From contig MEDY01000087.1 in NCBI GenBank assembly GCA_001724265.1, positions 62,001 through 126,000 of the forward strand: a stretch of DNA of 64,000 bases, in the 5' to 3' direction. The position numbers were made by a program, and so were the translations under genes. Shown here piece by piece: positions 1-64,000 of the stretch. Within the stretch, counting starts at the first letter, position 1. The number at the start of each line of letters is the position of its first letter. This DNA is from Rhizaria sp. SCN 62-66 (Eukaryota). The notes under the pieces were generated by a model that was not told the origin of the DNA, ran no database searches, and saw only the letters and a program-made list of their open reading frames with translations.

Positions 1-39
1 GAGGGCAGGGCCAAGGACGCTCAGGGCAAGGGCGAGTGA
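1..39 (+). CDS. Probable 3' end of a gene running in from the left (...EGRAKDAQGKGE*)
   Basis: GC-rich codon-like sequence ending in TGA at 37-39, then a shift to AT-rich UTR-like sequence. Too short to confirm the frame. Confidence 0.35.
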   Translation, partial: EGRAKDAQGKGE

Positions 40-436
40 GAGCGGTGATAGTCCGTGTTGCGCGTGTGCTGCTAAAACTTGGTGTACTTCTTTATGTATG
101 AGTGAAAAAAGATGGTCACAAGTCAATAAATTCTCCTCTTTTGTTTTAGTGATTTTATAATGTAAAATAAACTTTGTGGGATGTAAGCTAAGTATTTAGT
201 AGCATGTCTCGTATTATTCAGATTTTATAACTCAGGACAAGGGAATGTGTAACATGCGAACAATTAATTTAAATCAACAGAGTATATCATCGAAAAAGAA
301 ATCTTTCACAATCAAAATACGAAATTAGATATATAAAAATATTTTCTATTTCACATATCAGTATCACTAGCAGAACACAAAATTACATCACTGATTTAGG
401 CACATTTTTCTTTTTAACTCTTTAAAAAGGCGTCAC

Positions 437-1687
437 TCACTGCCACGTCGGCCGCTCGACCGCCTTGGCCGCCGCCGCCGTTGTGCCCCCCGCAAGGCCG
501 CCGGTCTTGGAGCCGTTCATAGCGCCCCACGTAGCCCTGGCCTGCGGACTGGGGTCGATAAGCACTTCGAGCGCGACCTTGAGCTGCGCGTCCGAGAGCG
601 AGCCTGACGCGCCCGGTGGGTCACACCAACCGCGCGCGCCGCCGCGCGGGGCCGCGCACTGCGAGGGCAGGTACACACCGCGCAGGGGCGCCAGGTCGAC
701 GGCAACGCGCGACTTCATGTCCTGGAGCGACTCAACGCGTTTGGTCGTGGCGAACGGCACTGGGTGGCGCGCGGGGGCGTCGTGCAGCCACACGCGCCCT
801 CCGTCGCAGCCGGCCGACGCCGCGCCGCTGCCGATGTGACCGTAACTGTAGCCGTGGGGCGGTTGCGTGTGGCTCGCGCCGGGGAACGTGTTGTAGCTCT
901 CGCTGCCGCGCGGCGCGTCCTGCGCTGCCGCACCGTTGACGCCGTTGCTGCTGCGGCGGTGGAAGGCTTGTGAGTAGATGTCGGCGAACACCGAGGACGG
1001 CAGCTCGCGCAGCGCGGCCGCCATAGACCCGCCAGTCACGGCGCCAGCCGCGGCGGCGCGGCCGTGGGGCGCTCGGCCGGACTGGCCGCCCTGCTGCTGC
1101 TGTTGCTGCTGTTGCTGTTGAGTAGCCTTCTCGGCAGCGTGCGCGTGCAACACGGCGGCAAGCTGCCGCGTCACCAGCGCGCGCGCCGTCGCCGCCGCAG
1201 GATCGCTGCCGTTGGCGCCGGCGCTAGCGCTACCTCTGGGGTTCGCAGCAGCCAGCCCTGAGTCTGCGAGGCTCGCGCCGGTGGCCTCAGCGCGCCCCGC
1301 GGCCGCGGTCGCAAACACTGTACTGGCGCCGGGGCCAGTGCCCGGCAGCCGCTGCCGCGCCGCGGCGCGACTCGCGGCCGCTGCGTTGGCCTCCGCGCGC
1401 GCCGCCGCCGGAGCCGCAAGCGACGCGACCGAGGTGACGAGCGCGCCGTCCCCGTCGGCAGCCGCGCGCCGCCGGGCCGCCGTGAGCGCCGCCGTCTGCG
1501 TGCGCGCCGTGGCCTCGAGCGCGCGGACCAGCTGCGCGCGCGCGGCCGAGTGCGCCTCGCGGAGAGACATCTCGCGCAGCGCGGCGGCAAAGCGCGTCTT
1601 GTCCGCAAACGTGGACTCGGAGATGATGTCGTCCACGGCCACGGGCGCCGCGGGGTTCACGAAGCCGGGCGGCGGGGCCGACAGGGA

Positions 1688-1719
<32 letters not shown>

Positions 1720-4100
1720 GCGAGACGGCGCCGCCCGACGGAAGCATCGCCGTCGCCGTGGGCGTCCCGCTGAGCGCGGAAGACGCCGCGTTGGAAGGGC
1801 TGGCCGTCGCGGTCGACGTGAGCGACGACGACTCTCTGATTGCGTGCTTGGTCGGCAGCAGCCTGCGTGCGCGCGCGGCGGCGACGGTGAGCGGGAGGTC
1901 GGCCTCAGCGACCGCGGCAGCCGCGGCGGAGGCGCTGGCGGAGCCCCCCGCGAGTGCGGCCCACATGGCGGCCTCGCGGGCGGGTGTGAGCACGCCTGTC
2001 GCAACCGTGGGCGTGCCCGCAGCCCCGGGGGCGCCCAGCGAGGCGAACATGAGCAGGCCCGAGCCGGGCGGCGTCGCAGTCAGCAGCGGGCTCGCGGCGG
2101 CCGCGACGGCGATGGCGCTCGTCGACGCTGAGGACGACAAGGTGCTACTATTGCCCCGGCCGTGGCCATGGCCGTGCTGGGGGTGCGACGACGGCGAGTG
2201 GCCGCGGTGCATGCGGTTCACACTGTTGGGCCGCGGCGGGTGCAGATGGTGGCCGCCGGCGCCGGAGCCAGCACCAACGCCGACGACACCGCTCCCGGAG
2301 CCAGGGGCCCCGGTGCCAGTCGCGGCTGCGGCGGCCGCGGCGGCAACAGCGGCTGCGGCGGCGGAGGCCGTCGCGGTCGCCGCAGTCGTGCTGCTGTTGT
2401 TGTTGGCCGCCGCGGCCGCAGCGGATGCCGACTCGTAGCGCGAGAGCAGCAGCGGCGAGTCCGAGCCCATGATGTCTGTGCGCGACGAAAGGCGGCTCGA
2501 GGACCGCGAGAGGGACCGCTTGTCATGCAGGATCGCCAACAGGTCCCCGCCGTTGTTCGCGGGCGTCGCGGCAACGGGCGTGTTGCCGCTGCCGCCGCTG
2601 TTGCTGCGGAGAAGCGCGGGGCCGCTGAGGCCGCCGAGGTGGGGACTGTGAGCGGGGTTCGCGCCAGCGCCCGCACTCGCGCTGGAGCTGGAGCTGGAGC
2701 TGGCACTGGGGGTCAGGAGGTGGTACTGCGACGGCGGTAGGGGCGTCAGATGGCTAAGGCCGTGGGTACTGTTGTGGGGACCGTGGGCAGTGGAATCGTA
2801 CGAAAACGAGTCAGAGTCGCCGAACACATGACCCTGCTGCTGTAACTGATTATGATGCTGCTGGGAAAACTCGTTGAGAACAAAGCCGCCCTGCGCCGCC
2901 GCAGCCGCGCCCGCGGCGCTGAGCGTGCCGGTGCTGTTAAAGTTGCCGCCACTTGCGCTCGCGGTGGCCAGCGTGGCAACGGGGACGCGCGGCGTGAGCG
3001 CGAGCGAGTGCGTGAGCGACGCCGGCGACGGGAGCAGTGCGCGCAGCGGCGGCGGCAGGATGATCGACGGCTGCAACACGCTTCCATGGGCGTGGGCGTG
3101 CGCGTGTGTGTGCGCGTGTGCGTCGCCGCCGACGCCGTAGGACTGCTGCTGGTGGGCGGCCGCGGCGGCGACGGCGGCGGCGGAGGGCTGCGCCGAGCTC
3201 GTGTGGCTGTGGTTGAGTTTGTGGTGCTGTGGTCTCCGCGCCCGTGGCGCCAGCCCCAGGGACGCCACGGGCGCCGCGGCGACCGCGCTGGCCAGAGTCG
3301 AAATAACCTTGACGCGCTGCGCGGTGCGGTAGGCGTCGAGACGGGCGTGCATGAGCGCTTTGTACTCCTCGGAGATGCTGGGGTCGGAGAGCTCCTGCAA
3401 ACAAGAGATCACGTAGTCGTCACGCTCCTCGCCGGCGTGCAGCGAGTCCGCGTCGTCGTCGCCACCGACGGGGAATGCGCGGGACGGAGAAGAGGCCGTG
3501 AGCGCGGGGCTAGGCATCATGGCGGGAGACGGGATGGGGGCGCGCGCGCGGGACACGGACGGGAAGGCGTCGTAGTCCTCTTGGTCCTCCTATGGGGGTA
3601 CAGTGAAAAGCATGGGATTTTCCGTTAAAGATGGAAGAAATTAGCATGAAGTCAATAATATCACAGCCAACGCGGGAACAATGAGTGATATAAGATGATA
3701 ATGTCCTTGGTGCATTGAATTTGTTGCGATGCAAGGTGTTTTGATAAGTTGTTTTAAGACGAACCTGGTAGGGCGACGGGGAATATGACAGAGAGGGTGT
3801 ATGCCCTGAGGAGGACGACGTTGAAGGCACAGTCGGAAATGGAGCTAAAAGGGATGTCCTTGAGTGCGGCGCCAATGTCGCAGAGCGTGAAAATGCAGTG
3901 GACGCGGATGAAACGAGCGGCTGCGTCGCGCTGGGCTTGCCTCGCCACGTGTCTCCAGCAGAGAAACTGGGGGCCTCATACAGCGCCACGAAGGGCACGT
4001 TGACATGCCTAGGCGCGGTGACAGAGCGCTTCGACGGGACTGAACCCGTTGATGCCGCGAAGTCACGGGATCCCGCATGTGCGGGAGCGCGCGAGGACAT
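437..4100 (-). CDS. Uncharacterised Ala/Gly/Ser/His-rich low-complexity protein, ~1162 aa, 2 exons (4100-3765, 3589-437)
   Basis: ATG at 4100. The donor CAG|GTTCGT at 3764 and acceptor CCCCATAG|GAG at 3590 give a 175-nt phase-0 intron joining ORF 3510..4100 to the 1039-aa ORF. Stop is TGA. No domain recognised. Confidence 0.75.
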
Positions 4101-4492
4101 GACAGAGCGAGGCGAGCGGTTTCTTGTGCTTGGTGTGGTGCTCCTGGGTAGAAAGGTTTAAGGCGGACTAGAAGATATTTCCAAGACAGAAAAACAAATC
4201 AGAGTAGGAATCAACTATGTAGTATATATTGGTTGCAAAAACTGTCAATTTGACGATCAAATACGAGCTGCAGAACGCTTTGAAGTTGGTGTCACTCGCG
4301 CCCTTTCGACAGCAACCTTTCGCCCCCGATTCAGCACAGCCCTCGCAGAGGCTAATAATCAAGTCCAAACCATTGTATCAAAGACTATGACTAGATAACT
4401 TAAAACTAAAGTAAACAATACATAAGCGTATGTGTCATGTCATGTCAGCACTTCTCACTTGAACATGTCGATACTCTTGTGTAATCGCGTAT

Positions 4493-5939
4493 TTACCGCA
4501 TCTGCGCACTCGAAGTTAACCCTCCCCTAGTAGGCTCAGCCACTGCACCCTGTGCCACAGCGGCGTTGCCAAACGCCCGGGCCGGCACAGTCGTGCCAAA
4601 CAAACACTCCGACACGCGACTATACGCTTCGCTGATGTCGATCTCAATGTACTCGCTCTCGTCGACTACGTCAACTGCAGCAATGTTGCCGTCGTTGTAG
4701 CTGTCGACATAGCTGCCGACAGCCACGGCAGCCGCGTGAGCCGAGTGGCTGTTGTTGTGAGCAGACAACACAACGTCGCCATCAGCGTCACCCGCAGCCG
4801 CGCCGCGGCCGCGCTTTGGCGCGGGGTCGTCGCAGCTGTCATCCGCAACCACAGTAATCAAGTCAGCGATCGCCACTGAGGACAGCGACGCGCGGCCCTT
4901 GTTCACGCGACTGGGGGTCGCGGCAGTAGCGGAGTGGCCGTGCGCGGGCAGAGACTGGCGGTCAGCGGCGCGGCGACTCGAACCGCGCGTGCTGCGACCG
5001 TGGGCAGCGCTGGCACGGCGGGCAGCAGCGGACTTGGCCTCATCCTCACTCTCACTCTCACTCGCACGGGCACTGGCGTCGTCAGGATGCTCGTAGCCGC
5101 CGCTGTTAACTCGGTGCCCGCTAGCGTCCATGTTAACGTTGTTGTGGTGGTGATGGCGGTGAGTGAGAGCAGCGTCGCCCGCAATGCTGGCGCTCGCGAC
5201 TGAGCCGGCCACGGTCGTTGTTGCGACAGACTGCTGGTGGCTGCTACTACTGCTTGTGGGATGCTGGTGTAAGCCAGGCACTGCAAGCGCGGCGCCAACA
5301 GAAAATCCAACGTGTGCGTGCTTCGGCAGCTGCAGTGGGCGCGCAGCCGGCGCGAGCGCCCGCCCCTGCACGCCGTGTGCGCCGTGGCCGTGCGCGGGCG
5401 AGTGGCCGTGGGCAGCGGAGCTTGCAGAGGCCGGCGAGAACGACAAGTGCGCCTGCACGCGCTGCTTATCCGGTGGGTAGTAGTTCTCCTCGTCAGCATG
5501 ATGTTGATGCATCGCGGCACCCGCGGTCGGGTGCGATGGCGACGCAGCAGCAGCGAAGCCGGCGAGCGTGGTATCTGTGGGTGCAATCATAGGGGAGCCA
5601 GGGGCCCCGATGCTCTGTGACGCGTAGCTCGCCCCAGGCGCAAAGTGCGCCTGCGGCGGGGCACCTGAGGGGAGGAGGTACTGCGGAGAGCCCATGCGGC
5701 GGCGGTAGGTAGCCAGCATCGACGCGTAGACGGTGGCAGACGCTGAGGATGCGAAGCGCGGTGGAGACACAGCTGGCGCCCCCGCAGACATCTGGAATGA
5801 AATCAAGCGCAAGAGAGATACAAACACAATAAGCCATTGTGTTATCCAATATGCTAGTACATATTTAAATTTTATATGCATCTGGTGAACGTACACTGTC
5901 CTGGGTGTGGTGGTGTGTGGAGGAGCGGAATGAGTGCAT
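4493..5939 (-). CDS. Uncharacterised Ala/Ser/His-rich protein, ~447 aa, 2 exons (5939-5895, 5791-4493)
   Basis: Exon 1 encodes MHSFRSSTHHHTQDS, followed by a GTACGT donor at 5894 and an AT-rich 103-nt intron ending TTCCAG| just before ATG TCT GCG. Stop is TAA. Confidence 0.7.
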
Positions 5940-6247
5940 TCCTGTCTGCGAACGGAGGGTTATAACATTATGGAAGTTGCATGTGAGAGAAAAATAAGTA
6001 TATCTGCAATCGAAAAAGTACGTGGCCAATTCGTGCATTCATATTCAATTCAAAGTCGCGGAGCTGTATCTCACACAAAACTGTTTTTGTATCGAGTTCC
6101 CAACAACAACTGACAGCGTCCTGATTTTTGCGAACCGTGTCGCGAGCGTGGTGCGATGGAGGCGGCGGGCCCCCTTTAACCACCAGAGGATGAGCAGAGA
6201 TCCAAAAGAGAGAGCTGCAGAAGCTGTTATAGCTCGTAGAGGTTTAA

Positions 6248-7283
6248 ATGAGTAATCCCAATGATGCCGCGGACTGCGTTATGGTACGTTACTTTATCAG
6301 CTCTGTTTGACGCTGCTGTCGCCAGATTCACTCTCTTTATTTCTGCATACTAGATGAACAGTAGAGTTAGTGGTCTTTGCTTATCCACGCTGATTTTCTT
6401 CCCTGCAACGTCCGTCGTTTGCGCATTAGTACTGGATTTCTACATACCACTTATCTTGTGTGCTCGCTGTCTTCGTTTTTCTCTTTTTCATCCTCTCCTT
6501 CGTTCCCTGCACGCGCCTTTCCAACTCGCTCTCATCACCTTCTCATCTTACCACGTCGCCGCGCTCTCTCTCCTCACGCTCAGGCCGTGATGGGGAGCGG
6601 TGGTGTCGGCAAGAGTGCCCTGACACTCCGCCTTGTCACGGACAACTTTACCCCCGGCCACGAGCCCACGATCGAGGACACGTACCGCATGGCCCTCAAC
6701 GTCGACGGCAAGACCTCGAACCTCGACATCCTCGACACGGCCGGCCAGGACCAGTTCAACGCCATGCAGGACCAGTGGATCCGCTCCGCGCACGGCTTCC
6801 TTCTCGTCTACTCGATCGACTCGCAGGCCTCGTTCAACGAGCTCAAGGCTATGTACGAGAAGATTCTTCGCGTCAAGGAGGTGCGCACCGGCGCTCCCGT
6901 GTACGTTTTAATCCACACAAACCACACACATATTGTTTTAGCTCGTGTATCACAAGCCTCTTCATACGTATCGAACTAACATCTCACCATAAGTTTTTCT
7001 TTTTTTTGTTGATGTTGTTCCGATCGTCGTTATTTTACTTCGTTTTGCTTCGCTGTGCAGTGTCCTCGTCGGCAACAAGTGCGACCTGACCGACAATCGC
7101 GCCGTGTCGGCCGAGTCCGGCGCCGCGCTAGCCGCCGAGTGGGGCTGCAAGTTCTACGAGACCTCCGCCAAAGACAAGATCAATAATGTTGTGTGTTTCT
7201 ACGACGTTGTGCGTGCTGCGCGCAACCGCGACGGCCCCAAGGAGACCAAACCTAAGCGCAAGGGCAAGTGCACCATCCTTTAA
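6248..7283 (+). CDS. Ras-family small GTPase (Ras/Rap-like), 191 aa, 3 exons (6248-6283, 6584-6900, 7061-7283)
   Basis: The spliced product has G1 GSGGVGKS, effector PTIEDTY, G3 DTAGQ, G4 NKCD, G5 ETSAK, a polybasic tail and CAAX CTIL. Both introns have GTACGT donors and CAG acceptors. Stop is TAA. Confidence 0.95.
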
Positions 7284-8390
7284 GTCTCACACACACGCAC
7301 AACTCTTCACCGCAGCACACGATTCGCATCTTAGCCATTCGTACATGTCAAGTTGTGTTGCCGCCCTGCTGTGCGAGAAACTCCACAATGTCTGTCAGTA
7401 TGCACTGAAGCTCTTCGATACGACCTGCTGATGCGGCGTAGTAAGAAGGAGCGATATTGGGCATACTTGACTGTGACTGAACAGCTTGTAGCAGCACTGT
7501 AACACAAGCAGTTGCACACACATGTACTCGGTTTACGTTATGTTGTCTGTCTTTTAAGCGCTGTTTGATATTAGAAACTCATGTACACACACACACCACA
7601 CATAGTACAGTACAGTGCTTGTTTGTTGCAATCCCGTGTATGACAACGAGTGCAAATTAAGTGTAGTTCGACTTCTGTAGCAGCTATCTCTCAACGCACA
7701 CTTGTCAAATCTCTCATCTGTTTCGATTCATGGTCTCATCACATCAAGCTTTTTGTTTTCACCTTTTAATGTTTTTAGTCGTTCACCTACTTTGTTTGTT
7801 TTGTTCTTTTGCAAAATTATTTTATTTCATCCACTCATTTCGAGCCATGTCTTCCGTGCTTTTGTTTTTCTTTGTGTCCCGTCTTTTTTTCGTGTGATCG
7901 CCGCGATTCCAAATTCTGTATTTCTTTCTCTGTCTATCTTAGTCCTCCATGTCTTTCACCCGTTGACGTTACCATACGTCGAACGCTCATTTGTTTAGTC
8001 ATCACATTGATCAGTCTGGCCTTACTTTATCTCTACATTATAACTTCACGAACTACATGTGCGACATTGTTTTCTGACAACAGTATGCGGACTTGCAATA
8101 TCGCGGGTGCCTGTATGTTGTTGGTTGCTCTGAGTGTGCAATCCCGTGTTCACAGTTCAGCTGTCTTTGCTTTTGTGTACGTTGTAATTGGATTGGATGG
8201 GCACTGGTTGTGCGTCGCTTCACGTGTTGTTTTATTGTTACAATGTACTGTACACTAATAAATTCGTGTTCTTCACGCCTCAAATAAAGCGCACACTTCT
8301 AGACATATCTCGAGAGATGAATTTGTTGTGTATGTATTGCTTGTTTCTAAAATAACATAATTAATGTGTTGAACATGATGACATGATTGA

Positions 8391-10722
8391 TTACAGATCA
8401 ACCCCGTTTCTCCTGACCATGATGTGCATATCCTCCTTGGGCACATTCTTGATGATCTCCATCAGCTTCGCCGCATGCCGCGGGCCCACCAGTTCCTCCG
8501 CGTCAGCCAGGTCCAGCGCCGCGAGGTCTTCGCGCGTAAACCCGCGCAGCCCGGCGCACGCGGCCGCGGGCAAGCCCTGCGATAGCAGCCAGCGGCCGCC
8601 CTCGTCCAGGTTCGCCGCGGCCGCCGCGGGGCTCAGCGGCCGGTGCGGCGCCGTGATCACCACCAGCTGCGGGGCCGCCGCGGCGACGGGCGTCGGCGCA
8701 GCCCCAGTCCCCGTCGCGCTCGCCGCAACTGCACTTGAGTCTGCGTTGTTGTGGGACCTGGGACGGGGGCCCGGGCTAGTGCTGGGGCTGAGGGGCGGCG
8801 ACTGCGCGTGCTGGCCGAGCCCCGCGCTCGTGGCGTGGCTGGGAGCCCGGCTGTGCGCGCTCGAGTGGCTATGGGACGGGCGCTGGTGCGGAATGGGGCT
8901 CGGGCTCGCGCTGGGACTACGCGCACTGCTACTACCGTTGCCGTGATTGATAGTCGAGTTGAAGCTCGTAATAGCACCAGGCAGCAGACTGTGAGCAGCA
9001 GGAGCGGCAGTAGCTTTGTTAACGCTGGTATCAGCAATCACAGGCTCGTTCGCTCCAACCTCCGTCTTGGCCTCAGACTCGGCCTCGGTCTCAGTCTCGG
9101 AGACGGCAATAGCCTTGACCACAGTCGCAAGCACCGAGGCAGCTTCGATCGCTTCCTTGGACGGCTTATCGACGTTCACTGTTGAGACCGGACTCGGCTG
9201 CGCTGGGGCAGCAACATCAACGACAACGGGCACTGCAGCCGCGGCAACGCTTGTACCAAGCACGGGTCCGGTGACGGGTGTGCCCGGCGCAGTAGCCGCG
9301 GCCACGGGCGGCGTCGGCGCCGCCGCAGCCTTGGCCGCAATGGGCGCGATGTCATCAGCGATGTCGGCCTCCTGCCAGTGGTTCGGCAGAGCGGCGAGCT
9401 GGCGGAGTTTCTCCTCCCAGTCCTCCCCCACAGTCACCTTCGTCACGGTCATGTGGAGGGCATGGCCGCTAACAACAGCATTGTTGTTGTTGCTGCTGTT
9501 CGGCTTCATGTAGGCGTTGGGGTTCGGTTGAACTGAGTTGTTGATGTAGTTGTTGTAGATGTTGTAGGGCGCAGCGTTAGCAGCGCTCATGTTTGAACCA
9601 GCCTTGTTGGTGGTTGCTGCGGTGCTGACACTGGCTGCAGAGTTCTTGACGGCGCCAGCTGCGGCGTTCGCAGCTCCAGGTGCATGAGGAGCATTACGCA
9701 CAGTACTGCTGCCGATTGGCACTGACGCGACGGCAGCGAGTTGAGCCACCGGGGCCGCGGAGACTGAGCGCGCGGTGACCGTGGGCGCATGTTGAGCAAC
9801 AGGCAGCGACACGGGGAGTGCGACAGGGGAGGGAAGCTTGGGCATGACGTCGTGCAAGGGCGACGTCGCAGGCAGCTGTGCGGACTCGGCGACGTGAATC
9901 GATGCAACGACTGGCAGATTCGCTGGAGAATGGCTTTGAGCAGCACTGCCGCTCTTGCCCACAGGAACACCGTCTTCCTCCTCTTCCTCTTCGCCATCGT
10001 TGGTGTCAAACGGGTTCATGCCCTTCGCAGAAGTAGCAGCTGCTGCGGGTGTGAAGTCGTCATCAAACGGGTTCGTCGTAGCCACTTTATGCTTGCCAGT
10101 CTTGTTGTCAGCGGCATCGTCGTCAAACGGATTCGTGCCGCGCTTGCTGCCATTCGCACCATAAATACTAACACCGGTCGCGTCGTCGTCGAACGGGTTC
10201 TTGTTGTTGCTCGCAGCAGCTACATCCTCGTCAAATGGATTCGTTGAATGCCTGTGTCCGACATTCTTAACACCAGAGCTCCTGCTATTATTCACGGGAT
10301 TTGCAATGTTGCCGCTGCTAGACTGCTTCTGGCGCGCAATCCACGCCAGCTCCTCAGCCATGGCTCTGCCCCGAGCATCGGCGCGCGCGCGCTCAGCTAT
10401 ATTCGCGCCGACGGCCACGGTGCCCACGGTCTTCGCGGCGGCGCTGCTGCTGGTCGGCTTCGAGACCGCGCGCGCGTTGTTGGTGCTGGCGTGGTTCGCG
10501 GCGAGGTTGAGGCTGCCACGAGGCGTGTTTGTAGCGCTGGTGTTCATGCCGCTGTCGCCGATGTGCGTGCGCAACAGGGCGGCGTAGAGCTCGGCGACAC
10601 GACCGGCGCCGATGACGGTGTCGTAGCTGGGGCGAGACGAGTTGAGCTTCAAGGGCCCTGTGCCGACAGTGGGCGTCAGCGCCGGCGACGACGAAGGCAC
10701 GCCGCCTCCACCCCGTTGGAGT

Positions 10723-10758
<36 letters not shown>

Positions 10759-13700
10759 GCGCGCTGCTTCTGCCGCTGGTGTTGCTGCTGTTGCTGCTGC
10801 AGCAGCAGGCTCGCGGCCGTCGGCGACTGCAGTGCGGACACCGGGCCCGTGGCCGGACTCGGCCTCGCCGTCCCGCCCCTGCTGCCGCCCCCGCCGCCGC
10901 TGGCACTGCCGCTTGCGCCCGCGTTAGTCCCTGTGCCGCTGTAGACGCTGGCGCTCGCGGCCGCCGTGCCGATGCTGCTGCGGCGCCGGTGATTGCGGAG
11001 GCTCTCAAGCGCGGCCGCGGTCGGCGGCGGCAGCGACATACCGGCGGCGGCCGCGGTGGCGGCGACGAGCGTGCTCGCGTCGAGCGCGCCGCTGTGTCCG
11101 TGGCCGTGGCCGTCGCGGGGGCGCGCGGCGCTGGCCGCGGTCGGCGTGGGCGCGTTGCTCGCGCTGGCGCTGCTTGCGGCGCCCGCGAACGGCGCAGGGA
11201 CTGGCGAAAGCAGCGAAGTCGTGACGCCGAGGGTGCTCGCGCTGCCCTGCCGGCGGTGTGCCGCGGCGGCGTGCGCGGCGGCGGCGGCGCTGCTCAGGCT
11301 GGGGCGTGGGCCACCCGCGGCGCCGTGGCCGCCGACGTAGGGGGACGACGGGGACGGAGCGCGGTACTGCTGCTGTTGCTGTTGTTGAGGGAGGAACGGG
11401 GAGCTGTACGGGGACGGCAGCGCAGCGACGAGCTGCTCCACCGTGAGCGTGCCTGCGCCGCCCGAGGGCACGGCGAGACCGGCGCCCGCGCCAGCGGCGG
11501 CGGCGGCCGACGAAGGCGGGAGAGAGAGGGGAGCCAGCCGCTGTGAGCCGGGCTGTGACTGCGTCGGCAGGGAAGACGACTCAAACGGCTGCTGCTGCTC
11601 GTGGACAGATTGCTGCGACTGCTGTGGCTCTGGTGACGGCGAGAAGAACCGACTCACCGTGTCAACAAGGCCCCCGAACAGCGAGTTGTCGTCCTTCTTG
11701 CCCTTCTGCGGCGTGCCTGGAGCCGCGCTGACGCTGCTGCTGTCGGGGATTGCGCCAAGCCTACCGAGCCCAGAGCGCATTGCGGGCGACGAGATGGGCG
11801 GCGACAGCGGGCTCGGAAGGACGCCGAGGAGGCGCGGGCCGGTCGCGGCGGACGCGCTACCTGCGGCCAGCACACCCGACCCTGTCTTGGAGCCGCCCGC
11901 GCTGGCGGCCGCGTCGGCGGGGAGGCCGTGCGTCTGCCGGTACTTCTTCACCGCGGCGGTGACGACCGCGCTCACGGCCGACTCCGCCGCGGCCCCCGCC
12001 TCGGCCTCGACCTTAAGCACCGCGGCGCGCTCGCTCGCCACAGCCAGCACGGCGCGCGTCGCCGCCGCCACCGGCATGAACACCGGCGCGGCCTGGCTCT
12101 GAGCGCCGGCGGCCTCGCGCCTCAGCAGCGCGGTGACAGCGGCGGCCGCGGCCTCTGCGGCGGCCTCGGCCTCGGCGACGGCGGCGGGCGCGGCCGTCTT
12201 GCTGACCGCTAGCGCAGCCGCCGCGTCCGTTGCCGCGTCCGCGAGCGCGACGCGGTAGCGCAGCTCGGCCTCAAGCGCCAGCGGCAGTGCGGGGTGCGTC
12301 ACGGGCGTCGCGCGCGCGCCGCGGGGCGCGGCGAGGAGGTTATGCGCAGCCGCGGCGCTGGGCCCCGCGGCGTGGGCGGGCGCGGCCACGCGGCAGCCAT
12401 CGTACTCCTCCTCGCTGTCGTCTGAGATCGCGTCGATGTCGACGTCGTCGGAGTCGTTGTCCTTGGCGTCGTCGGAAGCGATACCGTTGACACCTTGTTC
12501 GAGGCGCTTCACGGCAGCCGCAACGTCGCGCCGCTGCTTGCGCTCCCACCGCAGCCGCAGCCTCTGCGCGCGCGCGAAGGCCTTCTCGTGCAGCGCCGCG
12601 ATGGCCCTGCGCGCCGAGGCCACGGTCTCGGCCACGGCGGCGGAGCGCGCGCGGATGGCGGCAACCGCGGGGTCCGACCCGGGGGCCGCGGCCTCTCTCA
12701 CGGTCGTGGTCACCGCCACCGCGTTGGGCTTCGTAGTATCGGCATTGCAGTCACTGGCGCTGCTGCTCTTGCACTCTGTCGCGGCGGCGGAGGTTACGGA
12801 GATGGTCGCGAGCGCGAGCGCAGGCGCGGCAACGGCCGAGCTGGCGCCTCTGCTGCCTGCCCGCGCCGCGCCGGCCGCTGCGGCCTCGGCAGCCGCAAGC
12901 GGGGCGTACGTCGGCCGCGCCACAAACGCAGCCACCGCGCCGCCGCCGGCGGTCGAGACGAGCTCGGTGCTGCCGCCGGTGCTTACGGTCAGCGTCTTAG
13001 TGTCGCCGAGGTACCGGTACGAGAACGCCGGCAGAGACTCACTCGGCAACTGTGCCTGGGACTGAGAATGAGTCTGCGGCTGATGTAAGTACCCCACTGT
13101 TGACGAGGGACTTAAACTGCCGTGGTAAAGCCCCCATGTCGCCAGCCCCAGCACATGCGGCGGCAGCGCGAGTTCCATGGCGAACGCCTGCCGGACCCCG
13201 GCGACGGCGCCCGCGGCGATTGCTCGCGCCAGCGCAAGCCTGCGGCGCACGCCAGCGGCCAGCGCCGTGGCGAGCGCGCCGTCGGGGGTCTCGAATGCGG
13301 TGACCACGGCGCCCGTCGCGTCGGGGATGTCCACGCGCGCGCCTGCGGCAATAAGCAGCGTCGCGACAGAGGGCTTGTGGTACTTGCACGCGAGGAAGAG
13401 CGGCGTGCGCAGCGACAGAGAGAGCGCGTCGACGTCGGCACCCAGCGCGATGAGGTACTTGCACAGCGCAGCGCGGCCATATACGGCGGCCAGGTGCAGC
13501 GGGCGCTCGCCGGCGTCGTTGGCGAGGTTCGCGTCGGCGTGGCCGCGCTCGACGAGCAGGCGCGCGCACACGGGCTGGGGCGCCAGCACAGCGAGCGAGA
13601 GCGCCGAGTGCTGCGAGGGCAGCGCGTAGCACGGGTGCGGGCCGTGCGCGGGCGGCAGCGGCAGCGGCGCGCCCGTGGACGCGTGCAGCGGGCGCGGGCC

Positions 13701-14388
13701 GTCGTGCGCGAGCGGGGAGCTGAGGCCGGAGGCAACACCGGCAGCGGCGGCGGCGGCAGCGGAGGAGGAGCTGCCGCCGGAGGAGGACGGCGAAGCGGCG
13801 GCGGCGGCAGTGGCCGTGGCAGTCGCGGCGGAGGCGGCCGACGCCGCGCTAGAGGAAGACGAAGAGGAGCTCGAAGCGGTAGCCGCGGGCGCCGTGAGCA
13901 GGGGGTTCTTGTGCGGCGGCAGCGAGAGCTTGTTGACGTCGACGTCGCACGCCGGGAGGGACAGCAGGTACGTCACGATGTCGTGGTGGCCCCGCAGCGA
14001 GGCGTGCATCAGCGCGGTCCAGCCCGCCGAATCGGGGTGGTTCAGCTCCGCGTGCGCGTTAACGAGGCATTGGACGACGAGCAGGCGACCTACAGGGGAA
14101 GATAAACCAGTGATACGGGAGACGATGCATGGTGAGTTTTGCAGGATGTTGCGAGGAAAAGTGAGATCTCGGGATTTTAGGGTGGGATTAAAACGTACCA
14201 GAGGCAGCTGCAACGGTTAGAGCGGTACGCCCCTTGCGGTCGTACGCGTTGATGTTCCGGTCAGGCTCCTGGAGAAGCTTGAATACGATACGCGCGATGT
14301 TGGCACCGCCGCTGAGGATGACCTGGGTGAGGTGCGAGGCAGCTTCTTCCTGGCTCCGAGCGGGGCCAAAGCCCTGCGCGGCGCTCAT
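8391..14388 (-). CDS. Ankyrin-repeat protein with five NPF motifs and a probable C-terminal SAM-like domain, ~1962 aa, 2 exons (14388-14199, 14089-8391)
   Basis: Ankyrin motifs: GRTALTVAAASG, GWTALMHASLRGHHDIVTYLL, GERPLHLAAVYGRAALCKYLIALGADVDA, RTPLFLACKYHK. Intron of 109 nt (GTACGT...TAG). The C-terminal RWLLSQGLP...LRGFTREDLAALDLADAEELVG...KLMEII looks SAM-like. Stop is TAA. Confidence 0.85.
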
Positions 14389-14752
14389 ATAGACCAGAGT
14401 TCTGAGTAGATAACTCTGTTGGTAGTACTAACAGTTGTGTTACAGGACAGAACCTGAATGTACGGAGGTTGGTGTGACGTAGGAAGTCGATCACGATCCT
14501 GAGACTCGCACCGTCGTCTATGGAGTGACGTGGAAAGCAGTAACTAAGTTATACAAATGCACACGCAGGGATCCGTCAGGAGGACTGTGAATATTATATC
14601 AGTATTCAAAAAGACCAAAACAAGAAAGATGCAAAATAACACCCTTAAATCTATTCATAAACCGTGTTATCAGCCTTTCGTTTTTCGATCTCACGTGCTC
14701 CCATCCTCCGCCACACATACCGCCTCGCCACACGCTCCCGTAGACCCGGACC

Positions 14753-17173
14753 ATGTTTCCCAAGACATCCGGAGCCGCTTCCTCGCGCACCCGTCCTGTG
14801 CCGAGCTCTTCCTTTGCGTCGGGCGACGTCGCCCACGCGGATAAGCGCGCGCGCCCCGCCGCTGCCGTGGGCGGTGCCGCGGCGGCACCTCACGCTGCAC
14901 CCGCCGCGCCGGCCTCCCGCGGCGGCTTCTCCTTCGGCTTCGCGCCCGACCCGTCCGCCGCGGCCGCCGCGGAGCCCGTCGCGGCGCCCGCACTGCTGCC
15001 GACGCCCGCGATCGCGGCGCCCGTGCCTAGCTTCGCAAAGTACGCCGTTGCGCTGCGGGGCTGGAGCGCCATGGGCGGGCTCTCACTACGCACGGGCGAC
15101 GTCGTGGCCGTGGACTGGGACCAGAGCACCGGGTTCGACCTTTTCGTGACCGTGATGGCGCACGTGGAAGGCGAAGGGTGGCGCGAGACCGCCGCGTCGG
15201 GCTTTGTTCCCCCCGCCGTGCTCCGCCTCGTCAACCCTGACTCAGACGTCACCACTACTCACAGTCACCAGCCCGCAGCAACAAAGCCTGTCGGGGCAGC
15301 CGCGAGCGCGCCCGTCGCCACTGCGGCCCGCGCCCAAGCCAACGCCACCGCGGCCGCTGCCATCGCCGCGGTTCCCGCCACCGCAGACGGCGACGGGCTC
15401 GTGCTCGAGTACGACAGCGTGTTCGACGCCGTCGAGCGGCTGACCCAGCACGCGCACCACGTCGCGACGCCGCTGGACGTGGACTCGTCGCTGGCGTCGT
15501 TCGTGTGGCCGCTAACCGTGGGCGAGTTCATGTCGCGCGTGTATTCGCGAAAGTGCCTTGTCGTCCACAGCACCGGCGCGCGCCTCGCTCGCCTCCGCGG
15601 GGACTTCCACGGCTTCGACGTCGCCGAGATGGTCAACGCAGCGTCGCGCCTTGTCGTGTGGATGCGCGCGCTCAAGACGGGCGCCATGCAGTACCTGGAC
15701 GCGGGCCCCGACGTCGCGCTCAACGCCTACGCCTCGGGACACACGCTCTACTTCAACCCAGAGACCTCTACTCAAGACCGCTATGTGCGATCACTGTCCC
15801 GCGACCTGGGCATCGACTTCGGCACCGACAAGGAGGGTGGCGGCGGCGATGTCGAGGTCTTTGCTGTTACCACGCGCCACTCCACGCCCTGGCACTTCGA
15901 CGCGCAGGATAACTTTTCGGTCCAGCTTGCGGGGACGAAGCGGTGGACTGTGGCGACGTCGGGACAGACGAACCCGCTGACGAACCTGCACCCCAGGTCC
16001 ACCAACCGGGCGTCGGTGATGTCGGACTTTAAGGTGCACTGCGACGCCAACGGGCGCGCTGACGGGATCCCTGGCGCGGACTGCGACAGCGAGCACCGTC
16101 CGGTCGCGGCGCTGGATGCGGCGCCGCAGGAGTCGTTCATCGTGCGGCCCGGCTCAGTCTTCTACCATCCGGCGGGGATCTGGCACAAGGTCGACGCGCT
16201 CGACGACGAGGGCTCGCTGTCGATCAACATCTCGCTCGACTCGCTGCGCTGGCTCGACGTCATCATGGCGCGCCTCGCGCAGCGCATGCACCGCGTGCCG
16301 CGCTGGCGCGGGCGCGTGCTCGTCCCACCCCAGCTCGGCCGCGGCGCCGCGGGCAACGCGCAGGGCGCGGCCATGCGGCTCGATTTCGTGCGGGGCACGA
16401 TCCGCGGGATGCTGGACGAGCTCAAGACCGTGGTGGGCGGGCTCAACGCGGAGGACTTCGCGCCCCCTGCGCTGCTGCTCGACAACAGGATCGGCGGCGG
16501 CGCCGATGGCGAGGACGACGACGGCGAGGGTGGCGGCGGCGAGAAGCGGAAGGCGGCCACTGTGGCGGCCGCGACGGCTGCGGGCGTTGACAGCGACGCG
16601 TTCCCGCTGCACGACGCTGATGCCATCGTCGCACTCACTGCGCTGCTCAATCCCGTCTCTCGCACTGCGACTGCGGGCGCTACTGAGGCCGTGGGCGCGA
16701 GTGTGAGCGCCGGCGACGTCGTGCTGAGGCGCAACCCGCTTGTCACGGTGATCCCCGCCGAGCCCCCCGTGGCGACCTTGCAGCAGCTGCAGCAGCCCAC
16801 GAATGCGGGCGGCGTGCTCAGCCACCGCGGCTGGGAGGCGCACAGCGGCTTCGGCATGCAGCAGGGCTTCCAGTCGCAGTACTGCGCGCAGTTTTACACC
16901 GCGCGCGACAGTACGCCGTGGGTCGTGCAGGGCAAGCTGCGCGCCGCGGACGTGCACGCCACCGTTGTTGCGTGGGCCCGCCGCAACGACTCCCCAGTCA
17001 ACGCCGCCGGCACGGTGACGCTGGAGAGCGTGCAGAAGGCCGCCGTGGCGTGGGTCAAGGAGCAGACGAGCAGTGGCGACAACGTTGACGTTAGTGCTGT
17101 TGAGCACGCCGTGCTTGAGACGGTGTCAATGCTTGTGCATGTTGGCGCTCTCGTTGTTGTCCCTAAGGCTTAA
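14753..17173 (+). CDS. JmjC/cupin-4 2-oxoglutarate Fe(II) oxygenase (NO66/MINA/YcfD-like) with an N-terminal SH3-like segment, 806 aa, single exon
   Basis: HxD...H metal ligands in STPWHFDAQDNFSVQLAGTKRWTV ... RPGSVFYHPAGIWHKV...SLSINIS. N-terminal EFMSRVYSRKCLVV is typical of the family. Stop is TAA. Confidence 0.85.
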   Translation: MFPKTSGAASSRTRPVPSSSFASGDVAHADKRARPAAAVGGAAAAPHAAPAAPASRGGFSFGFAPDPSAAAAAEPVAAPALLPTPAIAAPVPSFAKYAVALRGWSAMGGLSLRTGDVVAVDWDQSTGFDLFVTVMAHVEGEGWRETAASGFVPPAVLRLVNPDSDVTTTHSHQPAATKPVGAAASAPVATAARAQANATAAAAIAAVPATADGDGLVLEYDSVFDAVERLTQHAHHVATPLDVDSSLASFVWPLTVGEFMSRVYSRKCLVVHSTGARLARLRGDFHGFDVAEMVNAASRLVVWMRALKTGAMQYLDAGPDVALNAYASGHTLYFNPETSTQDRYVRSLSRDLGIDFGTDKEGGGGDVEVFAVTTRHSTPWHFDAQDNFSVQLAGTKRWTVATSGQTNPLTNLHPRSTNRASVMSDFKVHCDANGRADGIPGADCDSEHRPVAALDAAPQESFIVRPGSVFYHPAGIWHKVDALDDEGSLSINISLDSLRWLDVIMARLAQRMHRVPRWRGRVLVPPQLGRGAAGNAQGAAMRLDFVRGTIRGMLDELKTVVGGLNAEDFAPPALLLDNRIGGGADGEDDDGEGGGGEKRKAATVAAATAAGVDSDAFPLHDADAIVALTALLNPVSRTATAGATEAVGASVSAGDVVLRRNPLVTVIPAEPPVATLQQLQQPTNAGGVLSHRGWEAHSGFGMQQGFQSQYCAQFYTARDSTPWVVQGKLRAADVHATVVAWARRNDSPVNAAGTVTLESVQKAAVAWVKEQTSSGDNVDVSAVEHAVLETVSMLVHVGALVVVPKA

Positions 17174-17336
17174 GAATCTTTACTACCAGCTACATTTGTT
17201 ATTTATACTAGAACCCCTTGCGTAATCGCTATTTTATCAACATTACTCATTCCATGAATAAAGAAATGCTCATTGTATTCGTGTCTGTCTAATGTAACAA
17301 GTTAAATTTTGTAAATCTACTTTTCGATTGTGTGAA

Positions 17337-20300
17337 TTACTTGCGGTTGAGAGCTGCTTCTTGTGCGCGTAAGTTCGCGTACGCACTGCTCCTAGTCGCT
17401 GCGAGAATGACTTCGATGTCGCTACCGTCAAGCGGGTGAGGCTGGAACCCTGTCGCTGGCGCGACCGCAATGCCGGCACTGCTGTTTCCAGCTGTGTTCG
17501 CAGTGTTGTGATCGCGCGCTGTGGGCAGAGTGACGACGCGAGTGCCGGAGCCAGCGGTCGGGTGCCAAGTGCGTACCAGCTGCAGCGGCTGCCCGTTGCG
17601 GCCGGTGCTCTGCTCCGACGGCATATCGGCGCTCACAAACACGCGACGCAGGGTGTCTACCTCGTGGTGCGGCACAGTCGCGTTCACCGTCCCCGCGGTG
17701 CCACTCACAGTCACCTTGCTCGCGTTGCGCGACGGGTCGGAGCCCACAGTCACAGCGCCAGAGCCGTAGAGCGCGGCAGTCGCAACGACGGCGGGGTTGA
17801 TCCCCAGCGCGTCAAGCGCCGCCTTCTCTTCGACAACAGCGTCCGCGTGCCTGCGCAGTGCCTCGGCCGCCTGGCGTGCCTGCTCGGCCCGCTCGCGCCA
17901 CTGCGCAGCCTCTTTGCGCGCGGCCGCGGCATCCGCGGTGCGCGCGGCGACGGCGGCCTGCATCTCTTGCGTCAGCGCGACGGCCTGCGCCAGCGCGTCC
18001 TCGGCCTCCGCCGCCTGCCGCTGGGCGGCCGCGAGATCGGCCGAGAGCACCTCGTAGTCGCGGTCCCGGCGCAGTGCAGTGCGCTGCAAGGCCTCAGACC
18101 CCTCGCGCAATGCTGCTGCTTCGCGGACAGCCGCGGCGGTAACTGCAGACTCGCGGGCTGCAGTAGCTTCGGCGGTGGTGGCACGCAGCTCAGCTTGCGA
18201 CGCGCGCGCGTTGGCCGCGATCATCTCGCGCTCCGCAGCAGCACGCGTCGCCTCAGCTTGCTGTGCTGCCTCAGCTGCTGCCGCCGCGCGGCCTTCTGCG
18301 GCGACTGCGCACAGCTCCGCAGTCCTGGTCCGCGCCTCGGCCTCGGCAGCGGCGCCCTCAAGCGCAGTCTCCCGGCCAGCGGCGTCGCGCGAGAGCGCGT
18401 CGACCTGGTTGCGTAACCGCGCAACCTCGTCCTTGACAACGGCGGCTGCGTCTTCAGCGCGGTATGCGCGCTCGCGGAACGCCTTAACGTCGCTCTCAGC
18501 ACTGTCCACCAAGGCGGCACGCGGGGCCAGTGCTGCGATGCGTGCACGAAGCACCTTAGCCTCGGTCTCGAGAGCACGAGCACGTTCAGCCGCGTCGGTC
18601 TCGCCCGCAGCGCGGAACAGCGCGGCTGCGTCGTGTTCCTCGTGCGCCAGCGCGCGGCCCTCTGCCGCCGCGGTGTGTGCGCGTGCGGCGGCGAGCTCGC
18701 GGCGCGTGCGCTGGAGCTCAGTGCCCAGCGCCTGCACAAGCGCAGCGACCTCTTCTAAGCGCGAGCTTGTGTCGGAGATCTCCTGGCGCAGCGCCTCGTT
18801 CTCAGCCTCCGCTGCAGAGGCGCGGGCTTCGGTGGCTGCTGACGCAGTAGTCGCAGCGGCACCGGCACCAGCAGCAACGGTCTCAGCCTGCGCGAGCGCA
18901 GCGCTGGCAGCGGCGAGGTCAGCAGTTAGCTGTGCAGCCTGCTCACGAGCGAGCTTGGCGCGCTCGGTCTCAAGCGTCAACAACGACTCGGCGCGGCGCG
19001 CGCGGCCCTCGTGCGCCTCGGTGTCAAGCCTCGCGCGGGCGAGCTCGTCCTGCGCTGCCCACAGGTCCTGCTCCAGGGCACGCGCACGTGCAGTCTCCGT
19101 CTCAAGACGGCTGAGAGCAAGAGAAAGCTGACCCGGCGCTGATGTGGGTGCCTCAGTCGGGTTGGACTCAATCACCATCGACACATCCGCGGCGGCCATA
19201 ACGCCGTCAGCATCATCGTCATCATCGTCTGAGTACTCGCTATTGTCGACAGCAGGTGCAACAGGGCGTACTTGTTTTGCAGCCAATTTGAGTGCTGCAT
19301 TCAGTTTGTCTTGAGTGGCCTCAACAACATCCTTGGCCTCTGCAAGAGCACTTTCAAGAGCACGAATGCGTGAGCGAAGTGTCTCCTCGTGCTCAGTCGC
19401 AGCTTGCGCCTGTGCCTGCGCCATCTCGAGCTGCTTCGCCATGAACTCGGCCTGCAACGCGCGGGTACGCGCCGCATCGAGCTCGGTCTTGTCGCCGGCG
19501 CGCAGTGCGTGCGCGGTCGCAGCCTCAGTCGCAGAGCGCTGAGCTGCGTCGGTAGCGGCGCGGGCGCGCTTCTCGGCGTCTGCGGCATCAGCGCGCGCGC
19601 TCTCGAGCATGCCAATAGTGGTAGCAAGACGGGACTCTGTGGTGAGCAGTTGAGCCTGTGCACGGCGCAACGCGGTGACAGCAGCAATGAGGCGCTGATA
19701 CAGCGCGCGTGCGATCGTGTCATCCTCAGAGACTGTGAGCTGAGCCAGGAAGGTATCAAAGCTGGAGAGATCACAGTGGAACTCAGCGCCAGCAAGTGAT
19801 GCTTCAGGCTGTTCCTTCTGTGGCTGCTGGGTACTCGCCAGCTTCGGAGCAGCGTTATCTTGGGCTTGCTCGAGAGCGCTCTTGAGCGCCTTTTGCAGCA
19901 TATCGATTTCACTGTTGCGCGCGCTGACAACTGCCTCGATCTCATTCAGCTCCTTTTCGAGCTGCTGAACGCGTTCGTCGTCCTGACCCGCCAAAGCATC
20001 GGCGCGTTCTGCTGCTTCCTGGGCAGCGTTGCGGGCAGCAAGAGCCTCGGCACGCGCACGGGCTGCCGCGTCGTTCGCAGCCTCCGCAGAGGAAAGTGCA
20101 GCGTCGCGGTCTTCGCGCAGTCGCTGCAAGCTCGCGATGGTCTCCTCAGTGACACGGCCAGCAACAGGAACAGTGTACATGTCACTAACAGAGCTGCGCC
20201 TTGATGCGTTGCGAGCAGCGGAGTGCTTGTTATTCGCGATGTTGGTGGAGTCATCTTCATCGTCATCATCGTCAGAAGAATGGAACACAACGGCGCGCCT

Positions 20301-23300
20301 GACACTACTCGGCACACCGTTCGCCGTATCCTCCGCAGCCGCCAGTGCGCGCGCGAGCTCATCGCAGTGCGCTCTGAGCTCGGCCTCGCGCTTCCCGTGC
20401 TGGTCAACGACAGTGCGCAGCGCGCGGTGGGCCTCCTCGCTCTCCGCTCTCGCCTGCAACGCGCGCGTCTCAGCCTCGGCAGCAGCGGCCTCGGCGGCGG
20501 CAACGCGGGCGTTGGCGGCGCGAACCTCGGCCTCAGCATCGGCGTTCTTGTACACAACCGTGGGCGCAGTGACGGTGGGCTTGCTTGTGTTGCTCGAGTG
20601 CGAGCGAGCCACAATCGCAGCCAGCTCGTCGCGCTCCTTCGCCAAGGCATTGATCTCGCCTGTCTTCTGTGCGAGCGCACGCGCAATAGCACCAACACGT
20701 TCCGCCACTGCGCGCTGCTCCTCATCAGCAGCAGCGTCAGCATCGGCACGCGCGGCGAGCTCGGACTTCAGAGCCTCAACCTCAGCCTCGGCAGCTGCAG
20801 CGCGGGTCTCGGCCGCCTTGCGCGCACGCGCGTCGGCGTCCGCGTCGCCCGCACGAGACTTGAGCGCAGTGTGCAGGCGCGCGATGTGGGACTGCGACTG
20901 CTCGAGCACGGTCACCAAGTCGCGCTTGTTGTACAGAGCGTCCTGAAGCAGCTCCTCGAGGTAGATGATACGGTTATACGCGATCTCCAGCCGGAGCTGC
21001 GGGGCGCCGTTGGCAACAACAGCCGGGTGAGCGACCGTGCTGTGCTCTGCAGGGTCACGGCGGAAGGTCTCCTCGATCGCGGAGAGCGAGGACGCTTCGA
21101 GCGGGTTCAGGTCGCTGAGATCAAGCGCGGAATCAAGCGTGACAGGCGCTCTCGCTCCGTTGGTCGCAGTGACGGCGGACTCGGCGTTAGGCGCGTTGGA
21201 TGAGAACATGTAGAACGATGGCGCGTCAGTGCCGTGGTCAACCAGCTCCCTCTGCTCAGCGTCTGTGCCGACGCTGTGCATGATCGGGGCAGACCGCTGG
21301 ACGTCGGCCATCGTAGCAGCGTTCACAGTTGCAACAGCAGCAAACGGAGTTGCGTCCGTACCAGCGTCGCGCATCATAACGGTTGCTCCAGCGGAAACAG
21401 CGCTCGTCATCGTGCCCGCCGTCGCGGTAGTAGGTGCGGTTGTTGCAGTGCTGACGCTCTGGAGCGTCGCAGTGGAAGCAGAACGGGGAACCCATGCCTG
21501 CAGAGGCTCGGACGACAGACTGCCACGACGGCCAGCCGGAGGAACAGGCGCACTTGAGTCGGCGTCAGTGCCAGCAGCCGCGAACATCGCGGCGAGTCCG
21601 GCGTTCGCCGCCGTGTCAGATGGCGAGACCTGGGTCCCCGCGCTGACGGCAGCGACCGCGGGCAGAGACAGAGCGTCGCAGCCCGTGTCGCAGACAGCTG
21701 CGGGCACTGTGGTCTGCGAGAACGAGTCCTGCATCGTGACTGTGCGTGCGGGGGCAGTCTGCGTCTCTACAGTAGCAGTCGCCAAAGCACTTGCGGCGGG
21801 CTCGGTGGCAGTGCTCTGGGTGCCCGTACTCACTGTGGTGGCGTAGAGGGCGCTGCTAGAGCGGACCAGATCCGCAGATACCGACGCGTCAGCCGTTGTG
21901 ACAGCACTATGCGCGGTCTGCGTCCCGGCGCTGCTGACAGCAGCAGGAGTGATGTTGTGAGCCGACTCAACAGTCTGCGTGCTCGCGCCTACGGTCAGTC
22001 TAGCTGCGTTATCAGCGCTAATGGCGCCGTCACCAGCGCCCGTCGACACAAATTGCGCTGCCACGGGCGCATCAGTGCCCACGGTCGCCGTCGCAACAGC
22101 CTTAACCACGGTTGCCTGCGCAAACAGCTTGGAGAGCGCCGCCTCCGCAGCCGCGCTCACTGCCACCTTGTCGCCGCCGTCGGTCGAGGGCGAGTGGCTG
22201 TGGCTGTGGCCGAGCTCGCACTGTGACGAGCACCGGTGCAGCCCACCGGCCGAGGGCTTTCCTGTGCCCCCGTAATGAAGAGGCGGGGGGAAATGCAGTG
22301 CAGGCGCCGGGGTGTGCGATGCGGGCGTGAAGGGCATGAGGCCGAGGTCGGTGCCGGAAGGCACGGAGAGTAGCTGCAGCGGGCCGTGGAGGAAGTCATC
22401 GGTCTCGGACAGAGGAGTGAAGCCACCGAGAGCAAGCGAAGAGTGCGCGCCCGCAAGCGCGTGCGCGTGTGGAACCTCGGGCTGAGGCGCGCGGCCCGCA
22501 GCGAAGGCGGAATTAGCGGACAGAGATGTAGTCAAGGCATTGATGGGCAAGGGCGGGTGCTGCGGCGGGATGGGCGCGATCGACAGGGGCGGGAAGGCGG
22601 TGACGACGCATTGTGCAACGGGAGACCCGCCGCCCTGCTGCTGCTGTGGCTGGCCTTGGCTGGGCATGATGTTGGTTGCCGAGTGGCTCACAGTCATCAA
22701 CGCACTAACATCGCCGCCTGCCGATGCATTCGCATGAGCAACAGCGGGAATAACAACGCTCTCCGTCGCGACGGTCACGAAGTAGGCAGTAGAAGGGTTT
22801 GCACTGTTGTTGGCAACAGTGACAGGCTCAGTAACAACAGTCTCACACTGTGCCGTCGCGTCAATAGCATCCACAGTGACTGCTTCAGTTGACACGGTCA
22901 CAAACTGCCCGTTGCTAACGTTCACAAACGACTGTTGTGCACTGGTCGGGCTTGTTTCGTCGTTGTCGTCAAACAGGATGCCCGCCGCGGTGATATCAAC
23001 CTGCTTGTCGCCCTCAGTGCCTCGGTTGTTGTTGATGAACGCGGCGGCGTCGAGCAGAGTACGCAGCCGTTGGCACTCGTGCTCCGCGGCAGCGGCGCGG
23101 TCGAGCGCGGTCTTGACGCCGTTCTCGGCCTCGGTGATCGCGTTGTGTGCGTGGCCAGCAAGCTCCTCGCGGGCGGCGCGCTCAGCAGCAACCTCTGCCT
23201 CAGCGTTGCGTGCGGTCTCGCTGGCGTCAGCAGCGGCGTTGAGGGCGACGTCGCGCGCGGCCTCGGCGGCAGCCAACTTTGAGTGCAGAGTCACGATCTC

Positions 23301-26300
23301 CGCGCGGGCCTCGGCCGTCTCGGTCAGCGCGGCAGTCGCAGCAGCCTCGGACGCCGCAGCAGCAGCGCGCGCGGCGGTGGCGCCGGCCTCAGCTGCGGCG
23401 GTGGCGGCGTGGGCGTGTGCGAGTTGCGACTGGAGCAGTGAGGCGGACTCGCCGGCCTCTGCGGCGACTTGGCCCCAGTGCGCGGTGGCGAGCTGAGCGG
23501 CCTGGAGCTCTTGCTTTAGTTCGTCGTCGTTGCCAGTGCTCTCAGCTGCGGTGCCAACCGCGGTGATTGTCGCGGCCGCAGGCGGGAGGGAGGCGGCAGC
23601 GCTGCTGCTGCGACCGGTGGTAGAAGCACCGAGGGCAGACTCAGCAAGCGCGGCGACAGCGCGGTCGCGCTCAGCCTCGGCACGCGCGCACGCAGTCTCC
23701 GCAGCGGCGATCACCGTCGCGGCCTCCATGCCAGCTGCGGCCTCGGCCTTCTCGGCGGCATCAGCGCGCGCCGCGGCCGCGGCGGTCTCCGCACGCGCGG
23801 CCAGAACCTCCTCCTGCGCCCGCGCCAACAGCGCAGCCGCCGTGGCAGCCTCAGCGCGCAGAGTGTCCGCGATCGAAGTCGCGCTCTGCAGCGCGGCGGT
23901 GACCGAGTCGATCTGCTCCTGCCCTTCGCTGCGCAGCCGCTGCCACTCAGCGTCGGCCTGCGCGAGCGTGATGAGTTCAGCGCCCGGGAACGCGCTCTGC
24001 AGCGCGGCCGCTGCGGCGTCCAGCCCCAGCTCGCGCAGCGCGGCCTCGAGCCCCGCGCGCTGGCCGGCCGCGGTCCGCGCCAGCGCGTCGTCCACGGCGG
24101 CCGCAACGCGCGCGTGGAGCTCGCTCTCGCCGCGCTGCCGCAGCGCGTCCATCTCGGCCGCGTGGCGCGCCGCCATCTCCTCCACCACGGCTGCCGTCGC
24201 CGCGCCGTCGCGCCCGCGCAGCGCCTCGGCGTAGCTCTCCACGGTCCCCAGAAGCTCGCTGCAGCGCTCGCGCGCCTCCGTCGCCGCGGCGCGCGCGGCG
24301 GCAGCGGACGCGGCCTCGGCGCGCGCGTCGGACCGGGCCGCGTTAGCCTCAGCTAGTGCGGTATCAGCCTCGGCTGCAGCGGACTCGGCGCGGGCGCGGT
24401 CGGCGGCTGCGGCGGATTCGGCGGCGGCGGCGCGCTCGTTCGCGGCCGCAGCGGCGGCGTTGGCGGCCTCGATGGCGTCACGCGCGTACTCGTCCGACGC
24501 AGTCAGCCTGTCACGGTAGCCCGCGGCGACGCCCTCGAGCAGCGCGAGGTCGCGCTTAGCGGACTTGAGCTCCGCGTCGGCGGCCGCGGCTGCGGCGGCG
24601 AGCGCGGCGTGGCGCTCAGTGCCGGTGCGCAGCGCGTCGGTGAGCGCGGCGTTGGCCGTGTGCAGCTCCAGCAGCCGGTTCTGCAGCGCAGTGTGTTCGG
24701 CCCAAGACACGGGGCGCGTGGCCGGGGGGTAGTCGTAGACGGAGACGAGCTCGTCCTGACTCGGGTCCTGACTGTGGGCCACAGTCTGAGGCGGTGCAGG
24801 AGCAATGGCATTAAGAGAAGACGGGGCAGCAGAACGATCCGGGGACGAAATCTTCGGTTTCTCGTGATCAACAAAGGAAGACGACTCAAGCTTATTGTTC
24901 GTTGTTGACTTGGCAGTGCCAGCATCAGGATCAGGGAGCTCAAACGTGACGAGTGTGTTATAACGCGGGTCAACATGCGCAGGCTTGCTGGCACCACCAG
25001 CACCAGACGAAATTAGAGGCGTGCTTGTAACGGAGACTGAAACAGCATTATGCACATCAGAGATAGCGGTCGGGCTCGCGGTGTTGCTCGCAACAGCAGC
25101 AGTAGCAGCAGCAGCCGGCGCGCGGGGACGGGCGGGGCTGCGGATCGGCGACGCGACGCGGGGGTTCGTGGTGACGACGACCTCGCCGTCCGCGTTGTTG
25201 CCACCGCGGCGGCGCGTGTGGGACAGCGCAATGGAGGCGCCCGTGTCGGAGCTCTCTTGGCCGGAGTCAGTCGAGTGGCCGCTCGTGTTGACCGCGTTGT
25301 TGGCAGGGGCGACGGGGCTACGAGTCGTGTCACCGTGATCGTGTGCGCGTGCAGCAACTGCAGCCGTGGTTGACTGTGCGTAGGCCTGCGCGTAGACGTC
25401 GTCGTATGCACCCGCACCAGAGTCAACGCCGGTAGGGGCATCGGTCGTCACAGGGACGTGTTCGTTGACCTCGTTGTGATCGGCTGCATTCAAGTCAGCG
25501 TGAACGTCGGCCTCAATCTCAGCACTGGTCTCTGTGTCATTTTCAGCATCACCATATGCGTACGCGTCGTCGCCCTCAAAGTCTTCCTCATAGTCTTCGT
25601 ATTCGGCGCCGTTGTCAACGTTGTTGCCCACATCAACTTGAGCGCTGTTGTCACCACCGTATCTCGGTTCAGCATCCGTGATACGACTGTAAGCGGGCTC
25701 CTGCTGCTGCGGGCGCGCTTGGGGAGGCTGTGGGGCAAACGGGTTTACACGGTGGCTCGCGAACGTCCCAGACTGCTGCGGCGCATACGTCGCATCAACA
25801 TGTTGCAGCTGCTGCGGTGGCTGCGGCTGCAGCGGTGGCTGCGGCTGCAGCGGCGGCTGCTGCGGCTGAGCCTGCGCCGCGCTGCGCGCCGAGTCGTCGT
25901 AATCAGAGTCCGCCAGCGTCTGCGCCAGGTCCTCCAGCGTGAGCGCGATGCGGGGGATATCGCGCGGCGGCAGCGCAGGGCCCGCGCCAGAGCCGGCGCT
26001 GCTGCCGCTGCCAGTCGCAGTTGCAGGCGCAGCGGTCAACCGGGACGGCGGTGGGACACCGGCAGTAAGCGAGGCCGATGAGGACGACGGCGCTGTGGTC
26101 GACGAAGAATATGTCGAAACAGGGTCGGTGACCGTTGGCTGCGACAACGCGTAGCTGTTGTCTAGCGACGCGACGGCGGGGCCGTACACAGGCGGCGACA
26201 CGGGCCGCAGCGGATTCGACTGTGTGTACGTGGCCAGAATGTCAACACGCGCCGCCTCGACCGCCGTGGAGTCGTCCAGATCCGCGTCGTCGGCGTTGTT

Positions 26301-27461
26301 GTTGATAGCGCTACTGTCTTCGATAGCGTCGGCGGTCACGAAGCGGTCACTGATGCCGGCGTTGTTCATGTCGGCAGCAAATGCGCTGCCGTCAATGCCA
26401 ACGGCGCCGTCGAGCTCGGCGCGCCGCTGCTGCGCCGCCACCGACTCCGGCGTCGACTGCGCAGAGCCCGGGCCAGAGCCCGCGTTGGAGCTGGCGCCAG
26501 AGGTCACGCCGGAGCCGGCCGCGGAGCTTTGCGCGGAGGAGTCGGTGATGCCGGCGAATGAGCGGGCGAGGATGCGATCGTACGCGGCCAGCGGGTCGGC
26601 ACTTAGATTAGCCGCCGCGGAGGAACTGGCACCGTCCAGTCTGGAGCCGACAGCCGCGGAGCGACCAGCGTCCGTCTAGTTCGCGTAGAGAGCGGCGTAG
26701 GCGGCGGCGACGTCGTCGCGGTCACTGTCGTTGCTGTAGTGGTTATCGCTCTCTGCATCAGCGTCAGCGTCAGCGTCAGCGTGAGTGTCAGTGTAAGCAA
26801 CGTTAGCGTCTGCATCGACATCGTCGTCGTTGGTGACGTCGTCATCAGCGTCGTCATCCTCGGTGTAGGTATTGTTGCGGTCAAAATTAGTGTAGCGATC
26901 ACCAACTTGCTGCGCGGCCCCGTCTGTGCGAGCAAGAGCAGCGTCAACGATCGCATCTGCAGCAGCTGCCGCGAGGGCGTCAGTCGCAGAGTCAGTGTAG
27001 ACATCGGGGTTAGCAACGTGCGTCCTGTAGTCAACGACGTCATCCTCCTCGCTGATCGCGTCAGGGCCGTGCATGCCGCTGCCAGAGAACGCTGACGCGA
27101 AGCCAGGCGCGGCGGCCGAGGCTGGGGCGGAGGATAGCATGCGCGCGGCGGTGGCGGCGGCGGCGGCGTCGGGTGACAGGATGTGCGGCAGCGGCAGCGC
27201 GTCGGAGGGGGAGAAGAGGCGCCGCGAGGTGTCGGCTGAGTGGGCAAACGAGGACTCTGCCGTGCTGGGTGAGACGAAGGGCTGGAAAGCAGACGCGGCA
27301 GGGCGGGACGCGGCGGCGCGGTGAGGGGGGGTGAACGGAGCCATATCACCTGTCGTGGCCACTGCAGGGGCGCGAACGCGGTCAACCGCGGCCGAGGAAC
27401 CGGGATGAGGGTACGTCCCGGGTGGGTCGGAGTGACTGCCCGGGGCGCGTGGGTCGCTCAT
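17337..27461 (-). CDS. Giant Ala/Glu-rich coiled-coil protein, ~3374 aa if the single in-frame TAG at 26676-26678 is read as sense
   Basis: ORF 26676..27461 (ATG start) and ORF 17337..26507 are in the same frame, and the 168 nt between them is open. Long heptad-like A/E/R segments flank a Thr/Ala-rich region with TQT-like motifs. Stop is TAA. Confidence 0.8.
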
Positions 27462-27852
27462 TGTTGGCGAGTCAATCCCAAGACGTGGGACGTGTGTGCA
27501 GGTGGGAGGGGTTCGAACTGGACTAGGGAGGCGCGAATGGTTTTGAAGACAAGGTCAGGCAAAGGTGATATCGGATATTAAGAAGATTTAAAAAGCAGAA
27601 TCCGTATAGTAATACTCAAACACTTATTGGATTCAAACTATTTCAAATTACACGATCATATCGTTCGTATTTTTATGTTTGAAGACAGGCGCCAAAGTGG
27701 CTCGTTCAGCTGCAGTCGGCGATCGCCAGCCGCTCGGTTCGCAAAAAGTCGGTGGGGCCGGGCGCAAAGCGGTCAAGAGGTTTCCGCAAGAATGAAAGCG
27801 TTCGTTCAAACGTCCGTCAACAGGTCTTTCGTACTCGAAAGTTTGTTTTCCC

Positions 27853-30383
27853 ATGTCGGAAGTATTTCGCAATAAGAAGTCGCGTCGCCTTGAAGGCAAC
27901 GCCGTGTTGGAGCGCGTGGCTAAGGCGCCCCGCTCGGCCGAGTCTGAGCAGGCCCCACAGGCGTCGGCCCGCCAGGCGCGCCAGACCGAGATCGACGGTT
28001 TCCGCGCCCACATCCGCACCATGGACACTGAGCTGTTCGAGAGCAAGAAGCACATGAACCACGTGGTGGCGCTGCTCAAGTACCTGTCTGTGCGCTCCGA
28101 GGAGAACCCCGACGGGTTCCCTGTGGCCACGATCATCTCGGCCTCGCAGGTGCTGCGCCGCTTCTTCGTGCTCTACCTCCGCCGCAACGAGTTCTCGCTC
28201 TACTCAGCCTCGCAGCGCCACCAGGCCGAGCTCAACAAGAGCGCCGTGGGCAAGATCCAGGAGTGGCTGGCCACACAGCTGAAGAAGTACGTCGCCGCGA
28301 TGCTCGCTTTCGTCGCCTTCGCGCAGCGCGACGACGTCCCCAACGCGCTCCAGATCGCCGCGATCGACTCCGTCATTGACGTCGCCATCGTCGCCGCCGG
28401 CACCGACACCCAGGCGCTCTCTGCGCTCGACGCCTACGCCCCCCTGCCTCAGGTACGTCACATATCCGTCACATATACCACATATCGGTAACATATCCAC
28501 TTTCTCGCATCCAACTCGTGTGCTTTGCTTATGTTTGACAGATTCTTTTCACGGAGTTAAGATCTCACCTTGTATTGTCTTCTCTTTTTTTCTGTGTGTT
28601 TGCTCTGCGCAGCTCCTGATTGCGATTGCGGCCGAGCCGCAGCGCCCCACCGAGGTGACGGCGCACTTCACCGTCTCCTGGCTGGACCGCTACGACGACC
28701 TGCGCGTGGCGGTCCTGCGCGCGCTCTACAAGCTCGTCGCGGGCGGCGGCGTCGCGCACGAGGCCTTCGCCGCGATCCCCGTCGTCACTGCGCTCAGTGA
28801 CGCCGGCGCGCTCTCGGCGCCCGCGATCCACGAGAACGTATTCGCGTTGCTCTGCGACGTCAAGCCCAACCACCTCAGCAACGCCGTGTGCGTGCCCGCC
28901 GCCAAGCCCGTCAAGCCGGCCGACGCGCTCGCCCGGCAGAAGAAGTTTTTGTCTGACGCCTGGCTGGCGCTGCTGAAGCACCCGTTCTCGGCTGAGGGCT
29001 ACAAGCGCGTGCTGCTGGCCGCCGAGACGGTGATCATCCCGGCCGTGCAGAACCCCGTGGCGCTGGCCGACTTTCTCACCGACTCGTACAACCTGGGCGG
29101 CATCGCCTCGGTGCTCGCGCTGGGCGGGCTCTTTGTGCTCATCACAAAGCACAGCCTCGAGTACCCCAACTTCTTTCCCAAGCTCTACTCGGTCTGCGAC
29201 ATCACCGCCGTCACGGCTAGGTACCGCACGCGCTTCTTCTCCCTCATCTCGCTCGTGCTCTCAGGCTCCTACCTACCCAGCTACCTCGTCGCCGCCTTTG
29301 CCAAGCGCCTCTGCCGCCTCTCGCTGCTCGCGCCGCCGCCTGCCGCGACGTTCGTGCTGGCGCTGGTATTCAACCTCATCCGCAAGCACCCCATGATCTC
29401 GTCCCTGGTCAACCGCTCCATGGTCGTGCAGCGCGGCAACCTCAAGCCGTCACTCATGCCCGCGGCCGAGTTCGGCAAGCTCTACCGCCTCGACGGCAGC
29501 CACACCGTGGTAGACAACAGCGCCGAGGCCCAGGACTCGCACGAAGACGTCTCGGGCCAGGGCGCCGCCGCCGCCGCCGCCGAGGCCGAGGCCAGCAAGC
29601 AGGCTGCGCGCCCCATGTCGCTCTTCGCGGCGATCGACCGCGCGTCGGGCGCGGCGGCGGCCACGTCGCAGGCCGTTGCGGCGACATCGGCGGCGTCGGC
29701 CGCGCTCGGCGGGCTTATCCTCGGGTCCGGCAACACCATCCAGGTACGTTTGAACCCAAAATATCCCAATAACACACTCTATTTAATTTCATGATGTGTG
29801 ATTACATCTCACTGTGTTTCTGTCTATTCTATTTTCTGCTGTTCTCGCCTCCTCCTCGCAGGCGACTTCGATCGAGATCGGCAAGATCGTCAACTCTGCG
29901 CCCCTGCTGGTCAAGTCCGCGGCGACGGCGACGGAAGACGGGATGTTCGAGAACCACGACGGCGTGCAGGTGACTCTGGACGCCGAGGCCTGGCTCGAAG
30001 GCAAGGACCCATTCGTGGAGTTCACCAATGACCCCGCGGCGGCGTGCGCACTGCAGTCGTCGCTGCTCGAGATCCAGGCGCTCTGCGAGCATTACTGCCC
30101 CGACGTCGCGCGCCTCGCCAAGATGTTCTTCGCCGAGACGGCGCCTAAGGTCGGCCACGATATTGCGCTCTTCACCAGCCACTCGTACGCCAACATCTTC
30201 GAGTACGAGATCATGCACAAGAAGAACCGCATCGTTCCTAAGGCCTTCGAGAAGCCCATCACGCTGCTCGGCCGCAGCGCGCGCCCGCTGACGGCGGACG
30301 AGAAGTTCGACGACGAGGCGCGCGCGCGCGTTGCCGCGATCAACAAGATGCCCGGCGTGCTTGAGACCATCTTCTCAGCTTGA
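27853..30383 (+). CDS. NOC4: Nucleolar complex protein 4 (CBF/Mak21 domain), 750 aa, 3 exons (27853-28452, 28613-29743, 29862-30383)
   Basis: DFLTDSYNLGGIASVLALGGLFVLITKHSLEYPNFFPKLY, RYRTRFF, YLPSYLVAAFAKRLCRL and ALQSSLLEIQALCEHYCPDVARLAKMF match Noc4. Two phase-0 GTACGT..CAG introns. Stop is TGA. Confidence 0.92.
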
Positions 30384-30789
30384 GCAATGCAAAATGTACT
30401 CTCGTCTGCAGATGAAGAACAGTATCTCTTGTGTGTGAGGCCGAAAGAAGTGCTATCCGGGCCAGTTGATCATATCATTAAGTAAAATTGTACACTTGTT
30501 CCGTAGAATTTTAAGGAGTGCCAATAAAAAGGAAACATAAATTTATTATTCGCTCTAACGTTTAGAACTTGTAACGTATGTTGTCGCTGACTAGAGGATG
30601 ACGGCACATAAAAGAAAACGAAACTACGAAAGAAACGTGATATTACAGCACTAACTTGATTGTTAACTTGTACACATGACTAGTTGTGTTGTTAAATTTG
30701 ATACATGATGGTTGTTACGCTATGTAAGACGCGAGAAAAGTCTGACACTAAACTCCAACGCCGCAAACAAAGATACGGATGTGTGTGGT

Positions 30790-30795
30790 GATGAC

Positions 30796-30830
<35 letters not shown>

Positions 30831-30847
30831 CGATGACGATGACGATG
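30790..30847. repeat. (GAT)n microsatellite with GAC interruptions
   Basis: gatgacgatgatgat...gatgacgatgacgatgacgatg in non-coding sequence between two convergent genes. Confidence 0.9.
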
Positions 30848-31481
30848 GTGAGGTGTGAATGAGAGAATAACAAAAGGGAATGGCGTTGCGTGACATGTGA
30901 AAACGTCCAAGATCTTGGTGCAAATGACACGATGGCAGGTCTTCGCAATGTTACACGCAAAGTAAACGGATAAAAGAGACAGCACAAACAGTCAAAAGAT
31001 CCTTAGATACATTGAATATTGCACCAGCAGTAGCAACTAAGGCTCAGTTAGGTCATTCATTTGACTGAGCTATAGGTATGACACCACTGCTAGTGCATAC
31101 GCGGAAAACTAACGAAAAACTGTCACGTGCAGAGGGTACAGAGACAAAAGTGAGATGGGCGGAAATATACAGGGAAGGAGCTCAAAGAAACAACAACAAA
31201 AAAAGACAGAGGTTTCGCGACGTTACAAACAAACTTGAATAACAAAAGGCGAGTAAGCAAAGCGACGTTAGACAAACGTGAACGCGTACGACAGAGAGTC
31301 CGTAGCACGACTTGAAATGGGAGATAAACAGCTGTGACTAAGATTATCTACAGACAAAAATAACTAATATACTGCAATAACACACCAAATACAAGATACG
31401 AATTTCTAAACCGAAACCTAAAGCTTAAATATCCACTAAATAACATCCTAGGGCATTAGTACTGAAAGTAGTGATGCTGAC

Positions 31482-33122
31482 TCAAAGCAGCGTGAACTCC
31501 GGCAGCGGCGACTGCAGCAGCTTGGTGTGCACGTCCTGCGGCGCCAACCGCTGGCTCTTGGGCGGGGTCTGGGTGCCGGTGAGCAGCAGCTGGGCCGGGG
31601 CGGCGGCCAGGGCCGGGATGAGCGCCGGCACGGGCAGCGGGGCCAGCAGCGTCGTCGACGGCGCGTTGAGCGACACGCGGCGCTGACTCTGATTCTGGCG
31701 TTGGCCCGAGCTCGCGATATCGAGCGGAACAATGGCGGCATCAGTCGCATCAGACGCGAAGCTGTTTAGAGCGAAGCGCGGACTGCTACCGTGGCCGTGG
31801 CTGAGGCTGAGGCTGTGGTCGTGGTCGTGACTGCTGTTGCGCTGCTGGTGTGTACTGGCACTGCGCGCCGGGCTGTAGGTCGCAGAGGTCGCCGGCGAGC
31901 CGAAGCGCGACACCGGCAGCACCGCGGTTCTCGCGGCTGAGTGCGCCGAGTGCGCGGGGGTCGCTGCGGGCGCAGCGGCGCCGGCGGCGAGGCCCGGGAC
32001 CAGGGGGGCCGTGTACACAGACTGCTGCTGGTGGTGGTGATGCGGGTAGCCGCTGTTCGCGCTTGACTGCAGTCTAGAGAGGCTCTGTTGCGCGGCGGTG
32101 CTGTTGTAGCCGAAGCCGCCGCCGACTGCGCCGCCACTGACGGCGCTGCCGTTGGCGTAGGTGCTCACGGTCGTGACCGTGGGCAGCGGGGCCGGGGCGG
32201 AGAGCGGGAACAGCGGCACCAAGGCCACGGACGCGGGCGCAGCGGACGCATTGGCGGTGTGGAAGGACGGCGAAAACGAAGCACGTTGTTGCTGCTGTTG
32301 CTGTTGAGGGAAGAGCTGCGAGTGCTGATGCTGTTGTTGCTGAGCAGCACCAAAGCCGAACAGTGACAAGGATGACGCAGGCGGTGTGAACACGTTAGCC
32401 GAGTTGAAGCTCTTCCGCGTGGCTCCCGTCGCAGTCGTCGACCCGAGCGTGCGGGTGACGTTGCTGGCAGACAGAGACGCGCCGAACGCGTTCACGGCGC
32501 TCGCGCTCCAGACGCCGCCCGCAAACGCGCCGAGGCTGCCGCGGCTGCCAAAGACGGCGCCGTGGCCGCTGAAAACGAACGCGGGGGCCGTGGGAGAGCT
32601 CGCGTGCGCAGTTATGCTCGTAAGGGTGGAGGTGGAGCGGAAGCGCACCGAGGGCAGCTCGACGGGGGAGCTAAAACCCAGCCGCCGGGGCCACTGGGAG
32701 CTCAACACAGGGCTCGGAGGCAGCATGAACGAGGGACGGAAGGTGCCAAAGGGGCCCGGCACCGCGGCGCCCGCGGCCGCGGCGGCGGAGGCGGCGAGCG
32801 TGAAGCTGAGGCGGCGGCAGCGCATGTGGAGCGAGTCGGCACGCGGGGACAGCGGTGGCGACGCGTAGGACACCGAGACCTAACGGTGTTGTGCCTGCGC
32901 ATGACCATATGTGTGCAGCGTGGGGGCCGAGAGCTGGGCGTAGAAGCTGGGCAGCACTGGCGAGGTGTAGTAATGGCTCCGGGCGCGGATGACCACGGTG
33001 ATAAACTTGCCGAGGTTGCGGCGTGCGCGGCGCATCGCGAGCTTGGAGTTGGCCAGACGACGCAACGGCTCATCGGCGAGCGCGCGGCGCGTGCAGGACG
33101 CAACGCACCGCTGGCGGGCCAT
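31482..33122 (-). CDS. Uncharacterised Ser/Ala/Pro/Gln-rich protein, ~546 aa, with one in-frame TAG at 32880-32882
   Basis: ATG-initiated ORF 32880..33122 ends in TAG and continues in frame (GTC TCG GTG...) into ORF 31482..32873, which the track opens at a GTG. Stop is TGA. Confidence 0.65.
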
Positions 33123-34030
33123 GTGGCAAAAGCGTAGAGACGCGGGTGAACGAGGGCGGCGCGGCGCGGAACGACGGAGAAGTGGTGACGTCGCCTGTCG
33201 GGCTTTCTCGAGTCACTCTCAGAGGAGCTGTACTGACACAAAACGACATTAAAAAGAAGTGCATATAGATTGAATGAATAATGTGTTTAAAAATGATTGG
33301 CATAGACTGTGTTATATGCAAAAATAAGGAAGGCTCACGGCGTATGTCAGTGCCGAGAGAGACACACAACGTTGACCACCGAACGTGAGGTCGAAAGGAG
33401 ACAAATGTTCTCGATATACACTCCACCGTCGTCCCCAAGTTGTCTCATTCGCGCATTATGCAGCTTTAACTACCAAACCATATGCTGCCAAATTGATAGT
33501 CATATGCGCGCCTACTGAAGCCATAAGCGCGCCGCGGTCTGGAGCGCTCAGCCCTCCTTGACCTTGGAGTCAGACAGTTGCCAAGTGGAGAGAGGCCGAC
33601 CGACTCGCCAGAGTCCAGTCAGCCAGTTTGACTGGGAAATCAAGCCGCGAGTGTGGGTCAAATCTCGCTCACTCGCCCCGAGCTGACCGAGAGCGGGCTC
33701 AAGGCAGAGAGGGCGGCCAGACGCACTTGATGCGGACCTGGGTGTTTGGCGCTGCTAATTTGGTATCTTTTCGCCGGATTTCAATTCAGCGCATTGTGAT
33801 CTCAATGTATTAGCTCGTGGTGTACTAGTGTGCATCTTTATATCTTTCTCGATGTGCTGTATTGGCGTCAATCTAGACTGCAAATGCGCGTTGTCCATGA
33901 TTGGGGCCTGCGTCACCCCTCGCTTCGCTTTTGCCTTAGCGCACAGAGCCCGTCGCATTGCCCAGTCTTCTCACCCTGCCCTTCGTCTTGTTCCGCTAAT
34001 TTTATAGCCCCGCGAGCTTACTCTGCGTGC

Positions 34031-35090
34031 ATGAATCCCTCTTCTGGTCTCCACTTGTACGGGACCAGCTTGCAGGATTCGTCTGCAACAGCTGCGCAGC
34101 TGCGGTCGTCCTCCTCCCCTTCCGTCGCCCTCTCCTCCTCCACCGGCTCCTCCGCGCTCATCTCCGCTACCCCGGCCTCGGCGGACATCGCAGATGCCGG
34201 TCTCTTCACCGCGCGCGCCGCTGGGCTGGAGGACCCGATCAACAAGACCCCTTCGCTGACCTCTGACCGCAACCCAGCGTGGTCGTCGTCCTTCGCCGAC
34301 TCGTCCTCTGTCGGCCCCCTCGGCTCGCGCTTCGGGTTCTACTCCGACTCGACCGCGCTCGGCGCCTCGGCGGCCTCGGCCACGGGCGCGTCGGCCGTCG
34401 CGCGCCCCGGCGACGCCGGCGCCACCGACGCTTTCTCCGCGCCGCTGTCCTCTGCACTCTTCAACTTCACCGGACTCGGCTTCTCCGCACTCGACTCGTT
34501 CCCATCAGCGTCCTCCGTTGCCGCCACGGGCGCCATCGCATCAACAGGCCCCGGCGTTGCGAGCTCCCCCGCCGACGCCGCGGGCAAGTCCGCCGCCGGC
34601 TCCGTTCTGGGCTCCGACGTCGCCGTCGCTGGTTGGGACTCCCTCCGCCCCCTCTGGGGCCAATCCCAGTCCGCCTCCGCGCCCTCGGCCTCCGCTTCCG
34701 GCGCGAGCTCCAACACCGGCGCCGGCAGCGGCGACGTGCGCTACGGTGGCAACGGCGGCTACGGTGGCAGCGGCAGCGGCTACGGCGGCCTCGGCCTGGG
34801 TGGCGGCAACAGCGGCTACGGCCACGGCCACGGTCACGGCCACGGCCACGGCGGCATGGACTCGGGCTACGGCGGCCACGGCCACCAGCAGCAGCACCAG
34901 CACTACGGCATGTCCGGCGGGAACAACAACAACAACAATAACAACAACACCAGTCACCACAGCGGCGGCCGCGGCTACGGCAACCAGAACAATAGTGGCT
35001 ACAACACCAACAATAACAACAGCGGCGGCTACGGCGGCCACCGCAACAACAACAGCGGTGGCGGCAACTACCGCAACAACCACCATGGCC

Positions 35091-35126
<36 letters not shown>

Positions 35127-38100
35127 TGGGAGGCTACGGGAACAACAATAACGACGGTTACGGCCACCACGGCGGCCACGGCGGCGGCCACGGCGGGAAC
35201 CAGCGCCACCACAACCACCACGGCCACCACGGCCACGGCCAGGGCCAGGGCGCGCTCGGCGGCGGCATGGGCGGCGGCTACGGCGGCGGCAACATGCTCC
35301 GCGGCGATCGCGGCGACCGTGGCGACCGCAACAACAGCAACAACAACAGCAACAGCGGTAACAACAACGGCGCCAACTCGCTCGGCGGCGGCATGTCATC
35401 CGCCTCCGATTCGGCCGCCGCGGGCCCCGGCGGCGCCAACTCGAGCGTGCCCCCCGCCGGCGGGCTTCCGGCCTCGCTCCTGGCGCAGCTCGGCATCCCG
35501 CCCGCCGTCGTCCTCGGCCTCCAGGTTCGTGCAAATGCCCCAAAACAGATCTAGCTCAGTCCTATTACGCATTCTTAGAATCACTGTAATGTGTTTCAAT
35601 TCATTGGCTTAATTTGTACCTGCAATACCAAATTGATCTATCTCCCTCACATGTTGATCTACATTTATTATTTTTCTGTTTCTGTTCTTCAGGCTCTCAA
35701 CTCGTCCGTGTCGTCGTCGGACGCGGTGCTGGAGCACGTAATGGCCTCTTGCATGGCCAAGTTCCGCCACGAGCTGCCCGCCGCCGACCTCATGGCGCGC
35801 TCGCAGCAACAGTTCCGCGCGAACCTGCACCACCTGCCGCCGCACCTGTCGCCAATCCCGACGCGGATGAGTCACACGCCGTTCCCTCCGCCGACGCCGG
35901 AGTCCGAGTCGTTCGAGGTGACCCACGGCCACAACGCCGAGGCGCCGCTGCCGACCATCCCGGCGCTCACGGCCGCCGCGGCCGCCGCGTCCTCCGCCGC
36001 CGCGGCGTCGGGCGTGGCCGGGGCCGGTGGCGCGGCGACGGTGGGCACGCCCCAGCCGCCGCCGCCGGGCCTCATGGTGCTGAGCGAGATGTGCAAGACG
36101 CAGATGGGTTCACGGTCGATCCAGAACCAGCTGCTCGAAGGCGACCCCACGTTCGTGGACTTCGTGCTGCGCGAGACGTTCGAGACTCTGTCGGACCTGA
36201 TGTACAACCTCTTCGGCAACTACTTGGTGCAGTCGCTAATCACTCTGTGCACGCCGCCGCAGCGCATGCGCATCGTGGCGCACATCGCGCCGTCGCTGAT
36301 GCCGCTGGCATGCGACAAGCAGGGCACGCGTGCCGTGCAGAAGCTCGTCGAGTGCGCGTCGACTCCCGTGGAGCGCGCCGTCATCCTCGACGCGCTGCTG
36401 GGCGGCACCGCGGCCATGGACGTCGCGGCCAGCGAGATGATGCTCGCTAAGTGCATCTACACGCAGGGCGCCATGCGCTTCCTGCGTCACGCCGACCGTC
36501 CACTGCTGCCCCCCCGCGGCGGCGTCCCCGTCCTGGGCACGCCCTCGCTGTGCCTGGGCTCGATGGAGCACTCGCCTGCGGCGCTGCGGCTCATGCATGA
36601 CGTCAACGGCTGGCACGTGATCAATGTTGCGCTTGAGTTCTTCCCGCTGCGCATCCTCATCACGTCGGGCATCATCGACACGCTCTACTCGGTCACGCGC
36701 GCGCTGTCATCTGACCAGCACGGCGTCGTGCTGCTCAAGAAGGCGCTCACGGTCACGCCCTCGTTCATGTACGTGGCATTCGCGCAAAGCATCATCATCG
36801 ACGCGCCCACGCTCGCCAACAACCAGTTCGGCAACTACCTCATCCAGCACCTGGTCGAGCGCGCGGCGGGCCTCAACGAGGTCAGCAACGCGCTCAACGC
36901 GCGCCTCAAGGACGACATCGCGGCCGCCGAGGCCAACGCGGCCGCGGGCATCGACGAGGACGCCGACGACGACGCCGCGGCGGCCGGCGCCGCGCTGCCC
37001 AGCCTGACCACGCCCTCGGCCGTGCCGCCGATGACTGCGGCGTCGGTTGCCGTCTCGCCCGCGCTCAACAAGCGGCCCGTGCCTGCCACGGCTGCGTCGG
37101 CTCACCTGCCGCGCTCGACGGGCAACATCGACGTCGACACGGCCAACCTTCAGGTCGCGGCCACGCTCGAGGCGCTGGCGTCCCTGCCAGCAGCGGACCG
37201 TGACCGCTACTACCAGATCAACACGGCGCTGGCGCAGGCCTTCCGCGGCTGCGTGCACACCCTGTCATGCCAGAAGTTCGCCTCCAAGGTCATCGAGCGC
37301 TGCCTCCGCGTGGGCGCGCCCGAGCTGCGCAACCCGATTGTGGCGGAGCTCGTGGCCGACCCGCAGGCGTTCATGACGCTCGTGCAGGACCCCAGCGGCG
37401 GCTTCGTGATCCAAAACGTGCTCAAAGTGGCTGACCTGGACCACGCCATGCACGCCGCGACGATCCTGCTGCAGCACATTCCGGCGCTGCCTCGCACCTC
37501 GCGGAAGCGCTGGGAGAAGCACATCGAGATGGTGCGCGTGCGTCTCTCGCTCGCGCAGGTCGCCAGCAAGAACGCCGCCGCCGCCGGGGGCGCGGGCGCC
37601 GCTGCCGCTGGCAACATCCCCGGCGCCGATGCCATCGCCTCGCTCGACGCGGCGGCCGCGGCGGCGGGCTTCGACGCCTCCTCGCCCCAGTCGACCAGCA
37701 GCTCGGACAGCAGCGCCGGCGCCGGTCACAGCGGCCACGGTCACGGACACGGACACGGCGGCCACAGTCATGGTCACGGTCACAGTGGTCACGGCCACGG
37801 CGGCCACGGGCGCTACCAGGGCGGCAACAGCAACAGCGGCAGTGGCCAACAGCAGCAGCTGTCGCTCGCATCGTACGGCCACGGCCCCTCGAGCCTGATG
37901 CTTGCGCAGCAGCAGCAACAGCAGCAGCAGCACCACGGCGGCGGCGGCCACAGCGGGCACCACGGTCACAGCCACCACGGCGGCGGCAGCCACAGCCACC
38001 ACAACCACCACGGCCCGCGCCACAATATGAACGGCGGCGGCGGCATGATGCACAACAGCGGCGGCAGCTACGGCAACCGCTCCGGCCTGGACGCGCACAT

Positions 38101-38449
38101 GTCTTCGCTCAGCCTCAGCGCGCAGCCGGCCTCCGCGGCCTCCTCCTCGGCCTCCGCCGGGTCCGCGGCCGGCGCCGGCGCCGCCGCGCCCCCCACCGCG
38201 GCCGCAGCCGTGCGCGCAGCCACCAGCGGCGGCCGCAGCAACGGCGCCGCGGGCGCGCACAGCGGGCAGAACCGCGCCGGCGGCGCCGCAGGCTCCCACT
38301 CGCACCGCGGCGGCAGCGCCGGCGGCAGTGGCGGCCGCGGCGGCCGCGGCGGCGCCCCCGCGACGGGCGCGGCCGCTGGCGGCAACAACAACGGCAACTC
38401 GGCCGCCTCGACGCTGGCCCCGTACCCGACCTCGGCGCGCCAGAACTAA
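34031..38449 (+). CDS. Pumilio/PUF RNA-binding protein with a prion-like Gly/Asn/His-rich N-terminal region, ~1416 aa, 2 exons (34031-35524, 35693-38449)
   Basis: Eight PUF-like repeats: KTQMGSRSIQ, NLFGNYLVQ, DKQGTRAVQ, DVNGWHVIN, DQHGVVLLK, NQFGNYLIQ, QKFASKVIE, DPSGGFVIQ. Phase-0 intron of 168 nt (GTTCGT..CAG). Stop is TAA. Confidence 0.9.
35090..35125 (+). repeat. (AAC)n coding microsatellite (poly-Asn) in the PUF gene
   Basis: Pure AAC run encoding a poly-N tract. Confidence 0.85.
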
Positions 38450-40799
38450 GTGGTTTAGTAGTACCTGCAGCTCGCTTGTAAGTACCCGCGCATACTTAGT
38501 CAGCACCCTCGCTCACAGTATAACTCGGAAGTTCACCTTACTCTCCAAGGAGTGACTCTTTGCGAAGGCTCGAAGTCTTTTCTTTAGATCTTGTTAGATA
38601 TTTATCACACTTTTTTAGTCAAACCTTTTATGTTGTGTTCTTCTACTCTTCAGTCATCCTGTTTTTTATCTTTTTCGTCAGAGTCCACTAACACGCCCGA
38701 CCGATAGTCCTCCACTCTCGCTATATCGTGTCCTCACTCAAGTCTCAGCCGTTGCCTACTTAAGACACCAAAATCGGCTTGCCACCGCTTTTGCTGTGTG
38801 ATTTGTGGTATGCGTTTCTCTCGAGTCAAGATGAGTGTGTTTGTTCTCAGTTCATAACTCATTCACGTTATGTGCTCACAGTTACTGTCTCGCCAGTGCT
38901 TGCGTGAAGTTCTCGTTGTTGTTGCTTGGCCCAACCTTGCGACAGTAACTGTGTGCACTTTACATAGAACGTGTTTGGGTGTGTTTCTTCTCGTTCATAA
39001 GTTCTTTATGCGCCTCGTCGTGTCCGTGTTCTCCAATGAGTGGTCATGCCTAAGTTAGGCCGCCCATGCGACGCACAACATGGCGAAGGTTCGCATGTTT
39101 CCCTTAGTTTTCAGCATTTCATTCGACAAAGCTAGGTGTTGTTTTTTTAGTTTTCATGTCACTCCTAGTCATTTTATTTGATAACATAACATAATACTAC
39201 ATAACCACATCACACTACATTACATTCACAGTATACTACAGACACCCCAGATAGCTACATACCCCGCGTGCTCAGTTTCGCACTCGCAAACACCCCCTTA
39301 CGCAAAAGAACACTCTTACATTATCACACGCACTCCTCATTGCACGATTAACACGGCTAAAGCACGACTAGTCTGTGTTTTTTTATCTCTGAGTCGTGTG
39401 GTCTGTTGTTTTTGCGTCGTGTCTTGTGACTGCGGCCGCCCCTTATTACCTCAGCAGCGTGCATTCTATAGCAAATTAGCAATTTAGCCTAGTGTCCACT
39501 TTGTCATACGCAAGTTGACGACACTGTCATAGTCATTCCTTCCTTCACCATCCCCTCGCCCCTGCACTTCATCGTCTCTCTCTCGTCCACTGTCTTCCTT
39601 CTCAATCACTCTCTTCCTTGTTCGTATTTTTTTCTCTCAACATCTCTCATCTCCAGCTTATTGTCACTCTCTCAATCGCGTCAAGTTTTGCGTATTCGTA
39701 TCTGTGCTTTTTGAGTTCATCTCGTGGCAATATCAGTCTCTCGGTTTATAGTTGCAGCGGCGCTATCAGAGACTTGCCCATAGTCACCTCAATCACCTTC
39801 TCAAACGAATCCCAACCCTTGCCGCTTCCAGTTAAGCTCTATTCAAACGCGTCTTCCCTCTTCCACACTGGTTTGGCACTGGTTTGCTTTCAAGTGTCTG
39901 CAAGTAATGCCAGTCTCTGTCACTGACTCGCGTTGTATCATTCTCTTTTCCCTCTCTCTCTCTCTCTTTTTCATCGTTTATTCTTAATCAAAGCAATCTT
40001 CGCTCCACACCTCATAGTCCAGCATTCCCGTCTCAGCTCGTTCACTGCCGTCCTCAAGTGCTTATCTTTGCTGGAACGGACTTGCCCATGTTGCTATGAA
40101 GTATGTGCGTCAAAGATGTTTCGGCTTTGTCTTCGTAAGTTTCGATAGTTTGGCCGCCGTCCCTCCCCTGCGCTGGGGGAGGCGTGCGGACCCAGGGCCC
40201 AGTTAGGCGGCCACTTACACGGTCCCGCTCGCACACTTACATCCTCGCGACGCGTGCTCGCGCACGCAACCCCCGCCAACACAGCAGCAACACCGCAGGT
40301 GTGCTTCATTGCTCGCGAGTGGGTGCCGTGTGGATGGCGAGTCGCGACGGCGTAGCGCTGGCCGCCACAGAGAGCCCTACGGGCGACGTTTCCGCATTGC
40401 ACCGCAACAGCTGCAACCTCACACAAATGACCAACTGACTTGCGAGCTGCTTTCTCTATCATCGCTGCACGGTCGGTCTGCTCGTGTGTGGTCAATCTTT
40501 GCTGCTTGTGTGCTTTTAACGTTAATGTTGGCCCCGATTTCACTTAGCATGCGTGTGTGTTCAATAGTATATGAGCAATTTATATATATATAGCTCATCA
40601 CCCGTCGATATCCTGTTCAGAACGTTCTTCAACGGCCTTTCAGAAGGAGATGGATAATACAAAGACGATTATGTATCCCCGAACCCAAAACCGAATGCAA
40701 AATTTGTTCGTCTTCCGTGACTTCGAAGACCGTGCCCGATTACCAACCCGACCACACTGAAAAAGATGTATCTTGACTCGCTTCACATCGCAGCCGCAC

Positions 40800-41635
40800 T
40801 CTCGCTCCACATTCCATCCCTTCTAAATGTAGTCGTCGCGCCCGACCTACAAGCGACGTGGTTCTAACGGCAAGACAAACACCTTAGTGTTGTGCTATGT
40901 CGATGACTGTGTCGCCCTTGCTCCTACAGCCACGGACGTCACCACGATCAAGAATGAGCTCAGCACCCGCTTCAAGGCCACTGATGGAGGCGACCTCAAG
41001 TTCGTACTGGGGCTTCAAGTCGAGCGCAACCGCGTGACGCGCGAGATCTTCCTCTTCCATCCCCTCCTCCACCTACACTGAGCTCATTGCAGCACACGTC
41101 ATGAGCGCTGCCAACGTGGCCACAACTCCTCTCGCCATGGGTACTGTTCTCATGCTTGATTCTGCGCACAAGGACGATCTCGACGGTGACGGTGGCGACG
41201 GGTACTCCAGGCTGGTTGGCAGCCTGGTGTACCACTCCGGCACGGTCCGCCCAGACCTTGCGTATCCAGCTGCATATCTCGGCCAATACCTCGCTAGGCT
41301 CGGCCACGCACACTGGGCGGCAGCAAAGCGCGTGCTGCGCTACCTCAAGGGCACGGCTGTCTATTGGCAGCGCCTCGGCGGCTTCAAGAGTGGCGGCAAA
41401 AACTGTGTCTATTCGGACTCAGATTGGGCCGGCGACCCTGTCCAACGTCGGTACACTACGTATTGTTCAGCTCAACGGAGCTCACATGTCCCATCGTCTA
41501 GAAGAGCTGCAAACAGATGTTCCCTGCGGAGTCAACGACGTAGGCTGAGATAGTTGCAGCATCTTTTACGACCAAGGATGAGCTCTCCATAAATGCTCTG
41601 GGTTCCTGGTGCGCGACCAATAGCTGAGGGGGGCA
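40800..41635 (+). mobile_element. Degenerate Ty1/copia LTR-retrotransposon relic (RT C-terminus and RNase H), frameshifted, with a candidate polypurine tract
   Basis: LVLCYVDD (RT catalytic motif), DGGDLKFVLGLQVER, YSRLVGSLVY..TVRPDLAY...HWAAAKRVLRYLKGT, YSDSDWAGD (RNase H) and KSCKQ....STT*AEIVAAS, spread over several frames. GAGGGGGG at ~41626-41633. No intact LTRs seen. Confidence 0.9.
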
Positions 41636-41773
41636 AGTTCAATAACACTCATAACGTCGATTCACAAGCCGTATTGCTGCGAAAAATTGACATTTTCACG
41701 AGTTTCGGCTCATTTCAACTACTCTTCTAATTTTGCTCGCTCCCGATCGGTGTTTTTACAGCTCAAACCCAAC

Positions 41774-43656
41774 ATGTCTGAGGCCGCCCTCAAGGTACGA
41801 ATTGACCAGCTAGGATCCGGTATATCTTTGTATGCAGGGCCTCCTACTAATTGTCACGGACACGCTCACTTTAAGCACCAGATAAAGAAGCTCATATCCT
41901 CACACTTCATTTTCTTTTTGTGTCTGTAGGCTGAGTGCAAGGTGCGTATCATACTCTAATCTCTCTCGTTTCCTCTCACCACACACGTTTTTTCTCGTTT
42001 AGTCGGACGCTGCAACCTGCGTGTAAAGCCGGACATCCAGCCCGACTAAACCGATGCAACTATTATATTAACTATGACAACCCTTTTTCAAATGGCTTCA
42101 CTGCGGGCTGGACCCTTTTGTGATCTTTCTTGCCTTTCAACTTCTTGTATCTGGCGAGCCTCCCTTCGTGGCTCCCGGACAGACCGACCCTCCTCAAGCA
42201 TCTTCCTCCAAGCGTCTCGCGACTCAATCCCATATCTGATATCAACTTCGTGTTAATCCCCTTTGCACTCGCAACAACTTAGAACGCGTTCGACTTCTAC
42301 GACAACGACAAGTCTGGCAACATCGACTCGGCGGAGTTCGCCCAGCTCTGCGCCGTCGTCGGCGTTAAGACGTCTGCTGACGAACTCAGCACTCTCTTCG
42401 CTTCGGTCAACACCAGTAAGTCCGGCCGCATCGACTTCAACGAGTTCTGGACCTGGTGGTCTTCGACCGACAAGGCTGCGACGGCGAAGATGGCCGATAT
42501 CCGCTCCCGTCTCCTCGTTGCCCGTGGCTCTTCGTTCCTGTCCAAGTCCTTCACCAACAAGGTCGCCAAGAACGCCTCCGAAGGCGCCACCAACTTCGTC
42601 ATCTTGAAGCCCGTCTCTGACGTCCAGATGGGCATCAGCTACCAGGTCGGCTCTGACTACTCGCCCCTGACCGACGCCCTCTCGGTGGCCCCCGACGCGC
42701 TCGGAGCCCTCGCCTTCGACTTCACCATCACCTCCGAGGACGCCGCGCCCTACGCCGAGGCGATGCTCAAGCTGGTCGGCTCCGTCTCCGCCACGAACAT
42801 CTCTGCCTGCAAGGGCTACGAGATCCTGCGCCCCGAGCCGGGCGTGATGCGCTTGGTTTTCTTCCTCGGCGAGAGTGACATGTTCGACATCATCCCCGCC
42901 TTCCCGGTCAAGGCCAACGCCGCCCTTAAGTTCGGCTGGAACCTCGGCACGATCGGCGAGAAGGAGTTCGACATCACCCTGGGCGAGCTGCTCAACGTCG
43001 AGCTCTCGGCCACGCTCGACACGCTGCCCTTCGACGCCACCGAGCTCCTGCCCGCCCTCATCGGCAAGATTAGCGAGATGGGGCTGCCCGTCGACGACTT
43101 TAACAACGCCCCCGGCGTTGCGGACGTCAACAGCGGCAAGTTCAACACCACGGTCGACTTCACCATGGCCATCACGAAGCTCTTCGAGAGTCTCGCCGAG
43201 ACTCTGCCCGTGCCCGTGTCGCTCGACAGCAACATCAGCGACACCGTGACGGAGCTCGCCCCCATGTTCCTCTTGTCCGGCGACCCGCGCTCGCGCCGCG
43301 CGGCGATGCAGAACATCTCTACCGCGGACCAGGCGATGGACGTGCTCAAGATGTTCATCACCCGCGACATCCGCACCATCAAGGGCGTCCACGCCGAGCT
43401 CAAGGGCAAGTACGGCATGTCCATCGACCTCCTCAACTTCTTCTCCCCCGACACCATCGCGGGCTTCATCAAGGGCGCCGTGGGCGTTGCCGCGAAGATT
43501 GCCAAGGACCTGCCGATGCCGACGGACGAGGAGATCGCCGAGTACGACGCGCAGCAGCTGCTCGAGCTCCAGGGCGGCGAGGGCGACGGTGAGGACGACG
43601 AGGTCATCGCCACTGAAGCTGCCGACGGCGATGACGAAGTCAACTACGAGGACTAA
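41774..43656 (+). CDS. EF-hand calcium-binding protein with an uncharacterised C-terminal domain and acidic tail, 468 aa, 3 exons (41774-41794, 41930-41941, 42283-43656)
   Basis: Spliced start reads MSEAALK-AECK-NAFDFYDNDKSGNIDSAEF (canonical EF loop), with a second loop NTSKSGRIDFNEF. Strong C/G-ending codon bias. Stop is TAA. Confidence 0.85.
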
Positions 43657-44287
43657 GGTAATTTCTCTCTGTTGATGGTTGTGATCCCCTGACTACCACG
43701 CCATCTAATCGTTAAAAAGATTAAAGTAGAACAAGTGACCAGTGATTTGAGAACTCCTCGATGACCTAAGAGAGTATAGATATTCCTTGAGTAGCATAAG
43801 TGCTGGCTCATGGTGAAGATTAGACTGTGAAAAATACATAACATAAGCATGATGACAATTAGAAGTGATATAACGCTCGAGTCCGAAGATAACAGAGATT
43901 AATAGTAATTGTGCCCAAGTGTGTGACCAGATAAGCCCGCCGGAATTGGATCCATGACCGTCAGACCCCACGTTGAATTAAAATGCATTTCAGGGCAAAG
44001 GTGCCGTAACCTGACATTTAATTTATGTCACCGTCTAAAATGCGTGACTTTTTATACAAATTCAATTACTATCCTCTTTCTTGTGCGCTTATGAAGACGT
44101 AAACGTGACTTTGAAAAACTCACCTCTTCTCATCGGCTTTGACGATCCGCCTAGTTGTTCTGCTAGCAGTTATCCATCTCTAGAGCAACGGGGATCAGTG
44201 TAGACCTGTGTTTGTGTCAACTTCATTTGTGATAATTGTTAGGCGACCCACTTTCCGGTCTTGGTCAGCTTTGACTGAGCTCGGCAG

Positions 44288-47200
44288 ATGCCGGTGGCCC
44301 CATGCAACACCGTGTCGTCCTCGTCTGACGCCCCCGCATCCGCTGCGGGACGCCACAGCTCCGCTACAACAAGTAGGGCGCCAGTGGTTGCGGTGCCCAG
44401 CAATGGCAACAATGCAAGCACAACTCCTGTTATTGCAACGACCTGGGGGAAGTATCCTTCAGTCGTACGCACATCTCCCGTTCCTATCACAGTACCTGCC
44501 CAGGTAGGCCTCCACGCGAATGTGAGGAATGGTTACGATCGTGGCCACGACCGTAACTACAACGATGACGAAGGCAGCAACCGTGAGCGCGGCCAGGACC
44601 TTGCCCGTGGAAGTGAAGGCACCGCAAGTTACAACAGTCCCTCGGCGCAGGGGACTGAACCCCCGCGCTCTCTACACATTGTTCGTGCATCTGAGCGCCG
44701 TAACGCTGAGCAGGCGGCGAACGGGCTGAGCTCTTTGACTACCAATGTTATGTCTCCCAACAGCAATGGCACACAGCGTGTCGGACAACCAGGGAAGTCC
44801 ATCATCACGGCTAAGGGGAAGACCATCATCACTACAAGCAAGGGCAATTTGACCCCCGCACCCTTAAGTGCGACTACAGCAGTCTCTACAGGATCGGTTC
44901 CTTCCGGTCGGATCATTACGACGCAACGCGATGCTGCAACAGGAGCTGCACCGATGTCACTCACGTTCTCTGGCGCGAACCATGGCATCACGTTGACATC
45001 CGCCGTCCTCAGTCAGTACAACGCATACGTGCCAATTGCATATCTTGGCGACCCTATGAGCAACAACAACGTCAGCGTTGTGAACACTCCCTTCGGCCCC
45101 ATTCACCTGCCGTTACAGCTGCCTCTTCAGTATCATGCACCGGTTGTTCCCGACGACCATGCTGTGACACCGCCTCTCGCCCCCGCTATCGCCGAGGTCA
45201 TGCACCGAGAGCTCGCTGCTCTTCGCAATGATCAGCCCGTATCAATATTGTATGACGAGTCGGATGCTCACCGGCCCAAGACAAATCATAACACTAGCAC
45301 AACAAAGCCCATGAGCTCGCCCTCGGCTGACCTGGCACCTCTCAAAAAGGTGAATGAAATGGTGGATGTGTCGCCTCAAAATGTCATCTCCGTATGTAAA
45401 TTGCAATTGCACTCTGCTTGACTTGTTTTTCCTAGACAGAAAAAAAAGCGCGTATTGACGCTTCAAACACTGTGAAATTGTGATGTTCGATTGAATATTT
45501 CGTTCGTGGATCGGATGAGTACCGTACCTCCATTTGATCGTCGAAATGTAACGCCCACCGCGTCCTCTTGTTTTCACCGATACGCTATCAGTGTGCTGAT
45601 CTCTTGACTCACTCATATGTCTCACTCTGTCTTGGAACAATCTCTCTTGTTTTGCTTTTTCGCTTTTGTTATGCCTTGTGTTGCGTCGCTCTTTGATAGT
45701 CCAACAAGTTGAACATTGACGACTCACATGCAAAGCCCACTGTGTCTGGGATGTCCGCGCTTAAAGAGGCGACCGTCGCTGACTCAGTCAAAGCTGATCC
45801 CTCTAAGGCAGTGATGAGCGAAGAAGAGCGTCTGGCGCTGAAGGCTGCTAAGAAGAATGCCCGCAAGGAACAGAAGCTTCGTGAGAGTCTCGCCAGCGCT
45901 GATGCGGAGAAGGATGCTGCGGAGCGCGCTATTGCCGAACGCGAGCAGAAAATCGTTGCCAATGCGATTACTCCGTTTCTAGCTACGCTCCCTCCACGCC
46001 ATGAGGCCGCCGGCGACGCCACAGCCGCTTAGCCAGTAGTCGACGTGGCAGTAAGCAACGTAAGTACGGTGTCTGCTAGTCTAGAGAACGCAGCTCCTGT
46101 TCAAAACGCGCCTACCGACGAAGTATCGCAGGTCCCCTCCTCTGAAGCCGCGTCAGCTCCGATCATGTCTCACCCGGTCGTTCAGGTGGGTATACAGTCT
46201 ATCCCCGCTCAGTCTGCACAGTCCGTCCCCACCCGCGCCCCCCCTCTGTCCATCGCTGTTCCCTCAGCGTCAGCCTCAGTCCCCATGACCGATGGCCCTG
46301 CTCTCCGGAACCCAGACCAGTATCGATCCTCTCTATTTGGGACTAACACAACGACTCCTCGTCCTATCAGTGGTCCTGGACACATGTCTGGGCCTGGGCT
46401 TGGGTTTGCAGGTGACCACCGCCGAGACTCTTTGCACCGCCCCCCACAGTCATATCAGCAACAACAGCGTGGTGATCCTCGTGCTGAACGTGACCCTCGC
46501 GACTACTCCGAAGGTCGTAGCTCCCTTGATCGCCGTCCAGACTCTCGCAACTATGGCGACCTCCGTGACTACAGGAACCGTGAAAGGTATGAGAAGGATC
46601 GTGACTGGTACGAGAAGGGTCGTGACTGGTACGAGAAGGACCGCCGTGATCGTGAGCGGTATGAAAGGGAGCTGCGCGAACGGGAGCAATGGGAGAAAGA
46701 GCATCGGCTGGAGCGGGAGAGGCAATTGGCGTGGCAAAATCGTGACCATCGCGTTGCTTATGACCGGGACCGGGATCGGGACCGCGACCAGCGTGACAGG
46801 GACAGGGATTTGAGTCGTTATCAGGCTGAATATGAAGCAACCGATCGTCCCCGTTCTCAGCAGCTTGAAACCTCCCCTTATCCTCGTCAGAACATCAACA
46901 ACACCCCCAGCAGTGACAGTGAAGTGGCACCCTCCAATCCACAAGCTGCAGTTAATCTTGCGACTCGAACCTTTTCGTCCGCAACTGGTAACTCAGGACC
47001 TGGACTTGCAGCGCAACCAACTGCCGCCGCACCCCAGAGTACCGCAGATATCTTTCCCACTGCTGCATCTTACGCTCTTGGTCCCATCGGTCGACGTCCG
47101 CCCGCTCTTGCCACTCTCTCGACTCAAGTTGCGACTGGGAGAGTAGGGAGTCCTATCGACATCGATGACGACGATGATGATGGTGATATGCCTCCTCCGC

Positions 47201-50200
47201 TTGAGACTCTTCGTGGTGAGATTGTTCCGGCTACCGTTGTCTCAGCTCAAGGTGAAATCGCTTCCTTGAACGCTACATTCACGGCCAATGCGGCACTTCG
47301 ACGTATCCCCCGCAAATCATCGTCGGATGCATCATCAAAACCTGGAGACACAGAGGTGCTTCGACCAACGTCTATGGGGGTTGGTCCTCGGTACTCACTC
47401 CAGTCTGGGGACTCGGTTGACACTGCTTCCTCTGGGGCCGTCGTTGACCGTGCTTCAAGCCGGACAATGACCCCATCGAGCTCCGCGCGTGGGTCACCCC
47501 ACTTACAACCCGCACGCCACTTGCCGTCGACTTTGGAAAACATTCTCGGCCGGATCCAGGACATTGCGAGCGACGACGATGAAGCCACCGTTGTGCCCAT
47601 TTTTGACACTGCTGTAACCCCTCACGATGAGGCCCTGGCGATTGCGACCAGGGAGGCTAAGATCGCAGAGCGTGAAGCACTATTTCCCGACGAAGTTGCC
47701 CGCGCAGACCCGGAGGTTATAGCATTTGCGTTGACTCGGCGCCCCGCAGTGACTGAGGAGCAGGTTGCTGCTCTGCCGGAGAACGATATCATGCGCCGGC
47801 TCCTGACTGCGGTTGCAGATGTTGAACGTGCAGTAGAGGCACGGTTTGACCGCTACTTGCGCGAGATGATTGTAGTTCACATTCCTGAGCTTCGCAACCG
47901 CGATCACCGGACTTTGACTTTGGAGGAAGTTGAGTCGCATGGATCGTTTTTACTCCGGCAACCCCGCCCCGTGAAACCAGACAGTGAAAAATGCCCGCTA
48001 TTATTGACGCCAGGATTCATGATGTCGCAGCAGCTGGCCGAACTCGGTATCGATGCATTACGTGCCAGGCACGTTGCCCACATCGCGCCACTCCACAACT
48101 ACACTCAACACACGTTCGCCTTCACACTCTTATTCGTTTCATCTCTCAATTTCGCAAACTGTGACGCGGATCTGGATGCCAAGCTGTCTTTAGCTCGCAA
48201 TCAAGTTCAGTATGCCCGTCGTATGGCCCTCGCAGGGAATCCGCTTAATCTCGAGCTACCCCCAGTTGAGCCGCCGCTAGATGCTGGTTACGAACGCGCA
48301 CGTGTGCGCAAAGGTGTTGCTGGCATCCTCGACTGGTCCAAGGTGGAACGCTCTATGGTTCCGCAGCTCGTGCGTCTGACGAGTTCAGAGAAGGAGCTTG
48401 CCTTAAGCCTCATCGCCAACACAAATGCAAGGAGTCAGCCGCAGCGCACTTCTAAGCGCACGAGGGCGCCTCTCAGCGACTTCTCGTTACCTGTTGTAGC
48501 TCACACAACAGATCGTAGCGCTGTGCGGTCAGTGCGCATGTCCCAACCCTTGCCGAACATTTTTGCCTATGCCAACGATACATCGATTGTTGGTGAGCTT
48601 TTGCGCACCCTGTGTGCCGAAGTGACGGATATTATGGCTGACTCATACGAAGCCACGACTCAGGCAAGGCCGACTGCGCACGAGCTTGCGCACCTGCTTG
48701 ATGGAACTCTCGGTGGGCGTTTTGCGGCTGTCGCGTCAGTGGCACCCCCGCTAGAACCAACCACTCGCGATCGCGCGATCGCAATTGAAGCATTGGTGGC
48801 GGACGGCAAGATCAACTCTGAAGTGCTGCTCGCCATTGCCACATCACCGCTTGATGAAGTTGAGGCGCGGCATGTTGACCGCTGCATCGCCGTCGACCCG
48901 ACGATACTCCCCGGTCAGCCGGTCGCATTGACGGCATACACATTGGCTAAATCCATTTGGCCAGAGCAGGGTATGGATGCGACGCGTGTGTTACCTACCC
49001 CATGGTATGTGCAACCAGACTTTGTGATGCAAATCCGTCGTGCAGGTGCACGCATTCGAGCGCAGCATGCGCGATTGAATGCTCTCAGTACAGGTAGTAC
49101 CATGCAAGAAGCGGAAGAGGCAGCACGTAACGCTGCATTGACCAAGGGCGAGAACCTCAGCCCAGGACTTGTGCTGCAGCTCGTCAAGGAGGGGGCTGCA
49201 GTCGTGAAGCAAGGCGCCTATTTAGCTGCGTTGGCGAATTCAACATCGAGCTCAGACAAGTACTTCGCTCGCAGGTATATTCAGTCCCTTGAGTACATGC
49301 AGAGCCAGAAGGACATCGCGAATGCGATCAAGCTCGGGGCCTATGCCTCCGCTACAAAGGCCAAGACCACTACTAATACTGATGCTGCGACTGTTCGTAC
49401 CACTGCGGTAAGGACTGAATCAAGTAAGTCTGTCTCGGCAACGCGTATCGTCTCATCGGTCGCCTCTCAACCGGTGAAACGACTGCCCGTCGTTCCTGTT
49501 TTGACAAATTCCTCGGTGAGCGAAACTTTGTCGTCTGCAGACAAAGCAACGCGCATCAGCGCAAGTTCGAGTGCTAGCAAGGCGGAGAAGAAGGACAATA
49601 AAGACAAGAAGGACAAGCGCGAGAAACGCCCCCACGAAAGTGGCAGTCGTGAGCCCAGCCGTGACCGCGGCCCTGACCGTGATATGGACCGTAGTAGCAG
49701 TTCGCGTCATAGGACTCCTAACAGCGACACTCCGCATGTTCATAACAGGAGGCCGGCAACACCAACTAAAACCGCAAACATGACCGATGGTGACCGTGAC
49801 ACTGACGATGTTCAGCTCCCATTACCTGAGACGCACTCAAAGGAAACCACCGTGATGAGCGATGCGAGCACAAGCAAGAGCAAGGAAGTGGGGGCAGTTC
49901 GTGATGCTGTCGCGAGTGTTGCAATGACAGCAGCTGGAGCAAAGCTGACTGCGTCGACGGACAGCATCACCAACGGCAACGAGAGTGGGCACGCGAGCGG
50001 CACTAAAACTGCTGCATCCTCAACTCATGCCGCAAAACCGGTCGCACACTTAAAGATTTTGACCAATGTCAAGTCGGTGTCGTCTCCTGCAGCGAGTCCA
50101 ACTGCGCCTGCTTCAGCGAAACATGCCAAAGTAGGAGCCCTAACCTCACAACCGCCGCTTGAGTGTCGTTATCGTTGCTCAACGTGCACAGCTGAGACCA

Positions 50201-51096
50201 GAGAGGTGAGCAAGACTGTACCACGCTGCTGTGAGATCTGTCGCGGCCGCAATCTCACACCTATCATCGGCAATCAGTCTCCAGTTGCTTAGACGGTGAC
50301 ATCTGCAGCACAGCAACAACACGTCAAGAGCAACAAGAAAACGACATCCCTGTCGACCACATCGTCATCTGCATCGGTCTCAGGGCGCGTTCCACCAAGC
50401 AGCAGTCCCACTCTTTATCAGCGCCTTGTCGAATCCAGCAAGATCAGCAACGTGAATGCGGCAAGCACTCATGTCCCATGGACACCTAGTGTTCGTTGCG
50501 GCGGCGGCAGCGACGGGAATACGAGCACGCAAGCTGTTGACATCGGCAGCAGGGATATTAGCAATGAGGACCTTGCCGCTGCAATCTCAGGTTCAAGCTC
50601 CAACGATACTTCTGTCGCCCCAGTCTCTACGAATGTTCATATTAGCGGCGCTGTGGGAGCAACTGCTTCGGTCGAGAAGGTCACTGACTTTTCATTCCAG
50701 GCCAAGGAGGAGCCCGTCTTCACAAGTGTGCCTAACAAGCTTGCTGGAACTGTCGTGTCCGGCGCGTCTAAGTCCTTCACTGCCTTCTCTACTCTGCCAC
50801 CGCCGCCGCCATCGCGTCCCCTGCAGCAGCAACAGCAACAGCAGCCGGTGCGTAAGCCTGTTGTGCTGTTGCCGATGCAGTCTCCGTACGAGGCGCTAAC
50901 TGGTGCGGTGACGGTGGAACTTAGCAATGACGATGACAATGGTAACAACGACATGATGATGACACAAAATGATCTCTTTGGTCCTGCGTCCCTGCCTGTT
51001 GCATCGTCTGACTCCTTCGCTCTTCTATCTCCAGATGGAGGCTGTACAGCTGCTCCGCCCAGTGATCAGGCAACCTCTTCTGCTATGTCTAATTAA
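44288..51096 (+). CDS. Large uncharacterised protein (~2166 aa) with an RD/RE-rich tract and a CxxC-CxxC zinc ribbon, 2 exons (44288-45391, 45700-51096), two in-frame TAGs (46030, 50290)
   Basis: Donor GTATGT at 45392 and acceptor TGATAG| at 45699. ORFs 45709..46032, 46045..50292 and 50296..51096 share one frame and are separated only by single TAG codons. Final stop is TAA. The 5' start is uncertain because CAG|ATG could be an acceptor. Confidence 0.75.
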
Positions 51097-52352
51097 GCGA
51101 TGCGGCAGCTCTGCGGCATCAACATCATCGACCAGTAATTTTCTATTGAGGAAGACTTTCCCAATGGACGTCCCAATGAAAGGTCTGCAACAAGCTACAA
51201 TAGTGTTTAAAAAAAAAAAACTCTACCTATTAACCCGTCTATATATAATGAAACAATCACAAGATCTGCGTCTACTAGCATGTAGCATCGCACGCGTAAC
51301 TCAATACATCACATCTCGGCCCACAATGATGGGGTACATGTGTCGCGTTGCGTGCACGTATATTTGTTTGATATGAGTGCGCATATAACATTTATGAAAA
51401 GCGAATTGTTTGAAATGTTTGTTTATGATTTTATTTTTGATCATGTCGAGGCTCATACCAGCAGCCCTGTCCCGTCCGAACGCACTATCATAGCAGTGCG
51501 GCATCCTATCTCGTCGCCATCATCACATTCGTGTTGTTTGTGAGATCGCAATATAGATATAGAAATGCCGCGTTAAAGAAAAAGAAAAAAGAAAATAAAC
51601 CTATTAAACCAGCACTGCGAGAAAAGCAGTTGTTGGCAAATCTCGTTTGCACATGCGAAGGCATTGAGATGAGTGAGTACACCCAAAAGAAAAGAAACGA
51701 AAAAGAAAGAAAAACTGCAAAAACAAAAAAACAAAAATTATAAAATACTAACGATTTTGTAAAATAAAGTTGACTTTAATGCCAATAAATACAAAGCATG
51801 GGAGTATAGTGTGATGCTTATCACAAAAAGCAAACGACACGTCGCAATAACAACAAGCGAACCAATCAAGCGGCACACTCTGGAGAGACTTGTGCACCAG
51901 CACATGGAAGCAGCGCCCCAATGGATGATGAGTGGACGGCGTCACCCACTGCAAGAGACGTACGCGTGTGCCTGCTATCCGCATGCAACGACGACCGAAG
52001 CGGGGTTAAGCGGCGTTGAGCATCACTTGAGAAGCGGCGCTCATTCGACTGTTTAAGACAGTGAGCAGACCGCTACGCAGCCGCATCACATGCCGGGCAA
52101 GCAGCCACAAGCAACCGTCGTTTGAGCCGTGGTCGACTCTCTGTGAGAGAGTGCACGAAATGTGGTATAGTGCTGCGATGACGATACAAAACGAACGTGT
52201 GCAGATCAAACGCTCGACTGTTGGTGACGTTGGTGTTGCCTGCGCACGCTAAGAGCGAGATAACACGCCGTCGCAGTGCTGCGCACCGCTGCTGACTGCC
52301 CGGGTGCCGCTGCGTTCGCCTGCCGCGCGGCCGCTGAACGGAGTGGGGCCGC

Positions 52353-53192
52353 TTACTCGTACTGCTTGGTGACGAGCTTGAGCTGCGGGATGAGGCGCGA
52401 GTCGACCTTGTACTCGACGCGCGACAGCACCTTGCGCTTGATGTCCTCGGGGAAGTCGGCGGGGAAGTCCCACGTGTCGGTGAGTGCCACCGTCTGCGCC
52501 TGGACCTGCTCCAGCGACACCGGGTGGTTGGGGAACATGGCCTGGAACGGGTGCTCGGGACCCGGGTAGACCTTGAGGCGCGCCATCTGGTTCAGCTTGT
52601 GCTTCGTCTTGGGGATCATACCGCGCACGGCGTGCAGAAGCACGCGTTCGGGGGCGCGGTTGCGCCACTCGATCGCGGGGACCTCCTTGAGGTTGCCGAC
52701 GTAGCTGTGCGTGGGGGGCGTGTAGGGCAAAGGCAAAGAGAGAAAGGGGACGGGGGGGAAGCAAAGAGAAGATTCCGGGAGTGCAAGAAAGAAGGGGTTT
52801 GTCCAAAAGTGAGTTAAAAATGCCAGAACTAATGACATAGGTCATGCCCGAAAAAGCTAGAGCAAAGCGAGAGGGTGAGTTAGCGCTAAAGCACCAACGT
52901 GCGAGTGTGGAGTGAGACAAAACAAAAAGCGCGAGCGTGCGGGTCAGCGTGGAGGCGAGAAGGGATGTACGTACCCAGTGTGGCGACGGTAGATCTTCTG
53001 GTCCCACTTGCGGCCAGTGAACTTGATGTCCTTGACGTTGACGACGACAACGGTGTCGCCGCAGTCGACGTTGGGGGTGTAGGTGGGCTTGTGCTTGCCC
53101 ATGAGCACAGTGGCGACGTGCTGGGAGAGGCGGCCGACGATCTGCGACTTGGCGTCGAACAAATGCCAGGACTGCTTGATCACCTTACTCAT
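52353..53192 (-). CDS. MRPL13: Mitochondrial (bacterial-type) ribosomal protein uL13, 189 aa, 2 exons (53192-52975, 52704-52353)
   Basis: WHLFDAKSQIVGRL...LMGKHKPTYTPNVDCGDTVVVVN...FTGRKWDQKIYRRHTG|YVGNLKE...AVRGMIPK...RLKVYPGPEHP. Intron of 270 nt (GTACGT..CAG). Stop is TAA. Confidence 0.95.
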
Positions 53193-54091
53193 TGGTGCCG
53201 TCCTGGTGGGACAACAGAGGAAGTAGGGGAAGCATGGAAGGAAAAAAGGGAATGTCAGTCAGGCGGTGGGCGAATGTGGCTGAACGGCGACTGGGAGGGA
53301 GGCGCCCAGGGACACAGATCGCGCAGAAGAGATACATTATTAAGTGCGAAGGTAAAACAAGACATGCTCAGTCATGAAAGTGTTATAATTTATCTAATGA
53401 TGAAGGACAGAGCGTGCATTTAGAGCTCAATCGAAGGCCTCGGTCGAGCCCGAGAAGACCGTGGGCCGGTTGGAAAAGTCTAGCCGCCCCCGGTCAAAAC
53501 ATGATTTGGGAGCCATAAAGACGTCTTAAAAGGATAAACTGTGTATTGAAGCATGATTTAAACATGCCAGTGTACTTTTGTAACACATATTGCCACTGAA
53601 ACCCGGACCACGTACGCACATCGCGCACTAATCCGCTCCGAAGCGCCGTCTTGGACGCCCCAGCTCAGACTAACCGAGTCCCAAGCAGCACGCTGATTCG
53701 GATCAAAACAGCCACGAAGCAGCGCTTCTCCCACCCACCAGCACGCCGCGCCCGGTCGCCGCGCGTCACCGCGCCCCGGCACACCCCCGTGGCCCGGTCC
53801 TCGCGTCATCACGGTTGGACGGGGCTCGCAGGGCAGGCAGAGGTGGGGCGTGGTGTCAGACCGCCTCGACAGCAGAAACGGCGACGATGGGCGGGTCGAG
53901 AGAGCGACGCGTGCGGGGGCGGGGAGGACGGGGTGCGCGCGCGCAGAAAGCACGCCCAGTCACTCACGGATCCGTACAAACTGCGCGGCGCGTCCTCGCG
54001 CGGGCGCGGTGGGCGGGCGGGCGGGAGTTGAAGGTGTCGCCATAGTGTGGCGACAGAATGAGAAACGAACGCAAACAAGGGGGAAGGGAAC

Positions 54092-54720
54092 TTACTCAGC
54101 GGTGGGGGCAGGGGTGGAAGCGCCAAAGATCTTACCGAGGATGTGGAGGAAGACGACGGTGCCGATGTAGGCGACGGAGACGAAGAGAACGGCGTTGGGG
54201 GAGCTGCGTGGGGAGCAAGGCAAGGAGAGAGGGGGAGGGAAGGAGGTGAGTATCAGAGTGGATTTGGCGGGGCAAAACGAGACATTGCAAAAGAAAAGTG
54301 GATGTTAGCGTAGATAAGATCATGACGTACAGCTTGATTCCGGGGGTGTCCTCGGAGAAGAAGCGGAGCATGTTGGCGGAGGGGTCCGCCGCGTTGTTCA
54401 TAGCAACCTTCTGGGTACGCTGAGGTAGTGGGCGAGATGACGAAACAGGGACACGATATACGCGATGGAAACAGGATGTTGTGAGATAAATGTGGTAGGA
54501 TAGCGCTGGATATTGACTAGTGTGTGCGAAAAAATGTACTGCATGATAGAAACCAGCGATGGAGAGCCAGGGTGGATCGCTGACTCACACTTTAGCTTGT
54601 GCGAAGATGGGAGGGGATATGGCAAGCAAGGACGGGCGTTTCGGAAGGGAATGTCGCGCTTACACGCAACGCAAAAAATAGACTTAGAAGAAACAAACAT
54701 AAACATCTCGCACGTACCAT
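54092..54720 (-). CDS. SEC61B: Protein translocon subunit Sec61-beta, ~67 aa, exons 54720-54718 (ATG only), 54419-54331, 54203-54092
   Basis: MLRFFSEDTPGIKL|SPNAVLFVSVAYIGTVVFLHILGK matches the Sec61-beta signature and TM helix. GTACGT donors. Stop is TAA. The ATG-only first exon is inferred. Confidence 0.92.
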
Positions 54721-55176
54721 TAGAAAAGAAACAACCTAACTTAGGGTCGACAAATGGACAACAAAGCAGCGGCCTCGTCATGGCCGAAGAGGCCCGCTTA
54801 GGCCAAACCGGTCAACCGAATTAACCATCATTTTTCGGAACCTGTAAATCCCAACCACTGGCTGCGAGCTGGTGTGACCACGCTTTCATTTAAGACCTTT
54901 GCAAGAAGGCTAATATTATTATTATTATTATCTACGTACGTTGAAGTAAACTTTTCTGTCTCATCCAAATTATACTAAGTTGCCAATTTATACAATGATG
55001 GTTATTCCCTTCAACGACTCCCCCGTACAACAGTCGATCGGCTGTCGACCCCCACCGTCCTTCCTTCGACCATACCAGCCTCTGGCGCAGTGAGACCGCA
55101 CTCAATAGCTACAACAGCAAAGGACTAGGGCGGCCACACGTTAACGTCGGTGCTCTTAGAGCTGAATTTAGGTTAA

Positions 55177-58100
55177 ATGCTATTAGCTTCTTCTAAGCCG
55201 CGCCTCAGTAAGTCGCTTGTGGCCGTGGCGATGCTTGTACAACTACTCGCAGCGATGTTACCTGTGCCTGCTGTAGCAGCCGGGGGCGGGATTGACTGTC
55301 AAGCTAATGCGGAACAAAAGCCAATTCAGTTAACCCCGCAGCTTGCGTTGCTAGCGGGGGACGTGATTAGCTTCCGCGCAGTACGTTCATCAACCGCCTC
55401 TGTACACACTTCACTTCAAGTCACTTTAAGTCACAAACATCGCTACTTTCCTGTTATCATTCGATAGGTCAAAATTTATCAACCACACGCTTTTTGTAAT
55501 TATGCGTTGCTTTTTGCCTAGAATTATGGCACAGTAACTGGTTATCTTGCTCCTCAAGATACGACTGCCTCGAGCAAAGACTGTTCGACTGTGCCACTTA
55601 CAGTTGTAAAGGAGCAGTCGCGTACAACGCAGGTATTTCGTAATGAAACTCAAACATGTCGTTTATCAGTGTTTTATAATAGCTTTACGTTGTTTTTCCT
55701 TGGAATCTGTGAATTCTACAAAGATATACCTTGTTTAAGAACGCTGACATCGCACGCATCTTCCTTCCCAACCTCTTGAATCTCTCTCACACACTGCAGT
55801 TCATCATCGTCCCCGTGGCTGTGCTCGACGATGAGTCCATCGACGTCGCGTCCCAGACGCTGCCCACAGCGACGACGACCGCGCCGCGCCTCGTGTCGAC
55901 AGTGCAGCTCATCCATATCACGGACGGGCGCATGCTCGGCACGCGCGCCTGCTCTACCCCGCGGTCTGTGTGCAACTCAGCGCCGGTGTTGCTGCCCAAG
56001 TCGTTCACCTACCCGTGCAACCACACGATGAAAATGTTCAACAGCATCTGGGACCTGGAAGCGCACAACATCACGGCGCAGGCGTACCAGGCGCTGCTGA
56101 GGGACCGGTCGGAACAAAGTAAGTGAAAAGTTACATATAGATCACTGATCACAAGAGATCTCTCTCGAAATAATCGCTGTATATATATTTTTCGCTCGTG
56201 GGTAATGTATCTGACGGTTTTCCTCCTTCATTTTGGTTGTCTTTGATTCAACTGTGTTCATCACACTTTGCGCGTAGCTGATGCGACTGGTCCGACGAGT
56301 CTGCTGCCGACGGCGCCAGGACTGATATTCCCCTCAATCCCCAACATCAGTGCAAACTCACAAGGCAGTGGCTTCAACATCTTCAGCAGCAACAGTAACG
56401 TCAAGACTGCCAACATCAGCACGAGTGGTGAGAGCACAAGCTCGGCAGGCGCGACTGCGATCAACGCGAGCGCAAGCGAGGCTGGCACTGAAGCTGACAA
56501 GGACGCAGGAGGCGTCGACGCCGCAATCGAGGCGGCAATGACCGCGGCGGCGCTGTCGCTCGCGGAAGACATCTGCCTCGACGAGACAATTCGTGGCAGC
56601 GGGCCGATCAGCGCGCTCGGTTATCAAAGTCGAAATAGAGGCGCTGCGCGCACATTCAGCGCATCGGCCCAAAGCCAAGCCACAGGTCATAGCGCTGACG
56701 CGAATGATATTGTTGACTATGATGAGTATGATGATGATCTCAGCAATGATCTTGATTAGGATAGTGGCGGACTCACGGGGAAACGACGCGTGAGTCGCGT
56801 CTTTGCCCCTCGCTGGCAGCCATACGGCTCCGCAACGCGCGCGCGCAGTCACTCCACAGCTACTGGTCGCAGCCACACAACGCTCGCTCACAGTCATCTC
56901 GACACGGCGGACCAACACAGCAGCAGCAGCGAACCCGTCAACAGTGCCCCTGAGGGCGGCCTCGTGCGCAGCGGCAAGCACGTGCGCGTCAGCGCCAGAG
57001 CGGAGCGGCGCCACGCGGAGGCGGAGCTCGCCGCGGCGCCAAACCCGCCCGCGGCGAGGCCGAGCACCGTCTGGCGCGACCTGCGCGCGCAGCAGCGGCT
57101 CCTGCAACAGCAATATGAGCAGCAACAGCAGAAACAGCAGCAAGCGCAGCAGCAACATCAACGGCTGAAGAATGAGACGCCGTCGAACGAGGGTCTAGGC
57201 GGACATACGCACAGTGTAAGCACTTTAGCAACAGGCAGTGCAGCTGCAATGGCGGCGGAGACGCGCGACAGGCGTGACCGCAGCACGATGCCAGTGAGAT
57301 CGCAGTCACCGCAGCCGTCACAGTCGCCGAGCAACAGCGGTGCGCAGGCGCATAGCAGCACTGGTGACCCACAGTCACTTGGGACAAACCCGATGTCGCA
57401 AAATGACAGTTACAGCGCCAAGTCAGGCGGTACAGGTGCACACTCAAGTCCTGAAACTGCACGAAACGCAGTTATCGCAAGCGAGAGTGACGCCGACAGT
57501 GAAAGTGGCCGTGAGCGTGCTGAAGCTGCAGTCTCGCGCGAGCGCGCGGAGCAGTACCTCACCACTCTCGAGCGCTACGGCAGCAACCCTGCTCTGCTCA
57601 GGAAACAGCTCCAGTGGCAACCACTCGACACAACCGGCGCCACTAAGAGCAGTGCAAATACGAGCCAGAACACGAACTCCGCGGAATCGGCGTCAACAAG
57701 CACTGGCGGGGCTGCTGAACCCACTACCGCTGCCTCCGAGACCGCTGCGGCTGCTGCTGCGTCCGAGACGACGGTGGCGACGGCGGCAGCAAGCACGACG
57801 ACCGAGGCCGTCATGCCGGGCACGATGCTCGGCAGCGGAAGCGACGCCACGGACCTCATGAACATGATCAACGTCGGCGGGTTGGCCTCGTTCCTGTCGA
57901 GCAGCGGCGGTCTCACCGCGGGTACGGGCGTCACCACGCCAGGCCAGTCGCAGGGCGTCGAGGCCACGGCGGCGGCCGCAGCGGCCACGGCCACAGGCTC
58001 GCTGATCGGGCTTGACCCGAGCCAGATCTTCAAGCCGGGCGATTCGCTGGGGCTGCAGTCGACGCAGGAGAAGATGCTGCAGTCGCAGCTCAGCATGGTC

Positions 58101-60137
58101 CAGCAGACGCAGCTGGCGAACCAAACACAGCTGCTCTCTGCCGCCACGCCGCTCAACTACGTCAACAACACGGCCTTCATTTCGCTCAAGATCCGCCCGC
58201 TCGGGGCGGGGCCTGTGGAGCTGGTGACGCCGTGCGCGACCTACGTGACGCAGGACACCCTGTCGCCGCCGGTTTACTCGCCGGAGCCGAAGTCGATCTC
58301 ACCGTTCGCAGTCAGGGGCGGCGACGGCAGCGGAGGCGGAGGAGGGCGCGGGCGCAGGCGACGGGGGAGTAAGGTCTCGGGTAAGCGTGGCCGTAAGCAG
58401 AAGCGCAAGAATAAGACCATGAGAACGCAGAGTGCTGGGAAACGAGACCGCAAGAAGACATTCGCGAACACTGACGCCGAGCGTTCACCGCAGCGATACG
58501 TGCCTGCGCACAGCGACTTCGGAGCCCACAGTCACTTTCAGCCATTTTCGACCCACGCAGCAGAACAAACACAGCACATCAACAGAAACAGCGCGTCCCC
58601 TGCAACAACGACAACAACGAGGACAAGTGACCGCAGCACGAGCTCTCGCAGCAGCGACACCAGCGGCTCGTGGCTGAAAGTGAAGGATGTCGCCACAGGC
58701 GCGACGCACCGCGTCCTCAGCTCGGCGGTGCACACGCCGCGCGCGCGCGCAGTGGGCGCCGTGAGCGCGGGCAATGTCGTCATGGGCCGACTCGCCAGCC
58801 GCGGGCGCCACGGCACCGTCAGCGCGCGCGCCCACGGTAGCAGCGCGGATCTGCGCAGCGCAAACGGCGAGAGCCTGCGGACGAGCTTGCTCGACGCTGA
58901 CAGCGACGTTGACGGCGACGGTGATGGAAGCTCAGGGGGCTGGGCAGCGTGGGCCCGTAGCAGGGTGCGGAGCGTGGTGGCCGGGCTCGGGCTTGGGAAC
59001 GAGCGGTTCGCAAGGGAAACACGGCGCGGCACATCGCCCGCCAGCGACCCGCAGTCGTTGGTCTTGCTCACTGGCGACTCGGGCTCCAGCTCGGGCTCGA
59101 GCAGCAATAGCGGACACAGCAGCAGCAGCAGCAGTGACTTTGACTTTGACGCAGACGATGACGAAGACGAAGACGATGACAATGATGACTTCAACAGCGA
59201 CGATGATGGCAATAATAGCAACAGCAGTGGTAACGGCAGGAGCAACGGTCACAGTCGTAGTCGCGCTCGCGGTCACGGGTTCCGTACGCAGCAGACCAAC
59301 GGCAGCAGCAGCGGCGTAGACCTCATGTCCGACTGCGTAATCCGCGCCGTGATGAACACCGACGGCACAACCAGCGGCGTCGAGTGCATGCCCACCTTCT
59401 CGGCCTGCCCCACGCCCACGGCGCTGGATTCGAGCACCTTGTGGTCGGTGACGCGCGTGCCTTTCAGTGACGTGCCCACCAGCTCGCTCTTCGTCGCAGA
59501 GACAATGACCAACATCAACTACGACATGGACTACGCAACCGTCAACACGTACCCGTTCGTCATCGGGCAGATGGCGCTACGCAACTTCTCGCCCTTCGAG
59601 CAGTTCGTCACTGCGCGCGCTAGGAAGTCCATCGTGCAGAGCATCAGCTTCCGTTGGGGCGTAGGCATAACGCCCGTGGTCAACGTCGCCTTCGCGGACC
59701 TACCCAGTGTCATCGTGCAGCCGCTGCAAAACCTGCTCAACACGCTTATCGAGCCCGTCATCACGTTCCTGGAGGGGATCCTGCCCGGCCTGGGAACGCT
59801 GATCGCGGACATCGGCGTGCCCACGGCGTCGCTGGCGTTCGTCGAGCTCTCCGTGCCCATCTCCTTCGGCGGGTCCGCCACGCACACCGAGGCCACGGAC
59901 ATCTCCATCGCGTACTCGATCACCGCACCGCCGCAGTCGCACGTCGTGGGGCGCGGCATTGCGCACATGGGGCGCTCGTCCGTGCCCTTCACCATGGACC
60001 TGGCGCGGCGGGTCCATGTGCCTGCGGGCGTGTTTGGGCAGCTGACGGGACAGGTGATTAACTATGAGTACCGGATCCCCGGTGTATACGATGGCGCAAA
60101 CCTCATTAACACAGAGTTCATCGTAGACACGCTGTGA
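55177..60137 (+). CDS. Putative secreted protein with a C-terminal aerolysin/natterin-like beta-pore-forming domain, ~1497 aa, 4 exons (55177-55380, 55522-55632, 55800-56118, 56278-60137), one in-frame TAG at 56757
   Basis: Signal-peptide-like N-terminus (SLVAVAMLVQLLAAMLPVPAVAA) and three phase-consistent GT-AG introns. The C-terminal NINYD...LRNFSPFEQ...SISFRW...ISFGGSATHTE...YSITAPPQSHV...VPFT...GVYDG pattern resembles ETX/MTX2-aerolysin domains (recognised by eye). Stop is TGA. Confidence 0.7.
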
Positions 60138-60422
60138 GTACGGTGGCCGAGCATGGCAGTGTGGAAAATCTCACGGATTGCATTTGTGGTTGCGGAGCTC
60201 AGGCCCACGTGGATCTAAGATTTGAGTTGTGCTCTCACGTCATCTTCCGTTGTTGCTAAATGTACAAATGAAAATGATGATATGATACAAATATAAGTTT
60301 GGTTGCAATGTTGCGTTCTCTAAAATCAGCCATATAGTACAAATAACCATGATTTCCTTAACCCACCTCTCCACATCTCGCTCACCACAAACCACATCCG
60401 CGTTTGAATCTCCGACTCAGCC

Positions 60423-63400
60423 ATGCGCGCACCTCCCGCTGCGCAGGCCCCACCGCGGCCCGCACCGCGCCTAACCCTGCTGCTTGCACTTCTTGCAGCG
60501 CTCTCCTGCGTCACTGTTGATGCGTTCTTCATCAGCCTGGACCGCAACCCCTTCCTGGACGACTTCCCTGATGTCAGCGGTGACGCCGACGCCGCCAGCG
60601 ACGCCGCCACTGCGACCGCAGTGGACTACTGCACCTCGGACGCGGCTTCTGACGCCCAGCGCGCGCGCCACGCCGCCCTGCTCGCGCGCACCACCTTCGG
60701 CGGCAGCAGCAGCAGCAACAGCAGCGTTGGCGGTAACAGCACGGCAAGCGACCCTCTGCGCCGCCTCGCGTTCGGCTCATGCAACATGCAGCGCAAGTCG
60801 CAGCCGGCGTGGCACTCGCTGCTTGCACTTGCACGCGCGCCCGCGCCCGCCGCGCTGGCTGCGGCCCCCGCGTTCGCCCGCGGCGCCGAGATCTACCGCG
60901 CGCGTCGCGCGACCCATGCCGGCCGCCCAGTGACCCAGCCGGCTGAGCTGTTCCCGCGCGGCATGACGGGCGGCGACGTGCTCGACTTCCTGTTGCACCG
61001 TCCGCCGCCTGCCGTGGCGGCGCTGCTTACGGCCGCGCTTACGGACGCGCCCGACGCGCCCGCCCGCGCCGCCGCGGCGCGCGCCGCCGCCGAGGCCGCG
61101 GCCGACTCCGCCGTCGACCAGGGCCCCGCCGTGGACGCGTTCGTGTGGCTGGGGGACGCGGTGTACCTGGACAAGCCGTCGCCGATCCTGCTGGCGCCGA
61201 CGAGCGTGGCCGAGATGCGCGCGACGTGGCGCCGCCAGCACGCGCGCGCGGGCTACTGTGCGTTCCGCGCGCGCGTGCCCGTCGTGGGCGTGTGGGACGA
61301 CCACGACTACGGCGAGAACAACGGCGACATGTCGTACCCGGACAAGGAGCCCGCGCGCGAGATGTTTTGGGACTTCCTTGACGTGCCGCAGCCCGGAGAC
61401 ATCGCCGCCAAGAGCGCCAAGGCCGCCGCGGACGCCGCCGTGCTGCTGAGTGGGAGCAAGAGCGAGGGCGAGACGAGTGGCGGCTCGAAGCAAGATGTCG
61501 CCAGCTCTTCTACGACCCCGGTGAGTGCTGATGAAAGTGCTGATGTAGGTGCTGCGACTAAGCGTGCTGGTGAGGAGCTCGCGCACGACTGGGCGCGCAG
61601 CCGCGCGTCTAAGGGCAAGGGTACTTACTCAGCCGAGACGTGGGGCCCGCGCGGGCAGCGCGTGACACTGATCATGCTCGACGTGCGCTACCACCAGAAC
61701 ATTACCGCGGGCGACATGCTGGGCCGCGAGCAGTGGGCCTGGCTCGGGCAGCAGCTCGACAAGGCCTTCAACGGCGTCCCCAGCCAACACAGCAACAATA
61801 ATGATGATGGCAGCGACGCTGACACGGGCGCGAGCGACGTCATCATGCTCGGCTACGGCATCCAGGCCGTGTCCTGGTCCAAGCCCATCTCCGAGGGCTG
61901 GCGTTTCTTTCCCCAGGCCCGCACGCGCCTCTTCGCCGAGCTCTCCTCCCGCTTCGCGCCGTACCTCGCGCAAGCCACCACGCTGAGCCCGCGCCGCGAC
62001 GGGCCCGCCAGCGCAAACGGCATCAACGCCGCCGGGTCGCGGCTCAACTTCCCCGCATGGGTCGCGGACCTCACTGGCGGCCTGACTAAAAGCGCCCGCT
62101 TCTCGACGCTGACCCCGATAGAGGAAGGCTCCGACCTGGAGGCGACCGTGGCCGCCACGGCCGCCTCGTCGCCATTCTTCTCCCCCAAGAGTGCGTCCGC
62201 GGCAGGGAGCAAGCGTGTGCCGCCTGCGGTGATCCTGATTGCGGGAGACATCCATCTCGCTGAGCTGTCGCACACCGAAGTGCCCTTTGTGACCCCCGTC
62301 GGAACTTTCGACTCCGATCTGGCGACCGGCATGAGCTCCGCCCCCTCGGGCGCCCCCGCCGGCGCCGCCACCAACGCCGCCGAGGCCGCCGTGCTCTGGT
62401 CGCTGCCGGCCTTCGAGCTGACCACCTCGGGCATGACGCACGCGTGGGGGTACTCGGGCTCGCAGGGCCACCCGGCCGACTCACTCATGCACAAGGCTGT
62501 CACGGCCGCGTTCCCCCACGTCATGAACTCGCACGTGACGGCGCTGGCCCCCGGCGCGGCGCACGCGCGCGGCGCGGTGGCCAAGGCGGCCACGGTGGCG
62601 GCCATGACGCTCGCGCGCACGCTGCACCGCCTCGCGCTGGGCGCCATGGAGCGCGCGCGCGTGACGCGCACGGTGCCCGCGCCGCCCGCGCCCGGCGGCT
62701 GCCCCGTGGCCGCGACGGTGACCGAGTTCGTGCGCGTCATGGCGCTGCTCAAGGGCACGGCGACGCTGCCGATCGCGCAGATGCCCGAGCAGGGCATCTC
62801 GCAGGTCGCTCTGTGGGCCTGCCACCACGCCGACCAGGTGCGCCGCGCGGCCGAGCAGTGGCTGCTTGAGCAGAGCACGCAGTACATGGGGCTCAACTAC
62901 GCCACCGTGGACCTGGTGTGGGGCGCTGAGGACGCCGCGGCCACCGCGCGCGCGCACTCGCCCGCCGGCACCGCGGCGGCGGGGCTATCCGGCCTAGAGC
63001 TGCCAGCGGGCATCGCGCCGGTGCGCTGCCCCTGGTTCCTGTCCGCGGCCGAGGAGGGCGAGAGTAGCGCCGTCGTCGCCGTGCGCGACGCGTCGTCGGG
63101 CGAGCCCGTCGTCGTGACGCCGCTGCCCTTCTCCTTCCTGCGCCCGCGCCCCGTCGCCGTCGTCGCCCCCAAGGCCGCCAAGACCAGCGCTGAGAAGACC
63201 TCTCCTGCTCACGGTCACGGCGAGGGTCTCCCGGTGGTTGTCGGTCTGGCCAGCGCGGCGGGCGCAGACCCGGCGGCTCTGACCCGCGCGGCCGCGTCCG
63301 CCGCTGCCATCGCACTCGAGGAGGCGACCCTGCGGCTCGTCCGGCCCGCCAAGATCACCGCCGGCACGGTGCTTATGATCGCCGTCCCGCTGCTCGGGCT

Positions 63401-63641
63401 CCTCGTGGCAGTAATCCTTCTCGTCAGGACGCTCGCCAAGCTGCTGTGCTGCTGTTGCTGCCGTAGTCGCCAGTCGAGCGGCCAGAGTGACAAGAGCGGT
63501 AAGAGCGGCGAGAAGGTCGAGAAGGCCGGGAGGGGGCGCGACACCCGTGACGCCCGCGGCGGCCCGACCGGCGTTGGCAGTAGCTCCGTCGCCGTGAACG
63601 GTAGCAGCACCAATGACGAGGGCTTGCGCAAGCGCAACTGA
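60423..63641 (+). CDS. PhoD-family (alkaline phosphatase D-like) metallophosphatase with signal peptide and C-terminal TM helix, 1072 aa, single exon
   Basis: RLAFGSCN, FVWLGDAVYLD, GVWDDHDYGENNGD, MLDVRY, MLGREQWAWL, IAGDIHLAE, ELTTSGMTH. TM segment VLMIAVPLLGLLVAVILLV followed by CCCCC. Stop is TGA. Confidence 0.92.
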   Translation: MRAPPAAQAPPRPAPRLTLLLALLAALSCVTVDAFFISLDRNPFLDDFPDVSGDADAASDAATATAVDYCTSDAASDAQRARHAALLARTTFGGSSSSNSSVGGNSTASDPLRRLAFGSCNMQRKSQPAWHSLLALARAPAPAALAAAPAFARGAEIYRARRATHAGRPVTQPAELFPRGMTGGDVLDFLLHRPPPAVAALLTAALTDAPDAPARAAAARAAAEAAADSAVDQGPAVDAFVWLGDAVYLDKPSPILLAPTSVAEMRATWRRQHARAGYCAFRARVPVVGVWDDHDYGENNGDMSYPDKEPAREMFWDFLDVPQPGDIAAKSAKAAADAAVLLSGSKSEGETSGGSKQDVASSSTTPVSADESADVGAATKRAGEELAHDWARSRASKGKGTYSAETWGPRGQRVTLIMLDVRYHQNITAGDMLGREQWAWLGQQLDKAFNGVPSQHSNNNDDGSDADTGASDVIMLGYGIQAVSWSKPISEGWRFFPQARTRLFAELSSRFAPYLAQATTLSPRRDGPASANGINAAGSRLNFPAWVADLTGGLTKSARFSTLTPIEEGSDLEATVAATAASSPFFSPKSASAAGSKRVPPAVILIAGDIHLAELSHTEVPFVTPVGTFDSDLATGMSSAPSGAPAGAATNAAEAAVLWSLPAFELTTSGMTHAWGYSGSQGHPADSLMHKAVTAAFPHVMNSHVTALAPGAAHARGAVAKAATVAAMTLARTLHRLALGAMERARVTRTVPAPPAPGGCPVAATVTEFVRVMALLKGTATLPIAQMPEQGISQVALWACHHADQVRRAAEQWLLEQSTQYMGLNYATVDLVWGAEDAAATARAHSPAGTAAAGLSGLELPAGIAPVRCPWFLSAAEEGESSAVVAVRDASSGEPVVVTPLPFSFLRPRPVAVVAPKAAKTSAEKTSPAHGHGEGLPVVVGLASAAGADPAALTRAAASAAAIALEEATLRLVRPAKITAGTVLMIAVPLLGLLVAVILLVRTLAKLLCCCCCRSRQSSGQSDKSGKSGEKVEKAGRGRDTRDARGGPTGVGSSSVAVNGSSTNDEGLRKRN

Positions 63642-64000
63642 GCAAGCGCTGGCACGCTGTGAACACCGTGTGCGTGGATGGTCAACATAAACGCGCGACT
63701 GAGCTTGTGTTCTGTTACATATAATTAATGATATATGTGCTTGTCTGAAGGCACCTGAATTGAACTGTGATAATTCGCAATGTAAACATCAATACAAAAC
63801 TATAAACCTGACGCATGATACATCTTCGTGTTCGCAGACGAAGGGCCCTGCAAGATGAAATCACGTTTGTGTGTATTAATGGTAGTATAAGTCCGCTATA
63901 TACAATGCTAACATAACAGTATCATTGGCCATCATCTCCGAGAAAGTCACCGACACGATCGCATCCTAACACGCGCGATCGCACTGGCACATGGCACTGG

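Follow-up and report, generated by a model that had tools for sequence, protein, structure and literature searches.

In a 64,000-nt window of contig MEDY01000087.1 from the eukaryote Rhizaria sp. SCN 62-66 (the whole stretch of DNA analysed), the codon UAG lies in frame, with coding sequence continuing past it, at four well-supported sites in 3 of 15 genes and at one doubtful further site. Read-through of TAG, with TAA and TGA terminating, is the best explanation found for the four; the tests below contradict chance, introns, spacers between separate genes and, for the three sites compared across studies, an error of one assembly. The TAGs stand in the DNA, coding sequence runs on in frame across them, and none of the 15 gene models ends in TAG; from this we infer that UAG is translated, and by what means it may be decoded. 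On balance we think it more likely than not that UAG is decoded, and does not terminate, in the host.

An earlier note on this DNA had listed five in-frame TAGs. All five were located, and they are given as sites 1 to 5 in Table 1 with their genes and the introns that served as controls.

Table 1. TAG sites, their genes and control introns, in positions of the window (LLR, codon-usage log-odds)
Feature	Position	Strand	Remarks
Gene A	17337..27464	-	~3375 codons; ATG 27464 to TAA 17337; TAG is codon 263 (translation)
Site 1	26676-26678	-	In-frame TAG in gene A; 3112 open codons follow
Gene B	31482..33122	-	Low-complexity ORF, ends in TGA; possible N-terminal extension from ATG 33122
Site 2	32880-32882	-	TAG 19 codons 5′ to the initial ATG in gene B; 465 open codons follow
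PUF gene intron (control)	35525..35692	+	168 nt, AT-rich; two in-frame TAGs, trivial, not coding
EF-hand gene introns (control)	41795..42282	+	Two introns around a 12-nt micro-exon, 41930-41941
Gene C	45751..51096	+	~1781 codons; ATG 45751 to TAA 51094; two in-frame TAGs
Site 3	46030-46032	+	In-frame TAG in gene C, preceded by 93 codons; 1419 open codons follow
Site 4	50290-50292	+	In-frame TAG in gene C; 267 open codons follow
Gene D upstream exon (predicted)	55801..56118	+	From splice consensus and frame, not RNA; LLR 0.30
Gene D intron (predicted)	56119-56277	+	159 nt, GTAAGT..TAG, GC 0.38; joins 56278 in frame
Gene D main exon	56278..60137	+	Ends in TGA; holds TAG 56757
Site 5	56757-56759	+	In-frame TAG in gene D; 1125 open codons follow

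The open-frame chance of a site is the probability that its extension stays open in a first-order Markov resample. It was 0.0024 for the 262 open codons upstream of site 1, 0.011 at site 3, 0.0002 at site 4 and 0.007 at site 5 (genes A, C, C and D), values on which we reject chance open frames at these four sites; site 2 remains compatible with chance (0.28). Codon-usage log-odds were positive in frame 0 and negative in the other frames on both flanks of the same four. GC beside the TAGs was 0.55-0.72 against 0.39-0.50 in the nine true spacers, every one of which had an LLR of 0.04 or less, and on this spacer composition we reject separate tandem genes. In 100-nt windows taken up to 300 nt from each TAG, GC fell no lower than 0.44-0.60, which bears out the remark in the earlier note that there is no AT-rich gap at the TAGs; its companion claim, that the frame continues with coding composition, stands for sites 1, 3, 4 and 5 and lacks statistical support for site 2. 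Past the 15 TAA or TGA terminators the frame closes within 2-48 codons, against 267-3112 codons past the five TAGs.

The product of gene A is Ala-rich, coiled-coil-like and of low complexity, and its 262-residue extension matched no Pfam family when scanned. That extension is coding in frame 0 (LLR 0.43-0.52); the 103 codons from the TAG to the next ATG are coding-like as well (LLR 0.41-0.43, GC 0.72), and an AT-rich promoter region lies beyond 27560. In gene C, the extension at site 3 has an LLR of 0.42, and that at site 4 scores 0.17-0.23 in frame 0, where the remaining frames give -0.34 to -0.57, with a value (0.170) below the minimum of 0.201 among 300 chunks of the gene body. Upstream of site 5 the LLR is 0.33-0.34; over the 164 codons from this TAG to the next ATG it is just 0.008-0.08, at a GC of 0.66 that is unlike any spacer. 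If the code were standard, translation of genes A, C and D would have to reach main ORFs that stand behind 7-12 upstream ATGs (12 before the next in-frame ATG at site 1) and upstream ORFs of 73-261 codons. With scanning initiation, such upstream ATGs and ORFs should block translation of a main ORF; these main ORFs are intact for 1125-3112 codons despite them. Site 2 is doubtful as an internal codon of gene B because the open-frame chance of its extension is not significant and its LLR is weak (0.065-0.15, against 0.53 for the gene body).

Seven introns were mapped in the window (118-341 nt, GC 0.36-0.49, donors GT[ATG]CG[TA] or GTAAGT). No such donor occurs in the 600 nt upstream of sites 1 and 5, and no low-GC stretch lies near any of the five sites; comparison with the mapped introns in donor, GC and codon score rules out introns over the TAGs. 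The sole GT..TAG pair at site 4 with a length that is a multiple of three spans 87 nt, and we judged it an unlikely intron: an RNA-derived contig of run X6 (49979-50236) is unspliced through it, and its removal would cut half of a Cys-rich CxxC..CxxC motif. Elsewhere TAGs do have a trivial origin. The frame of PUF exon 1 enters the intron and meets a TAG there; TAG 42280 is the 3′ end of an intron of the EF-hand gene, where a spliced X6 contig links 41795 to 42281 with 9 letters between. A possible sixth site, 3590 on the reverse strand, turned out to be an intron acceptor (AG end). One further in-frame TAG lies in the JmjC 5′ leader. Near 40.8-41.6 kb there is a copia-like remnant of a reverse transcriptase, too decayed by frameshifts to be informative on the code.

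Contigs from two runs of other studies, X2 and X4, were compared at sites 3, 4 and 5, and the TAG was identical at all 3 covered sites: 46030 in X2 record 3 (43036-46960), 50290 in X2 record 4 (47248-53037) and 56757 in X4 record 14 (55835-57244). This rules out an error of a single assembly at these positions. None of the listed contigs of X6 and X7 is an RNA contig that bridges a TAG, a result that is silent either way.

Nine of the 15 gene models end in TAA, six in TGA and none in TAG. The earlier note had likewise found no TAG terminator, with counts of 10 TAA and 5 TGA that needed correction because it had overlooked introns; the NOC4-like gene truly ends at 30381 (TGA), not at 29794. For three genes the position of the end is secured by homology or by a conserved C-terminus (the NOC4-like gene, L13 and the CAAX box of Ras). 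If TAG made up 15-30% of stops, finding 0 of 15 would have a probability of 0.087 to 0.005, the sample being small. Apart from PUF exon 1 and the ORF pieces beside the sites under discussion, no coding-like, non-overlapping ORF ends in TAG.

Searches with gene C returned no homologue that spans a TAG, and no TAG aligned to a conserved residue. The whole protein found self matches only and its last 567 residues no match in word-based searches, and the last 1200 residues found self matches only among 1.84 billion representatives; by these searches, the product is an orphan protein. Pfam gave nothing at 0.001 or better for genes B, C and D and the extensions. Because no in-frame TAG occurs in any of the window's conserved genes (NOC4-like, Ras-like, mitochondrial L13, JmjC, PUF, ankyrin, EF-hand and PhoD-like), no amino acid can be assigned to the codon, and the window has no paralogues that would pair a TAG with a sense codon. 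ARAGORN and Rfam found no tRNA gene in the window, hence no tRNA with a CUA anticodon there, and it holds no other RNA genes and no gene for eRF1. When metagenomes were scanned with the NOC4 alignment, 80 loci came up, none of them close (the best at 52% identity, with a segment of 62% in L076), and 0 in-frame TAGs among 145 NOC4 HSPs. The NOC4 matches, a cluster look-up and the Atlas were uninformative on the taxonomic placement of the host. Scans of genome-contig and viral-contig collections yielded no more DNA of the same organism.

The earlier note had called UAG reassignment probable. Its core, that TAG is read through, holds as the best explanation for four of the five sites; 'probable reassignment' exceeds the evidence, because no TAG is aligned to a conserved residue, TAG usage is very low (about 5 per ~15,700 codons, in 3-4 of 15 genes), site 2 lacks statistical support, no CUA tRNA lies in the window, no listed RNA contig covers a TAG, and the restriction of in-frame stops to TAG is itself weak evidence. 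It is weak because 66% of one-step nonsense changes lead to TAG under the codon usage of the window, so that four out of four has a probability of 0.19.

This mutational bias would serve a reading under the standard code, in which nonsense alleles have recently arisen in orphan genes that evolve fast and are dispensable (young pseudogenes or tolerated truncations): translation would halt at the TAG, and the host would manage with downstream ATGs or truncated products, or would be losing the genes. All the TAGs lie near gene ends (within the first ~263 or last 267 codons), where truncation is best tolerated, and an in-frame TAG is as rare as a stop would be. The failure of gene C to find a homologue by either kind of search points the same way, as do the extension at site 4 and the stretch past site 5, which score below the gene bodies. 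Such alleles would, however, have had to strike 3 of 15 neighbouring genes whose ORFs are otherwise flawless over 1125-3112 codons, and to be fixed in the contigs of other studies at all 3 covered sites. Gene C carries two TAGs with no frameshift and no TAA or TGA across its 1781 codons and is therefore unlike an old pseudogene. The 0 of 15 TAG terminators would go unexplained, and we regard nonsense alleles as unlikely, though the strongest of the competing accounts.

The absence of TAG from the gene ends also counts against the idea that UAG is a stop and these UAGs are removed or bypassed, either by A-to-I editing of UAG to UGG or by programmed or leaky readthrough with near-cognate tRNAs, which we consider improbable. 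Restorative editing of premature UAG is on record in Fusarium, a filamentous ascomycete (PMC10776026, PMC5496914, PMC11156358), and, in the account cited, restores 71 pseudogenes (PMC10776026). The Fusarium genome holds on the order of 14,000 genes, which puts the restored share well below 1%; the share affected here is 3 of 15. Editing favours a U at -1 of the edited A, which every TAG has by definition, and hairpin loops; site 2 does lie in such a loop, that of a strong local hairpin with a z-score of -3.62 (matched in 0 of 200 shuffles), but it is the only site of the five with a significant one, the other z-scores being -0.20 to +1.19. As for readthrough, the hexamers after sites 1 to 5 (ACGGAC, GTCTCG, CCAGTA, ACGGTG and GATAGT) agree with the earlier note that the +4 contexts differ (ACG, GTC, CCA, ACG, GAT) and share no readthrough motif; no known motif is present, and the downstream 123-nt folds show no unusual structure (z -0.92 to +1.83). 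Gene C would, moreover, require two low-efficiency readthroughs. Slightly less probable again is that the gene models are wrong, the TAGs closing upstream ORFs or small genes in their own right, or being parts of GC-rich unconventional introns, with continuity a coincidence in GC-rich DNA. Site 2 fits this, introns missed by the earlier note do explain several other in-frame TAGs, the stretch past site 5 is weakly coding, and the 87-nt pair exists at site 4. Against it stand the joint open-frame probabilities at the other four sites, the GC and codon scores of the TAG flanks, which resemble those of none of the nine spacers or seven introns, the X6 contig that reads through the 87-nt pair and the motif this pair would halve, and the lack of an ATG in the first 194 of the 267 codons past site 4.

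If UAG is decoded, it would be an inefficient terminator in this uncultured, GC-rich microbial eukaryote: ribosomes would pass the UAGs of genes A, C and D, inserting an amino acid, and UAA and UGA would end translation. By analogy with published UAG-only codes, the likely mechanism would combine an eRF1 poor at recognising UAG with a tRNA whose CUA anticodon is unable to pair with UAA. The confinement of TAG to weakly biased, low-complexity orphan genes, where it is very rare, would fit early codon capture or an inefficiently decoded codon. Tentatively, and at less than even chances, the window may catch an incipient capture of UAG, already absent from gene ends and re-entered into a few weakly constrained genes at ~0.03% of codons. 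Codon-capture and unassigned-codon models predict such a stage; to our knowledge, no case has been described for a nuclear stop codon.

Nuclear codes that split UAG from UAA are known from a handful of lineages, and all those described in the cited accounts are mature and employ UAG in the majority of genes (PMC5304391; PMC11687900). Decoding of UAG here would, if true, add a further unrelated lineage and so an additional independent origin, and the low usage, should it hold across the genome, would give a rare look at how the reassignment of a stop codon begins, at a stage when the codon has yet to spread. Gene callers break these genes up at the TAGs, and gene C is stored in the protein database in two pieces, P0027 and P0028; contig annotation of this organism in metagenomes is therefore probably wrong. 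The host recurs in wastewater and bioreactor communities.

Among known systems, restorative A-to-I editing in filamentous ascomycetes resembles the present case in that otherwise intact genes are broken by a single UAG and a small share of codons is concerned; it differs in its hairpin-loop context, found here at 1 of 5 sites, and in the far larger share of genes affected here. Condylostoma, Parduczia and Blastocrithidia have ambiguous, context-dependent stop/sense codes (PMC4967479, PMC12153298) and likewise place a standard stop codon within coding sequence. In the accounts cited, two to three of their stops are affected, occur frequently in frame and terminate near the 3′ end, whereas here TAG alone is involved, is rare and terminates 0 of 15 genes. 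UAG-only reassignments that keep UAA and UGA are reported for the rhizarian exLh (Leu) and Iotanema spirale (Gln) (PMC5304391), and for phyllopharyngean ciliates (Leu, Gln), Protocruzia tuzeti (Gln) and Scotinosphaera (Ser) (PMC11687900). Usage is far lower here, and no TAG falls in a conserved gene: in-frame UAG is found in 78-91% of genes in the ciliates (PMC11687900), exLh has 384 UAGs in 71 genes (PMC5304391), and the present rate lies one to two orders of magnitude under every published UAG-only code covered by these accounts. Unlike the ciliate cases, the host is a GC-rich (~62-65%), intron-bearing wastewater or bioreactor eukaryote and not a ciliate. As in the UAG-only codes, every in-frame stop is TAG and the terminators are solely TAA and TGA with TAA the commonest, the 9 TAA and 6 TGA here standing beside 56 UAA and 15 UGA in exLh (PMC5304391).

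All five in-frame TAGs of the earlier note are present in the sequence (see table). The chance of an open frame on the far side of each was taken from 5000 first-order Markov resamples per stretch. The frame stays open for 267-3112 codons beyond the TAGs; beyond the 15 TAA or TGA terminators it closes in every case within 2-48 codons. The claim that the TAGs lie inside a continuing coding frame holds for sites 1, 3, 4 and 5 and is not supported at site 2, where a stretch as long is readily open by chance. For gene D, a predicted upstream exon would, once a typical 159-nt intron is spliced out, continue in frame at position 56278, giving at least 265 coding codons ahead of the TAG. The TAGs of sites 3 and 4 are unchanged in contigs of sequencing run X2, and that of site 5 in a contig of run X4, both from other studies.

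Features of the window, with the chance that the frame beside each TAG is open
Feature	Position	Strand	Stretch tested	P (open by chance)	Remarks
Ras-family small GTPase gene	6371-7283	+			Pfam Ras, E 7.6e-31; at least 2 exons
Site 1 (gene A)	26676	-	292 codons upstream	0.0024
AT-rich short region	27560-27853				Between gene A (minus, ATG 27464) and NOC4-like gene (plus, ATG ~27854)
Hairpin at site 2	32862-32897	-			6-bp stem, 8-nt loop
Site 2 (upstream of first ATG of gene B)	32880	-	110 codons	0.28
Copia-like fragment	40827-41592	+			YVDD motif and copia-type pol stretch
Micro-exon, EF-hand gene	41930-41941	+			12 nt
Site 3 (gene C)	46030	+	110 codons	0.011
Site 4 (gene C)	50290	+	267 codons downstream	0.0002
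311-codon TAG-ended ORF	52249-53184	-			Spurious
Ribosomal protein L13 gene (presumed; mitochondrial-type)	52353-53192	-			At least 1 intron; stop TAA
RNA-covered region	53525-54055				Contigs from both RNA-type runs (X6, depth 39; X7)
Predicted upstream exon, gene D	55801-56118	+
Site 5 (gene D)	56757	+	170 codons	0.007

For every stretch beside a TAG, codon log-odds, trained either on the same gene or on 13 ORF bodies, were positive in the frame of the TAG only, the other two frames scoring below zero. The extensions of sites 1 and 3 scored 0.42-0.52, that of site 5 scored 0.33-0.34, that of site 4 scored 0.17-0.23 and site 2 scored 0.07-0.15; the 164 codons downstream of site 5 gave 0.01-0.08. 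The negative controls, nine of nine true spacers, had best-frame log-odds of at most 0.04 and GC of 0.39-0.50, against a GC of 0.55-0.72 for the stretches beside TAGs.

The organism has spliceosomal introns, which the earlier note had missed. Seven were mapped in the window, 118-341 nt long with GC 0.36-0.49, beginning with GTACGT, GTTCGT, GTGCGT, GTACGA or GTAAGT and ending with YAG. A spliced contig of RNA-type run X6 confirms the two EF-hand gene introns that flank a micro-exon. Certain TAGs are trivial because they are part of introns: two in-frame TAGs in the PUF gene intron, and those at 42280 and 3590, which are intron 3′ ends. Another in-frame TAG lies four codons upstream of the JmjC start. 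The NOC4-like gene, previously ended at 29794, is split, and homology to proteins P0006 and P0007 places its true end at TGA 30381.

The window is GC-rich (0.49-0.74 in 2-kb windows over 64 kb), with long ORFs on both strands and eukaryotic Pfam domains: ankyrin, JmjC/cupin, CBF/Mak21 (NOC4-like), Pumilio, EF-hand, Ras and PhoD-like. Matching runs come from eight studies of bioreactors, wastewater and activated sludge, and include both metagenomes and metatranscriptomes. The last codons of the Ras-family gene, which is probably absent from the earlier gene list, encode a CAAX-like CTIL, and its stop is TAA. One minus-strand gene, from its ORF translation by eye, we take to be mitochondrial-type ribosomal protein L13; the TAG-ended ORF over it is out of frame. 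A second X2 contig over this region diverges from the window mostly at every third base, pointing to a related species or paralogue in that sample. No ORF is evident in the RNA-covered region, and neither Pfam nor Rfam has a match there; possible identities are a non-coding transcript, a small-ORF transcript and an untranslated region. The copia-like fragment, presumably Ty1/copia reverse transcriptase/RNase H judging from its motifs, is decayed, with frameshifts and stops. The AT-rich region between gene A and the NOC4-like gene looks like a shared divergent promoter. In-frame TGA occurs within tblastn alignments of NOC4 homologues at seven metagenome loci (L016, L028, L032, L033, L039, L040 and L073); these could be introns, or organisms that decode TGA as sense.

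Could the TAGs themselves be intronic? No consensus donor lies within 600 nt upstream of sites 1 and 5; the nearest donors to sites 2, 3 and 4 are 226, 528 and 393 nt away, all in GC-rich sequence, and GC in 100-nt windows stays at 0.44 or above up to 300 nt from each TAG. A frame-keeping intron can be drawn at site 4, between a GTGAGC and a TAG 87 nt apart. We judged it unlikely: half of a Cys-rich CxxC..CxxC motif would be lost, every one of the seven mapped introns is longer and less GC-rich, and an X6 contig (49979-50236) continues unspliced past the donor. Among the RNA-derived contigs listed, none spans a TAG. Sites 1, 3, 4 and 5 are not explained by chance, by introns, by tandem genes or by an error in a single assembly, and gene-model artefacts behind the TAGs are very improbable. 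Editing or readthrough of the UAGs is also distinctly improbable. The sequences after the TAGs share no context and have no unusual structure (z -0.92 to +1.83). Hairpin loops are the reported preference of the A-to-I editing of UAG described in fungi (PMC10776026, PMC5496914 and PMC11156358); one of the five TAGs, that of site 2, lies in such a loop, in a strong hairpin (z -3.62, equalled by 0 of 200 shuffles).

Sites 1, 3, 4 and 5 remain with two kinds of account, translation or very recent truncating mutations. For translation we counted that the TAG-bearing genes are three of 15 neighbours and otherwise intact ORFs of 1125-3112 codons; that gene C has two TAGs, yet no frameshift and no other stop over 1781 codons; that under the standard code 7-12 ATGs, together with upstream ORFs of 73-261 codons, would precede the main ORFs; and that TAG terminates none of 15 genes (P = 0.087 to 0.005 at an expected TAG share of 15-30%). 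No other coding-like ORF in the window ends in TAG except PUF exon 1, whose frame continues into the intron and meets TAG there. The earlier argument from the stops being TAG only proved weak, since by window codon counts TAG makes up 66% of one-step nonsense paths, and four of four has P 0.19. Against translation, all sites are close to gene ends, the conserved genes in the window have no in-frame TAG, and the site 4 tail scores below all 300 gene-body chunks in codon log-odds. Moreover, the TAG genes belong to no recognisable family (by Pfam for genes B, C and D, by its 262-residue extension for gene A); for gene C, the one TAG gene searched, no homologues were found. We regard recent nonsense alleles as unlikely. 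UAG reassignment is the best available reading of the four sites and, judged from sequence, a somewhat probable though unproven candidate.

If true, the reassignment would add this organism to the few with a UAG-only nuclear code. It would stand out among them for using UAG very seldom, a pattern compatible with codon capture still at an early stage. That usage, about 5 per 15,700 codons, also counts against translation, being far below that of the published UAG-only codes, which have in-frame UAG in 78-91% of genes (PMC11687900, section 10) or 384 UAGs in 71 genes, alongside 56 UAA and 15 UGA terminators (PMC5304391).

Follow-up and report, generated by a model that had tools for sequence, protein, structure and literature searches.

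A TAG codon within a long open reading frame

The window analysed here, a stretch of 64,000 nucleotides on contig C87 of a eukaryotic assembly of 34.9 Mb in 714 contigs, raises the question of whether a TAG codon inside a very long reading frame terminates translation and, if it does not, which residue it specifies. An earlier note on this DNA had proposed that the TAG, on the minus strand, joins an ATG-initiated ORF of 261 codons to an ORF of more than 3,000 codons, and the frame reading bore this out. The minus strand reads CTC TAC GCG AAC TAG ACG GAC GCT, with the TAG at 26678-26676; 3,112 open codons follow it (17337..26675) up to a TAA at 17339-17337, and the GTG at 26507 lies 56 codons past the TAG, as had been claimed. 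The result is a single-exon coding frame of 3,374 codons plus TAA with one internal TAG (17337..27461, minus strand).

The frame starts with an ATG at 27461, preceded by ACA, and an AT/T-rich stretch (27501..27700, GC 0.34-0.46) lies 5′ of this ATG; such a spacer is absent around the TAG. The N-terminal 261 codons (26679..27461, minus strand) are Ala/Ser/Pro-rich and then Asp-rich, with coding-like codon use. The TAG itself is codon 262 (26676..26678, minus strand; LYAN-x-TDAGR) and, judged from sequence, would be a sense codon, most likely for Glu; the first in-frame ATG after it is 103 codons downstream. Two regions of the downstream part, residues ~901-1500 (22962..24761) and ~2101-3200 (17862..21161), are Ala/Glu/Leu/Arg-rich and Pro/Gly-poor, and this composition makes them probable coiled coils. 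The whole 3,374-residue protein matched no family in a Pfam search, a metagenome scan with its first 454 residues found no relative, and an Atlas search with residues 2150-2700 returned hypothetical proteins only, which were uninformative and of low value for recognition.

A codon model, for which 34 long frames without stops in the same genome served as the training set, preferred this frame in 16 of the 17 30-codon blocks between codons −270 and +240 around the TAG and disfavoured it upstream of the ATG at 27461; GC was 0.56-0.79 throughout the blocks. The further claim that no AT-rich intron or donor lies nearby was confirmed, as the 129 GT..AG pairs, 60-500 nt in length, that reach across the TAG or end at it all had GC of at least 0.56 and T of at most 0.18, and none of them had a donor of the tested types. 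The four introns placed by homology in this genome had GC 0.37-0.52 and T 0.33-0.45. A spliced junction using the TAG as its acceptor, which would have spoken against a single frame, was looked for in the sequence, and no intron-like stretch was found; neither was a stable RNA structure at the TAG (z 0.01). The view that the TAG is no true stop and that the two ORFs form one gene was supported, and no support was found for splicing, two separate genes or local readthrough. The genome-wide pattern described below, the TAGs that lie inside eRF1 and DDX46/Prp5, and the presence of a gene for tRNA(CUA) would explain the TAG as a case of stop-to-sense reassignment.

Further TAGs occur in the window. 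A second long gene on the plus strand (ATG 45751 to TAA 51094-51096) has in-frame TAGs at 46030..46032 and at 50290..50292, the latter 267 codons before its TAA. An uncertain candidate at 56757..56759 (plus strand), in an acidic run of the frame 56247-60137, failed the flank-GC filter, and another at 32880..32882 (minus strand; frame 31482-33212) may be upstream of the true start. In a Pumilio-family gene (33800-38449, plus strand), two in-frame TAGs (35552, 35576) fall in an apparent intron and not in exons. The window also contains, at 8391-14216 on the minus strand, an open frame of 1,941 codons whose product has ankyrin repeats and successive NPF motifs.

TAG versus TAA and TGA across the genome

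About 1 Mb of the assembly, less than 3% of the genome, was read (198 loci comprising 970,776 bases with overlaps, in addition to the window and 13 small loci). By one rule applied identically to the three stops, which demanded 100 open coding-like codons on each side and GC-rich flanks, the lone stops within coding sequence in this ~1 Mb were TAG in 21 cases, TAA in one and TGA in none. The GC3-rich codon use of the genome means that single-base errors on its own codon table would yield TAG ~70% of the time; tested against such errors, the 21:1:0 split had p ~0.005. The one TAA flanked in frame by coding-like sequence, on contig C272 (plus strand), could reflect an error or mark a genuine gene end.

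The stops directly following coding-like sequence were TAA (35, the commonest), TGA (23) and TAG (10), and the frame continued for at least 100 codons past seven of the ten TAGs, past two of the 35 TAAs and past none of the 23 TGAs. Among the other three TAGs, one lies in an exon of DDX46/Prp5, one is followed by 52 further coding-like codons, and one by 16 codons and a TGA. Apparent gene ends, defined by the codon-model filter in ~3% of the genome and not as transcript ends, were TAG at most once versus 58 TAA or TGA. Taken together, these data suggest that TAG is very probably a sense codon in this genome.

TAG is also the rarest codon, at ~0.02% (31 among the 142,828 codons of long frames, the 31 including intronic ones), and the next rarest is ATA with 67. 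Extrapolated to the whole assembly, about 1,000 or more TAGs would be exonic. The flank-GC filter was passed by 24 of 33 TAG sites. The +4 base at TAG sites matched the background (p 0.6), and a leaky readthrough context (CARYYA or CUAG) was found at none of the 21 sites, so that with the structure score at the window TAG (z 0.01) the signs of programmed gene-specific readthrough were lacking.

Conserved families yielded few usable sites. Many TAGs inside family matches were dropped as 3′ splice sites, and searches for kinesin, AAA, SNF2, ABC, UCH, Ion_trans, DEAD and Tyr-kinase domains turned up few TAG-only matches, many of them splice acceptors. In ten dynein genes, no usable TAG was found in the conserved cores or the long motor-domain frames, and an all-against-all comparison of them yielded mainly off-frame noise.

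A single tRNA with anticodon CUA resembles tRNA-Glu

A pattern search of the assembly revealed one tRNA(CUA) gene, at C84:76009-76081, with 58 bits on the Rfam tRNA model, a T-run behind it and a canonical cloverleaf. The contig that holds it has 63% GC and encodes kinases and kinesins as well. When the pattern was widened and tRNA-Gln(CUG) was used as a query, the assembly gave neither a further CUA gene nor a CUA tRNA of Gln origin, and no UUA tRNA; such searches would overlook genes that have long introns or lie beyond the assembly.

With the anticodon masked, tRNA(CUA) was compared with 25 tRNA types of the same genome. It shared 45 matches with tRNA-Glu(CUC) and 39 each with tRNA-His and tRNA-Glu(UUC), and its 31 and 28 matches to the two Gln tRNAs ranked 21 and 25 of 25; 45 matches are also reached by 12% of tRNA pairs of different amino acids. 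Only the two Glu tRNAs have the same UCCCA/UGGGA acceptor stem as tRNA(CUA), and its A46 likewise occurs in both Glu tRNAs and is absent from the Gln tRNAs. The short variable loop is unlike that of the genome's own Leu tRNAs. The sequence A36-A37-A38 would presumably permit isopentenylation of A37, aiding the reading of codons that start with U. Three genes of the GluRS/GlnRS family were found, with no sign of an extra copy, and tRNA-Glu(CUC) occurs in at least 8 places versus one gene for tRNA(CUA). Finally, tRNA(CUA) has U11-A24, U13-G22, A46 and no residue 47, and the same four features are described as Glu determinants in E. coli in the available text of PMC9976931; other papers are likewise cited here by identifier for those parts of their text that were available.

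In the mechanism that we propose, tRNA(CUA) would have arisen from tRNA-Glu(CUC) through a C36A change and would be charged by the cytosolic GluRS. It would then beat eRF1 at UAG often enough to give one coiled-coil protein of 3,374 residues with Glu262 from the window gene. With a single gene copy of this tRNA, UAG would work poorly as a codon, and both its place as the rarest one and its near absence from conserved cores would follow.

Glutamate or glutamine at TAG sites of conserved genes

In-frame TAGs were found in exons of otherwise intact genes for eRF1, DDX46/Prp5, a UBE2J1-like protein, a Brr2-like helicase, four kinases, a USP and an ion channel, among them conserved genes that an organism can normally not do without. 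In eRF1 the TAG lies mid-exon and aligns without gaps to human E107, a column with E in 105, D in 10 and V in 1 of 116 homologues (four of 120 matches, longer than 500 aa, were excluded); the nearest relative has Val, not Glu, at this position. The TAG of a NEK kinase gene stands opposite E in an orthologue that is 88% identical over the kinase region, and none of 31 aligned Glu residues of that orthologue stands opposite Gln in the gene. The column of the UBE2J1-like gene is mostly acidic (D 21, S 6, E 5, G 4, T 2, K 1, gap 3 and Q 0 among 42), and the alignments through the TAG are ungapped in all three genes. The column of the DDX46/Prp5 TAG, in an exon just 5′ of the Q motif, has Q 10 and E 6, counted in the 108 of 146 matches in which the motif was found. 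The residues of the Brr2-like column, M and K, do not decide the matter, and the ion-channel TAG lies outside the alignments shown and gives no residue. Overall, the conserved sites bearing TAG are mostly variable columns; Glu is indicated at eRF1 and NEK, an acidic residue at the UBE2J1-like site, and elsewhere the columns are variable or favour Q.

Pfam bits summed over six sites were 373.6 for E, 372.1 for K, 371.9 for Q, 368.9 for S, 364.1 for Y and 361.5 for L, with Asp not among the residues scored. These sums argue against Leu, 12 bits down, and against Tyr and Ser, and do not separate E, K and Q (E exceeds Q by 1.7 bits).

Besides these genes, C53:73526-74485 (plus strand) encodes a kinase domain within a frame of ~7,100 codons, with the TAG in an insert of the domain. 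At C55:67652-89044 (plus strand) there are open frames of 12,541 and 11,291 codons with several ion-transport domains, one match having an internal TAG; a giant voltage-gated channel protein may be encoded there.

If TAG is accepted as a sense codon, the comparison of tRNAs and the conserved columns together make Glu the likely residue. The main competitor is a reading of UAG as glutamine, in which GlnRS would charge the CUA tRNA through U35, U1-A72 and G73 despite its Glu-like body. The flanks of the 24 TAG sites speak for it: their Gln score was +17.9, where true Gln sites give 25.1 ± 15.1 and true Glu sites −15.0 ± 6.0, and their Glu score was −12.0 versus 6.1 ± 3.8 at true Glu sites. TAG was found in none of 1,204 acidic and none of 113 Glu-rich contexts. 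One ubiquitin copy, part of an element-like gene, carries TAG at a position occupied by Gln in the host ubiquitin, the DDX46 column leans to Q, the change from CAG to TAG is a transition, and E. coli GlnRS often charges amber suppressors through U35, according to the available text of PMC9976931. On the other hand, tRNA(CUA) is among the tRNAs least like the genome's own Gln tRNAs, no Gln-derived CUA tRNA was found, the NEK orthologue has E, and Q occurs in none of the 116 eRF1 and none of the 42 UBE2J1 homologues. In polyQ contexts, moreover, TAG was seen twice versus 139 times for the synonymous CAA, that is ~70-fold more rarely, while the non-synonymous CGG, AAG and GAG were seen 5, 4 and 10 times. 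Gln-rich flanks would also be expected under Glu if CAG-to-TAG changes were tolerated in disordered regions. On balance we consider the glutamine reading unlikely, and we favour, as the probable reading, a nuclear code in which UAG is sense, most likely for Glu, and UAA and UGA are retained as stops.

The element-like gene just mentioned, on contig C681 (plus strand), encodes ~500 residues of unknown repeats, the ubiquitin copy with the TAG, and a Peptidase_S74 chaperone domain.

The release factor and ambiguous decoding

The eRF1 of this genome, whose gene on contig C63 (minus strand) has its in-frame TAG in the N-domain, carries the changes T32S in the GTS loop (T in all 116 homologues), G57S, T58K, L124M and L126M, and retains E55 and Y125. 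The nearest relative retains T32, G57, L124 and L126. In human eRF1, T32S left termination largely unaffected at all three stops (PMC3632111, available part). Because this change is mild in the human protein and E55 and Y125 are kept, decoding of UAG as an amino acid may be weak or may still compete with termination, and competition of eRF1 with one tRNA gene may account for the rarity of TAG. A leaky UAG in the eRF1 gene would tie the level of the release factor to readthrough.

These features raise the alternative of an ambiguous, unfinished reassignment, in which a suppressor tRNA contends with a UAG-reading eRF1 to give full-length and truncated products or a mixture of Glu and Gln, and UAG is tolerated at few, lenient sites only. 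The low count of TAG (31 of 142,828 codons, under the 67 of ATA), its absence from the motor-domain frames of the ten dynein genes, the single tRNA(CUA) gene versus at least 8 places for Glu(CUC), the mostly variable columns and the mild effect reported in PMC3632111 would all fit. Against it stand the TAGs in eRF1 and DDX46/Prp5, two genes for which frequent truncation of the product should be harmful, and the near absence of TAG from apparent gene ends; furthermore, Blastocrithidia also avoids its reassigned codons in highly expressed genes (PMC12153298, available part). We rate ambiguity as slightly less probable than glutamine, and retain an assigned UAG, most likely Glu, as the preferred reading.

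Sequencing errors, separate genes and changes in RNA

It is very unlikely that the in-frame TAGs are base-call errors, nonsense alleles or pseudogenes, or that the window holds two genes or a gene-specific readthrough signal. What can be said for such errors or alleles is that TAG is the commonest single-error product under GC3-rich codon use and that no independent run covers the window TAG. Read depth was 0 at 26546-26679 in all four sequencing runs compared (window 24000-28000), and of the runs that contain the stretch, from bioreactor, wastewater and microbial-fuel-cell metagenomes, the three best may be the assembly's own source; one possible source run contains all of 425 words sampled from the stretch (fraction 1.00). 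With depth 0 there, a base-call error at the window TAG is excluded only by the genome-wide pattern and this possible source run. An RNA run gave exact contigs in both ORF parts (26753-26890; 24000-24105, 24542-24701 and 24722-24957) and none across the TAG, which establishes neither one transcript nor expression. The 21:1:0 split and the existence of a cognate tRNA oppose this explanation. The eRF1 TAG is also present in L199, a contig assembled separately, within a stretch of 1,626 identical bases, and database proteins abut two other TAGs, P0164 starting just after one and P0166 ending just before another, with the reservation that the samples may be shared with the assembly in each case. 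Two genes or local readthrough are opposed by the lack of a spacer between the ORFs, of RNA structure and leaky contexts, and of a +4 bias.

Scarcely credible is a TAG removed or changed in RNA (by an intron, or by A-to-I editing to a Trp codon) or read as pyrrolysine, since, although many TAGs in the family searches are 3′ splice sites and ARAGORN labels tRNA(CUA) 'Pyl' from its anticodon, there is no intron-like stretch at the window TAG, the eRF1, NEK and UBE2J1-like alignments are ungapped, Trp occurs in 0/116 eRF1, 0/42 UBE2J1 and 0/108 DDX46 homologues, the cloverleaf of tRNA(CUA) is canonical, and the assembly, possibly incomplete, has no PylS (TIGR02367) match.

Lineage of the organism

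The organism perhaps belongs to Cercozoa. The assembly has about eleven dynein heavy-chain loci, by which the cell was probably flagellated. In its ubiquitin monomer genes, two additional residues, Met-Ser, precede the usual start, and no polyubiquitin junction was seen in them. An insertion between polyubiquitin monomers is a marker of Cercozoa and Rhizaria (PMC12930898 and PMC13746701, available parts); the extra N-terminal Met-Ser recalls it, although the genes here are monomers. At C3:11200-14030 (plus strand), a divergent ubiquitin is encoded by separate tandem monomer genes, each with a two-residue N-terminal and a three-residue C-terminal extension, and two of the three copies look damaged.

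The sole 18S gene of the assembly lies on contig C706, which has 41% GC, and looks heterolobosean in our judgement; on a contig of this GC it may have been co-binned from another organism. It is spread over 4.4 kb by several insertions, which resemble group I introns and one of which may encode a homing endonuclease. In an eRF1 tree built by a quick method, the query joined only one protein, on a long branch. A check of EF1A/EFL matched eRF3 instead.

Comparison with known nuclear codes

UAA and UAG almost always carry one meaning. In the available literature, to which subscription papers contributed little, we found neither a code with UAG as Glu and UAA as a pure stop nor a report on this organism. 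Nuclear codes that reassign UAG alone give it to Leu, Gln or Ser (PMC11687900), and UAG as Glu occurs with UAA as Lys (PL0344; PMC10553269) or with UAA as Glu (peritrichs and Blastocrithidia; PMC11687900, PMC12153298), as described in the available parts of these papers.

The closest parallel is Iotanema spirale (Panek et al., 2017, PMC5304391; PMC9161772), in which likewise UAG alone is sense, read as Gln, with UAA and UGA as stops. In both cases Thr32 of the eRF1 GTS loop is changed while a relative keeps GTS (here P0004). In Iotanema the change is T32G, linked to lost UAG recognition, and standard-code relatives keep GTS, according to the available text of the same two sources; here it is T32S, Glu is favoured and TAG is very rare. 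A further difference is that a tRNA(CUA) gene is seen here and looks Glu-derived.

Other UAG-only codes differ in the residue. In the rhizarian exLh (Sainouroidea), possibly of the same supergroup as the present organism, and in three TARA phyllopharyngean ciliate genomes, UAG is Leu (PMC5304391, PMC11687900, available parts), whereas here Leu is 12 bits down and the variable loop of tRNA(CUA) is short. UAG alone is also sense, as Gln, in Hartmannula sinica, Trochilia petrani and Protocruzia tuzeti and, as Ser, in Scotinosphaera (PMC11687900, available part); these residues differ from the best reading here, and the lineages are others.

Among the codes with Glu at UAG, the tRNA(CUA) genes of Oligohymenophorea sp. 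PL0344 (UAG Glu, UAA Lys) are likewise most similar to tRNA-Glu, but that species has ten CUA genes and reads UAA as sense (PMC10553269, available part), while the present genome has one CUA gene and TAA as its most frequent stop. Glu at UAG is also found in peritrich ciliates and Blastocrithidia, where, unlike here, both UAR codons are sense (PMC11687900, PMC12153298, available parts). Blastocrithidia has a tRNA-Glu(CUA) and avoids the reassigned codons in highly expressed genes, and UAG makes up 1.4-1.7% of its codons (PMC12153298, available part) versus ~0.02% here.

Implications

We regard it as an evenly balanced question whether this uncultured flagellate has an undescribed nuclear code, with UAG as Glu and UAA and UGA as stops, caught early, with one Glu-derived CUA tRNA, an almost unchanged eRF1 whose own synthesis would require UAG to be read through, and TAG at ~0.02% of codons. 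Glu would be new among the nuclear codes that split UAG from a UAA stop; if the residue were Gln, a code already known would have arisen independently once more. The genome shows parts that earlier transcriptome studies only predicted, namely a CUA tRNA beside its likely parent and a little-changed eRF1 whose own gene contains TAG. As the genome is GC-rich, AT pressure could not be the driver of such a reassignment. TAG is so rare that this may be an early stage of reassignment, at which competition between tRNA and release factor would be measurable, and, if so, the organism would offer a natural test of the ambiguous-intermediate model. Screens based on core genes would miss such low-frequency reassignments, and since gene callers split genes with TAG, as at P0164 and P0166, relatives are mis-annotated in protein databases.

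Follow-up and report, generated by a model that had tools for sequence, protein, structure and literature searches.

The organism from which this DNA derives is likely to use a variant nuclear code, in which UAG is a rare codon for glutamate and both UAA and UGA are retained as stops. The window (the whole stretch of 64,000 nucleotides that was analysed) contains a gene with two in-frame TAGs, composed of the following features:

44288..45391, plus strand: probable first coding exon (ATG at 44288, 368 codons, open reading frame 44279-45421, phase-0 donor GTATGT)
45392..45699, plus strand: probable phase-0 intron (GT, polypyrimidine stretch, TAG; GC 0.42, T 0.37)
45700..51096, plus strand: 5.4-kb coding exon of 1,799 codons, open but for two TAGs
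46030..46032, plus strand: in-frame TAG 1, residue 479 of the predicted spliced protein, taken as a sense codon (probably for Glu)
50176..50241, plus strand: CxxC-x13-(C)CxxC motif in the translation, candidate zinc ribbon
50290..50292, plus strand: in-frame TAG 2, residue 1899 of the predicted spliced protein, taken as a sense codon (probably for Glu)
51094..51096, plus strand: terminal TAA, from the codon count of the frame

The sequence-only reading had described one frame with two TAGs that ends only at TAA, and the codon count confirms this: 45700-51096 holds two TAGs (GCT TAG CCA and GCT TAG ACG), no TGA and one TAA, which is the last codon. The stop-to-stop segments comprise 110, 1,419 and 267 codons, so the lengths given previously (107, 1,415 and 266 amino acids) were slightly off. 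Resampling this DNA with a first-order Markov model (200 runs) predicts 45.9 TAA and TGA codons (minimum 28) and 14.0 TAGs (minimum 5) against two observed, and the remaining five frames carry 35 to 104 TAA and TGA codons apiece. The lack of internal TAA and TGA therefore indicates selection keeping the frame open, with TAG itself depleted. As there is also no frameshift in 1,798 codons, the earlier argument against pseudogene decay holds. The cause of the TAGs, for which that reading named no candidate, lies beyond this gene.

Both exons probably belong to the same gene. Removal of the intron joins them in frame to a predicted protein of 2,166 amino acids (about 2,170), and the GC3 of the first exon (0.59) is similar to that of the 5.4-kb exon, whose gene has a low GC3 of 0.54; a further upstream exon is possible. 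A public protein (P0121, 1,375 amino acids) starts at the ATG at 46165 and terminates at TAG 2 (50290). The predicted protein has a low-complexity N-terminal part rich in R, D and E, a helical-looking centre and a low-complexity tail. The Pfam search gave no family above the cut-off (U1snRNP70_N in the first segment is sub-threshold at E 0.0019), the PHROG and ESM Atlas searches gave no match, and the central 600 amino acids retrieved only themselves from 1.84 billion representative proteins. The two CxxC pairs of the zinc ribbon proposed earlier are present, but a Pfam search of the motif stayed empty at a threshold as loose as E<=1; metal binding is possible. Readthrough of a retroelement gag-pol was rejected, as no Pfam or PHROG domain lies behind the stop and the gene is single copy in the genome. 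The gene is probably an ordinary two-exon orphan whose TAGs encode Glu where the protein is unconstrained, and most likely they arose by drift in a gene of low GC3. TAG occurs at 0.65 per 1,000 codons where GC3 is below 0.65, against 0.10 per 1,000 in GC3-rich coding DNA, and two in 1,798 codons are thus ordinary at this GC3 (P about 0.2-0.35).

Could the TAGs be removed by splicing? An 87-nt intron (50206-50292) would start at GTGAGC in phase 0 with TAG 2, and 46030-46032 would serve as an alternative acceptor. Such acceptors are common among in-frame-looking TAGs of this genome: four of the nine lone kinase TAGs, two of three additional PF07714 TAGs, the one TAG among 54 kinesin matches and the one among 43 DEAD-domain matches are of this kind, and few conserved UAG sites are left as a result. 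The proposed 87 nt are nonetheless exon-like (GC 0.54 and T 0.24, where the intron at 45392-45699 has 0.42 and 0.37), so the 87-nt intron, raised earlier as a caveat, is disfavoured, whereas the reading of 45700-51096 as one exon holds as a prediction from the DNA. The 27 nt upstream of TAG 1 have no pyrimidine tract (T 0.04, GC 0.81) and hence do not form an acceptor. The region before TAG 2 is weakly acceptor-like (T 0.30, pyrimidine 0.59, acceptors 0.67-0.78); the acceptor of the 45392-45699 intron (T 0.44, pyrimidine 0.67) falls inside the range of five other acceptors. No joint was found in four runs, in which coverage by real RNA is poor, and no such intron accounts for the gapless TAGs in eRF1 and in a kinase hinge described below. 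We consider removal of both TAGs by splicing extremely improbable.

Sequencing runs of other studies contain the same TAGs. Contigs of run X2, from a separate study, cover 43900-46960 and 47248-51500 with three differences, none at a TAG. In run X4, from a third study, TAG 1 is covered without difference, and the contig that carries TAG 2 has a single difference of unplaced position. PolyA run X7 yields short contigs within the gene, none spanning either TAG or the intron; run X5 is probably DNA, and small-share runs were left out of this comparison. A standard code, combined with gene-specific programmed readthrough, pseudogene decay or an assembly error, would suit an orphan gene of low GC3. 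However, it fits neither the identity of the TAGs between studies nor the open frame, the gene has no retroelement domain or second copy, and the same phenomenon recurs in eRF1, kinases and a UBC domain, together with a cognate tRNA. Contradicted by the genome-wide pattern, it deserves hardly any credence.

This pattern was obtained from a heuristic, transcript-free census of 664 kb, made up of the window and 60 arbitrarily chosen 10-kb stretches (approximately 2% of the genome). For each stop preceded by 40 coding-like codons, the census asked whether the frame remains open and coding-like beyond it. Coding continues past 13 of 30 TAGs, but past 0 of 63 TAAs and 0 of 46 TGAs (Fisher p 1.8e-10). 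Interior TAGs are present in 16 of the 51 frames of at least 1,000 codons; by the strict count there are 40, or about 0.5% of Glu codons. Terminal-like stops show the reverse (TAA 26, TGA 23 and TAG 2 among 51 in this heuristic sample of about 2% of the genome): one of the two TAGs is outside any coding frame and the other, which could be real, reads on for 25 codons to a TAA. Among 142 kinase matches there are no lone TGAs and one lone TAA. Within the window, three neighbouring frames show the same:

26676..26678, minus strand: lone in-frame TAG in a 3,405-codon frame (27554-17337), both flanks coding-like
56757..56759, plus strand: lone in-frame TAG in a 1,296-codon frame (56247-60137)
32880..32882, minus strand: TAG probably internal to frame 33212-31482; this one is less secure, as it may be a splice acceptor

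In-frame UAG is also found in exons of conserved, essential genes, namely eRF1, five kinase domains and a UBC domain. Apparently, then, UAG is probably a rare sense codon throughout the genome, with UAA and UGA still acting as stops. Codes in which all three stops are reassigned depending on context were rejected, given the 0 of 109 TAA and TGA continuations and the kinase counts.

Glutamate is the best supported meaning of UAG, though not proven: the sample of sites is small, the margin over Gln is narrow and unconstrained TAGs lie among Gln-rich neighbours. Two strongly conserved columns are both E: the in-frame TAG of eRF1 (human E107) aligns with E in 103, D in 12, V in 2 and Q in none of 117 homologues, and a TAG at the hinge Glu of kinase L168 aligns with E in 21, D in 4 and Q in none of 28 of the organism's own kinases. 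E is also the top residue in the TAG columns of kinases L015 (E 8, Q 1) and L076 (E 7, Q 0). Pfam scoring started from 98 candidates, of which 93 remained once five duplicates were removed; with two added this gave 95 TAG-centred segments, most of them without a domain. Two TAGs in kinase insertions (L074, L078) and a sub-threshold match (L059) were omitted. Hand-summed over the eight in-domain sites, E obtains 549.5 bits, Q 545.5, K 544.2, Y 531.7 and L 528.9, E alone being best at five sites and K at two. The margin of Glu over Gln is 4 bits, of which 2.4 come from one site, and only these five residues were scored, without D, A and S.

The alternative that UAG is sense genome-wide but means Gln, or a mixture of Glu and Gln, would require partial charging of the tRNA-CUA by GlnRS or first-position wobble of tRNA-Gln(CUG). 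Neighbours of interior TAGs (n=240) are rich in Q (0.138, with E at 0.033; for comparison, Q makes up 0.22 of the neighbours of CAG and E 0.077 of those of GAG), and TAG occurs in 4 of 2,004 Q-x-Q contexts against 0 of 780 E-x-E contexts. A TAG in a ubiquitin-like domain (L161) aligns with a Q in the ubiquitin of this organism, and another, from a kinase family (L075-L077), with a Q in a paralogue. UAG is Gln in Iotanema and some ciliates (PMC5304391, PMC11687900), and PMC9976931 states that the E. coli GlnRS recognises U35 and can charge amber suppressors. Nevertheless, Q is absent from the eRF1 and hinge columns, and the acceptor stem and overall likeness of the tRNA are those of Glu. A Q-rich context would moreover be expected under Glu as well: CAG is abundant, a single transition turns it into TAG, and replacement of Q by E would be tolerated where sites are unconstrained. 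The context statistics reject neither amino acid. All in all, a Gln meaning seems rather unlikely.

A candidate decoder of UAG as Glu is available:

G000:C84:76008-76080: tRNA-CUA gene with a tRNA-Glu body (Rfam 58 bits)

This nuclear gene sits between host-type genes and has a poly-T tail. Among the organism's own tRNAs compared, identity is highest to Glu-CTC (47 of 73 positions), followed by Glu-TTC (40), Gln-CTG (36) and Gln-TTG (32), and the first five acceptor pairs match both own tRNA-Glu. An actinobacterial plasmid tRNA-Glu is closer (54 of 73, against 47) and agrees without mismatch over stretches that span the D and T arms; among the 30 matches listed from a phage collection (weak E-values), 17 of the 21 annotated ones are tRNA-Glu and none is Gln. 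The gene carries U11-A24, U13-G22:A46 and A37 and lacks base 47, all Glu determinants in E. coli, whereas C36, a strong determinant, is lost (determinants from PMC9976931). The own Gln-CTG tRNA likewise has U11-A24, U13-G22 and a short variable loop. This is the one tRNA-CUA gene found: the pattern search gave four matches, three of which are not tRNAs, and the Rfam scan scored 63 of 506 candidate tRNAs, a listing that does not include it. The ARAGORN label, pyrrolysine tRNA, is contradicted by U1-A72 instead of G1-C72 and by the Glu-like body.

Only one of three eRF1_1 matches is an eRF1 gene, the other two being pelota exons. Its TAG (GK-TAG-KKV) is in mid-exon and gapless relative to human E107. 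The protein has T32S, where T is found in 117 of 117 homologues, and T58K (T in 116 of 117), and retains E55, NIKS, L69, S70 and YxCxxxF. T32S keeps the hydroxyl; T58K is shared with relative P0004, and our literature search found no published report of it in a ciliate eRF1. A scan for relatives gave the same eRF1 again (L172, identical across 1,626 nt and not taken as an independent case), together with three distant ones, one terminating in TAG. Elsewhere, SDA1 is approximately 36-41% identical over the full region to named homologues and 55-63% to closer relatives, and the only named match with a single-domain eIF4A is Plasmodiophora; the search for a polyubiquitin junction found none, and a placement in Rhizaria would be no more than a weak guess. 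A 'dynein' motif in L133 was dismissed as a chance match.

Summarizing, at the DNA level exons of essential genes contain TAG in frame, and the gene ends sampled nearly lack it. GluRS would charge the tRNA-CUA, which would decode UAG without wobble to UAA, and UAA could for this reason stay a stop. T32S and T58K, both in the stop-recognition domain, are presumed to weaken recognition of UAG. Reassignment might also be incomplete, with Glu inserted but eRF1 still ending some chains at UAG, which would give shorter forms of 478 and 1,898 amino acids and a few genes that stop at UAG. The scarcity of TAG (about 0.5% of Glu codons, and so low in GC3-rich DNA as if costly), the single tRNA gene, the retained eRF1 motifs and the one terminal-like TAG in 51 that could be genuine are in line with this. 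Yet the only eRF1 gene found must itself be translated past a TAG, and rarity of UAG would follow also from GC3 bias and a recent origin. We judge this very unlikely, although a weak form is compatible with UAG as Glu. A broader conjecture is an early UAG-to-Glu shift in a non-ciliate protist, with a tRNA that joins a bacterial or organellar tRNA-Glu core to a host-type acceptor stem, and with the UAG at eRF1 E107 as a feedback site where residual termination limits eRF1 synthesis. Bacterial RF2 has an internal stop that acts as such a feedback site. We rate the conjecture as unlikely.

If UAG is Glu with the other stops intact, this fills a missing cell among the codes and implies that capture of UAG for Glu needs no change of UAA; nuclear codes that split UAA from UAG are rare. 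With its very low UAG use, single tRNA gene and mild T32S, the organism may represent an early stage at which codon-capture and ambiguous-intermediate models could be set against each other. Amber-suppression engineering, too, seeks an eRF1 that no longer recognises UAG while UAA and UGA still terminate, and this would be a natural example. Annotation under the standard code truncates about a third of the long genes (16 of 51 long frames), the public P0121 being one example. Runs from bioreactors, wastewater and activated sludge repeatedly contain the organism, which makes RNA and protein tests look feasible.

In programmed readthrough of single genes a protein likewise runs through a UAG; here, in contrast, the phenomenon is general, a cognate tRNA is present and the codons lie inside essential domains. 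Closer parallels are the UAG-only nuclear codes of the rhizarian exLh (Leu) and Iotanema spirale (Gln) (PMC5304391) and, as listed in PMC11687900, of phyllopharyngean ciliates (Leu, Gln) and Scotinosphaera (Ser), in which UAA and UGA are stops as in our case. As far as these accounts go, such codes give Leu, Gln or Ser, whereas Glu is proposed here, by a tRNA-CUA derived from tRNA-Glu. The eRF1 of Iotanema is changed at position 32 also (T32G, here T32S), L69 is intact here unlike in exLh, and UAG makes up about 8% of Gln codons in Iotanema against about 0.5% of Glu codons here (comparisons drawn from the account in PMC5304391). Oligohymenophorea sp. PL0344 shares UAG as Glu and a suppressor tRNA-CUA most like tRNA-Glu, but its UAA is Lys, only UGA stops and it has 10 tRNA-CUA genes (as described in PMC10553269), while in our case terminal-like stops are most often UAA and one such gene was found. 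Peritrich ciliates (UAR as Glu) and Blastocrithidia (UAR as Glu, UGA as Trp, UAA dual) have UAG as Glu in common with our organism (PMC11687900, PMC5304391, PMC12153298), though UAA and UAG are coupled there; here coding follows none of 109 TAA and TGA codons. The peritrich and PL0344 codes were therefore rejected, as UAA is not sense (0 of 63 continue, 26 are terminal-like). The literature searched contained no code with UAG as Glu and both UAA and UGA as stops.

The sequence-only reading described a 5.4-kb exon with two in-frame TAGs that ends only at TAA, and this description holds: the plus-strand frame at 45700-51096 runs for 1,799 codons, lacks TGA and has its two TAGs at 46030-46032 and 50290-50292. 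Resampling of the same DNA gives an expected 45.9 TAA and TGA codons (minimum 28 in 200) and 14.0 TAG codons, and the five remaining frames of this region each carry 35-104 TAA and TGA codons. Assembled contigs from sequencing run X2, which belongs to a study other than the possible source, show both TAGs identically; in run X4 the first TAG is found without difference, and the contig that spans the second has a single unplaced difference. Given these stop counts and the recurrence of the TAGs, the frame is real and its TAGs are not assembly errors. Two further features lie upstream:

44288-45391, plus strand: open reading frame from ATG 44288 to a GTATGT donor at 45392, in the same phase as the acceptor
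ending at 45699, plus strand: T-rich acceptor, in the same phase as the end of the upstream reading frame

A two-exon splice would join the two frames into a protein of 2,166 aa, with the TAGs at residues 479 and 1899. It had been cautioned that the second TAG might be removed as an 87-nt intron (50206-50292), but the composition of this segment is exon-like (GC 0.54, T 0.24) compared to the intron at 45392-45699 (0.42 and 0.37). There is no pyrimidine tract at the first TAG. The GC3 of the gene region (43900-51100) is 0.54-0.59 against 0.72-0.92 for most neighbours, possibly because the gene is weakly expressed, young or of foreign origin. At 0.5-0.7 TAG per 1,000 codons, the probability of at least two TAGs in this gene (GC3 0.54) is 0.23-0.36. 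The gene is ordinary given the code; the finding is the code itself.

The gene is single-copy in the genome. Its protein yields no Pfam family above cut-off and no match in PHROGs and Atlas, and a search of 1.84 billion representatives with the central 600 aa returns solely its own entry, P0121. This public entry (1,375 aa, from ATG 46165 to the second TAG) is a fragment made by standard-code reading. Judging from composition (R/D/E repeats, a lysine-rich patch, two CxxC pairs and long disordered stretches), our best guess is a large nuclear scaffold protein. Nearby, window 40900-41560 (plus strand) resembles by eye what is left of a copia-type reverse transcriptase/RNase H after decay; its two ORFs have no Pfam matches at E<=1.

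The window also holds other TAGs of this kind:

26676-78, minus strand: lone TAG in a long frame, coding context
56757-59, plus strand: lone TAG in a long frame, coding context

A third long frame of the window probably has a lone TAG in coding context as well. Across 664 kb of genome (60 arbitrary 10-kb stretches and the window), a codon model finds in-frame coding beyond 13 of 30 TAGs, against 0/63 TAA and 0/46 TGA (p 1.8e-10). Interior TAGs occur in 16 of the 51 frames of at least 1,000 codons. Terminal-like stops comprise 26 TAA, 23 TGA and 2 TAG; one of these TAGs lies outside any coding frame and the other continues 25 codons to a TAA. TAG counts per codons are 20/30,900 at GC3 below 0.65 (a bin that takes in the two TAGs of the window gene and perhaps some intronic TAGs), 12/47,700 at 0.65-0.8 and 7/70,400 above. 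We are nearly certain that UAG is a sense codon genome-wide. The organism, a protist with a GC-rich genome and introns, has DNA in bioreactor and wastewater runs (four runs with at least half of the words, one of them perhaps the source). In stretches L133 (G000:C11:70001-80000) and L111 of its genome there is a Frizzled/Smoothened-type receptor, and a 1,3-beta-glucan synthase domain lies in a frame of >3,300 codons.

Conserved genes show the same codon. Among 142 Pkinase matches, nine have a lone TAG (five exonic, four splice acceptors), one a lone TAA (counted only), none a lone TGA and four mixed stops. PF07714 adds three TAGs, two being acceptors and one lying at the kinase hinge (AIVT-TAG-LCEGGSLF). 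Single TAGs in kinesin (1/54) and DEAD (1/43) matches both turned out to be acceptors. The kinases of stretches L075, L076 and L077 have repeat-like helical C-termini and five in-exon TAGs over three paralogues, a single family in which the code can be read. The release factor itself is affected:

L068 1594-1596 (G000:C63:103463-103465), minus strand: in-frame TAG at codon E107 of eRF1 (GK-TAG-KKV), mid-exon, aligned without gaps to human E107

This is the sole eRF1 gene found, the remaining two eRF1_1 matches being pelota exons. Since the release factor is essential, its gene cannot be a pseudogene, and UAG must be read through efficiently. The rare lysine codon AAA directly follows the TAG. 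Since exons of this GC3 class (0.87) have 0.10 TAG per 1,000 codons, the chance of a TAG in an eRF1-sized gene is a few percent; the site could be a feedback site, or else an accident.

The same protein carries T32S, where all 117 homologues have T, and T58K, where 116/117 have T; E55, NIKS, L69, S70 and YxCxxxF are retained. PMC5304391 describes a bond between Thr32 and the G of UAG, and gives Gly for this position in Iotanema; yeast does not survive the T32A change (PMC4381064), and GTS-loop changes in yeast increase UAG readthrough (PMC12440015, whose available text has no mention of T32S). The closest relative's eRF1 (P0004, 86% identical) shares T58K but retains GTS, with Val at position 107; knowing the code of this relative would help to date the change.

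Glutamate is favoured where the inserted residue can be judged. The eRF1 TAG column holds E in 103 of 117 homologues (D 12, V 2, Q 0), and the hinge column E in 21 of the organism's 28 kinases (D 4, Q 0). At further kinase TAG sites E is the top residue at two (8 and 7/28), and two are variable. Pfam scores for E, Q, K, Y and L, hand-summed over eight in-domain sites, are 549.5, 545.5, 544.2, 531.7 and 528.9; E alone is best at five sites, ties with Q at one, and K is best at two. The main rival, decoding as Gln or mixed decoding, draws on the neighbours of interior TAGs, which are rich in Q (0.138) and poor in E (0.033), on TAG in 4/2,004 Q-x-Q against 0/780 E-x-E contexts, and on a TAG in the ubiquitin-like domain of L161 opposite Q of the organism's ubiquitin. 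In our reading, these Q-linked observations probably reflect mutational origin, through CAG to TAG transitions with Q to E tolerated. Overall, Glu is likely the main residue at UAG.

The L161 ubiquitin copy (513-1100, plus strand; G000:C681) is fused to a domain that weakly matches a phage tail fibre (phrog_5668, E 4e-4), and may have been captured by a mobile element or virus. Ubiquitins of L162 (G000:C3:11100-14200) and L164 start MSMQIFV, several of them are single units that end in LRLRGGHPQ, and no polyubiquitin junction is seen. The residue added before MQIF is reminiscent of cercozoan polyubiquitin insertions.

A matching tRNA gene is present:

L151 1486-1558 (G000:C84:76008-76080), minus strand: tRNA gene with anticodon CUA, from a pattern search (Rfam 58 bits)

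It has a T run downstream and host-type genes on its flanks, and a second pattern search of the genome, covering intron-less, non-diverged copies, returns this locus alone. Over 73 positions it matches the organism's own Glu(CTC) at 47, Glu(TTC) at 40 and Gln at 36 and 32; its first five acceptor pairs are common to both own tRNA-Glu. Among the 30 phage-collection matches listed (with weak E-values), 17 of the 21 that carry an annotation are tRNA-Glu, and Gln does not occur among them; both plasmid matches checked are tRNA-Glu. It has U11-A24, U13-G22:A46 and A37 and no base 47, four features that the available text of PMC9976931 gives as Glu determinants in E. coli, but it has lost C36. The same text reports some amber suppressors charged by GlnRS. 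The own Gln-CTG tRNA has some of these features too. UAG is uncoupled from UAA because anticodon CUA decodes the former and not the latter (PMC10553269, text available). The core is closer to a plasmid-borne actinobacterial tRNA-Glu (54/73) than to host tRNA-Glu (47/73), with long exact D- and T-arm runs. It may have been transferred from a bacterium or organelle, or may be an older Glu body retained while host tRNAs drifted.

According to the available text of PMC11687900, with which that of PMC5304391 and PMC9161772 agrees, nuclear UAG-only reassignments are to Leu, Gln or Ser, and UAG = Glu occurs solely alongside UAA = Lys or Glu. Our full-text search, with subscription papers and supplements outside its scope, found no code in which UAG is Glu while UAA and UGA remain stops; given that scope an earlier report could exist, which we consider unlikely. 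Since UAA is not sense in this genome, the code does not belong with those of peritrichs, PL0344 or Blastocrithidia. It works in the same way as the exLh and Iotanema codes, and those defining features that could be assessed, namely in-frame UAG within conserved genes, UAA and UGA as stops, a tRNA gene with anticodon CUA and an altered eRF1 N-domain, are present here.
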